Made by a program: the position numbers and the translations under genes. The notes beneath the pieces were generated by a model. The model was not told the DNA's origin, ran no database searches, and worked only from the letters and a program-made list of their open reading frames with translations. From sequence record DRR378314_15: a stretch of 45,634 nucleotides of DNA; one strand, written 5' to 3'. Numbering within the stretch: the stretch's first letter is position 1; every line of letters starts with the position of its first letter. Below, piece by piece: positions 1-45,634 of the stretch.

Positions 1-580
1 GAATTTTAACCGATTCAGCAGATGCAGCACCGGCCGTTAAAGAGCCCGCAGCGCCAAAGAAAAGAATCCCTCCAACATAAGGGCCTACTGTTGTACCGAG
101 CGAATTTAATGCTTGAGCTAAGTTTAAGCGTGAAGAAGCTGTTTTTTCAGGGCCAAGCGCCGCAACATATGGGTTTGCCGAAACTTGTAATACGGTAATG
201 CCACCAGCAAGCACAAATAAAGCGGTTAAAAATAGCCAATACTCATGCACTACAACCGCAGGGTAAAACAATAAACACCCTATTGAAGCAACCACTAAAC
301 CCGATAAAACACCATTTTTATAGCCAAAGTTTTTAACTAGTAAGCCCGCAGGTAAAGAAACAATAAAATATGCACCAAAAAAACAAAACTGCACAAGCAT
401 TGCTTCGGTGTAAGATAAATCAAAAACGCCTTTCAAACGAGGAATTAACACATCATTTAAAACCGTTATAAACCCCCATAAAAAAAACAGGGTGGTCATT
501 GCCGTTAAAGCTGGCAGATAGTTTTTATTTTGCTGCTGCTCATTTGTTTCAAAATGTTGGTTTGTATTTATTTCACTCAC
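1..580 (-). CDS. Glucose/galactose (GluP/FucP/NagP-family) MFS sugar transporter, 5' part; runs off the left edge
   Basis: Not in the ORF track; my translation from GTG at 580 (GGAG upstream) gives ...[52 protein letters not shown]...[38 protein letters not shown], typical of FucP/GluP. Confidence 0.9.
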
Positions 581-652
581 GTGGTTTTCACTCCATTAAC
601 AAGTTGCTACTGATTTTACACATAGCATCAAGAAGATCACAAACTATTCTTA

Positions 653-662
653 GGAACGTTCC
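653..662. promoter_or_regulatory. Candidate LacI-family operator upstream of the sugar transporter
   Basis: Perfect palindrome GGAACGTTCC with central CG, ~70 nt upstream of the transporter start. Confidence 0.55.
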
Positions 663-927
663 AAATTAACTCCTAACTTTTGTTAGTCAAAGTCGTCAAT
701 TTTATAACGAGGTTATTTCTGTGCTTAGTAAGTTTATAGAGCTATTTTTGTATAGGTATTTCTCATTCATCATTTTTAACGACTATAGTTAAATTTCAAT
801 TACAAAAGTTAATAATCAGATGCATTTTAGGGTGCAAATTGTTTCAAACTATAAAATACACAGACTCAAACTTTTAGACATAAAACTTATTTTTTTACAT
901 AAATGAATCTGGCTTATTGGAGAGCGA

Positions 928-1611
928 ATGAACAACACAGTGTTGAGTATATCTATAATGCTTTTCGGCTTGTATTCATTAAATGGGTATTGTGAATCTT
1001 GGGAACTTAAATTAGACCATGCGACTGCTATGAATATAGCTCACAATGGCACAAGGCCAATACAAGAAAAAGGTATAGAATCAACTAGTACTCAAAATGA
1101 TTTGTTCAATTTAATTGCTTCATCAGCAAACAATCATTCATTGGCAGCGGTTAAAACTGAAACGCTTATCTCAGTGTCACTTGCTCCTTTGTTTAAATCT
1201 ATTTCTTCATCCAAATCATCTCCCTCTAACTGGGTAAACTCGATAGGTCTAAATCACTTTTATTCAAAACCACAGGTTGATTTGTATAATGAAATTAAAA
1301 TTCCTCGCCTTATTGGGCCGATTAATTATAAGGCAGAAGGTTTAAAATTATCTTATCAGATAAGCCAGCCTATTGGGTATAACTGGGAATTAACATCTTC
1401 AGGTAATATTGGCGGTTACGGGTTTAAAGAGTCGTTATCGGGTACTTTTAAGCTTGGAGTTACTTATAAATTGACGCCGCGGTGGGATGTCTCCGCACTT
1501 TATAAAAGTAGCTATTTGGAGTTTGATAGCCGTAATACTGTAGAAAACTACAATTATGAATACGAAGCACTCACCCATGGTCCTGTGATCAGTGCATCAT
1601 TTCAATTTTAG
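928..1611 (+). CDS. Hypothetical exported protein, probable outer-membrane beta-barrel (C-terminal half)
   Basis: Signal-peptide-like N-terminus, GGAG RBS, alternating beta-strand pattern in the C-terminal half (GNIGGYG...GPVISASFQF), terminal Phe. Confidence 0.6.
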   Translation: MNNTVLSISIMLFGLYSLNGYCESWELKLDHATAMNIAHNGTRPIQEKGIESTSTQNDLFNLIASSANNHSLAAVKTETLISVSLAPLFKSISSSKSSPSNWVNSIGLNHFYSKPQVDLYNEIKIPRLIGPINYKAEGLKLSYQISQPIGYNWELTSSGNIGGYGFKESLSGTFKLGVTYKLTPRWDVSALYKSSYLEFDSRNTVENYNYEYEALTHGPVISASFQF

Positions 1612-2126
1612 GTAAGTGGCTTTACCCAGCTCATTTTGTTGTTTGTGTCACGGCTTTGGATAATTGTATTATCTGAGCTTTCAACTCCACCTAACTTTGC
1701 AAGCCTATCGTATAACACAACATTGCACGTTGCGGCCAAATTCATGCATCCAATTGTTGGTACATACACCACTTCATCACACCACTTAAGAACATCTTTG
1801 CTAATTGACCCATCTTCTGGTCCAAAAACATAAAACGCATTGTCAGGGTGCGTAAACTCAGGCAGCGGCGTTGCTCCTTCTATTAGCTCGATGACAACTA
1901 CTTTAGCACCTGGAGGAATTGCACTTTTAAGATCATCAACGGGTGTCAGTGGAATACGCTCAACCACATTTTTTGTATCAGTGTGAAATTTTTGGGCATT
2001 TAAATAGCGTGTGCCAGTAAAAAAAACTTGTTTGGCGTCATAACAACCCGCGGCACGTAATACACCACCAACGTTAGTTGGGCTTTTAGGGTTAATTAAT
2101 CCTATTGTTGATACTAACTGAGTCAT
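1608..2126 (-). CDS. SpoU/TrmH-family RNA methyltransferase
   Basis: NPKSPTNVGGVLRAA, YVFGPEDG and CMNLAATCNVVLYD SPOUT motifs. Confidence 0.85.
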   Translation of the reverse strand: MTQLVSTIGLINPKSPTNVGGVLRAAGCYDAKQVFFTGTRYLNAQKFHTDTKNVVERIPLTPVDDLKSAIPPGAKVVVIELIEGATPLPEFTHPDNAFYVFGPEDGSISKDVLKWCDEVVYVPTIGCMNLAATCNVVLYDRLAKLGGVESSDNTIIQSRDTNNKMSWVKPLT

Positions 2127-2623
2127 TAGTCAAAGTCCTGTGTTGGCCATTGAGCAACATATAAATCAAAATCGTCCAACTCTACATCACAATCTTTAAC
2201 AGTCTTATCACGCACTGATATACCCAGTTCGTGCATCAATTCTTTGCTACCGTTATTGTTTAAAGGATGCCATGAAGCCAAACCTCGTCCTTCATGTAAA
2301 CGCCTATAACTACAGCTTTGCGGCATAAAGAAAATACTGTCGAGGTTTTCTTTGGTGAGTTTTACACATGACGGTACAAGTGTTTGGCGGTTTTCGTACT
2401 CACTGCAGCCACATGTATTGTTATCTAGGTATTGGCATACTATATTTGTAAATATAAGCTCTTCGCCTTCACGAAGTTGATCCGTAGCCGTGAACTCGTC
2501 TTCATCTTCACTGTCAATAAATGTATTCAAACAGCATTTACCACAACCATCACAAATGGCTTCCCATTCTGATGATGACATTTGCTCAAGTGATTTCTTA
2601 AGCCAAAATTGATTTTCTAACAT
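2126..2623 (-). CDS. ycgN: YcgN-family (UPF0260) cysteine-cluster protein
   Basis: [31 protein letters not shown]...VPSC, [9 protein letters not shown]; start moved to MLENQFW (2623) to fit the family N-terminus. Confidence 0.85.
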   Translation of the reverse strand: [165 protein letters not shown]

Positions 2624-2675
2624 GTTAAAACTCAGCGCCCCTAAGAGCGCGCAGTTTACCGTAAACAACGTCATC

Positions 2676-2698
2676 GCGCAAAGCCAGTAGCCTTGCGC
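2676..2698 (-). terminator. Stem-loop downstream of the DUF885 gene
   Basis: GCGCAAGGC-TACTG-GCTTTGCGC on the minus strand; no U-tract. Confidence 0.35.
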
Positions 2699-2708
2699 AT
2701 AATGTATA

Positions 2709-4532
2709 TTACTGTTGAGAAACCCACCGTTTTATTTTAGCTTCAAGAATAGGCATCGGCAGCGCACCATCAATTAAAATTTGAGTATGGAATGCCTTAA
2801 TATCAAATTTAGTGCCCAATTCATTCTTCGCGTAATCTCTAAGCTCTTGAATTTTAAATTGTCCTAACTTATATGACAATGCTTGACCAGGCCATGCAAT
2901 ATAACGCTCGACCTCTGCGACAATATCACTTTTGGCCATCGATGAATTAGCTAACATATAGTCAATACCTTGCTGGCGAGTCCAACCTTTAGCATGAAAA
3001 CCAGTATCAAGCACTAAACGCATTGCACGTAACTGCTCATCAGCTAAACGTCCATACCACATGTAGGGGTCTGTAAATAAGCCCATCTCCTTACCTAGGC
3101 TTTCAGCGTATAAAGCCCAACCTTCAGCAAAAACCGTATAGCCGCCAAATTTACGAAATAATGGAAGTCCTTCAATTTCTTGCTGTAATGCAATTTGAAA
3201 GTGATGACCAGGTGCCGCTTCATGAATTGATAGGGTTTCAAGTAGAAATTTAGGCTGCGCTTTTAAGTTAAATGTATTGATATAAAAAATGCCTGGACGT
3301 GATCCATCTGGCGCAGGCGACTGATAAGATGCTCCCGCCGCTGACTCGGCTCTAAAATCTTCAACCGCTTTTACAACGTAATCAGCCTTCGGTGCAACAT
3401 CAAATAACAAAGGAACTTGGGCATCTATTTTGACTTTAACGGCTTCATAAGCGGCAATTAACTCCTCAGGAGTGTCATAATAAAACTCATCTGAGGTACG
3501 TAAATGGGTAAAAAATGCGCTTAAGTCACCTTCAAATCCCACCGTCTGTTTAACCTTTTTCATCTCATTTAATATACGTGAAACTTCATCTAAACCTATT
3601 TGGTGGATTTCATCAGCATTTAATTCAAGCGTGGTGTGTTTTTTAATTTCATACTCATACCACGATTTACCATTTGGTAAGTCTGCATAGCCAATTGAAT
3701 TGCGGCTATTTGGGATATACTCATTGGTTAAAAAGTCGCTCATTTGTTGGTAGGCAGGTACCAAGGTTTGCAAAATCATCGTGTTATAGGCAGCACTTAT
3801 TTCAACTCGTTGTTGTTGAGTAAAGTCTTCTGGAAGGTTCTTTATTGGTCCCCAAAACAAAGAGTCGGTTGCTTTTGATACAATATGTGCTTGGAACTGT
3901 GGAAGTAATTTTTCAGCTAGCGGCTTAGGTAATACAACCCCTTGTTTAATCCCTTGTCGCATCATATTTTCAACACTTTGCAACCACGCAGTGTATGCGT
4001 GTGCTCGTTCTATAAACGCAATGTAATCTTCTGGTGTATTAAAGGGTTGTGCGCTTTTACCTGAGCCAAAGCCAGCAAATGTGTTATGTGCTCCACCCAT
4101 TTGGTTAATCGGCATTAAGTGCATAGGAAACTGAGCTCTTTGTAGCGCTAATGCCAAATCACGTTCAAGTATTTCATAGCTTAATAAGTCTTGCCCTTGT
4201 AGAGCTGACTTATCAATTTTACTCAATTTTTGTTGGTACAACTTATAAAAGTCACGTTGAGCATCGATATTACTTTGCGTCAATGGTGCGATAAATTGAT
4301 TATTGTACTCAGCACGCCCTATAAATGTGCCGCCAATGGGGTTAAACGCTAGCCCATCATCAAAATAGTGCGTCAATAACTGGGTTAATTTTTTGCTCTC
4401 ATTCATAACCTGCTCTGTGCTTGGAGGTGTTTCGTTATTAACACTGAGAGTATTTTCCTTATTTTGACCACTGCATGCACTCAGCGACAATACGATAGCA
4501 GTGCTTAGCACGGCTAATTTTACTTTTTTCAT
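2709..4532 (-). CDS. DUF885-family lipoprotein (putative metallopeptidase-like)
   Basis: Lipobox LSAC; HEAAPGHHFQ, FAEGWALYAE, RAMRLVLDTG, EVERYIAWPGQALSYKLG motifs. Confidence 0.9.
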   Translation of the reverse strand: MKKVKLAVLSTAIVLSLSACSGQNKENTLSVNNETPPSTEQVMNESKKLTQLLTHYFDDGLAFNPIGGTFIGRAEYNNQFIAPLTQSNIDAQRDFYKLYQQKLSKIDKSALQGQDLLSYEILERDLALALQRAQFPMHLMPINQMGGAHNTFAGFGSGKSAQPFNTPEDYIAFIERAHAYTAWLQSVENMMRQGIKQGVVLPKPLAEKLLPQFQAHIVSKATDSLFWGPIKNLPEDFTQQQRVEISAAYNTMILQTLVPAYQQMSDFLTNEYIPNSRNSIGYADLPNGKSWYEYEIKKHTTLELNADEIHQIGLDEVSRILNEMKKVKQTVGFEGDLSAFFTHLRTSDEFYYDTPEELIAAYEAVKVKIDAQVPLLFDVAPKADYVVKAVEDFRAESAAGASYQSPAPDGSRPGIFYINTFNLKAQPKFLLETLSIHEAAPGHHFQIALQQEIEGLPLFRKFGGYTVFAEGWALYAESLGKEMGLFTDPYMWYGRLADEQLRAMRLVLDTGFHAKGWTRQQGIDYMLANSSMAKSDIVAEVERYIAWPGQALSYKLGQFKIQELRDYAKNELGTKFDIKAFHTQILIDGALPMPILEAKIKRWVSQQ

Positions 4533-4676
4533 AATTTATTCCTTGAATGAGAGAGAGTTGATTATGCGGTTTGAGTACATTGCATGGCAAGCTTTGTGTT
4601 AGCTTTGACATTTTATTTACTTGTTTGGTGCGCATTGCTAAATTAAACGTACTAACAAGCGACAAAAACTAAAATA

Positions 4677-5948
4677 ATGAAAAATATAAAAGTAATCACA
4701 CTTAGCTTAAGTGCGTTTTTATTGTGTAGTCCGATGGCACAAGCTACTACTTATATAACTGCTAAAGCAATGGTAGACGTGCAAACAGGTCAGTTAAAAA
4801 ATCAACCTCTTTTAAGCATTGACGACGGCGTAATTACTCATGTTGAATATGCCAAACAGCCAAATTTAAAACCAGGCGATAATCATATCAAGCTTGATGA
4901 ATTAACGCTGCTTCCTGGCTTAATGGATATGCATGTGCACTTAACCAGCGACCCTACCGTACCGCGCAGCGAGCGAATTGGTCAGTCAATTCCACGCAAA
5001 GCAATTAAAGCGGCCTATTTTGCTAAAAAAACTCTGCATGCTGGTTTTACTTCAGTTAGAAATGTAGGCGCTGACGGTTACAGTGTTATTGCCGTTAGAG
5101 ATGGTATAAACGCAGGCGATATAATAGGACCACGAATATGGGCAGCAGGCCCCTCCTTAGGTGTTACTGGTGGCCACTGCGATAATAATCGGCTACCACC
5201 AGAACTAAAGTACACAGCAACAGGTGTTGCTGATGGCCCTTGGGCTGTTAGAGCAAAAGTACGCGAAAATATAAAATACGGTGCCAATGCTATAAAATTT
5301 TGCGCAACAGGCGGTGTTTTTTCTAAAGGCACAAAAGTGGGTATTCAACAATATAGCCAAGATGAAATGAATGCAATTGTTGATGAAGCCCATATGCGAG
5401 GTTTAACCGTTGCAGCACACGCACATGGAACCAGTGGCATTAAGGCCGCTATTGTAGCAGGAGTAGACAGTGTAGAGCACGTAAGTTACGTTGATGATGA
5501 AGCCATCGCCCTTGCTAAAAAACATGGTACGTGGTTTTCAATGGATATTTATAATACTGAGTATACCCTGACCTACGGTGAACAAAACGGTGTTGCAGAA
5601 GAAAACCTTGCCAAAGAGCGCTTAGTGTCTAAAAGACAACGCGACAGTTTTTCGCGAGCAGTTAAGGCGGGTGTAAACATGGTGTTTGGCACTGATGCAG
5701 CTATTTACCCGCATGGCGATAATGCAAAACAGTTTTCACGAATGGTAAAATTAGGCATGACTGAGTTACAGGCGATACAGTCTGCAACAATTAACAGTGC
5801 CAAATTATTAAAGGTTGAGCAATCTCTTGGTCAGATCAAGCCAAACTTTGCCGCCGATATAATCGCAGTGAAAGGAAACCCGCTAGATGATATTACTTAC
5901 TTAGAACACGTTGAGTTCATTATGAAAGGCGGCGAACACATTAAGTAA
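4677..5948 (+). CDS. Exported metal-dependent amidohydrolase (Xaa-Pro dipeptidase/carboxypeptidase-like)
   Basis: Signal peptide (AQA); PGLMDMHVH, GGHCD, IKFCATGGV, AAHAHG, SVEH, GTDA motifs. Confidence 0.85.
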   Translation: MKNIKVITLSLSAFLLCSPMAQATTYITAKAMVDVQTGQLKNQPLLSIDDGVITHVEYAKQPNLKPGDNHIKLDELTLLPGLMDMHVHLTSDPTVPRSERIGQSIPRKAIKAAYFAKKTLHAGFTSVRNVGADGYSVIAVRDGINAGDIIGPRIWAAGPSLGVTGGHCDNNRLPPELKYTATGVADGPWAVRAKVRENIKYGANAIKFCATGGVFSKGTKVGIQQYSQDEMNAIVDEAHMRGLTVAAHAHGTSGIKAAIVAGVDSVEHVSYVDDEAIALAKKHGTWFSMDIYNTEYTLTYGEQNGVAEENLAKERLVSKRQRDSFSRAVKAGVNMVFGTDAAIYPHGDNAKQFSRMVKLGMTELQAIQSATINSAKLLKVEQSLGQIKPNFAADIIAVKGNPLDDITYLEHVEFIMKGGEHIK

Positions 5949-5971
5949 ACCATAGTGCTATTTTCATTTAA

Positions 5972-5994
5972 ACGTGGGGCCCCTCACCCCACGT
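5972..5994. terminator. GC-rich hairpin after the amidohydrolase
   Basis: ACGTGGGG-CCCCTCA-CCCCACGT. Confidence 0.5.
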
Positions 5995-6106
5995 AATAAA
6001 CTATTCATCCCCTCTGCCCATCAAAAGTAAATACAAATAAAACATACCGTTATAAAAATGTAGATAGCCTATTTAATTTTAATAAAAGTTAATTTTTACT
6101 TGTAAT

Positions 6107-6125
6107 GAAAATGCAACCCATTATC
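6107..6125 (+). promoter_or_regulatory. Candidate Fur box
   Basis: GAAAATGCAACCCATTATC, 14/19 to GATAATGATAATCATTATC, ~30 nt upstream of a siderophore-type receptor. Confidence 0.6.
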
Positions 6126-6154
6126 ATTGCGAAAAACTTTAATGGCGACTATGT

Positions 6155-8566
6155 ATGACAACACATAAACTTTCTTTAATTACGCTCGCGTGCTTAACTT
6201 CATTCAATGCCTTATCAGCTCAAGAGTCTGAACTAGAACATATCACTATTTATCAAAAGCAAAACCATGTTGTGCTAAATTCCGGTTTAGCAACAAAATC
6301 TGATATGTCTCTGATGGAAACGCCTGCCCCAATTGTGGTGGTGGATCAAGAATTAATAAATTCACAAGGGGTTGATAACCTTCAAGACTTAGCGCGTAAT
6401 ATCAGCGGTGTTACCCAAGCAGGTAATAACTATGGTATTGGTGATAACTTGGTTATTCGTGGCTTAGGTGCAAATTACACGTATGACGGTATGTACGGCG
6501 GTGCAGGTTTAGGCAATACCTTTAACCCAACTCGCTCGCTTACCAATGTTGAGGCCGTTGAAGTTCTTAAAGGTCCAGCCACGGGTTTATATGGTATGGG
6601 CAGTGCCGGTGGTGTTATAAACCTTATTGAAAAAAAACCACAGTTTGAAGCAAAGCATTCAGTGCAAGCTGAGGTTGGTCAATGGAACACTTACTCACTT
6701 TCAGTTGATAGTACAGATGCAATTACAGATAACCTAGCCTACCGAGTAAACGCTAAAACAGCACGCAGTGACGGCTATCGTGATTTAAAAGACGATCGTG
6801 ATGAGATATATAGCTCACTAAAATATGTTTTCGATGACAAACAAGACATCATGCTCTCAGCGGCTTATATAAAAGATGCCATTGCTGTTGACTCTATCGG
6901 CCACCCTATCCGTATTTTTAATGCAGAGTCGGTTGGTGGCAAAACAGCAAGTCAGGTAACTGGCGATGATCTAGTAAATGACCAAACATTGGCTGGTTTA
7001 CAGTTAACCCAAGCACAACGCCAACAACTCGCTGATTCATTAGCCAGTTCAGATGGTTTAACGCCTTATACATTTGGCCACAACGGGATAATTTCCCCAA
7101 TGGCGAAGGATAATAAAGGTGAAGAACTGCGTTTTAAATTAACGCATAATTATTACCTTACGGATGATTTATTTTTAAACCAACAACTGCAATATCGTAA
7201 TTACGAATCTAGCTTTGCCCGTCAAACCGGCGCTTACAATTATGTGTATTGGAACCGCAGAGGTGTTATTAATGCAGACCCACGCGCCCCACTAGTTATT
7301 GATGATGTGCTCTATCCGTTTGCTGCACGTCGCCAAGAATATCGCCAAGTTGAAGCGGACGAAAAATCATGGCAGTACTTTGCTGATTTACGCTATGACT
7401 TTAGCCTAGGTGATATAGATAATGAGCTATTAGTTAATGCTAATTACGAAGACCGTGATGTCCGCTTCACACAATATTCTATTTGGGATAAAGACTATAT
7501 TCTCAAAGATAAAAACGGTGATACTACATACCAAGGATCGTTACCTTATATTTTTGACATTCGCACACCAAACTGGGGCGAAGGTCAATTTAGTGATTAC
7601 GACCCACTTAAAACCAGTAACTACAATAAGAAAGTTCAAGCATGGGGCATAGGTCTACAACATGTAGCCTATATTCATGACACATTTACCACCCGTGTCG
7701 GTTTTGCCTATAACGAAATTACACAAAAATATGAACACTTTGGTGTAGACGCCCGTTATCGTGCAAGCGCTGCAGCTGCAACACCAGAAGCCAGCACCTC
7801 CGATAATGGTTTAACCTATAACTTAGGCGCTACTTATAAACCAAGTGATGACATCTCACTGTTTATAAATCACTCAAAAGGCCGCACAGCTTACAGTGTT
7901 CTAGGTTCAGTAAAAGGAAATGAAGCTGACCGTGAAGACGCGCAGTCGCTCAGTACTGATTTAGGGATTAGGATGAAGGGCTTTGATGATCAATTACTCG
8001 CTTCATTAGTCGTGTTTGATACCGCACGTACTAACTTAGAATATGCAAATCCTGACTATGATGAAGCTACATCGCCTGCATCGGTACCACAAAGTTATTT
8101 TGATGGTGAAGAACAAACCCGTGGTGTGGAACTTGATTTAAATGCGTATTTAAACGAGCAATGGAAAGTCAATATTAACGGTGTTTATCAAGATGCCCGC
8201 GATAAGAAAAACCCTAACTCAAGCTCATTTGATACTCGTCAAAAAGGCGTTCCCTATGTCACAGCAAGCACATGGGTTACCTATAGCGCTCAATGGTTTG
8301 AACTAACAGAGCCATTAAAAATTAGTGCCGGTGTTAAATATGTTGATGACAGAAGCACTAACTCGTCATCATTCGGTATTCCAGATGGCTACGTAGCGAG
8401 TTACACCGTTTATGATGCTGCACTGAGTTACAACACCGAACAATGGGGCATACAGTTAAACCTAAATAACCTCTTTAATGAAGTATATTATTCAAAAGCG
8501 ATGTTTTTGGGTGGAATGCCTGGTGAAGAGCGAAATGCAAAATTAACGTTGAGTTATAAACTGTAA
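6155..8566 (+). CDS. TonB-dependent siderophore-type receptor
   Basis: Signal peptide, TonB-box-like EHITI, ATKSD-SLMETP, VEVLKGP-GLYG-GGVINL-KKP plug, LNLNNLFN-Y C-terminus. Confidence 0.9.
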   Translation: MTTHKLSLITLACLTSFNALSAQESELEHITIYQKQNHVVLNSGLATKSDMSLMETPAPIVVVDQELINSQGVDNLQDLARNISGVTQAGNNYGIGDNLVIRGLGANYTYDGMYGGAGLGNTFNPTRSLTNVEAVEVLKGPATGLYGMGSAGGVINLIEKKPQFEAKHSVQAEVGQWNTYSLSVDSTDAITDNLAYRVNAKTARSDGYRDLKDDRDEIYSSLKYVFDDKQDIMLSAAYIKDAIAVDSIGHPIRIFNAESVGGKTASQVTGDDLVNDQTLAGLQLTQAQRQQLADSLASSDGLTPYTFGHNGIISPMAKDNKGEELRFKLTHNYYLTDDLFLNQQLQYRNYESSFARQTGAYNYVYWNRRGVINADPRAPLVIDDVLYPFAARRQEYRQVEADEKSWQYFADLRYDFSLGDIDNELLVNANYEDRDVRFTQYSIWDKDYILKDKNGDTTYQGSLPYIFDIRTPNWGEGQFSDYDPLKTSNYNKKVQAWGIGLQHVAYIHDTFTTRVGFAYNEITQKYEHFGVDARYRASAAAATPEASTSDNGLTYNLGATYKPSDDISLFINHSKGRTAYSVLGSVKGNEADREDAQSLSTDLGIRMKGFDDQLLASLVVFDTARTNLEYANPDYDEATSPASVPQSYFDGEEQTRGVELDLNAYLNEQWKVNINGVYQDARDKKNPNSSSFDTRQKGVPYVTASTWVTYSAQWFELTEPLKISAGVKYVDDRSTNSSSFGIPDGYVASYTVYDAALSYNTEQWGIQLNLNNLFNEVYYSKAMFLGGMPGEERNAKLTLSYKL

Positions 8567-8577
8567 GTTATCAAAGT

Positions 8578-8600
8578 AGAGCGCACATCGTGTGCGCTCT
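8578..8600. terminator. Hairpin between convergent genes, probably bidirectional
   Basis: AGAGCGCACA-TCG-TGTGCGCTCT perfect 10-bp stem. Confidence 0.7.
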
Positions 8601-8610
8601 GAATTATTTT

Positions 8611-9621
8611 CTATATAGTAACTACAATTCGACCGTTAATATCGCCTTTTAACATGTCGTCAAAAATCTCGTTAATGTCATCGAGGCGTTTTTCTTTAAT
8701 AATGGCACGCACCTTACCTTGCGCTGCAAACTCTAAACATTCTTGTAAGTCTTTACGCGTGCCAACAATTGAACCCACGACTGAAACCCCATTTAAGACT
8801 GTATCAAATATTGGCAAAGGCATTTCCTCTGGTGGCAATCCAACTAAAACGCATTTACCACCGCGCCTTACACTTTTATACGCTTGCTCAAAACCTGGCT
8901 TTGAAACCGCCGTACACACTACGGCATGCGCGCCCCCTACTTTTTCAAAAATTGTTTCGCTTGGCACACACTCTTTAAAATCAAGGGTTATATCTGCGCC
9001 GAGCTTGGCAGCTAAAGCAAGCTTTTCACTCCCCGTATCAACTGCAATTACGTTAAACCCCATGGCCTTAGCGTACTGCACAGCTAAATGACCTAGGCCA
9101 CCTACACCTACAATAGCAACCCATTGTCCCGGTTTTGCCTCTGATACCTTTAATGCTTTATAAGTGGTCACACCCGCGCAAAACAATGGGGCTGCTTCAG
9201 CAAAGCCAACATTATCAGGTATTTTTACCACGTAATCGCCATGAGCTAGACAATATTCAGCATAGCCGCCATCAATTGAATAACCTGTATTGTGCTGCGA
9301 CAAACAAAGTGTTTCTTTTCCATCTAAACAAAATTCACAATGCCCACACGCACTGTAAAGCCACGGCACACCCACTCTATCACCCACTTTCAGATGATGT
9401 ATATTACTGCCTACCTCTTCAATCACCCCAACACCTTCATGGCCTGGAACCAAAGGCATTTTAGGTTTAACAGGCCAATCGCCATGGCATGCATGTAAGT
9501 CCGTATGGCAAACGCCACATGCTGCAATTTTTACCAGCACATCATTTATACCAACCGTTGGAATAGGTAAATCAGTAATTTCTAAGCGTCCTTTGAATTC
9601 AGTATTTATAGCAGCTTTCAT
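8611..9621 (-). CDS. adhP: Zn-dependent alcohol dehydrogenase, AdhP type
   Basis: [23 protein letters not shown]...C structural Zn site, [24 protein letters not shown]. Confidence 0.92.
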
Positions 9622-9659
9622 ATTTAATTCCTTGTGAGAGTTGTCATCGTTATGGGTAT

Positions 9660-9701
9660 AGCTTACGCCAATATAAAGGAATGTGATTTAATCTAAATCA
9701 A
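9660..9701 (-). promoter_or_regulatory. Candidate FNR/Anr class II promoter for adhP
   Basis: TTAAT-CTAA-ATCAA (9688-9701, one mismatch to TTGAT-N4-ATCAA); minus-strand -10 TAAGCT at 9665-9660 puts the site centre at about -41.5. Confidence 0.6.
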
Positions 9702-9781
9702 ACTTTGGTCGCACAAAAATTAGGCAGCTCATATTATCAATCACGGTAGTACTTGCTATACAGTTTAAGCGTGCTAGCATT

Positions 9782-9803
9782 AGTTTCATTGTTTATTGAA
9801 ACT
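9782..9803. promoter_or_regulatory. Palindromic operator directly upstream of the GbsR-family gene
   Basis: AGTTTCA-N8-TGAAACT just after a possible promoter TTGCTA-N16-TAGCAT (9753-9780). Confidence 0.55.
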
Positions 9804-9811
9804 TAAAAAAT

Positions 9812-10357
9812 ATGACATTATCAGACAAAAACTACGCATTTGTAATGCACTGTGGCGAAATGGGCAGTCGTTGGGGGTTTAATCGTACAATTGGTCAAAT
9901 GTGCGGGTTACTTATTATTACTAAAGAACCTATGACGGCCAATGAAATTGCAGATGCCTTAAGCATTTCTAGGGGTAATGTCAGTATGGGGATAAAAGAA
10001 TTGCAATCGTGGCGCCTCATTAAGGTGCAGCATATTCCCGGCGACCGTAAAGAGTATTATGCTCCAGCTGGTACAATTTGGGACATGGCCAACCGCGTAT
10101 TTGAAGAGCGCAAAAAACGCGAGATTGATCCAACACTCAGCCTGCTACGCGATAATATTATAGAACAAGCCCACAACGATGATGAACGTTTCGCTCAGCA
10201 ACAAATGCAAGAGATCCACGACTTGTTAGAGACCGTCACAAAATGGTCAGCCGAATTACAACGCCTAAGCCCAGAACAACTTCAAAGCTTAATGAAACTC
10301 GGCTCAGGCATAGGTAAAGTACTCGACTTTAAAGATAAAATATTGAAGAAACCGTAG
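9812..10357 (+). CDS. GbsR/MarR-family transcriptional regulator
   Basis: FVMHCGEMGSRWGFNRTIGQ, ISRGNVSMGIKELQSWRL, PGDRKEYY, ERKKREIDPT motifs. Confidence 0.88.
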   Translation: MTLSDKNYAFVMHCGEMGSRWGFNRTIGQMCGLLIITKEPMTANEIADALSISRGNVSMGIKELQSWRLIKVQHIPGDRKEYYAPAGTIWDMANRVFEERKKREIDPTLSLLRDNIIEQAHNDDERFAQQQMQEIHDLLETVTKWSAELQRLSPEQLQSLMKLGSGIGKVLDFKDKILKKP

Positions 10358-10426
10358 CAGCGATTTTATATCGCGTCTGTGTTTATTTGGTTCTAGGTTC
10401 TAATAGTTTTTGCATCATTATCACCA

Positions 10427-10831
10427 ATGATATTCGTAGTACTTCTTCTCGCAGAGTTGCAGTTTGAATGGGCATATTCATTAGACATAATTATTCTTTG
10501 TTACTTGGCTTCATTGATCTTTTGGTTTAAGAACGCAAGTAAGCCAGCAGCATGGATTAACAAAAGTGAACTACATATCCGAGATGGCGTATTCGGTACT
10601 GATATTATCCATAAAGATTTACTAGAATCTATGCGTTATGAAATTGGCCATAAGCGGGCTGTCGCAGGTAGTAATGCAGAGGAAGCTGAGATGCACATAT
10701 TGGTTATTAAAATGAAAGGCTTTGATGAATGGAGTTTACCCATTAAGGATTTAGTAGAACATGGGCCCAATTTAAGACTTTATAAGTTTATAAGGGATAA
10801 TTTTTATAATTTGAAGCTGGTGAAAAGATAG
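10427..10831 (+). CDS. Hypothetical membrane protein, possibly N-terminally disrupted
   Basis: 134-aa ORF with hydrophobic N-terminal segments; no clear RBS; in-frame TAG at 10394-10396 upstream. Confidence 0.5.
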   Translation: MIFVVLLLAELQFEWAYSLDIIILCYLASLIFWFKNASKPAAWINKSELHIRDGVFGTDIIHKDLLESMRYEIGHKRAVAGSNAEEAEMHILVIKMKGFDEWSLPIKDLVEHGPNLRLYKFIRDNFYNLKLVKR

Positions 10832-10969
10832 CTTTCACAAGCTATAAATACAATTGTAATTAAAGTTGATATTCTCAATATTACTTTTAACATAGTAACA
10901 TTAGGTAGAAACAATATAAAACAACCCTTTAATGCTAGGCTTAGATGCAGACTGATAAGGTATTTATTC

Positions 10970-11000
10970 GTTGGGTTTCGTTACACTCTACCCAACCTAC
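10970..11000 (-). repeat. REP-like (GTAG-family) palindromic element
   Basis: Minus strand GTAG-GTTGGGT-AGAGTGTAACGAA-ACCCAAC: GTAG tetranucleotide followed by a hairpin. Confidence 0.65.
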
Positions 11001-11072
11001 GTAGCCAATATTAACGGTGAAATTACCGCTTAAAGCTTACCGCTCCTAGCTCGCTTATATTCTTTATAAACA

Positions 11073-11097
11073 AAAGCGCGAGATATACTCGCGCTTT
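11073..11097. terminator. Rho-independent terminator for the lytic transglycosylase
   Basis: AAAGCGCGAG-ATATA-CTCGCGCTTT, with T-rich tail on the minus strand. Confidence 0.75.
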
Positions 11098-11107
11098 CTA
11101 AAAACAC

Positions 11108-11138
11108 CCTAGCACCTAGTTACCTAGCAACTAGTCAT
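11108..11138. repeat. Short degenerate CTAG-containing tandem repeat (4 units of 7-8 nt)
   Basis: CCTAGCA CCTAGTTA CCTAGCAA CTAGTCAT. Confidence 0.6.
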
Positions 11139-11149
11139 CTATTAACTTA

Positions 11150-12178
11150 CTAAATCGCTGGATAACCAATGCGGTCTGATAAGTAACCTACGCTGGTGGC
11201 GAAGTAGTATGAACGGTTCCAATGCATGAGTGATTTGTAGTTATCATATGCAAGGTACATGCGCCCACCCATGTCATCTGGCATGACGAGAGCCGCTGTC
11301 ACGTCGACATTTGGTAGGTCTGTGCCGTCCATCTTACGCAGACCAAGCGCTTGCCAATCTGCTAATGAACGCTCTGAATCGGCCCAGTACTCTAGCCACT
11401 GCTTACGCGTGCGCGTTCCGCGTTTCAAGACATAGTTTTTATCAAAGCCGTCAGGCAATTTAACTTGGCGTCCCCACGTTAAATCGTCATTCCAACCAGC
11501 TTGTTTTAAATAGTTTGCGATTGACGCAAAGGCATCAGCTTGTGTGGTCCAAATGTCTTTGCGACCGTCATTGTCATAATCAACCGCGTAAGCATTAAAT
11601 GAGGTTGGCATAAATTGCGTTTGCCCCATTGCACCGGCCCACGAACCTTTAAATTTATCGAGTGTAATATGCCCTGCTTTTAAAATGTCCAACGCAGCCC
11701 ATAGTTGGTTTTTGTACATAGTTTCGCGACGACCATCAAATGCAAGTGTGACAACTGATGAAATAACATTATGACCGCCTTGTATTTTACCAAAGTTACT
11801 CTCAAGGCCCCAAAGTGCAACGATAAAGCGCGCTTGTACGCCAAATTCGTCTGCAACTTGTTCTAAAATTTCTTTATTTTCAGCATACAGTTTACGAGCA
11901 CGGTCTATTTTCCATTGCGGTACACGTTTTGGTAAGTATGTTTCAAGGGTTTCTTTTACTTCTGGCTGGTTTTTATCAGCTGAAATAACTTTTTTCTTAA
12001 ACTTAGCCGTTGCAAACGCAGCATCAATGAGCTGTTTGTCATAGCCTTTTTGTGTTGCTTCTTGTTTGAGGTCTGCAACATATGCATCAAATTTTTCTTG
12101 TGTATTGGCCAGTGCCGATGTGCTTATGCACGCACTACAAATAATAGCAGCCAATTTCGTTAATACTCTTTTAGTCAC
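11150..12178 (-). CDS. Lytic murein transglycosylase, MltB/SLT_2 family
   Basis: ALWGLESNFG, GSWAGAMGQTQFMP, AVDYDNDGRKDIW, SIANYL, WNRSYYFA; start moved to GTG 12178 (GGAG RBS, signal peptide follows). Confidence 0.9.
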   Translation of the reverse strand: MTKRVLTKLAAIICSACISTSALANTQEKFDAYVADLKQEATQKGYDKQLIDAAFATAKFKKKVISADKNQPEVKETLETYLPKRVPQWKIDRARKLYAENKEILEQVADEFGVQARFIVALWGLESNFGKIQGGHNVISSVVTLAFDGRRETMYKNQLWAALDILKAGHITLDKFKGSWAGAMGQTQFMPTSFNAYAVDYDNDGRKDIWTTQADAFASIANYLKQAGWNDDLTWGRQVKLPDGFDKNYVLKRGTRTRKQWLEYWADSERSLADWQALGLRKMDGTDLPNVDVTAALVMPDDMGGRMYLAYDNYKSLMHWNRSYYFATSVGYLSDRIGYPAI

Positions 12179-12452
12179 TCTCAACTCCATTTTGTTTTTT
12201 AAACTCAGCAAGTAAATTATCTTGTGGTGGTGGAATCTGCAAGTAAAACCCATTTTCTGTTAACGCTTGCTTAACTGCGTTTAGATCAGCAACACCTAAG
12301 TGCTCCCGTTTTGCTAAATTTATTAGCATGACATATACGGGTTTACCAAACATACCCATTAGAGGTTCAGGTACCTTGCTAAAATCATCTCTTTTTTCGA
12401 CAAAAAGAAAGGTATCCGCTTTTTTCTTACTTTTATATACCGCAGTGAGCAT
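12171..12452 (-). CDS. ycgL: YcgL domain protein
   Basis: MLTAVYKSKKKADTFLFV...DDFSKVPEPLM-MFG-P...GFYLQIPPP. Confidence 0.9.
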   Translation of the reverse strand: MLTAVYKSKKKADTFLFVEKRDDFSKVPEPLMGMFGKPVYVMLINLAKREHLGVADLNAVKQALTENGFYLQIPPPQDNLLAEFKKQNGVESD

Positions 12453-12620
12453 TATGAGCCTATAAATTCTTGCGTAACAGTGCCGCACACTATAACATGA
12501 GAGTAATAATAAGTTAGAAAAAATAGATTAGAAATTTCAACTTAATCCATATAATTTAGGCCATTTTAGCCTGTGTATATCTAGGTTTAATTTCTTATCA
12601 AATAATACAATTGAGTGTAT

Positions 12621-13325
12621 ATGTCGGACCAAATATTTGAGTTAAAGGGAAATCTATTTACGCTATCAGTGTTGCATCTGTACAGCACTGATATAAACCT
12701 TTTAGCAGAACAACTTTACATAAAAATATCACAAGCCCCACGATTTTTTGAAGGCGCACCTATCGTTGTTAATTTAATTGAAGTGAACAACGACCAAATA
12801 GACTTTGCACATCTTAAATCTTTAATTGAGCGGCTAAACTTCAATGCTGTTGGTGTGTGTAATGGCTCCGATGAACAACATGCACTCGCTAAGTCAGCAG
12901 GCCTGTCTGTTTTAAATTATTCACAAGACGTTAAGAGTGAACCTGTTAAAAAGGAGCCCAACACGTCAATTGTTGAAAAAGCCGTTCATTTACCTGCACA
13001 AGTAATCAATGGCACGGTTCGCTCAGGCCAACAAGTCTACGCGAAAGACAGAGATCTTATTGTACTTGGCGCAGTTAGCCATGGTGCAGAAGTTATTGCT
13101 GACGGCAATATCCATATATATGGAACATTACGTGGTCGCGCTATTGCTGGCGCGCAAGGTTTAAAAGAAGCGCACATTTTTTGCCAAAAGTTAGAGGCTG
13201 AACTTGTTTCAATTGATGGTAATTACTGGATCAGTGACTCTTTACAGGGTGAACACTGGGGACAGGCTGTGCAAATACAACAAAAAAACGAATCTTTAGA
13301 AATTTCAGCTTTGGTTAAAGGATAA
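12621..13325 (+). CDS. minC: Septum site-determining protein MinC
   Basis: FELKG, KISQAPRFF, VRSGQQVYA, GAEVIADGNIHIYGTLRGRAIAG. Confidence 0.95.
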   Translation: MSDQIFELKGNLFTLSVLHLYSTDINLLAEQLYIKISQAPRFFEGAPIVVNLIEVNNDQIDFAHLKSLIERLNFNAVGVCNGSDEQHALAKSAGLSVLNYSQDVKSEPVKKEPNTSIVEKAVHLPAQVINGTVRSGQQVYAKDRDLIVLGAVSHGAEVIADGNIHIYGTLRGRAIAGAQGLKEAHIFCQKLEAELVSIDGNYWISDSLQGEHWGQAVQIQQKNESLEISALVKG

Positions 13326-13330
13326 ATCTT

Positions 13331-14140
13331 ATGGCAAAAGTAATTGTCGTTACATCTGGTAAAGGTGGTGTAGGTAAAACTACATCAAGTGCTGCAATTG
13401 GCACAGGCTTAGCACTTAAAGGCTATAAAACAGTTATTATCGATTTTGATATTGGCTTACGTAATCTTGATTTAATCATGGGTTGTGAACGCCGAGTAGT
13501 TTATGATTTTGTAAATGTAATCAATGGTGATGCAAATCTTAACCAAGCACTTATAAAAGACAAGCGTGTAGAGAAGTTATTTTTGCTACCCGCTTCACAA
13601 ACTCGCGATAAAGATGCGCTAACACGTGATGGTGTTGAGCGCGTGCTTAACGAGCTGAAAAAAGATTTTGACTATATTGTGTGTGATTCACCTGCAGGTA
13701 TTGAAGCAGGTGCAATGATGGCAATGTATTTCGCTGATGAAGCAATCGTCACAACAAACCCAGAAGTGTCATCTGTTCGAGATTCAGACCGTATTTTAGG
13801 CATTCTACACAGTAAATCAAAACGTGCTGAAGAAGGGCTTGAAAATATTAAAGAGCACCTTTTACTTACTCGCTACAACCCTGAGCGTGTTGAGAAGGGT
13901 GAAATGCTTTCGGTTGAAGATGTGCAAGACATTCTTTCTATCCCATTACTGGGTGTAATACCTGAGTCTCAAGCTGTGTTGAGCGCATCAAACTCAGGTC
14001 AACCGGTAATTTTAGACTCTGAATCTGACGCAGGCCTTGCATATGCAGATGCGATTGAGCGATTATTAGGTGAAACCGTCGATTTTCGCTTCTTAGATGT
14101 AGAGAAAAAAGGGTTATTTAAACGGATATTTGGAGGTTAA
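13331..14140 (+). CDS. minD: Septum site-determining ATPase MinD
   Basis: [34 protein letters not shown]-terminal amphipathic helix [10 protein letters not shown]. Confidence 0.98.
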
Positions 14141-14141
14141 T

Positions 14142-14405
14142 GTGTCTTTACTTGACTACTTCCGCTCAGAAAAGAAAAACACCGCATCATTGGCAAAAGA
14201 GCGATTGCAGATTATTGTTGCGCACGAGCGCTCACAGCGTGGTACACCGGATTACTTACCACAGTTAAAACAAGACATCCTTGATGTTATACGCAAGTAT
14301 GTCAATGTGAATACAGATGCAGTGCAAGTTCAATTCGACCAAAATGAAGATGACTTAGCAGTGCTAGAACTTAATGTCACGCTGCCAGATGAAGAGAAAA
14401 AGTAG
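14142..14405 (+). CDS. minE: Cell division topological specificity factor MinE
   Basis: SLLDYF...[17 protein letters not shown]...[12 protein letters not shown] start after GGAGG. Confidence 0.97.
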
Positions 14406-14431
14406 CTTTTTATAAAATCATCTATGAATTT

Positions 14432-14456
14432 AAGGGCGCTTTATTGCGCCCTTTTT
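14432..14456 (+). terminator. Rho-independent terminator of minCDE
   Basis: AAGGGCGC-TTTATT-GCGCCCTT followed by T-tract. Confidence 0.8.
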
Positions 14457-14484
14457 GTTGTCATACTGTGCAAGCTCTTTGGAT

Positions 14485-15153
14485 CTACATAAAATCCAAC
14501 GTTAATAAAACACGCTGGCTGTTGCGTGTAACCGCCGGAGAACGATGAACTAAGCCGGCTCCCTCTGTATCTTGCCAGTATTCTCCTTTTAATAGTGCAA
14601 CATCACCTTTCGTTAACTTTTGTACTTGTTCAGGTTTGTTAAATAACCCCGACTCTTCATCTGTCAGACCATTATTGCCAGCGCCTAATTTGGCACGATC
14701 AACATGCTCATGTGCAAGCCACTCAGTAGCAACACCTTGATAGGTTGAAACTAACCTACACGGTATTTTATCAACGTGAAAGCGTGGGCACATTGCTTTA
14801 TCTAGCATGGTTAATCGCAAACCAGCTCGTTTTAAATCAAACAAGCAACAAAACATGTCAACTTGCAACGCAATATCTTTACTCAAAATTGATACCGCCT
14901 CAGAATTACCTAAAATGCGAGTAAGCTCATCGTACGTATTCTCAGGTGCAACGGCTATTTCAAGTGGTTTTAATTGCTTGCTATTTATTAACTCATCGAC
15001 TGCCACGCAGAGCGTCTTAGCATGTTGCCTTTGCCAAATAACAATATTTACCTCAGGTTGGTAAATAGCTGCAAATATACTGGGCTCAGTACCTACAGCA
15101 GCACGTCGCGCTAATTGTTCTTCAGCTACTTTAACTGTTGCAAGGGAATTCAT
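14485..15153 (-). CDS. DUF1826-domain protein
   Basis: [54 protein letters not shown]; 4-nt overlap with the upstream GTPase stop. Confidence 0.8.
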
Positions 15154-16352
15154 ACACTTTCCTCCCACACTGGAAATGGGTCATTTAACGATGCCCAGTG
15201 CTCTTTACCTTTGTGCAAAATATCATCGTCTAAAAGGCAGGCATCAAGTGCATTTTTCATCGCTACTTTATCTAATGATTGCCCTATGAACACCAACTCT
15301 TGGCGCATATCGCCAAATGGCTCTTGCCATTTTTCATTGATTTCAGCAAGTGTTTCTTTATCTGTCGGCCAATGAGCTTTTGCAAGGGCTTTATAAAACA
15401 TGCCAGCAAAACCGTAATCAGCAATACCCCCCGCTTGATTCCACTGCCCACAAAAATCAGGGCGTGTTGCTAGCCAAAAATAACCTTTTGAGCGAAGCAA
15501 TTTGCCATATTGTTCAGTAGTGTGAAGGAATTTATAAAATTTATTAGGGTCAAAAGGCTTATGTGCAACATAATTAAAGCTGCTTATTCCATACTCTTGC
15601 GTCTCAGGGATATGCTCACCACGCATTTCTTTTAACCAGCCAGGTGCTTGTTGTGCCTTATCAAAGTCAAATAGTCCGGTATTCAATATCTCTTCTATAG
15701 CAACGTTTCCAGCCGATATAGGAATAATCTTAGCCTGTGTATTTAAGGCTTTTAAGATAGCGGTTAGTTGAGAAATTTGCTTAGTGCTTACTAAATCAGT
15801 CTTACTGATCAAAATAATATCAGCAAATTCAACTTGGTCGACAAGTAAATCCGTAATACTGCGCTCATCTTCTTCGCCTAAGGACTCGCCAACATCGTGT
15901 AACAATTGTGCTTGCTGATAATCATGCAAAAAATTGACTGCATCAACAACTGTCACCATCGAATCTAAAATTGCTACATCTGATAAAGAGATATTATTTT
16001 CATCAGCAAATGTAAAAGTTTCTGCAACAGGTAGAGGCTCTGAAATACCCGTGGACTCAATAACTAAATAATCAAATAGCCCTTGATTAGCAAGCTTTGT
16101 TACTTCTATCAATAGATCTTCTCTCAAGGTACAGCAGATACAGCCGTTACTCATTTGAACCAGTTTTTCATTATGATGATTGAGCGATACCTCGTTTTTA
16201 ATAACAGCGGCATCGATGTTGATGTCACTCATATCATTTACGATAACGGCCACTTTTAAATTTTCTCGGTTATTTAAGATATGGCTTAGCACTGTGGTTT
16301 TACCAGCCCCAAGAAAGCCAGACAAAACTGTGACGGGCAGTTTCTTATTCAT
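15150..16352 (-). CDS. zigA: COG0523/CobW-family zinc metallochaperone GTPase (ZigA-like)
   Basis: [59 protein letters not shown]. Confidence 0.88.
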
Positions 16353-16380
16353 TTTATAGCTCTTTAATTGATACGATTTG

Positions 16381-16403
16381 GTAATGTTATATTATATCGA
16401 TTG
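16381..16403. promoter_or_regulatory. Candidate Zur box
   Basis: GTAATGTTATATTATATCGATTG resembles GAAATGTTATAnTATAACATTTC; ~30 nt upstream of the ZigA-like gene. Confidence 0.7.
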
Positions 16404-16708
16404 AGTTTGCTAGCTAACGTGTTTACTAACTTTTTTTACAACCACGTAATATATGTTGGGCTGGGAAATTTTAGTATGATAAGCCACTCAATTAGCCAAA
16501 ATTGACGTTATTCTATTGCTTACTTGATGACTTCACTGGCCAAAATTAAAATACACTTTATATAATTACCCATATACTTACTAATACGTTAAGCTCGGAT
16601 TTAAGCATTTTTTTATTAAGGTAATTTTTTCACTATCACTTAAGTTGTATACCCAAACAATAAATGGCGATTTTTAATAAACTGAAAATATTGTTCAGGA
16701 GAAAATGG

Positions 16709-17368
16709 ATGAAGTTTCTTATTTTTTTAGGCACTGTGCGCGACAGTACGCCACCAAGACCTGCTCGTTTAGGGTTGCGCGTTGCAAAGTCATGCCTTCG
16801 TTTTTTACAAAATAGTTACCCTAGACATCAATTTGAATTAATTGATCCATTGGATTACCCGTTAGACCCCGTGTTTAAACCGCAATTTGCCTATGCTAAA
16901 GGTAAAGCCCCCGAGCCACTCAACACCCTTGCAGAAAAAATTGCCACAGCTGATGGCTATGTTATGGTAAGTCCTGAATATAATCATTCTATGAGCCCTG
17001 CTCTTGCTAACCTTTTAAATCATTTTGCAAGTTCATCATTCTCCTACAAGCCGAGCGCTATCGTTACTTATTCCGCGGGGCAATGGGGCGGTATGCGCGC
17101 AGCGGTTGGTATGCGTACATATTTAGCTGAACTTGGTTGTTTATCGGTCTCTGCAATGATTCATATTCCTAAAGCACAAGACGTGTTTAAAGAGGATGGT
17201 ACTCATACAAATACTGATGAGGAAAGCGCATGGATGAACTATTACAACCGCACATTTAATCAGTTAATGTGGTGGGCATCAGCAACACACCAATATAAAC
17301 AAGAGGTTAATCCAAATGAGATGGTCGGCGACTTTAAAAACTCTCCATCACAACGAAATGCACCTTAA
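16709..17368 (+). CDS. NADPH-dependent FMN reductase (flavodoxin-like) family protein
   Basis: FLGTVR, ADGYVMVSPEYNHSMSPALANLL, KPSAIVTYSAGQWGGMRA; start moved to ATG 16709 after AGGAG. Confidence 0.85.
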   Translation: MKFLIFLGTVRDSTPPRPARLGLRVAKSCLRFLQNSYPRHQFELIDPLDYPLDPVFKPQFAYAKGKAPEPLNTLAEKIATADGYVMVSPEYNHSMSPALANLLNHFASSSFSYKPSAIVTYSAGQWGGMRAAVGMRTYLAELGCLSVSAMIHIPKAQDVFKEDGTHTNTDEESAWMNYYNRTFNQLMWWASATHQYKQEVNPNEMVGDFKNSPSQRNAP

Positions 17369-17432
17369 CTTATACGATTAGACCCTTTAAAGGTAGAGTT
17401 TAGCTCGGCTATTAAATTATTTATTACTCGGG

Positions 17433-18431
17433 CTAAACCAAGCTACTGGCATTATTCAATTTATCTTCTTTTTTTGATTTAACCGCATAATTAAAGCCTG
17501 GTTGAATGCAATATGAGCCATAGTCTCCCGCTTTATTTAATGCTAAAAACCCCACCTGAAATTGCTTATAATTACCTAACTTACTTGCAATACGTTCAAC
17601 AGCTGCCTTGCATGCATCTGTTGGCGACATTCCTTGGCGCATCATTTCGACTACAAGGTGGCACCCTACCGTTTTCATCATCAATTCGCCCATTCCTGTT
17701 GCTGTTGCTGCGCCAATTTCATTATCTACATATAGCCCTGCCCCAATTATAGGTGAATCACCTACTCGCCCTGCCATTTTAAAAGCTGCACCACTGGTGG
17801 TACATGCTCCAGATAAGTCACCATAGCTATCAAGTGCTAACATACCTATTGTGTCGTGGTTTTCAATGTTGATAACAGGTGCGTATTTAGATTCCACCAG
17901 CCAATCTTGCCACGCTTTCTTTGCTTTTGCTGTGAGTAAATTTTCCTCTACAAATCCCCGTGTTTTAGCAAACTGCAACGCGCCTTCACCAACCAACATA
18001 ACATGCGGTGTTTTATCCATTACTAATCTAGCAACTGAAATTGGGTGTTTAATATTTTGAAGATAGGCCACTGAACCACAGTTTTGATTTTCATCCATAA
18101 TACATGCATCTAGTGTAACGTTACCTTCTCGATCGGGGTATCCGCCATAGCCAACCGTCATCACATCTGGGTCGGCTTCAGGGATCTTAACACCTGCTTC
18201 AACTGCATCTATAGCTTTGCCTTTATGAATAAGCACTTGCCAAGCGGCTTGATTTGCAGCTAAACCATGTTGCCAAGTTGACACAACAATGGGCATATTG
18301 CGTATTTTTGACTTGTTGGTATTGGTGGCTATCTGCGGCATATTTGCCAGACTTTTATTCGTTAGTGTTGAGGCACCGAACGCGAGTAAAGCTGTAATTG
18401 ATTGTTTTAAAAATGTTCGTTTAGTATTCAT
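17433..18431 (-). CDS. N4-(beta-N-acetylglucosaminyl)-L-asparaginase (glycosylasparaginase, Ntn hydrolase) with Tat-like signal
   Basis: PIVVSTW, VGYGGYPD, TLDACIMD, TPHVMLVGEGA, autocleavage HD|TIG, GRVGDSPIIGAG, TGMGE; N-terminal TKRTFLK. Confidence 0.9.
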   Translation of the reverse strand: MNTKRTFLKQSITALLAFGASTLTNKSLANMPQIATNTNKSKIRNMPIVVSTWQHGLAANQAAWQVLIHKGKAIDAVEAGVKIPEADPDVMTVGYGGYPDREGNVTLDACIMDENQNCGSVAYLQNIKHPISVARLVMDKTPHVMLVGEGALQFAKTRGFVEENLLTAKAKKAWQDWLVESKYAPVINIENHDTIGMLALDSYGDLSGACTTSGAAFKMAGRVGDSPIIGAGLYVDNEIGAATATGMGELMMKTVGCHLVVEMMRQGMSPTDACKAAVERIASKLGNYKQFQVGFLALNKAGDYGSYCIQPGFNYAVKSKKEDKLNNASSLV

Positions 18432-18458
18432 TCTTTAACCTAGCTTTTCATCAATAAT

Positions 18459-18487
18459 AAAAAAGGCCAGAATAAGCTCTGACCTTT
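18459..18487 (-). terminator. Rho-independent terminator between the CBM lipoprotein and the glycosylasparaginase
   Basis: Minus strand AAAGGTCAGA-GCTTAT-TCTGGCCTTT then TTT. Confidence 0.65.
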
Positions 18488-18499
18488 GGTCTGTTAAAA

Positions 18500-21349
18500 T
18501 TACTGCTCTAACCCTAGTAACTCAATTTCTGCGATTTGGACGAGTCCATCATTGTTTGCGTTTTTACTGATATTCAAACGATAGCTTAAATAGCCAAAAC
18601 CATTACTGAAATCAAAGGTACGGCGTTCAAAACGGGTACCCCAGCTTTCTCCTACAAAAGCAGCAATTTCTTCCCATGTTTGTCCACCATCATTTGAGCC
18701 CAGTAAACTAAAGTTTTCAGGGTCGCGCTCTGGCGCATCATTTGCACTTGTAATAGCTAAACCGCTAACAACTTGTTTTTGAGTAAAATCTACTTGGATC
18801 CATGAAGGATCGTCAGCAGTCGGTGCACCTTGCCAATCATTATGATCAAGCCATTTTGTATTAACATCACCATCAAACGCTTTATCAGCACTTTCACCAT
18901 CGCCAATACTATAGCGAGCACTGTAAATAGCATCAGGTAAGCGACTTAAGTCTGTGTAGGCATAATCAGGACCAACCGTGGCGATTTCAGCAATTTGTAC
19001 TAAGCCATCATTATTAGCATTTTTGCTTACTGACAAACGATAATAGCTATAAGCTAATGTATTACTAAATGTTAGGTTTTTTTGTTCATAACGCTGTTCA
19101 AATGTTTCACCAACCCACGAAGCTAAATTAACCCAATCTTCAGCATTATTAGAGCCCATAATACTAAATGATTCTGGGTCACGCTCTGGTGCATCGCCAG
19201 CACTGGTTATTGATAATGCATTCACTGCTTTTGCCTGTGGTAACTGGATTTGAATCCAAGCAGGGTCTTCATCAGTAGGTGCACCTTGCCAATCGTTGTG
19301 GTCAAGCCATTTTGTATTCACGTCATTATCAAAGGCTTGAGCTGCACTTTCACTGTCGCTAATACTATAGCGCGCACTATACTTTACGCCATCCGCTTTG
19401 CTGTGATCTAAACCTGGCTGCACAGGGCCGATTAAGTCGATATTTGCTATTTGCAACAACCCATCATTATTCTTATTTTTACTTATTTCTAATCGATAGC
19501 TTGTAAATGCTAATTGATTTTGAAATGTGAAGGTTCTTCTTTGCGCTCGTTCATCAAATGATTCACCTACCCAATTTGCAAGTTTCTGCCAAGTTGTTCC
19601 GCCATCATTTGAAGCAAATAATGTAAAGTTTTCTGGATCGCGCTCTGGCGCATCATTTGCACTTATTATTGCTAATGTATCTACAGCAACAGCACTGTCA
19701 AAATCCATTTGTATCCATGATGGATCCGCTTCGGTTGGTGCTCCTTGCCAATCATTATGATCGAGCCATTTTGTCGATGGGTCGTTATCAAATGCCTTAT
19801 CTTGGTTTTCTGCATCGCCAATGCTGTACCTAGCCGTAGCAACACCATTCATTACATTGGTATGATCAACACTAGTAAACACCGGCCCAACCATTTGAAT
19901 GTCTGACAACTGCACTAAGCCGTCATTATTTTTGTTCTTTGTTATATTGATACGATAGCTTTTATATTTTTGGGCATTAGTAAAGCTGAACTCTTGTCGC
20001 ATGAAACGCTCATCAAATGATGCACCGACAAAGCTGGCAAGATTTGACCATGTTTCTCCATCATCATTCGATCCTAAGATTGTGAAGTTTTCTGGGTCTC
20101 GCTCAGGAGCATCATTAGCGCTTGTAATAAACAGGCTGCTCACCGCATGAGGGCTTGGAAAATCAACCTGTATCCACGAAGGCGACTCTTCAGTTGGTGA
20201 GCCTAGCCAATCATTGTGATCAAGCCATTTAGTGTCAATATTCGAATCAAATGCTTTTGCTGCATCCTCTGCATCACTTATTGCATTTCGTGCTGTATAA
20301 ACAGCCCCCGTTAAATTCTCTTGAGTTGTCACCTCTTGTAATGGTCCCGTTGATACGGCTTCATCAAATAATGACAGTGATACATCTACAATGGCATCAG
20401 CCGATAATCCAAGTTGTTCTGTTAACGGATGAATACTGATAGCATCAAAGGCTGTTTGGCGAAGCGTCTCTAAAGCAACGCTATCCTCTGCGAGTGCCAA
20501 CTGAATATTCTGCTGGGCAGAATCTAAAACTGTTTTTAATGTTTGGGTGTCATTAAATTGAGCAAACGATGCATTAAGTAAAGACAACTTAATGGTTTTT
20601 TCATCAGCATATTCAATTGAACAAACCTGCTCACCAGAGTCATTTTCTTCGCAGTTTTCACCCACGATAAAGTTTTCAAGTTTATCTGCGCCAATTACAG
20701 GGGTTGTAAATACATTACTATTGCTTGTGTTCCACCCTAACAATCTTAATAGCAGATCAGACACCTGACTTTGGGCTAATACCATCAACTCTGGTGTTGA
20801 TACATTCTTACCATCATTTATTTGTTGCTCTAATAATTGTGTTGCGAGTGTGGTAAGTGCATTAGCTTGGAGTATTGCATCCTCTTCACCATTGTTTGTA
20901 TTACCATAATCAACAGATAATTGACCTAAAGTGGTAAAGGTGTTTCCTGCAATTGCTCCTTCTGCTGTTAACTGTGCAAAGTCTGCCTCACCACACTGCA
21001 AAGCGTCGCATAACATTGTCGAGCTCTCACTCGTTACAACATTTAGCTTAACTGTAGTGTTAATTCCAAAACCTGGGGCTGATGCTAACTCAACAAAAAA
21101 CTTGCCTTCATTGTCTGTAAATTGAGTACCGCTGATTGTTAGCTCAGTGCCATTTAATGCGCTTACTGATATATCTGCGTTTGCAATCACACCTTTTACA
21201 ACTGAGCCAGCAATTTCTGCATAGGTTACATCAGGTGTAACAGGAACATCCTCTTTTTGAGGGTCGTTACTTCCTCCTCCACAGCCACTGACAAGTCCAG
21301 CAGTGAGAAATCCTGTGCTCAGATGCTTAAAAAATTTTAGTTTATTCAT
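18500..21349 (-). CDS. Lipoprotein with unassigned N-terminal domain and four tandem discoidin/F5-8 type C (CBM32-like) domains
   Basis: Lipobox LVSGC; four ~152-aa repeats each with AFD-TKWLDHNDW, WIQ, I-SA-DAPERDPE-F---SN, NNDGL-Q. Confidence 0.8.
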   Translation of the reverse strand: MNKLKFFKHLSTGFLTAGLVSGCGGGSNDPQKEDVPVTPDVTYAEIAGSVVKGVIANADISVSALNGTELTISGTQFTDNEGKFFVELASAPGFGINTTVKLNVVTSESSTMLCDALQCGEADFAQLTAEGAIAGNTFTTLGQLSVDYGNTNNGEEDAILQANALTTLATQLLEQQINDGKNVSTPELMVLAQSQVSDLLLRLLGWNTSNSNVFTTPVIGADKLENFIVGENCEENDSGEQVCSIEYADEKTIKLSLLNASFAQFNDTQTLKTVLDSAQQNIQLALAEDSVALETLRQTAFDAISIHPLTEQLGLSADAIVDVSLSLFDEAVSTGPLQEVTTQENLTGAVYTARNAISDAEDAAKAFDSNIDTKWLDHNDWLGSPTEESPSWIQVDFPSPHAVSSLFITSANDAPERDPENFTILGSNDDGETWSNLASFVGASFDERFMRQEFSFTNAQKYKSYRINITKNKNNDGLVQLSDIQMVGPVFTSVDHTNVMNGVATARYSIGDAENQDKAFDNDPSTKWLDHNDWQGAPTEADPSWIQMDFDSAVAVDTLAIISANDAPERDPENFTLFASNDGGTTWQKLANWVGESFDERAQRRTFTFQNQLAFTSYRLEISKNKNNDGLLQIANIDLIGPVQPGLDHSKADGVKYSARYSISDSESAAQAFDNDVNTKWLDHNDWQGAPTDEDPAWIQIQLPQAKAVNALSITSAGDAPERDPESFSIMGSNNAEDWVNLASWVGETFEQRYEQKNLTFSNTLAYSYYRLSVSKNANNDGLVQIAEIATVGPDYAYTDLSRLPDAIYSARYSIGDGESADKAFDGDVNTKWLDHNDWQGAPTADDPSWIQVDFTQKQVVSGLAITSANDAPERDPENFSLLGSNDGGQTWEEIAAFVGESWGTRFERRTFDFSNGFGYLSYRLNISKNANNDGLVQIAEIELLGLEQ
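18503..20310 (-). repeat. Four intragenic ~456-459 bp domain repeats
   Basis: Repeat starts near 20300, 19840, 19385 and 18930; near-invariant peptide motifs with diverged synonymous positions. Confidence 0.9.
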
Positions 21350-21376
21350 AATAATGCCTTAAAGTTCAGGTATCGA

Positions 21377-21442
21377 TTACACACTAGCTTGCCCAAGTCG
21401 TTATTTTTATGGCGTAGGCAATTAATCTTGCTCAGTGTGTAA
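21377..21442 (-). other. Extended intergenic stem-loop between the receptor and lipoprotein genes
   Basis: Minus strand TTACACACT(G)AGC...TTGCCTA...TGGGCAA-GCTAGTGTGTAA; no U-tract. Confidence 0.5.
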
Positions 21443-21464
21443 ATACGTACTTATTTATATGGTT

Positions 21465-24446
21465 TTAAAAACGATAAGTTATGCCAGCATAATATCTTCG
21501 TCCGCTATAACTACTGCTGCGTAGGCGGTCTTTACTATCGTCGCCATAATAAGTTCGCGATTCTTCTTTAGTTAAGTTAATCACCGATACCGACAGAATT
21601 AGATTTTCTATAATGTTATAAGATGCGTTCAAATCGACTTGCTGATAAGGTTCTTGTGAAACCGTTAAGCCATCTGCAAGGCCTAATGCCATTTTTCCTC
21701 GACGGTTGTAAGACGCTCTAACGCTGTAGTCTTGATTTTCAAAGTACGCTGAAAAATTAAATTGATCGTCTGCGCTACCAACAAGTGCAGACTCACCAAC
21801 TTTCTCGCCATCCACACTAACATCGGCTTGGTTCGTATCATTTAATGTATAGTTAGCATTGATACCAAAACCATTTTCAAATGAATGTTGGGCAAACACT
21901 TCGACACCGCGTGAAGTTGCATTTGTACCATTGGCGGTTGTCGTAAATGGGGAAACAGTAATATTGCCGGGCGAGACAATTTCTTCATCCGTAAATGGAT
22001 TTGTAAAGCCATCAAATGGGCGCTCTGAGGTAATAATTAAAGGCACTATAAAATTATCGACATCTTTATTAAACATAGCAATACCCACTGCGGAGCCAAC
22101 TCCGTAGTAATATTCAGCCGATAAATCTAATTGCACTGATTCAAATGGTTCAAGCGCTTTATTGCCACCTGAACCACTCCATCCTTGATCCACGGGGTTA
22201 CCTCTGAACTCAAGGCGATCATCAGCCCACTCTTGCGATATGAAAGTAAGTTGCTCTGGCGCACCTAAATCATTAAATGGTGCTCGTGACATTGTTTTCG
22301 CTGCAGCAGCTCTAACAACGAACGAATCATTGGCTTCCCAGACTAGGTTTAAACTGGGCAGAAAACGTTCATCTTTTACGCTGCGCGTGGTCATTGTTTC
22401 TACATCAACTAAACGTTCATCGCCTAAGATGTCTTCGCCAGTTACGTCGTTAATATCATCTAAAAAATAATTAATTTTGTCTGACGACATAATTTGGGTT
22501 TGTGTTTCAACATAACGAACACCCACATTTCCTCGGAAATCACCAAACGAAAAATCAGCTTGTAAATAAGTCGCTGTGATTTCTTCCTCTATATCAAACA
22601 CAAAATCTGGCTCTCGCCTAGTATACTTAGCGTATTCACTAGTAACTAGATCGCGGTACTTTTGCCAGTTAATACTTGGCATCGTATTAACTTCAAAGCC
22701 ACCTGCAATGTTTTGCTCTGACTCTGCATTAAGTACGTCTTGAAGGCTCGGCATTCCACCAATCCATTGGTAAGCAACTTCGTCAATCGCACCTTGGCTA
22801 AATGGGTCTAAATCTCCACTCTCAATACGGTTTGCGCCTTCTTGCGTAATAAAGAATGTATTATTGGTTTCACGGTGCAAACTTGCTTGTCGATGCTTAA
22901 CACCCACGCGAATTGTATCTACGATGCCATAAGCTATGTGGTAATCTAAATCTAATTGCGCATAGTCTTCAACTAAGTCGCTAACAATAAAGCTTGAGCC
23001 TGTTGAGCCCGGATCGGGATCCCCTGCAACGCCAGCCTGTAAATTTGCTAGTAGAGCAGGATCGGCATAAAGTGATACACGCTCACCTAAACGCCAACCT
23101 GCAAACGATGCGGCATTTTCATTAACACCTGAATCACTTCGGCTTGCTGGCTGTCCACTTTTATACGCTGCATTAAATGACTCAGAAGGCCCTCCACTCG
23201 CTTCTGTTCGACCAAATTTACCGCTTAAGTCAAACAGGTCGCCCGCATATTCAAATGCAAAATCATAGGTATCAGAGGTGTCTTTTTCTTTTGTATAGCT
23301 TCCTATAATCCAAGGAAATTCTAAATTTCCCTCACTGCCACCTGCCCCGCTTGTAAAGTCCATTCCTGTTACAATAGTGCCGGTTTCATCGAGTAAAACA
23401 CCTGTTAAGTAATCGGGGTTGTATTTCCATTCTGGGATCATCAATTGAGATGTCGTGCGATCCTGCCCCAGTTCGAAATGGAAGTGATTAAAGGTAAGTT
23501 CTAAATTATCTGATGGACGCCATTGAAAAGTTGCTTGAATTCCAACTCGCTCGCGGGCCTCTTGCGTAATTCCAACACCAGCAACTTGTGGTGCCCAAAC
23601 ACCATCGTATGTGTTGCCATATGCATCTTCTAATGCATCAAAACGTCTAGTGCTATCCGTTATTTCGTTGCCATTACTATCCGTTGCAGGCAAATCACTG
23701 CCCGTTGCCCAGCGCCACCCACCGCCGCCTGACATATTGCCTGTAAGCGATCTGTTTGTACGCTCTTGATTAGTATATCCAAGTAAAAAACCCAGATTTT
23801 CATCTTCATTCTTCCAAGAGTAAACACCACTAAAGTTGGGTTCATATTCTTTTGTAACATCAGCGTAAGTATACTCAACATTCAATACACCAGAGTTAGC
23901 TTCCATGTCTAAAGGTGTTCGGCTATTTAGAATGACAGTACCACCCACTCCCCCTTCATCCAAGCGAGCTTCCGATGATTTAAACACTTCAACAGACTTA
24001 ACCATGGTTGATGGCAATAAGGAATAACTAAAGGAACGTGATGGAGAGCCCGGAGACGACGCGATGAAATTACCATTTAACTGGGTAAGAGTTAAATCAG
24101 ATGAAAGCCCTCTAATACTCACATTTTCCCCTTCGCCACCACTTCTAGAGATCACAACGCCGGGTACACGCTGCAAGGAGTCTGCTACATTTTTATCGGG
24201 AAATTTGCCAATATCCTCAGCCGTTATAGCATCAACAATTGAATTTGAAAGACGTTTAATCGCTAGATTTTCTGCCATTGAAGAGCGAATCCCTCGCACC
24301 TCTATAACTTCTATGTCATCATCCTGTTCGTTATTTTCATTTTGCGCCAATGCATTACTCGAGCTTGCAATTATCGCTAACATTAATGCTGACTTTCGAA
24401 ACCGCCGAGCAAGGTTTGGCGATCCTAAACTATTATTATTGTTCAT
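21465..24446 (-). CDS. TonB-dependent receptor, carbohydrate-uptake type
   Basis: IEVIEVRGIRSS, DAITAEDIGKFPDKNVADSLQRVPGV, VEVFKS-A-LDEGGVGGTV, GNKALEPFES, terminal GRRYYAGITYRF; start moved to ATG 24446 after GGAG. Confidence 0.93.
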   Translation of the reverse strand: MNNNNSLGSPNLARRFRKSALMLAIIASSSNALAQNENNEQDDDIEVIEVRGIRSSMAENLAIKRLSNSIVDAITAEDIGKFPDKNVADSLQRVPGVVISRSGGEGENVSIRGLSSDLTLTQLNGNFIASSPGSPSRSFSYSLLPSTMVKSVEVFKSSEARLDEGGVGGTVILNSRTPLDMEANSGVLNVEYTYADVTKEYEPNFSGVYSWKNEDENLGFLLGYTNQERTNRSLTGNMSGGGGWRWATGSDLPATDSNGNEITDSTRRFDALEDAYGNTYDGVWAPQVAGVGITQEARERVGIQATFQWRPSDNLELTFNHFHFELGQDRTTSQLMIPEWKYNPDYLTGVLLDETGTIVTGMDFTSGAGGSEGNLEFPWIIGSYTKEKDTSDTYDFAFEYAGDLFDLSGKFGRTEASGGPSESFNAAYKSGQPASRSDSGVNENAASFAGWRLGERVSLYADPALLANLQAGVAGDPDPGSTGSSFIVSDLVEDYAQLDLDYHIAYGIVDTIRVGVKHRQASLHRETNNTFFITQEGANRIESGDLDPFSQGAIDEVAYQWIGGMPSLQDVLNAESEQNIAGGFEVNTMPSINWQKYRDLVTSEYAKYTRREPDFVFDIEEEITATYLQADFSFGDFRGNVGVRYVETQTQIMSSDKINYFLDDINDVTGEDILGDERLVDVETMTTRSVKDERFLPSLNLVWEANDSFVVRAAAAKTMSRAPFNDLGAPEQLTFISQEWADDRLEFRGNPVDQGWSGSGGNKALEPFESVQLDLSAEYYYGVGSAVGIAMFNKDVDNFIVPLIITSERPFDGFTNPFTDEEIVSPGNITVSPFTTTANGTNATSRGVEVFAQHSFENGFGINANYTLNDTNQADVSVDGEKVGESALVGSADDQFNFSAYFENQDYSVRASYNRRGKMALGLADGLTVSQEPYQQVDLNASYNIIENLILSVSVINLTKEESRTYYGDDSKDRLRSSSYSGRRYYAGITYRF

Positions 24447-24569
24447 GTTTATCTCCATTCACTGTGTGTGTTCTTGTGCTGTGTAAGCCTTCATAAGGTC
24501 AAACAATTAGTTAAACCTAAAAACCAAATAATTAAGTTCAAGGTTAAATTGTTGTTAAATCACAATTCC

Positions 24570-24636
24570 AGAATAGGGTTTTACAATTAAAAGCGATAAT
24601 AGAAATTCGGTTAACAATGCTACAAAATCGGCGTTT
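24570..24636 (-). promoter_or_regulatory. AraC-type activator site plus -10 for the receptor operon (copy 1)
   Basis: Minus strand AAACGCCGATTTTGTAGCATTGTTAACCGAATTTCTATTA (24636-24597); -10 TATTCT at 24575-24570. Confidence 0.75.
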
Positions 24637-24841
24637 AGTATATTTTAATATCTATTTCAATTTGAATTGGTTTATAGTCTTAAACCATAAAAACTGAGTT
24701 TATTTATTAGTACAGGAACATTAATACTCAATAAAAACACATATAAATCATTAATTAAAAAGAGATTTATAGTTTATTTTTGATGTCTGACTAAGTGGTA
24801 AATAATATATGGCAACTAAATAATTTATTTTAGGAAATGTA

Positions 24842-25582
24842 GTGACAGGTAAAAATTTAGAAATTTGTTTGAATTCCGACAACCTATTAACGCTCCCTAT
24901 TAATCTTAATAGTGCATTTATCGCAGGAGCAAATAGAGTTGAGTTGTGCAGCTCTATGCACCTTGATGGATTGTCACCAGACAGTACTGCGATCAAACTG
25001 TGTGCGCAACAAATACCAGCACACGGTGAGCTTCTCGTAATGATACGACCTGTTGCAAACACGTTTGTTGCCAATAACAAAATTTTAAACAAGATGATTC
25101 GTGAAATAACACGTGCAGCAGATTTAGGGGCAACCGGTGTAGTATTTGGTGCAATATCTAAATCAGAAATAGACATAAACACAACCCAAAAGCTTGTGTT
25201 ATGCGCACAAAAGAACGGTTTAAAAACAACATTTCATCGCGCATTTGATTGTATTAATGATAAACAACAAGCGATAAAGCAACTAATTGATTTAGGTATT
25301 GACCGCGTGCTAACTAATGGAAATCATTGGAATGCTAACCAGCCTATACTGCATAACCTTTATCAATTAGAACAACTTATTGAGGAAGCTCAAAATCAAA
25401 TTGAAATTGTGATAGGTGGTGGTGTAACTACTAAAAACGCAGGTAAATTATGGCAACTAGCGGTTGGCAATTTAGTATCACTTCATACACACTCAGGCGT
25501 ACTCAACAATAAAGGGGATATTAATCCATTATTGATAAGTGAAATTTTAGATACTACTGAAAAGCAGGCATTGAATGATTAA
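24842..25582 (+). CDS. cutC: CutC-family TIM-barrel protein (divergent)
   Basis: LEIC, GANRVELCS, VMIRP, GATGVVFG, TFHRAFD, RVLT-G, GGGV motifs; GTG start after AGGA. Confidence 0.85.
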   Translation: MTGKNLEICLNSDNLLTLPINLNSAFIAGANRVELCSSMHLDGLSPDSTAIKLCAQQIPAHGELLVMIRPVANTFVANNKILNKMIREITRAADLGATGVVFGAISKSEIDINTTQKLVLCAQKNGLKTTFHRAFDCINDKQQAIKQLIDLGIDRVLTNGNHWNANQPILHNLYQLEQLIEEAQNQIEIVIGGGVTTKNAGKLWQLAVGNLVSLHTHSGVLNNKGDINPLLISEILDTTEKQALND

Positions 25583-26453
25583 TAAAAAATCACAGTTTTT
25601 TTTAGGTATTGATGGCGGCGGAACAAAATGCCGTGTCAGACTCGAAAACGAAAAAGGCGATTTACTCGCGCAAGCACAAAGTAGCTCTGCAAACATTGCA
25701 ACGTCAGTAGAAATAGCACAAAAATCTATTGTTGATGCGACCATGCTAGCACTCAAGGAAGCAAATTTACCAGCCTCTGTACTGCCTTCTATCAATGCTT
25801 ATGCCGGGCTTGCAGGAGCAAACATTGAAAACGCCAAAGTAGCTATGTCCAAATGGTTACATCCGTTTGCACAATTTAATTTTTCTACAGATTTACATAT
25901 AGCCTGCCTTGGTGCGCACGGAAATAACAACGGCGCTATTATCATTCTTGGTACAGGTTTTTGTGCTGGTGTCATTCAAAATAATCAAGTAACAGAACTT
26001 GGAGGTCACGGACTACTGTTAAGCGATGGTGCCAGCGGAAGCTGGATTGGCCTTGCTCTTTTTCGCCATACTTTAGAAGTGCTAGATGGCCTTTATCCAA
26101 GTACGCCATTAGTTGAGGCATTTTTAGCTCAAACAAAGTTTGCTAATGCACACCTGTTAACTCAACGTGCAATGAACGAAAAACCAGCTTATTTCGCACG
26201 TTTCGCACCGCTGGTATTTACTATGCGTGAAGACCCTATTGCGAAATCCATTATTCAAAAAGCAGCGGATTATACAACCCGTTACATCGAACATTTAGTA
26301 AGGCTCGGATTTAAAAATATCACTCTAGTCGGTGGAGTGGCAGATAAAATTAGCCCATGCTTGTCCAGCAATATACAAAGCTACCTTTGTAATGCTAAAT
26401 ATTCACCAGAGCAAGGGGCTATTCAATTGGCTAGACATTACGCTAACGATTAA
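25575..26453 (+). CDS. BadF/BadG/BcrA/BcrD-family sugar kinase, N-acetylglucosamine kinase-like
   Basis: GIDGGGTKCR, GLAGA, TDLHIACLGAH, ILGTG, GGHG---SDGASGSWIG; overlaps the cutC stop by 8 nt. Confidence 0.8.
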   Translation: MINKKSQFFLGIDGGGTKCRVRLENEKGDLLAQAQSSSANIATSVEIAQKSIVDATMLALKEANLPASVLPSINAYAGLAGANIENAKVAMSKWLHPFAQFNFSTDLHIACLGAHGNNNGAIIILGTGFCAGVIQNNQVTELGGHGLLLSDGASGSWIGLALFRHTLEVLDGLYPSTPLVEAFLAQTKFANAHLLTQRAMNEKPAYFARFAPLVFTMREDPIAKSIIQKAADYTTRYIEHLVRLGFKNITLVGGVADKISPCLSSNIQSYLCNAKYSPEQGAIQLARHYAND

Positions 26454-27165
26454 TGTTTTCACGCATTTGTGAAGGTACTTCACCAAATAAACGTCTAAAT
26501 TGTTTACTAAAATAACTCGGCTCTGCAAAGCCACATTGGTAAGCTATTTGCGAAATAGGTAAGCGTGTTTCAACTAATAATTTACGTGCATTTTCCAAAC
26601 GTATTTCGTTAATAAATTGATTTGGTGTTTTAGCTAAATGTTTTTTAAAGCGCCTTTCTAACGCACTCACAGATAAATGAGCAAGGTCCGCTAAGTGTTC
26701 TATGTTGATAGGGCGTGAATAATGTTCGCGAATATAATCTACTGGCCCTTCTATTGCCCTAACATGGGATAAAGCTTTAGAGGTCTTTTGAAGGTGACGT
26801 GTAACCCCATAAGTTCCGACAATTTCTTGATCCAAATAAATAGCTTTTTTAGAAGTAGAAAACCAAGCCAAGTCTCCATTTGATGTGTGGTTTAATTCAA
26901 GCCTGTCGGTGACAGTTCCCCCCAACATCACTCGCTTATCATCATTTACATATTGAAACGCTAAATGTTTTGGTGAAAAGTCATAATCAGTTTTTAAAGC
27001 TATTTGCTCAAACGTTTTATAACCCTGATGTTCAATAAAATGCTGATTGGCAAAGAGAACTCGACTTTCAGTGTCTTTTACCCAAAACAAAATATCAGGC
27101 AACATATCAAATGCTGATATTAATTGATTGACACCTGCTCTATCAATAATTTGCTGAATGTCCAA
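26443..27165 (-). CDS. AraC-family regulator with N-terminal PAS-like domain
   Basis: FWVKDTESRVLFAN...KTDYDF...YVNDDKRV (PAS-like); LSVSALERRFKK, IAYQCGFAEPSYFSKQFRRLFGEVPSQ (AraC HTH). Confidence 0.9.
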   Translation of the reverse strand: MDIQQIIDRAGVNQLISAFDMLPDILFWVKDTESRVLFANQHFIEHQGYKTFEQIALKTDYDFSPKHLAFQYVNDDKRVMLGGTVTDRLELNHTSNGDLAWFSTSKKAIYLDQEIVGTYGVTRHLQKTSKALSHVRAIEGPVDYIREHYSRPINIEHLADLAHLSVSALERRFKKHLAKTPNQFINEIRLENARKLLVETRLPISQIAYQCGFAEPSYFSKQFRRLFGEVPSQMRENINR

Positions 27166-27205
27166 CGCACAAAACCTCTAAAATCAACTTAAAACTAAAT
27201 ATATA

Positions 27206-27272
27206 AAACGCCGATTTTGTTGCATTGTCAACCGAATTTTTATTACCCCTGATGATTACCATTCTCTATTAT
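27206..27272 (+). promoter_or_regulatory. AraC-type activator site plus -10 for the 3-ketoglycoside operon (copy 2)
   Basis: AAACGCCGATTTTGTTGCATTGTCAACCGAATTTTTATTA (27206-27245), 37/40 identical to copy 1; -10 TATTAT at 27267-27272. Confidence 0.75.
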
Positions 27273-27326
27273 TAATAACATGATGTTAACTAAATTCAAT
27301 AGATTACTATTGAGGTGGTATTTTAG

Positions 27327-28487
27327 ATGAATAACACAAAAATCCGAATGGGAATGGTTGGTGGCGCTGAAGGCGCATTTATTGGTGGCATTCATCGTAT
27401 TGCAGCTAGACTCGATGGAATGATCAGTCTTGTCGCGGGCTCTTTTAGTTCTAACCCTGAACTGACAAAAAAAACAGCAGCCATGCTGGGGATCGATTCC
27501 AGCAGAAGCTATGACACTTATCAACAAATGTTTATTGAAGAAGCAAAACTACCTGTTGATGAACGCATTGATTTTGTGGTTATTGTAACCCCCAACCATC
27601 TTCATTTTCCTATCGCTAAATTAGCCATTGAAAGTGGTTTTCACGTTTTATCAGATAAGCCTGCCACATTAAATCTCCATGAAGCATTGAGCTTAAAACA
27701 AAGTTTAGATAACAGTGATTGTTTATATGGATTAACCCATACCTATACCGGTTACCCAATGATCAAAGAAGCGAAATACCGTATATCCCAAGGCGAGATA
27801 GGCACTATTCGTAAAGTCATTGTTGAATACTCGCAAGGTTGGCTTAGTCAAACTGAAGACGAACAGGTAAAACAAGCCCAATGGCGTTTAGACCCACAAC
27901 AAGCAGGAATAAGTTGTTGTATTGCTGATATTGGCGTTCATGCAGCTAATTTAGCAGAATATGTTAGCGGCCTCGAAATTAACGCACTTTGTGCTGATCT
28001 GAATCAGGTTGTGCCAGGGCGAACACTGGATGATGATGGCACTGTTTTGCTGCGCTTTAATAACGATAGTAAAGGCGTGTTACTTGCGAGCCAAGTAGCG
28101 CTTGGTGAAGAAAATAATTTATCTCTTCGCATATACGGTGATAAAGCAAGTTTAGAATGGAACCAAATAGAGCCAAACAGCTTATGGCTGAAAAGTCATA
28201 ACGCACCAACAACATTATTACGTGCAGGGGTTGCGCTTAAAAGTGAAGCAGCACAAAACGCACTGCGTGCACCTGCAGGCCACCCAGAAGGTTACCTCGA
28301 AGCTTTTGCCAATATATACGTCAACTTTGCAAATCAAATAAACGCCAAAAAAGCTGGGAAATCAGCAACTAATGTTGAGTTCGATGTACCAGGTATAAAA
28401 GATGCGATTAGAGGCATGGCATTTATTGAAAATGCAGTAGCAGCTTCTAAAGAAGAGACTAAATGGCACACATTTAAAATTGGATAG
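27327..28487 (+). CDS. Gfo/Idh/MocA-family NAD(P)-dependent oxidoreductase
   Basis: RMGMVGGAEGAFIGGIHRIAA, IVTPNHLH, DKP, YTGYPM, WRLDP, DIGVHA, PAGHPEGYLEAFANIY; no signal peptide. Confidence 0.9.
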   Translation: MNNTKIRMGMVGGAEGAFIGGIHRIAARLDGMISLVAGSFSSNPELTKKTAAMLGIDSSRSYDTYQQMFIEEAKLPVDERIDFVVIVTPNHLHFPIAKLAIESGFHVLSDKPATLNLHEALSLKQSLDNSDCLYGLTHTYTGYPMIKEAKYRISQGEIGTIRKVIVEYSQGWLSQTEDEQVKQAQWRLDPQQAGISCCIADIGVHAANLAEYVSGLEINALCADLNQVVPGRTLDDDGTVLLRFNNDSKGVLLASQVALGEENNLSLRIYGDKASLEWNQIEPNSLWLKSHNAPTTLLRAGVALKSEAAQNALRAPAGHPEGYLEAFANIYVNFANQINAKKAGKSATNVEFDVPGIKDAIRGMAFIENAVAASKEETKWHTFKIG

Positions 28488-28494
28488 AGATAGT

Positions 28495-29550
28495 ATGAAA
28501 AAAATAAAAGGCCCAGCAATATTTTTAGCGCAATTCATAAGCAATGAAGCGCCATTTAATAATTTTAAAGATATTTGCCAATGGGCGGGAGAGCTTGGAT
28601 ATAAAGCAATTCAACTGCCAACATCAAATACTGAGATATTCGATTTAGAAAAAGCAGCCCAAAGCCAAGAATACTGCGATGAAGTGACTAGCATTGCTAA
28701 ACAAGCAGGGCTTACAATCAGCGAGTTATCAACCCATTTACAGGGACAGTTAGTTGCTGTGCACCCTGCTTATGATGAAATGTTTGATAATTTTGCACCA
28801 GAGCAGTTGCGTGGTAACCCAGAAAAGAGAACTGAATGGGCGATTAAACAATTAATGTTTGCTGCCAAAGCAAGTAAAAATTTAGGACTTAAAAACCACG
28901 TAACATTTTCGGGTGCGCTACTTTGGCATACTTTCTATCCTTGGCCGCAACGACCGCAAGGCCTAGTTGAAGAAGGCTTTAACGAACTTGCTAAACGCTG
29001 GCTACCGATACTTGATTACTTTGACGAAATGGGCGTAGATGTTTGCTACGAGTTACACCCAGGTGAAGACTTACATGATGGCATTACATTTGAGCGCTTT
29101 TTAGCTGCAACAGGCAATCATCCAAGAGTAAATATTCTCTATGATCCGAGCCACCTAGTATTGCAACAGCTGGATTACCTTGCATTTATAGATATTTATC
29201 ATGAGCGGATCAAAGCTTTTCACGTGAAAGATGCAGAGTTTAATCAAAATGGCCGCAGTGGTGTTTATGGGGGCTACCAAGATTGGCAAGAGCGACCAGG
29301 GAGATTTCGCTCGCTCGGTGATGGTCAAATAGATTTTAAATCAATATTCAGCAAATTAACGCAGTATGGGTTTGATGGCTGGGCTGTTTTGGAATGGGAG
29401 TGTTGTATTAAAGATTCTGAACAAGGGGCTAAAGAAGGCGCACCGTTTATTGAACAACATTTAATAACGCCTGCAACCAAAGCGTTTGATGATTTTAGTG
29501 CAATGAATACCAATCCCCACCGTAATAAACGGATATTGGGTATTAACTAA
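28495..29550 (+). CDS. Xylose-isomerase-like TIM-barrel (sugar phosphate isomerase/epimerase family), cytoplasmic; candidate 3-keto-glycal hydratase
   Basis: KGPAIFLAQF, HLQGQL, YELHPGEDLHDG, YDPSH, FHVKDAE, RFRSLGDG, LEWEC metal-binding pattern. Confidence 0.85.
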   Translation: MKKIKGPAIFLAQFISNEAPFNNFKDICQWAGELGYKAIQLPTSNTEIFDLEKAAQSQEYCDEVTSIAKQAGLTISELSTHLQGQLVAVHPAYDEMFDNFAPEQLRGNPEKRTEWAIKQLMFAAKASKNLGLKNHVTFSGALLWHTFYPWPQRPQGLVEEGFNELAKRWLPILDYFDEMGVDVCYELHPGEDLHDGITFERFLAATGNHPRVNILYDPSHLVLQQLDYLAFIDIYHERIKAFHVKDAEFNQNGRSGVYGGYQDWQERPGRFRSLGDGQIDFKSIFSKLTQYGFDGWAVLEWECCIKDSEQGAKEGAPFIEQHLITPATKAFDDFSAMNTNPHRNKRILGIN

Positions 29551-29563
29551 ATAGGACAACACA

Positions 29564-30781
29564 ATGAATAACAATAATAATCACAGCCTCATTTTTCGCT
29601 TATGCTGTATCGCATTAATTGTCACCTCAATGACGTTTGCGATTCGTGCTGGTATTTTAGGGCAACTTGGCGAGCAGTTTGGCTTAACGAATACACAACT
29701 CGGTTGGGTCAATGCAATGGCCTTTTTGGGTTTTCCGATAGCGACTATGCTCGGTGGTATCATCTATAACGCAATCGGGGCTAAAAAATTAGTAGCACTG
29801 GCGTTTGCTTGTCATTTACTCGGCTTGTTACTAACAATATCCGCAGATGGTTTTTGGGCCTTACTTATCTCAACTTTTTTAATTGGTTTTGCAAATGGCT
29901 CTGTTGAAGCCGGCTGTAATCCGCTTATTGCGCAAATGTATCCAAATAACAAAACAACGATGTTGAACCGATTCCATGTTTGGTTTCCCGGCGGTATAGT
30001 TATAGGCGCATTAGCTTCAAGTGCAATGACAGCATCAGGCTTTAACTGGCAATGGCAAGTCGCTTTGATATTAATTCCTACCGCTATTTATGGCGCGATG
30101 ATGCTTACAGCGCAATTTCCTAAATTTGATGCACAGCAAAACTCCACCAGCAGTAATGTGAGAAACCTCGTTTCACCTTTGTATATATTTTTAATCATTT
30201 GTATGACGATAACTGCGGTAACAGAGTTTGGCACTCAGCAATGGATTGAACAAATATTAGGGTCTTCAGGCGCATCCCCAATGGTCATTTTAGCGCTTAT
30301 TACTGGCCTTATGGCACTGGGTCGTTATTTTGCAGGTCCAATTGTTCATCGCTTTAGTCCATCTGGCGTGCTTCTAGGCTCAGCGGTATTTTCAACAATC
30401 GGCATTTTTTTAATGAGCCAAGCTCAAGGAAGTGCAATTTATTTTGCCGCAGCGCTATTCGCCATTGGTGTCACGTATTTTTGGCCGACCATGATTGGCT
30501 GTGTTGCCGAATATACTCCAAAAACTGGCGCATTAGGGATGTCATTAATTGGTGGGGCTGGCATGTTTGCAATGAGTCTGTGGAATCCAGTGATAGGTTA
30601 TTGGATAGATGACGCCAAACAACATGCACAAGCGAGCAATATCTCAGTAGAACAAATTGAAATCGTTGCTGGGCAAGCTGTTTTAGAGAACCTATTAATC
30701 TTTCCAATTGTACTGATTGTTGTATTTTTTGGTTTTCACCTGTTTATAACAAAACAAAAAAATGTAAAAAAATGCGTTTAA
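29564..30781 (+). CDS. MFS transporter
   Basis: About 12 hydrophobic segments; SMTFAIRA, GSVEAGCNPLIA, LNRFHVWFPGGIVIG, YFWPTM. Confidence 0.9.
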   Translation: MNNNNNHSLIFRLCCIALIVTSMTFAIRAGILGQLGEQFGLTNTQLGWVNAMAFLGFPIATMLGGIIYNAIGAKKLVALAFACHLLGLLLTISADGFWALLISTFLIGFANGSVEAGCNPLIAQMYPNNKTTMLNRFHVWFPGGIVIGALASSAMTASGFNWQWQVALILIPTAIYGAMMLTAQFPKFDAQQNSTSSNVRNLVSPLYIFLIICMTITAVTEFGTQQWIEQILGSSGASPMVILALITGLMALGRYFAGPIVHRFSPSGVLLGSAVFSTIGIFLMSQAQGSAIYFAAALFAIGVTYFWPTMIGCVAEYTPKTGALGMSLIGGAGMFAMSLWNPVIGYWIDDAKQHAQASNISVEQIEIVAGQAVLENLLIFPIVLIVVFFGFHLFITKQKNVKKCV

Positions 30782-30816
30782 TAGCAATAAATAGCACACA
30801 ATATAAGGGGCAACAT

Positions 30817-31509
30817 ATGCTTAAATCAATTTCGATTATGTCACTTGCACTGCTTTTCAGTAGCACTGTAATTGCACAGACTCAAGATAATAAATTAACA
30901 AAAGAAGAACGCGCCACAGGCTGGCAATTACTATTCAATGGCAAAGATATGTCTCATTGGCGTAACTTTAAAAGTGACGAACTTAGCTCAAAATGGAAAA
31001 TAGATGATGGCGCAATGCTGCTTACTAAAGGTGGTGGTGACATTTTAACAAAAAAAATCTATAAGAATTTTGACCTAAAACTTGATTGGAAAATTAGTGA
31101 AGTGGGTAATAGCGGCATATTTGTTCTTGCTGATGAGCTAGGTAGTTATATTTACTCTCACGCCCCAGAAATTCAAATTATTGATAATGAACGCCATGCG
31201 GATACCGAAATAGATTCGCATTTAGCGGGGTCAATTTATGATTTACTTTCAGCACCGACTGCTGCACATAAACCAGCAATGCAATGGAATACTGTACGAA
31301 TAAAAATGCTCGATAATCATCTGCAAGTTTGGCAGAACGGCGTGAGTACCGTCAGTATGGTTATAGGCAGCAGCCCTTGGAACACATTAGTAAAAAACAG
31401 TAAATTTGCTACATGGTCTAACTTTGCAACCTCAAAACAAGGCCATATAGGCCTGCAAGATCATGGTGACAAAGTCTGGTTCAAAAATATAAAAATTAAG
31501 GAGCTATAA
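30817..31509 (+). CDS. DUF1080 protein (3-keto-glycoside hydrolase/lyase family), Sec-exported
   Basis: Signal peptide from ATG 30817; GWQLLFNGKD, NSGIF, PEIQIID, GSIYD, WN, GHIGLQDHG-VWFKNIKIKEL. Confidence 0.9.
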   Translation: MLKSISIMSLALLFSSTVIAQTQDNKLTKEERATGWQLLFNGKDMSHWRNFKSDELSSKWKIDDGAMLLTKGGGDILTKKIYKNFDLKLDWKISEVGNSGIFVLADELGSYIYSHAPEIQIIDNERHADTEIDSHLAGSIYDLLSAPTAAHKPAMQWNTVRIKMLDNHLQVWQNGVSTVSMVIGSSPWNTLVKNSKFATWSNFATSKQGHIGLQDHGDKVWFKNIKIKEL

Positions 31510-31511
31510 CG

Positions 31512-33191
31512 ATGAAAAAATTCAATCATAAAGTACTCGTTGTTGGCTCAGGTGCCGGCGGTGCAATGGCCGCGTATACATTAACTAAGTTAGGCCACAA
31601 AGTATTGTTACTTGAAGCAGGTCGTGATTACGACCCAAAAACGGAAAGCCCGATGTTTCGTCGTAACAGTGAAGCCCCGTTAATGGGCGCTGGTAATAAA
31701 GATAAAAACTTTGGCTTTTATGACGCAACCGTTGATGGCGGCTGGCAAGTACCTGATGAACCCTATACAAATGCCAAAGGGACTGACTTTTATTGGTGGC
31801 GCGCACGCATGCTTGGTGGCCGAACAAACCACTGGGGCCGTTATTCGTTGCGTTTTAGTGAGCACGATTTTAAAGGAAAAAGCCAAGACGGAAACGGTGC
31901 AGATTGGCCGTTTAGCTACGAAGATATAGCACCATGGTATGACAAAACTGAAGAGTTAGTGGGTATTTGTGGTACAAACACAGGTCTTGATGATATGCCG
32001 CCATCAGCACCAGGTGTATTGCAGCCACCACCAACCCCCAGAATTCCTGAGTTATTGATTGCAGCATCAGCGAAAAAGCTTGGGATCCCAGCAGTCCCCA
32101 TGCATAGAGCAGTATTAACGCGTCCTAAAGATGACCGATTGGCGTGTTTTTATGCAACACCTTGTGGCTCTGGGTGTTCTATTGGCGCTGCATTTCAAAC
32201 AACCACGTCTCTACTACCAATGGCTAAAGCAACTGGTAACTTAGAAATTATAACGGATGCTATGGTTAAGTCTGTTGCAGTGAATGATGATGGTAAAGTG
32301 ACTGGTGTAACTTATGTTGATAAAAAGTCAGTGACTGAACAATCACTAAATGCTGATATTGTTATACTTGCTGCAAGTGCCTGCGAATCAGCGCGTATTC
32401 TACTGAACTCAAAACACAAAAAGCACCCTAAAGGTCTTGCTAACTCGAGTGGTCAAATCGGTAAAAACTTGATGGACTCAACGGGTGCGTGGTTAGGTGC
32501 TCAAATCCCAGCTTTAAAAGGTCGACCTCGTTATAATGAAGACGGCCATACAGGAAACCATTTATTTATTCCTTGGTGGGGCCATAAAGCTCAAGCAAAA
32601 GGTGAACTTGATTTTCCTAGAGGATATCACTTTGAAATAAGCAGTGGTTTCAACCAGCCAGGTTCAGGTGTTTCAGGCGATAAACGGGGTCTTGGTGTAG
32701 AGCTTAAACAGCAAGTACGTGATGCTTATGGTTCATATGTAGGACTAGCACTGCGCGGTGAAATGCTACCAAACGATGACTCTTACATGGAAATTGATGA
32801 AAATACTAAAGATAAATGGGGTATTCCAGTTTCTAAATTTCATTTTAAATGGTCTGATAGAGAGCTCAAACAGATTGAGCATGGTTTAAAAACAGCAAAG
32901 CAAATCCTTGAAAACATGGGTGCTAAGGTTGGTAAATTACCCCCTGCTGAAAAAGCAATTTCAAAAGGAGGTGAAATAATTCACGAAGTTGGCACAACCC
33001 GTATGGGCAGCTCACCTAAAGAGTCGGTCACTAATCAATGGGGTCAAACTTGGGATTGTGAAAATTTATTTGTAATGGACGCAGGAACTTTTGCTTCTAA
33101 CCCACACAAAAACTGTACGCTAACAATTATGACTTTAGCCATGCGCAACTCAACTTGGATCTCCAAACAAATAGAGCAAGGAGTACTTTGA
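31512..33191 (+). CDS. GMC-family flavoprotein oxidoreductase (glucoside 3-dehydrogenase-like catalytic subunit)
   Basis: VVGSGAGG, LLEAG, RMLGGRTNHWGR, Cys cluster CFYATPCGSGC, IHEVGTTRMG, NCTLTIMTLA. Confidence 0.88.
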   Translation: MKKFNHKVLVVGSGAGGAMAAYTLTKLGHKVLLLEAGRDYDPKTESPMFRRNSEAPLMGAGNKDKNFGFYDATVDGGWQVPDEPYTNAKGTDFYWWRARMLGGRTNHWGRYSLRFSEHDFKGKSQDGNGADWPFSYEDIAPWYDKTEELVGICGTNTGLDDMPPSAPGVLQPPPTPRIPELLIAASAKKLGIPAVPMHRAVLTRPKDDRLACFYATPCGSGCSIGAAFQTTTSLLPMAKATGNLEIITDAMVKSVAVNDDGKVTGVTYVDKKSVTEQSLNADIVILAASACESARILLNSKHKKHPKGLANSSGQIGKNLMDSTGAWLGAQIPALKGRPRYNEDGHTGNHLFIPWWGHKAQAKGELDFPRGYHFEISSGFNQPGSGVSGDKRGLGVELKQQVRDAYGSYVGLALRGEMLPNDDSYMEIDENTKDKWGIPVSKFHFKWSDRELKQIEHGLKTAKQILENMGAKVGKLPPAEKAISKGGEIIHEVGTTRMGSSPKESVTNQWGQTWDCENLFVMDAGTFASNPHKNCTLTIMTLAMRNSTWISKQIEQGVL

Positions 33192-33192
33192 T

Positions 33193-33942
33193 ATGCATAA
33201 TGATGATCGTGTTGACTCTTACAAATATATTTCCGGAATGACACGCCGAGAATCCCTTAAATGGCTTGGATTACTAGCTGCGGGCTCAGCAGTGTCGCTC
33301 TCAGCTGGTTGCAGTAAAGCGCTTGAAGAAACGATTAGTACAAAAGGCCATTGGCCTACTCTAGATATAAAGCCCATCACTGCGAAAGGCTATGGCACTG
33401 ATCCTAATTTAGTTATACCACCTGAATCACCTTGGCCGCTTACATTAACGCAAGAACAACTATCGCTAGTGGCTGTTTTAGCGAATTATATTGTACCTAG
33501 AGAAGGTGATAACCCAAGTGCAACCGAGGTAAATGTTCCTAGTGTTATCGATGAGTGGGTCAGCTCACCCTATAACGGCCAACAAAAAGATCGCGTTACT
33601 ATTTTACATGGCCTCGCTTGGATTGATGATGAATCTGTTATGCGATTTAAAACAAAGTTTGTTGCGCTAAACCGTGAAAAACAAACAGCAATATTGAATG
33701 ATATTGCGTATTTCGATGACACTACGCCAGAGCAGTTTCAGCGAATTGGCAATGCTTTTTTACGTTTAAAGAATCTGGTTCTTGGTGCCTATTTTTGCTC
33801 ACCACAAGGATGTAAAGACATTGGCTATCTTGGTAATGTACCTATTGCAGGTGATTACCCAGGTCCTTCAGCTGAAGCAAAGCAACACTTAGATAGCGTG
33901 TTAAATGAACTTGGTCTAAGCCAATATGCTTATACTGACTAA
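33193..33942 (+). CDS. Gluconate 2-dehydrogenase subunit 3-family Tat (lipo)protein, small subunit of the GMC dehydrogenase
   Basis: MTRRESLK twin-arginine motif followed by SAGC; IVP...PSA, IDEWV, AYFCSPQG...IGYLGN. Confidence 0.85.
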   Translation: MHNDDRVDSYKYISGMTRRESLKWLGLLAAGSAVSLSAGCSKALEETISTKGHWPTLDIKPITAKGYGTDPNLVIPPESPWPLTLTQEQLSLVAVLANYIVPREGDNPSATEVNVPSVIDEWVSSPYNGQQKDRVTILHGLAWIDDESVMRFKTKFVALNREKQTAILNDIAYFDDTTPEQFQRIGNAFLRLKNLVLGAYFCSPQGCKDIGYLGNVPIAGDYPGPSAEAKQHLDSVLNELGLSQYAYTD

Positions 33943-33979
33943 TTTGTAATCTGAATCCTCTTTTTTCTTAGCCCAGTCC

Positions 33980-34002
33980 AAGCAGGGATTTATTCCCTGC
34001 TT
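33980..34002. terminator. Intra-operon hairpin
   Basis: AAGCAGGGA-TTTAT-TCCCTGCTT. Confidence 0.55.
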
Positions 34003-34020
34003 ATATTTAGGTGTAATTTT

Positions 34021-34893
34021 ATGTTGAAATCCTCTCATTCCTTCTTAATTAATTCTATTGCGTGCAGTTTGCTCCTGCTTATGATGCTCCCTTTCACAAG
34101 TAACGCAAGTACATTCGAGTCAGCTAAGGTAAGCGTGCAATTGTGGTCAGTTAAGGATGATTTAAAAGCTGATTTTAATGCAACCGTCACAGCACTTGCG
34201 GATATGGGCTTTGAAGGACTTGAGTTTGCTGGTAACTTTGGACCCTATGCAGATAACCCAGGAGCATTAAAAAACAAACTAAATGATCTAAACTTAGTTG
34301 CCAGTAGTGCACATATAGGTTTTGATAAACTTTCAAACACCCAATTAATGGAGACTTTATTATTTTATAAGACACTTGGCGTGACTAATTTGTTCGTGCC
34401 GTGGGATGAGCGAGCATGGGATCCTAAAGGTATAATGCCATTAGCAAAACAACTAAAAGAACTTAATGAGATTGCACAAAAATATGATATGTATATTGGT
34501 TTTCATAATCACAACAAAGAGTTTGAACAATTTAATAATGAAACTTATTGGGATGCATTAGCCAGCAATACACCTAATGAATTGCCACTGCAACTTGATA
34601 TAGGTTGGCTACATTATGCAGGTAAAGAACCTGTTTATTTTATAAAAAAATACGCGGGCAGAACCTATGCAGCTCATTTAAAAGTACGCACCCACAAAGA
34701 TGACGGCTTAAACCCTATATTTGGTGAAAACAACTATCCATGGAAAAAAATTATCAATTCTCTTATTACCGATGGAGGCACAAAATGGTTGGTAATAGAA
34801 CAAGAGGAGTTTCCTGCGGGTATGAGTCCATTGCAAAGCGTTGCTAAATCAAAAGCAAACTTAGATAAAATCTTAAAAGCCATGCAAAACTAA
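34021..34893 (+). CDS. Exported xylose-isomerase-like TIM-barrel protein; candidate 3-ketoglycoside lyase/hydratase
   Basis: Signal peptide (SNA); SVQLWSV, GLEFAG, FHNHNKEF, QLDIGW, HLK, VIEQE. Confidence 0.82.
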   Translation: MLKSSHSFLINSIACSLLLLMMLPFTSNASTFESAKVSVQLWSVKDDLKADFNATVTALADMGFEGLEFAGNFGPYADNPGALKNKLNDLNLVASSAHIGFDKLSNTQLMETLLFYKTLGVTNLFVPWDERAWDPKGIMPLAKQLKELNEIAQKYDMYIGFHNHNKEFEQFNNETYWDALASNTPNELPLQLDIGWLHYAGKEPVYFIKKYAGRTYAAHLKVRTHKDDGLNPIFGENNYPWKKIINSLITDGGTKWLVIEQEEFPAGMSPLQSVAKSKANLDKILKAMQN

Positions 34894-34904
34894 ACTGAAC
34901 TAAT

Positions 34905-34932
34905 GGAACTCGTTTAATGTAAAACGAGTTCC
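34905..34932. terminator. Hairpin between the convergent catabolic operon and rnd
   Basis: GGAACTCGTTT-AATGTA-AAACGAGTTCC 11-bp stem. Confidence 0.7.
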
Positions 34933-34941
34933 TCAGTCTAT

Positions 34942-36072
34942 TTAAACATCCCATTCCTTGATGGCATCTTTAAGATACTCATAACGCCAAGAATTAAGTA
35001 AATCAGGCTTCAAATGGGTTTTACGTTGTTCAGGTGTGAGCTTCCAATTCCAACTAATTAATTGATTAATCTGCTTTTTAGATGCCATGACATCCTCAGG
35101 AATGCCCTGCTCTTTTGCAACTTTAGTAATTGTTTGTTTAATGTCTTTTGCCGCTTTTTTATACGTAGGAAAGTCGATTAATCTTTTTAATTGCTCAGGG
35201 TAATCAGACACAGGCACTACTTTCGCTTTTTCTATGCATTTTAAAACTTCTACACCTGAGCGATTAACCTCAATATTCTCTACTTCTGGGATATTGCGCA
35301 GAGCATTAAGGCTACTTGGCTTACGCTTAGCAATCTCAACAAGGTTATGTTCTTTTAGCACAAAATTTAGTGCAAGATTTTTGCGTATTGCTTTGTTCTT
35401 TCGCCACGCAGCAAGCTCTTTTAGAACAACTAGTTCAGAAGGCTTTAACTGCCATGCATTTTTAATATCTTTATACAATAACTCATCTGGAGTTTGATAA
35501 GCACGCTTTTGAGCAACCAAGTTACTTTCATTTATCACTAACTCAAAATAATTTGCAGCATTAATTTGCTCAATGATAATGTCAAAACACGGTAATAAAT
35601 GAAACACATCAGCGGCTGCATAATCAAGCTGACTATTTGTTAGTGGGCGTTGCAACCAGTTAGTTCTTGATTCACTTTTATCAATGTCAATATTAAGTAA
35701 TGACTTAACCATATGGGCAAACCCCATACAATTTCCATGACCTAGTAATTGCAGTGCAAATTGAGTATCAAATAAAGGGGCTGGAACAAACCCAGCGTAT
35801 TTTTGAAATACTTCAATGTCTTCTGATGGTGAATGAAGTATTTTTAATACACTTTCATCACGCAAGATTTCCCAAAAATCAAATAATGATAACTCGGATA
35901 GAGGATCAATAAGCGCTAAATGCTCACCATCATAGACTTGAATAAGCGCTACTTCAGGGTACAAAGTACGTCTGCGCATAAACTCTGTGTCAATTGCCAG
36001 TAACGGTTTGTTGCGAATTTGCTCAACAAACGTGTTTAATTGAATTTGTGTTTGGATCAATTGGTATTGCAC
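34942..36072 (-). CDS. rnd: Ribonuclease D
   Basis: AIDTEFMRRRTLYP, FDTQ, SRTNWLQRPL, YAAADV, HRDC region; follows fadD. Confidence 0.95.
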   Translation of the reverse strand: MQYQLIQTQIQLNTFVEQIRNKPLLAIDTEFMRRRTLYPEVALIQVYDGEHLALIDPLSELSLFDFWEILRDESVLKILHSPSEDIEVFQKYAGFVPAPLFDTQFALQLLGHGNCMGFAHMVKSLLNIDIDKSESRTNWLQRPLTNSQLDYAAADVFHLLPCFDIIIEQINAANYFELVINESNLVAQKRAYQTPDELLYKDIKNAWQLKPSELVVLKELAAWRKNKAIRKNLALNFVLKEHNLVEIAKRKPSSLNALRNIPEVENIEVNRSGVEVLKCIEKAKVVPVSDYPEQLKRLIDFPTYKKAAKDIKQTITKVAKEQGIPEDVMASKKQINQLISWNWKLTPEQRKTHLKPDLLNSWRYEYLKDAIKEWDV

Positions 36073-36087
36073 TTGTGCTCCTACAAT

Positions 36088-36115
36088 AAAAAAACCGGCA
36101 GTTGCCGGTTTTTTT
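36088..36115. terminator. Rho-independent terminator after fadD
   Basis: A7-CCGGCA-GT-TGCCGG-T7. Confidence 0.8.
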
Positions 36116-36122
36116 ATAGTTG

Positions 36123-37775
36123 CTAATCTTTTAAAGCTCTTCTGAGTATTTTGCCAACATTTGTTTTTGGCAGCTCATCCTTAAACTCAACGAGTTTTGG
36201 AACTTTGTAATTAGTTAAATTATCACGACAGTGCTTTATTATATCTTTTTCAGTTAAAGATGGGTCTTTTTTAACAATAAAAACTTTAACTTGTTCACCA
36301 CTAACGTCGTGAGGAATACCAATCGCAGCGCATTCAAGTACGCCATCATGCATTGCCACGACTTCTTCTATCTCATTTGGGAAAACATTAAAGCCAGATA
36401 CGATAATCATATCTTTTTTGCGGTCCACTATGTAGAAAAAGCCTTCATCATCATAGGTCGCAATGTCACCTGTAGCAAACCAGCCATCTTTCAAGCACTC
36501 TGCTGTAGCATCAGGGCGGTTATAATAACCCAGCATAACTTGAGGACCTTTTACCCACAACTCACCTGGCTCACCTTTAGCTGCTTCTTCGCCATTGTCT
36601 AAAATAAGCTTTAGCTCAGTACTCGGTGCAGGTAATCCAATTGACCCATTGTAAGAATCTAAATCATAAGGGCTAATTGTTACAAGTGGTGCACACTCAG
36701 TTAGGCCATAGCCTTCCATAAGCTTAGAGTGTGTTACTTTTTGCCATTTTTCAGCAACAGGTCGCTGAACAGCCATACCGCCACCTAAAGACATTTTAAG
36801 ATGACTAAAATCTAAGTCTGAGAAACCCGGCGTATTTAGCAAACCATTAAATAATGTGTTTACACCAGTAATGGCTGTAAATTTATGTTGGCTAAGCTCT
36901 TTCACAAAACCAGGCATATCACGCGGGTTGGTGATCAGTAAGTTTAATCCACCATATTTCATAAACGTTAAACAGTTAGCTGTAAGGGCGAAGATATGAT
37001 AAAGCGGTAAAGCCGTAACAACCACTTCTTTGCCGCGCTCCAGTACGTTGTCTAAACACCCTGAAACCTGCTCTAGGTTTCCTACCATATTGCCATGACT
37101 TAGCATTGCCCCTTTAGATACACCGGTTGTTCCACCGGTGTACTGCAAGAAAGCTAAGTCATTCAAGTTCACATCTGGTTTGGTATAGCGGCTTTCATCG
37201 CCCTTTAAAACCTCTGAAAACTTGATCGGGTTTGGTAAGTTGTAAGCAGGAACCATTTTTTTAATATGCTTCACAACTAAATTTACAATGTGCTTTTTAA
37301 GGCCACCTACCATATCGCCCACTTGCGTTACGACAATATGCTTTACATTGGTTTTAGATAGCGATTTTTCCAAGGTATCTGCAAAGTTTGCAAGTATAAA
37401 GATTGCCTCAGACTCAGAGTCATTTAACTGATGTTCGAGTTCTCGCACAGTGTAAAGTGGGTTTACGTTAACAACAACACAGCCTGCACGTAAAATACCC
37501 AAAATCGTGACCGGTGTTTGCAATAGGTTCGGCATCATAACCGCGACCTTAGCACCTTTTTTCAACCCTAAATCATTTTGGATATAGGATGCAACACGTT
37601 TTGTTGCGCTGTCCATTTCGTTATAACTGAGTGTTTTACCCATATTAGTAAATGCGGGTAAATCTTTATAATCCGAGAAGCTTTTCTCAAACACTTCTAG
37701 TAACGAGTTGTAGTGTTCAGGGTCGATAGTTTCAGGCATACCTTTTGGGTAGCGCTTAAGCCAGATCTTTTCCAC
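36123..37775 (-). CDS. fadD: Long-chain-fatty-acid-CoA ligase
   Basis: [62 protein letters not shown]. Confidence 0.96.
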
Positions 37776-37895
37776 TCTTAGCTCCTGTTCTATTTATAAT
37801 TTATTTTTATTAAACCTTAAACTATGTAAGGCACTTTAACAATCGAGCAAATACTCTAATGAGTAAATAATCCCACATTTGGGGCAGATATACAA

Positions 37896-38747
37896 TTAAC
37901 ATGCACCATTTTGCTGCATAAACTCATGAACTTGCACTAAACACCGCTGCGCACTTTGCATATGACAATGATGCCCCCCTTTAACTGAAATTACATTTAA
38001 ACCTTTGAAATATAATTTATATTTCTCGATATTCTCGCTAACAAAGGAATAACCATCATCACCTATAATGAGTTGACAGGGTACATTTATTTTACTTATA
38101 ACAGCTATACATTGCTGTTCATCAAATCTAAAACCTGAGTGATTTTTAAGCTTAGGATCCGTTGTTAACATAAATCCCTGACTTGTGCCTGTCAGATTCC
38201 TGTTCATTAAAAGAGCAATAAGTGTATGCGGTAAGTCACTCGACATCGCACGCGCTTTAAATACTTGTTCCTTTGATTTATATACACGTTGCGTTCTGCC
38301 TTTAACTTCATAACGTTTTAGAATCGCTTGTCTAAGCTGCTTTACAACATCTTCACTTGGCGTTGTAATAACACCAACCCCTTCTATCATAGTTACTGAC
38401 TTGACCTTTTCAGCAAAACAACTTGCGAATAATCCAGCAACCATAGCGCCCATAGAATGACCAACCAAATGGACCTGTTCTGCACCAATTTGGTTAATCA
38501 AATTATAAACATCGTCAACGTAGTCTACAAAATAGTAATGTGCGTCTTCACTGCGCCAATCCGACAAACCATGTCCTGGAAAATCGATGCAATACCATTT
38601 TTCGTTCAAGTTTACGCCTTCAAGCATTGGAATAAAGCTGTGACAATTGTCCAGCCAACCATGCAATGCAATGACGACTTCATCCCCATCGCCAAATGTT
38701 AGGCCACGAAGGGCTAATTTGCCACTTTGGATTGAAAAAGGTTGCAC
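37896..38747 (-). CDS. Alpha/beta fold hydrolase
   Basis: LHGWLDN, DFPGHG, GHSMG nucleophile elbow, GGHHCH; start moved to GTG 38747 after GAGGAG. Confidence 0.88.
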   Translation of the reverse strand: MQPFSIQSGKLALRGLTFGDGDEVVIALHGWLDNCHSFIPMLEGVNLNEKWYCIDFPGHGLSDWRSEDAHYYFVDYVDDVYNLINQIGAEQVHLVGHSMGAMVAGLFASCFAEKVKSVTMIEGVGVITTPSEDVVKQLRQAILKRYEVKGRTQRVYKSKEQVFKARAMSSDLPHTLIALLMNRNLTGTSQGFMLTTDPKLKNHSGFRFDEQQCIAVISKINVPCQLIIGDDGYSFVSENIEKYKLYFKGLNVISVKGGHHCHMQSAQRCLVQVHEFMQQNGAC

Positions 38748-38847
38748 TAAGTTACTCCTCTTTAAATTAAGCCAATTCACCGAAAAAGACGTTTATTTAT
38801 AATACAGTAGATATACAATAACAACACATAATGGACAGGGTACAAAA

Positions 38848-40137
38848 ATGAAAAAACAATTAAGCCTATTGGCGTTAATGTGTTCAAGCGCAGTTTATGC
38901 TGAACAAACTCCAAAAAACATAATATATATGATTGGTGATGGTATGGGCCCTGCTTATACAACAGCATACCGATACTATAAAGATGATCCAACGACCAAA
39001 GAAATTGAAAAAACAGTTTTTGATTCAATATTAACTGGGATGGCCCATACTTACCCAGACGACCATACTGTAGTGACAGACAGCGCTGCAAGTGCGACTG
39101 CACTGAGCTCTGGTCATAAAAGTTATAATGGAGCTATCGCGGTTGATACAAATAAAAAGCCTGTAAAAACCATGCTAGAAATAGCCAAAGAAAAAGGCAT
39201 GATCACGGCACTCGTTGCAACGTCACAAATAAATCATGCCACCCCGGCTAGTTTTGCTGCCCACAATGAATCTCGACGTAATTATGATGAAATTGCTAAT
39301 GACTACATCGATAATAAAATTGCTGGGAAGCTGCCAGTTGACTTAATGCTCGGTGGCGGCACACAATATTTTATTCGTGAGGATCGTGATTTAGTTGCTG
39401 AATTTAAAGCGGCCGGCTACCAGTACAGTGACAACTTCAGTGAATTAGCAAATATCAAACAAATACCTGCAATTGGCCTTTATGCTCCATCTGGTATGCC
39501 TTTTGCTCTTGATGAAAACCCTAATCGCTTATCTAAAATGACCAATAAAGCCTTAAATTTACTCGATAATACAAAAAGTGACGGCTTCTTTGTAATGATT
39601 GAAGGCAGTCAAATTGATTGGTGTGGCCACGCTAACGACATTGCTTGTGCGATGGCAGAAATGGATGATTTTGCGAAATCAATCGAATTAGCTAAAGCTT
39701 ATATTGATAAGAACCCCGACACATTATTGGTTGTTACAGCAGACCATTCTACCGGGGGCTTAACATTGGGTGCTCATGGTCAGTATAAGTGGGAAACCGA
39801 AGTAATAAAAGGTGTTAAAGCAACGGCAGGTAAGCTCACTAAATTACTATTCGACGCTTCAAATCTTCAGCCTGTATGGGAAGAAAATACTAAAATAGCC
39901 TTCACCCCTGAGAACAAAGTCAAGTTAGAGCAAGCCAAAAAAATGGGAGTAAAGCCATTGAACCTTGCAATAAAAGATATTATTAGCAAAGCAAGCTTTA
40001 CTGGCTGGACTACTGGCGGCCATACCGCTGTAGATGTTCAAATATTTGCTTATGGCAAAGGAGCGAATGATTTTGCCGGTTCGATGAATAATACAGATAT
40101 TGCTGATAAACTTATTCACTACATCGACAAAAATTAA
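38848..40137 (+). CDS. phoA: Alkaline phosphatase (PhoA family), exported
   Basis: Signal peptide; IGDGMG, TDSAASAT (catalytic Ser), HATPA, EGSQIDWCGHAND, TADH, GHTAVDV. Confidence 0.92.
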   Translation: MKKQLSLLALMCSSAVYAEQTPKNIIYMIGDGMGPAYTTAYRYYKDDPTTKEIEKTVFDSILTGMAHTYPDDHTVVTDSAASATALSSGHKSYNGAIAVDTNKKPVKTMLEIAKEKGMITALVATSQINHATPASFAAHNESRRNYDEIANDYIDNKIAGKLPVDLMLGGGTQYFIREDRDLVAEFKAAGYQYSDNFSELANIKQIPAIGLYAPSGMPFALDENPNRLSKMTNKALNLLDNTKSDGFFVMIEGSQIDWCGHANDIACAMAEMDDFAKSIELAKAYIDKNPDTLLVVTADHSTGGLTLGAHGQYKWETEVIKGVKATAGKLTKLLFDASNLQPVWEENTKIAFTPENKVKLEQAKKMGVKPLNLAIKDIISKASFTGWTTGGHTAVDVQIFAYGKGANDFAGSMNNTDIADKLIHYIDKN

Positions 40138-42155
40138 TTCTTAGGATTTAACAAAGCCATTGCCACATTAAAAGGCAATGCTTTGTTATATAAAAAGCCT
40201 TGAGCAGAATGTATCTGGGCTTTTTTAACAACCTCTTCATGCATTTGGCTTTCAACTCCTTCAGCAACAACATTAAAGCCAAGCTCTTCGCATATCTTAG
40301 CTAAATGTTGGTATAACACGGCTGATTTATTATTATCACCTTCTGGTAATAAACTTCTGTCTAACTTTATGGTGTTAACATTGAGTCTAGACAAAACAGA
40401 TAAACAAGAATATCCCGTGCCAAAATCATCCATCGCACATTTTATATGATGTTTATTTAAAAAATTAACAAGCTTAACAGTTGCCTCAAAGTCTTCTATG
40501 TAACTAGATTCGAGTATTTCTACTTCAACCTGATTTGGGTATCTAGCAAACGCGTTAACGACACGTTTATAGCCCCCTGCTAACAAGTTTTGTGGCGAAA
40601 TATTAAAACTGATATTAGGCTTAAACCCTTGAGCTGCAAAATTACTTAAGTCAACTTCAAGTTGATCAATCACAAAATCATCAATAATGTACATCAAATT
40701 ATGTTGTTCTAAGGTTTCTAAAAACCAAGGACCAACCACCACACCATCGCCCTGAATCAATCTTAGTAACGCTTCAAAACCAACAATGTCTTGCGTTTTT
40801 GGATCTATTTTAGGTTGGTAATACAAGGATAGAGCACCTGAATTAAGCGCATCAGTTACAGATTTTAAACTGTATTGTTCTAGTTGATTTAACGAATGCG
40901 AACGTGCAAATGATTGCTCTGACTGACCTTCAATGCTTTCTCCTGCGCTATAACGTTTAACCAGCATATCCAATGCCTTTCCTGTAATATTATGGCGCTT
41001 ATTGGCTAAAACAAACGGGTAATAAACAATCGCATTTATTAAAATCAAGCCAAGTTGCAGGGCAACCCCGGTCCAACTATGCGTTACCATCCAACCGCTT
41101 AGAATAACAGGTGTAAACCATGGAATATGTTCATTTGTATTTAATATCAGTAAACCACTATCAATCAGCGAATATGAAATTACACCATTTAGAATAGGTG
41201 TGAGTAAGAATGGCACTAAAAAAAATGGATTAAAGACTATAGGCAGTGCATAAATCATTACCTCACTGATATTAAAAACGGCAAGAGGCATAGAGATACG
41301 GGCTATACTGCGTTCATGCTCTGCATTTTTGATCATAAAACACGCAACAATGAGCCCCCAAAGACACCCTGTTCCGCCTAATAAAACAAAAGTACTAAAA
41401 AAATTGTAACTACTTAACCCATTAAATACATCATAGTCTGTGTACGTAACCGGCGTTAAGATATGGTAAGCATTATCGCCATGGATACCCACAAACCATA
41501 ATAAGTTGGCACTAATCATTTGTAAGCTGAGCTTATCTAATATTGACGGGCTCTGATCTAAATTTATCAAGTAAGCAACGAAGAACTCACCTAAGTTAGT
41601 GATAAAAGGAATTAACATTAGTGTGATAATACTTACGAGTAAATAAGGGAATATTAGATTTAAGTGCTTCCTTAAAAATAGGCTTATCGTACTAATACCC
41701 ACAATTTTTAAGGCGCTAAAAGAAGAAAAGTACTTCAGTAAATAACAACATAGAATAGGCATAAGGATTGAGTACAATACACCTGAACGATTATTTACCA
41801 ATACATTTTCCATCTGTGCTGTTATATACCCCGTACTAACTGAAAAGCACGTAAGAACTAAAACAGGAGCAGCGATTGTATGCAGTCGTAAATTTTTTGA
41901 TAAATAATAACTAAAAGAGATAAGCGTGATCAGTGGTAAAAGGGCCCATATTAGCTGATTAAAATCATTCAAATATTCATGTTCACCACCTTTGTCAGCT
42001 AAATTAAACCACTGGTTTAGAAGTGTAATCACAGAAGCGACAATAAAAAATGGAATGAGCGCAATATATCCTTCACGTAAGGACAAAATAACAGTGTTTG
42101 ATGACACCTTAACTGCGTTTTGATTAAACTGATGAAATACTTTGGAAAACAGCAC
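40134..42155 (-). CDS. PTS EIIC (ChbC/CelB-like) membrane domain fused to an EAL c-di-GMP phosphodiesterase domain
   Basis: N-terminal SLREG, LWFVGIHG, LGGTG, FNISE--IYALPIVFNP; C-terminal YYQPK, GFEALLR, NISP, EILE, DDFGTGYS, IKLDRS, VAEGVE, QGFLY. Confidence 0.88.
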   Translation of the reverse strand: MLFSKVFHQFNQNAVKVSSNTVILSLREGYIALIPFFIVASVITLLNQWFNLADKGGEHEYLNDFNQLIWALLPLITLISFSYYLSKNLRLHTIAAPVLVLTCFSVSTGYITAQMENVLVNNRSGVLYSILMPILCCYLLKYFSSFSALKIVGISTISLFLRKHLNLIFPYLLVSIITLMLIPFITNLGEFFVAYLINLDQSPSILDKLSLQMISANLLWFVGIHGDNAYHILTPVTYTDYDVFNGLSSYNFFSTFVLLGGTGCLWGLIVACFMIKNAEHERSIARISMPLAVFNISEVMIYALPIVFNPFFLVPFLLTPILNGVISYSLIDSGLLILNTNEHIPWFTPVILSGWMVTHSWTGVALQLGLILINAIVYYPFVLANKRHNITGKALDMLVKRYSAGESIEGQSEQSFARSHSLNQLEQYSLKSVTDALNSGALSLYYQPKIDPKTQDIVGFEALLRLIQGDGVVVGPWFLETLEQHNLMYIIDDFVIDQLEVDLSNFAAQGFKPNISFNISPQNLLAGGYKRVVNAFARYPNQVEVEILESSYIEDFEATVKLVNFLNKHHIKCAMDDFGTGYSCLSVLSRLNVNTIKLDRSLLPEGDNNKSAVLYQHLAKICEELGFNVVAEGVESQMHEEVVKKAQIHSAQGFLYNKALPFNVAMALLNPKN

Positions 42156-42335
42156 GATAAATTCTTATTATTTTTTTACTACAATACCTATTTCAGGGAA
42201 TTTAACAACCTTAAACACCAAATCAAGCACAAAAAAATTAACGTTAATTAACCATTTAATTACAAAAAACAAAGTTATCGGGATCAAGATTTTGGGAAGT
42301 TTTAATTTGACAAGCACACAATGAGTGAATCTAAA

Positions 42336-42668
42336 TTAGGCGTAAATATCAACACCAATAAGATTTTGTACCTCGGCACGTCGCTCAAGATTTGCAAGCT
42401 CTGAGTAGGTAGAAATGGCTTTACTAACTTTAGGAGTTGGTTGATCGTAGATGGTTTGCTGATAATCAGCCGAAGCTTTGGTACTAGCAGATTGAAGCTG
42501 TTGAGCAAGTTCAATACCGGCTTGAGTAGACTTTACAAACTCTGGATTTTTATCGAGAGTAGCAGAATTTTCTAATAAACTTTGTGGTTTATTAGCTATA
42601 TTCTGTTTTGGTGTAATTTTGCCAGGTATATCACCTGTAAAAAAACCTGAGCCAATGGGTAAAGTCAT
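42336..42668 (-). CDS. Hypothetical protein
   Basis: 110-aa ORF, GAG-containing RBS, low-complexity middle, C-terminal IYDQP...AISTY...LIGVDIYA. Confidence 0.65.
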   Translation of the reverse strand: MTLPIGSGFFTGDIPGKITPKQNIANKPQSLLENSATLDKNPEFVKSTQAGIELAQQLQSASTKASADYQQTIYDQPTPKVSKAISTYSELANLERRAEVQNLIGVDIYA

Positions 42669-42802
42669 AGCGGTTTCTCACTAGTACGCATTGAATAATT
42701 ATGTGTCATATTGTGCATCCTTGCAAGTATATAAATTAAACTACGCTTTACAAAAAACAACTAATGTCGATGTAATGAGAAAACATCAGAGTCTGTTGAC
42801 TA

Positions 42803-43513
42803 TTATTCTCTTCCAGGAAGCTTTTTCCAAGTAACTGTGTCTCTAACATATTTAGGTTGCGCCTGGGCTGCTTCAACTGTATTACCTAACTCAAAATTCC
42901 CCGTAACTGAGGCTGACATAAATAACGCATCTGGCAGTGTTATAGTCGAATCAGTGGTTATTTGCGAGCATTCAGACAATATTTCTGAGTACGTTTGCCA
43001 ACCTGTACCAACTGCAACCCCTTGCTTGCCTTGAAGCATTAATTGCTCAGGTTTTAATACTTGTTCCTCTGCAACGAGTTCCATCGTAGAGTTTTCACCT
43101 AATGTATATTCAGCAAAATAAATTTCCCCCATGCGCGCATCAATGGCACTAAAAACGTGGGTAGCGCCTGTTTGCTGATACGCTTGTTGTGCCATCATTT
43201 GCAGTGTTGAAACGCCCACAAGTGGTAATTTACAAGCATATGCTAAGCCTTGAGCAATAGCGACACTGATACGAACCCCTGTAAAACTGCCTGGACCTTG
43301 ACCAAAGCCAATAACATCTAAATCTTTAAGGTTGCACTTTGCTTTCGCTAATAATGAGTCTACAAGCGGCAGAATTTTTTGACTATGTTGTTGTGGGCAC
43401 TCTTCAAAATGGTGAAAAACTTCACCATTTACATTTAATACAATTGAAAGCGCCTCTGTAGATGCATCGAGCGCTAGAAAATTGATGGCTGCTGTTTTAG
43501 TTGATTTACTCAT
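42803..43513 (-). CDS. tsaB: tRNA t6A biosynthesis protein TsaB (YeaZ)
   Basis: LALDASTEALS, HSQKILP, GPGSFTGVRI, IDARMGEIY, P-YVRDTVTWKKLPGRE. Confidence 0.96.
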   Translation of the reverse strand: MSKSTKTAAINFLALDASTEALSIVLNVNGEVFHHFEECPQQHSQKILPLVDSLLAKAKCNLKDLDVIGFGQGPGSFTGVRISVAIAQGLAYACKLPLVGVSTLQMMAQQAYQQTGATHVFSAIDARMGEIYFAEYTLGENSTMELVAEEQVLKPEQLMLQGKQGVAVGTGWQTYSEILSECSQITTDSTITLPDALFMSASVTGNFELGNTVEAAQAQPKYVRDTVTWKKLPGRE

Positions 43514-43525
43514 TATTTATAATCT

Positions 43526-45433
43526 CTAATTTATCTGTTCTAAAAATTTGCTCGCTTGTTCAATGCTTCGAGTCCTGCGCATTGGCGGTAAACTTTTTAA
43601 AAATACTTGCCCATATTGACGAGTAACTAAACGGTTATCACATATTACTAAAACGCCTTTGTCGCGATTATCGCGTATTAATCTCCCCACACCTTGCTTA
43701 AGCGCAATAACCGCTTGTGGAAGCTGAATATAAGCAAATGGATCGTATCCTTGCATTTGAGCATCTTGCATTTTTGCTTGAAGTAATGGGTCGTCAGGTG
43801 CTGCAAAGGGAAGCTTATCAATAATAACACAACTAAGTGTACTACCTCTAACATCTACGCCTTCCCAAAACGACGCGGTACCGAGTAACACTGCATTGCC
43901 GTGTCGGGTAAATTTTTCTAAGATTATTCGCTTAGACATTTGTCCTTGCATATAAATGGGGTAATCAATTTGCGTGCTCAACCCCTCAGCAACTAAATGC
44001 ATCATTCTGTAACTGGTGAACAACACAAAGCATCGCCCTTTTGCTGCTTTTATCAAATCTAATGTTAATTTAATAATTGCATGAGGCATATTTGCAGCAT
44101 GCGTTTCTGGCAAGTAACGCGGTAAGCACAATAAAGCTTGATTCTGATAATCAAACGGACTATCAACCATCATACTTTGTTCCGGTTTGAGCCCTAAACT
44201 TGCATTAAAATGATCCAACTCATTATCAACAGATAAAGTGGCCGAGGTAAACACAAAGCCTGCACCTGTATCTTTCATCATTTGCGCGAATTTCACTGAC
44301 ACATTAAGCGGTGTTACATGCACTGTTAAATATCGGCGTGTTGTTTCATACCAGTAGCTGTAACCCGTTTGACTTATATCAAAAACTCGCTCTAGCTGGC
44401 CTTTAAAAGCAAGTGTGCGTTCAAACGGATGCTCAATCTTTTCGCTTCGATCTAAACAATGTTTGAGTACTTGATATAGGAAATCTAAATCACTAATAAC
44501 TCGGTGTAGTGCTGCACATACATCTTTGTCAGCAAGCATTTGGCGCCAATCGCCTCGGCTACCGTCCACGCCAAATTGTAATCGAAGATCAGCAACACTG
44601 GTCTCTAATTTATTAAGTGTTTTTCCCAATTGCAGCATATCAGGTATGTCTGAACGATAAATAGCACGAAGATCAGTGATTAAATCAACTAATTTTTTTG
44701 TACTTACACTTTCGCCAAAGTAATCACTGGCAATCTCACTTAACTGATGTGCTTCATCAAAAATATAGGCATCTGCGGTGGGAATAAGCTCTGCGAACCC
44801 GGTGTCTTTAACTGCCATATCTGCAAAAAACAAATGGTGATTAACGACCACAACATCGGCATCCATTGCCTTTAATCTGGCTTTACGAATATAACACTCT
44901 TGGAAGTCTGGGCATTCTTTGCCTAAGCAATTATCAGCTGTTGAACTAACATAGGGTAAAACTTTGGCATCCTCTTCAATACCAATACAATCAGCTAAAT
45001 CACCTGTATGAGTCTCACTTGCAAACTTAGCCACCATTGCCAATTGATGCATAACATCTGAGTCATCTGTAGGCACATGCGCAACATGCTGATTGAGCCG
45101 ATAAGAACACAGATAATTACTGCGTCCCTTTAATAAGGCAGTTTTTTTAGATGCACTCATGGCTTTAACTAATTGGGGTAAATCTCGATGGTAGAGCTGT
45201 TCTTGTAAAGCCTTAGTCCCCGTCGAAATAATTGTCTTACCTTCAGACTTTAATGCAGGTGCTAAATAGGCATAAGTTTTACCAGTACCAGTCCCCGCTT
45301 CGACGACTAATTGAGAACGATTTTTTAATGCCTGACTCACAGCGACAGCCATATCTATTTGAGGTTGACGCGGTGTGTATCCCTCTAAAGATAAAGCTAA
45401 AGGACCCGTTGCACTAAAGAGCTGTTTGATAAT
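43526..45433 (-). CDS. yoaA: DinG/XPD-family Fe-S ATP-dependent DNA helicase YoaA (start uncertain, possibly ATT at 45433)
   Basis: PRQPQ Q-motif, VEAGTGTGKT, LKGRSNYLC, CLGKECP---EC, DEAH, SATL, FWEGVD, KQGVGRLIR; adjacent to tsaB. Confidence 0.92.
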   Translation of the reverse strand: MIKQLFSATGPLALSLEGYTPRQPQIDMAVAVSQALKNRSQLVVEAGTGTGKTYAYLAPALKSEGKTIISTGTKALQEQLYHRDLPQLVKAMSASKKTALLKGRSNYLCSYRLNQHVAHVPTDDSDVMHQLAMVAKFASETHTGDLADCIGIEEDAKVLPYVSSTADNCLGKECPDFQECYIRKARLKAMDADVVVVNHHLFFADMAVKDTGFAELIPTADAYIFDEAHQLSEIASDYFGESVSTKKLVDLITDLRAIYRSDIPDMLQLGKTLNKLETSVADLRLQFGVDGSRGDWRQMLADKDVCAALHRVISDLDFLYQVLKHCLDRSEKIEHPFERTLAFKGQLERVFDISQTGYSYWYETTRRYLTVHVTPLNVSVKFAQMMKDTGAGFVFTSATLSVDNELDHFNASLGLKPEQSMMVDSPFDYQNQALLCLPRYLPETHAANMPHAIIKLTLDLIKAAKGRCFVLFTSYRMMHLVAEGLSTQIDYPIYMQGQMSKRIILEKFTRHGNAVLLGTASFWEGVDVRGSTLSCVIIDKLPFAAPDDPLLQAKMQDAQMQGYDPFAYIQLPQAVIALKQGVGRLIRDNRDKGVLVICDNRLVTRQYGQVFLKSLPPMRRTRSIEQASKFLEQIN

Positions 45434-45464
45434 AACGTCCGCTCGACGAAATAATGATAGACGG

Positions 45465-45493
45465 ATTTTACAAAAGCAACGTGTACAGAGCAA
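45465..45493 (-). promoter_or_regulatory. Candidate sigma70 promoter for yoaA-tsaB
   Basis: Minus strand TTGCTC-N17-TAAAAT. Confidence 0.55.
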
Positions 45494-45606
45494 GCGAATA
45501 CAACTTAAGTAACAGAATAACCTCAAAGTATGTTTGAATTATGAAAAACATGCGGACAAAACAAAGTTAAACTCTGCTCAAAAGATACCCATTACGCATT
45601 TTAGAT

Positions 45607-45634
45607 TAGGGTCTGTTTATCTTTGCGGATTAAA
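45607..45634. mobile_element. Possible left end of a MITE-like dispersed repeat, truncated by the window edge
   Basis: TAGGGTCTGTTTATCTTTGCGGATTAAA resembles, from memory, the GGGTCTGTTGATCTTT-type termini of Alteromonadales intergenic elements; only 28 nt visible. Confidence 0.4.

Follow-up and report, generated by a model that had tools for sequence, protein, structure and literature searches.

The locus at positions 17433-34893 of the window (the whole stretch of marine Pseudoalteromonas DNA analysed, 45,634 nucleotides) joins genes related to N-glycan use with genes of a sugar oxidation route, which raises the question of what sugars the two arms would process together. The locus comprised 13 contiguous ORFs, and Pfam matches were in agreement with the gene families proposed in a sequence-only reading of this DNA: Asparaginase_2, four F5/8 type C domains in a lipoprotein, CutC and a BadF/BcrAD kinase in the left arm, PAS_4 with AraC in the regulator, and Gfo/Idh/MocA, AP_endonuc_2 (in two genes), MFS_1, 3keto-disac_hyd (DUF1080), GMC and Gluconate_2-dh3 in the right arm. 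That reading had recognized no classical glycoside hydrolase here, and indeed none of the 13 genes matched a glycoside hydrolase family in Pfam; its general label "hydrolase-free" was too broad, as some relatives retain GH85 or add GH99 (added to the arm in three Pseudoalteromonas). The nearest genome, G001, carries the locus at 99% identity over 19.7 kb, thus it is not an assembly artefact, and all 13 genes were under purifying selection (dN/dS 0.01-0.24). Our answer, to which we assign a probability of about 0.5, is that the redox route would trim the mannoses of N-glycans, with the asparaginase as an optional front end, in a single PAS-AraC regulon for manno-oligosaccharides and glyco-asparagines.

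By homology, the right arm, all on the plus strand, is a known 3-ketoglycoside pathway. The Gfo/Idh/MocA protein (27327-28487), a putative 3-keto-sugar reductase without a signal peptide, had PDB entry 3v5n as its best match (E 1e-106) and does not belong to the BT2158 family (NF058561, 32.4 bits against a cut-off of 750). The first TIM barrel (TIM1, 28480-29550) matched PDB entry 8ro4 over its full length (residues 6-355, 566 bits, E 2e-169), suggesting a cytoplasmic 2-hydroxy-3-keto-glucal hydratase orthologue, and is followed by an MFS transporter (29564-30781, PF07690). The DUF1080 protein (30772-31509), which has a signal peptide, is a predicted 3-keto-alpha-glycoside lyase/hydratase; this is a family-level assignment (PF06439, 170 bits, cut-off 26.8; PDB 8tda, E 4e-33), with the role of the family taken from 10.1101/2024.03.25.586180. 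Next come a GMC flavoprotein (31512-33191, PF00732/PF05199), the putative large subunit of a glycoside 3-dehydrogenase, and a small subunit of the Gluconate-2-dehydrogenase subunit 3 family (33193-33942, PF13618) with a twin-arginine RRxxLK motif. The closest PDB entries of the GMC protein were large subunits of FAD glucose/fructose dehydrogenases, and it had no match at E<=1e-30 in three Caulobacter genomes, which may be without lacA. The second TIM barrel (TIM2, 34021-34893), with a signal peptide, is a candidate 3-keto-beta-glycoside 1,2-lyase that matched 8bvk, 8tct, 8tcd and 8tcs at E about 1e-11; 8tct and 8tcd we take to be BT1 and AL1. Its residues H96, H162, H164, D193, W196 and H219 lined up with conserved residues of the matched structures and E260/E262 were invariant, so that by alignment the metal ligands and catalytic Glu of TIM-barrel beta-lyases are retained (residue roles from 10.1101/2024.03.25.586180). 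No cytochrome c gene was found among window ORFs of at least 90 aa; one is present in the locus of genome G208, inside the N-glycan genes. The redox arm and the PAS-AraC gene were conserved in all 34 retrieved Pseudoalteromonas loci, with Gfo, TIM1 and MFS in 34/34 and DUF1080, GMC and the small subunit in 33/34 (one locus is truncated).

Judged from its homologues, the left arm corresponds to one half of a locus for high-mannose N-glycans. In Alteromonadaceae the hydrolytic form of this locus, defined here from 27 genomes with its function predicted from gene families, comprises LacI, receptor, 4xCBM32 lipoprotein, kinase, asparaginase, GH85, CutC, GH2, SSF and GH92. The window lipoprotein (18500-21349, minus strand) has an unassigned N-terminal domain and four F5/8 (CBM32-like) domains (four PF00754 stretches, repeats of 456-459 nt) and is probably a surface glycan binder; a homologous domain occurs within the GH92 ORFs of one locus (L213). 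A hidden catalytic domain was considered and dropped, since the fold matches of its AlphaFold model (pLDDT 83) were CBM32 and F5/8 proteins only, the Atlas neighbours of the N-terminal domain being unnamed. The TonB-dependent receptor (21465-24458, minus strand; TIGR01782, 627 bits, above cut-off) was nested among receptors of hydrolytic N-glycan loci with a support of 99, and receptors of redox-joined loci occupied four places among them in the tree. Ten of the 34 Pseudoalteromonas loci have a different receptor and no lipoprotein and three have no receptor, which counts against our reading. In one Pseudoalteromonas locus the receptor is interrupted by a transposase.

The asparaginase (17433-18431, minus strand; PF01112), an Ntn hydrolase with a Tat-like signal, matched PDB entries 1p4k/9gaa, which are presumably the Elizabethkingia/Flavobacterium glycosylasparaginase, with 418 bits (E 2e-124) vs 134 bits (5e-38) for isoaspartyl peptidases, and is by sequence closer to glycosylasparaginase (EC 3.5.1.26) than to isoaspartyl peptidase. 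It has the D/T autoproteolysis site, with the beta chain beginning at T194, is predicted to be exported, and had a dN/dS of 0.06-0.14. The sequence-only reading had counted it among the functions of the locus; our data indicate an accessory, as it is present in only 10/34 Pseudoalteromonas genomes (a point against our own reading), carries no separate operator and is preceded by a terminator-like hairpin with a U tail that lies between it and the lipoprotein (18462-18487, minus strand). A similar hairpin lies 3' of the lipoprotein in 12/12 folded loci, including two hydrolytic ones. The CutC-family TIM barrel (24842-25582, plus strand; PF03932; PDB 2bdq, E 1e-26), with function unassigned, lies near the asparaginase in 33/33 family loci. 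The NagK-like BadF kinase (25575-26453, plus strand), the second copy in the genome, scored 253.8 bits against the NagK equivalog model NF046058, below its cut-off of 370; three other kinases of such loci were also below the cut-off (256-308), and the canonical nagK-nagA pair lies elsewhere in G001 (489.8 bits). Kinase and CutC are retained together in 29/34 Pseudoalteromonas loci, 19 of them without asparaginase.

A link between the arms that the sequence-only reading had not noticed is a 74-nt inverted pair (24572-24645 and 27197-27270), a promoter element common to both (2 matches in the search vs 0 expected from 100 shuffles). Each copy contains a direct repeat with a 21-bp period, located upstream of the receptor (24598-24637, minus strand, two CCGAWTTT half-sites) and upstream of the redox operon (27205-27244, plus strand). 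AraC/XylS sites have a 21-bp period. The repeat abuts the -35 region and tracks the PAS-AraC regulator (26443-27165, minus strand; PF08448 and PF12833), and it is probably the operator of this protein, which would bind there and probably activate both operator-bearing promoters. The operator was found upstream of the redox operon in 34/34 Pseudoalteromonas loci and, at 32 sites, ahead of each receptor of the locus; G001 has only two copies at up to three mismatches. With a call at a score of at least 14/16 (background 2/1700 shuffles), it was present at 12/12 Gfo promoters adjoining PAS-AraC in other genera vs 1/8 where the regulator is absent, and at 12/12 receptor promoters of Pseudoalteromonas and g42 vs 0/28 of hydrolytic loci. 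Four held-out loci (L134, L151, L230 and L267) had it as well. None was found at the starts of asparaginase (0/4), lipoprotein (0/5) or cutC-kinase (0/10), which speaks against our reading. A sigma-70 scan gave fewer promoter-like sites than random (41 vs 53 in shuffles) and was discarded. RNA runs (10 candidates, four of them used) were likewise set aside as evidence of co-expression, all being low-depth assembled contigs or derived from diverged relatives. The receptor-lipoprotein genes for capture and import were thus probably placed under the control switch of the redox operon, and the proposed joining of the arms holds in so far as they have this probable operator in common.

In 251 genomes of the family Alteromonadaceae, each of the 36 full-length lipoprotein orthologues had either hydrolase genes (GH85/GH2/GH92, 27) or redox genes (9) as neighbours, and none had both. 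A single clade was rejected for redox-joined asparaginases (p-AU 0.0003), and thus the join recurred; it was also rejected for joined kinases (0.0008) and GMCs (0.034). For TIM1 (0.62), Gfo (0.26) and CutC (0.21), the data were compatible with one origin, which counts against our reading. Descent of the left arm from N-glycan loci, as had been proposed, is supported by gene context and by the asparaginase and receptor trees. The redox genes of G054, G172, G208 and L146 have the same orientation as the receptor-lipoprotein-kinase-asparaginase genes and lead into them. Co-occurrence of the arms was nevertheless only partly confirmed: the join recurs, but only 5/33 asparaginase loci across the family are joined, and N-glycan genes are missing from the surroundings of most redox operons elsewhere. 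Moreover, TIM1 is kept elsewhere in 23/26 genomes bearing a hydrolytic asparaginase locus, which again counts against us. Asparaginases were scarce in class and phylum samples (3/400 and 14/401), and outside the family 10 of 12 matches were retrieved, none of them with a redox gene closer than about 10 kb (ORF calling was poor in GC-rich loci). Searching plasmids yielded nothing beyond secondary replicons of Pseudoalteromonas and remote Gfo matches. A GMC subfamily specific to N-glycan loci was considered and dropped, as this type occurs in 36/251 genomes (14/33 with asparaginase, 22/218 without).

The hydrolases that are missing point to a candidate substrate. G001 contained no GH92, GH85, GH2 mannosidase, GH38, GH47, GH125 or GH130 (the GH2 search was run with positive controls), suggesting digestion of glycoprotein sugars without the classical mannosidases; GH85 and GH92 were likewise absent from 10/10 asparaginase-bearing Pseudoalteromonas genomes. 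The GH99 gained by the arm in three Pseudoalteromonas also speaks for our reading. The genes replaced by the redox arm are mannosidases and a transporter, and thus the evidence points to the mannose arms and not to the GlcNAc core. Two findings weigh against this: G054 and G106 each keep one GH92 elsewhere, and the endo-enzyme (GH85) that would release glycans is absent.

In the proposed route, whose substrate, regulator binding and catalytic steps are all drawn from homology and gene context, the lipoprotein would bind, and the receptor import, a glycan or glyco-asparagine left by proteases, and where a glycosylasparaginase is present, this exported enzyme would release the glycan from its asparagine. 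The GMC pair may oxidise, in the periplasm, C3 of the terminal non-reducing sugar, which DUF1080 (alpha) or TIM2 (beta) would then eliminate as a 2-hydroxy-3-keto-glycal, residue by residue. The MFS transporter would import the glycal or keto-sugar, TIM1 hydrate it and Gfo reduce it. Since the elimination would erase the C2 stereocentre, mannose would emerge as glucose, and this 3-keto route, with its broad specificity, could do the job of GH92 and GH2 mannosidases. GH20 enzymes with genes outside the locus would finish the GlcNAc end together with the NagK-like kinase and perhaps CutC. A broader version, that marine Alteromonadaceae repeatedly shed N-glycan mannosidases, that one oxidation-elimination machine strips all alpha-1,2/3/6 and beta-1,4 mannoses of high-mannose N-glycans, turning mannose into glucose, and that CutC is the enzyme at the GlcNAc end, is put forward tentatively, at less than even odds; if true, the 3-keto pathway would have a host-glycan substrate invisible to CAZyme annotation.

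Alternatively, the redox arm may be a general pathway for glucosides (trehalose, sucrose, maltose, cellobiose, aryl glucosides, or glucose caps such as Glc-alpha-1,3-Man) that reuses an N-glycan-type receptor and lipoprotein, with asparaginase, kinase and CutC processing GlcNAc-Asn stubs in parallel without a redox step. We regard this as unlikely, but as a serious competitor. TIM1 loci of other genera mostly have no N-glycan genes (19/20), nor do further loci with the same GMC type (18/20), and both counts oppose our reading; the missing operators at asparaginase and cutC-kinase and the exchangeable receptor (10/34 loci) also fit glucosides, as do fitness data on characterised relatives, which act on glucosides and lactose (in the available portions of PMC8121099 and PMC9007349). 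The full-length match of TIM1 to a glucal hydratase would fit as well; however, the glycal intermediate is identical for glucosides and mannosides, and therefore TIM1 would not discriminate between them. Against glucosides, hydrolytic N-glycan loci supplied new genes to the slot behind the operator on at least two occasions in Pseudoalteromonas, the join is also seen in other genera, and the lipoprotein never occurs without hydrolases or redox genes.

A strict version of the sequence-only reading, which we consider improbable, would direct the redox enzymes at the GlcNAc portion, where they would cleave chitobiose or the GlcNAc-Asn C-N bond via a 2-acetamido-3-keto-glycal. GH109 enzymes apply such chemistry to N-acetyl sugars, the AL/BT systems can split acarbose at its C-N bond, kinase and CutC often outlast the asparaginase, and most redox-joined loci have no GH85. 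However, GH20 hexosaminidase genes were found elsewhere in 5/5 joined genomes tested, mannosidases make up most of the displaced genes, the close match of TIM1 is to a 2-hydroxy-glucal hydratase, and the main text of 10.1101/2024.03.25.586180 gives no GlcNAc substrate for AL/BT enzymes. For the claimed redox dismantling of N-glycans, the displaced genes thus favour the mannose arms over the GlcNAc core. Finally, a decaying N-glycan locus that came to lie by chance next to an unrelated redox operon at a variable chromosomal spot is very improbable: it would suit the highly variable left arm of the 34 loci, the transposase-broken receptor and the few joined asparaginase loci, but not the common operator before every receptor, dN/dS well under 1 in all left-arm genes or the repeated joins.

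The reported substrates of the 3-keto route are mostly small glucosides, and the route is known as promiscuous (10.1101/2024.03.25.586180 and the available portions of PMC8121099 and PMC9007349). The comparative evidence names glycoprotein N-glycans as a candidate natural substrate class, since the redox route stands in the mannosidase position of sister loci; among openly accessible papers, none was found that connects glycosylasparaginase or N-glycan loci with the 3-keto pathway. If our reading is true, genomes deemed unable to use N-glycans (no GH92/GH2/GH85) can use them, estimates of marine glycoprotein turnover shift, and an exo-acting tool for alpha- and beta-mannoside cleavage becomes available. 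The locus also makes testable the inducer and operator of PAS-AraC and the reaction of CutC, which accompanies the kinase also in loci that have lost the asparaginase.

Among known systems, the pathway of PDB entry 8ro4, presumably of Agrobacterium origin, resembles the window through TIM1 (566 bits). The BT2156-2160 and Alistipes AL1-4 enzymes, which cleave alpha and beta anomers in exo fashion, including aryl mannosides (10.1101/2024.03.25.586180), likewise comprise a TIM-barrel lyase whose metal and substrate residues agree with those of TIM2, a DUF1080 lyase/hydratase and a Gfo oxidoreductase. In the window, by contrast, oxidation is assigned to the GMC pair and the Gfo is of another family, a separate 8ro4-type hydratase is present, and the genes are tied to N-glycan capture, unlike those systems as described there and in the available part of PMC8121099. 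The demonstrated cases of mannoside cleavage involve Gfo-type dehydrogenases with activated aryl substrates and no GMC enzyme, which counts against our reading. The Caulobacter LacABC system with DUF1080, as far as described in the available part of PMC9007349, also clusters GMC and small subunit, DUF1080, TIM barrels, Gfo and MFS, with lactose, salicin and raffinose as reported substrates; the window differs in having no cytochrome c (LacB) gene and in its PAS-AraC regulator.

For the left arm, the 1p4k/9gaa enzymes and AsnA2-SugK of L. casei alf-2 (PMC6960285, available part) share the Ntn hydrolase with the D/T autoproteolysis site and the pairing with a sugar kinase; alf-2 employs a fucosidase and a permease, whereas the window asparaginase is probably exported and shares its locus with a TonB receptor and a redox operon. 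The hydrolytic Alteromonadaceae locus is akin to the nix cluster of Xanthomonas, whose asparaginase was not GlcNAc-induced (PMC4173781, available part). Receptor, lipoprotein, kinase, CutC and asparaginase of the window are orthologous to those of the hydrolytic Alteromonadaceae locus, whereas its GH85, GH2, GH92, SSF and LacI are absent and the redox operon, the MFS transporter and the putative PAS-AraC operator are found instead.

The 13 genes proposed from sequence alone were all recovered at window positions 17433-34893, with the families given to them, by ORF and family searches, and profile family searches agreed that no glycoside hydrolase is among them. All 13 were under purifying selection (dN/dS 0.01-0.24, up to ten pairs). 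The nearest genome, G001, was 99% identical to the locus stretch across 19.7 kb, and the loci closest to the PAS-AraC regulator, used as a query, were from Pseudoalteromonas. In one related locus (L007), the synonymous distance of the GMC and small subunit genes to the window was ~1.1-1.6, in comparison to 0.2-0.6 for their neighbours, which suggests allele replacement of this dehydrogenase pair. The interval from minCDE to the locus (14485-17368) encodes DUF1826, a ZigA GTPase and an FMN reductase, with content varying among relatives. Elsewhere in the window, a DUF885 protein, an Xaa-Pro dipeptidase and a siderophore-type TonB receptor adjoin at 2709-8566 and possibly form a peptide uptake cluster; a cellobiose/chitobiose-type PTS EIIC domain fused to an EAL phosphodiesterase domain (40134-42155, minus strand) could be a sugar-sensing c-di-GMP enzyme; and ORFs 928-1611, 10427-10831 and 42336-42668 matched no Pfam family.

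The right arm of the locus is the known 3-ketoglycoside pathway. The first of its two xylose-isomerase-like barrels, TIM1 (28480-29550), gave a full-length match of 566 bits to PDB 8ro4, '2-hydroxy-3-keto-glucal hydratase', and the second, TIM2 (34021-34893), gave weak matches to 8bvk, 8tct, 8tcd and 8tcs (E about 1e-11), which we take to be the AL1/BT1 structures. Despite these weak PDB matches, TIM2 retained metal and substrate residues with the roles assigned to the beta-lyases AL1/BT1 (10.1101/2024.03.25.586180). The DUF1080 protein matched PDB 8tda, the structures nearest to GMC were large subunits of FAD sugar dehydrogenases, and the GMC small subunit had a twin-arginine motif; no cytochrome c gene was found in the window. 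Since Gfo had no signal peptide and scored under the BT2158 family cut-off, we read it as the putative reductase of the pathway. The redox arm was accompanied by PAS-AraC in 34/34 Pseudoalteromonas loci, and TIM1 was present in 104 of the 251 Alteromonadaceae genomes. Full-length PAS-AraC homologues (31-34%) were also seen in Planctomycetes, in unrelated contexts (L041-L046).

In the left arm, the asparaginase scored 418 bits to glycosylasparaginase structures versus 134 to isoaspartyl peptidases; it was present in 33/251 family genomes, with the kinase and CutC beside it in all 33. We typed these neighbourhoods (31 retrieved and two from the Pseudoalteromonas survey; the surveys overlap): 26 were hydrolytic loci that encode GH85, a GH2 containing mannosidase domains, and an SSF transporter (GH92 in view in 25), two were minimal kinase-asparaginase-CutC cassettes, and five were joined to redox genes; all five lack the GH2, GH92 and SSF typical of hydrolytic loci, and one has kept GH85. 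A search for the lipoprotein in the 251 genomes gave 38 matches and, after two short ones were dropped, 36 full-length orthologues. Twenty-seven had hydrolases as neighbours (in five cases judged by coordinates, which lay 13-14 kb away from those of the asparaginase; the G214 locus was retrieved), nine had redox genes (G001, G274, G198, placed by coordinates, G078, G082, G106, G054, G172 and G208), and none had both nearby; in G106 the redox neighbours were only DUF1080-GMC-small subunit. Among the best metagenome matches, L146 and L151 were redox-joined and the remainder hydrolytic or truncated. The AlphaFold model of the lipoprotein comprised an N-terminal part without assignment and four jelly rolls, and similar domains occur inside GH92 ORFs. 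The hydrolytic locus of G214 had no asparaginase and kept the kinase and CutC, which fits the use of free glycans. This hydrolytic high-mannose N-glycan locus (GH85, GH2, GH92, SSF, LacI, some GH97/GH47) is conserved in 27/251 family genomes (L104-L131, L270-L271), and we found no description of it in the open-access literature. CutC directly adjoins the asparaginase also in family f15, outside Alteromonadaceae (L235-L237), so this pairing is wider than the present locus. A Xanthomonas study reports no GlcNAc induction of the asparaginase (PMC4173781). In L019 (12048-16076), a DDE transposase splits the receptor gene, and the kinase and cutC are lost.

The sequence-only reading, borne out on gene content, had missed a promoter element shared by both arms. 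The longest inverted pair of the region (74 nt, 78%) links the receptor promoter with the Gfo promoter, and its core, the probable operator, has two half-sites 21 bp apart, with constant spacing to a conserved -10-like hexamer. A matrix scan of the 34 loci gave 66 sites, of which 34 precede Gfo and 32 a receptor, with scores of 43 or more versus below -28 in shuffled loci; in two tandem-receptor loci the operator preceded both receptors, and G001 had only two copies. L013, L016 and L134 hold two different TonB receptors, each with its own operator copy. In held-out genera, the repeat was found at 12/12 Gfo promoters beside PAS-AraC versus 1/8 without the regulator, at 0/28 hydrolytic receptor promoters, at 0/6 promoters of the joined loci in genera g19/g45 and L146, and in 2/1700 shuffles. 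Because the repeat occurs at Gfo promoters with PAS-AraC and is absent from hydrolytic receptor promoters, the probable operator of the redox operon, presumably bound by PAS-AraC, now precedes an N-glycan-type receptor; the placement is the same in L230 and L267, from two other genera. The repeat scan found no operator at the cutC-kinase, lipoprotein or asparaginase starts. Behind the lipoprotein gene lies a terminator-like hairpin, as is also the case in hydrolytic loci, thus the asparaginase would need read-through or its own promoter. Stand-alone DUF1080-GMC-small subunit trios occur in many genera (L250-L269), often apart from Gfo/TIM genes, and two have the operator upstream.

A single clade was rejected for the redox-joined asparaginases (p-AU 0.0003). 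In quick trees on subsets of rows, it was also rejected for the kinases (0.0008) and GMCs (0.034), and one origin was not rejected for CutC (0.21), Gfo (0.26) and TIM1 (0.62). The joined asparaginases of Pseudoalteromonas nested with seven hydrolytic ones, and joined receptors fell in four places among those of hydrolytic loci, two of them within Pseudoalteromonas (FastTree). Joined loci of g19/g45 have another gene order, another MFS family and another regulator (two of the three carry LacI). From these comparisons we count two or more joining events for the redox genes, with the N-glycan genes drawn from three to four sources. A cytochrome c gene lies amid the N-glycan genes of G208, between lipoprotein and kinase (L102 14728-15099), and likely encodes the missing dehydrogenase subunit. 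GH99 acts on N-glycans and mannan, and its gene lies between lipoprotein and asparaginase in three Pseudoalteromonas loci (L010 18489-19679; L011, L133), whose receptor-lipoprotein pair is of a different hydrolytic subclade.

We propose, with a probability of about 0.5, that this regulon takes up manno-oligosaccharides derived from N-glycans, or glyco-Asn, and strips their terminal mannoses by oxidation and then elimination. The product of mannose would be glucose, because the C2 stereochemistry is lost; the GlcNAc end would be finished by GH20s, the kinase and perhaps CutC, and the asparaginase would be an optional part. No GH92, GH85, GH2 mannosidase, GH38, GH130, GH125 or GH47 was found in G001 (100% complete; positive controls detected), and no GH92, GH85 or GH2 mannosidase in 10/10 asparaginase-bearing Pseudoalteromonas genomes. 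GH92 was present in 4/35 genomes of that GH92 survey; G054, G106 and G144 carry one away from the locus. Published mannoside cleavage concerns aryl substrates and Gfo-type dehydrogenases (10.1101/2024.03.25.586180).

In a rival reading, a pathway for glucosides in general has repurposed the receptor; this would accommodate the 19/20 TIM1 loci and 18/20 same-type GMC loci elsewhere that have no N-glycan genes, and the variable receptors of the 34 loci (20 with window-type receptor and lipoprotein, ten with a different receptor, three with none, one truncated). Published work on relatives likewise describes phenotypes on glucosides and lactose (PMC8121099, PMC9007349). We consider this explanation rather unlikely. 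Also against our proposal, 23/26 hydrolytic-locus genomes carry TIM1 as well, unlinked, and ten asparaginase loci outside the family showed no join with redox genes. The asparaginase occurs in 10/34 Pseudoalteromonas, though always at this locus, and G001 carries three GH20 and two large GH18 genes. An attack of the redox enzymes on the GlcNAc core, as read from sequence alone, seems improbable, and redox dismantling of N-glycans is retained in part, with the mannose arms as its object. That the arms are chance neighbours is very improbable beside their probable shared operator.

Our search of the open-access literature found no description of N-glycan/asparaginase genes joined to the 3-keto pathway. 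Both modules are known; what is new, judged by genome comparison, is a substitution between them that is regulated, has recurred and leaves the two mutually exclusive. The BT2156-2160 system differs in its Gfo, which is of the BT2158 family, whereas the Gfo of our locus misses the cut-off of that family.
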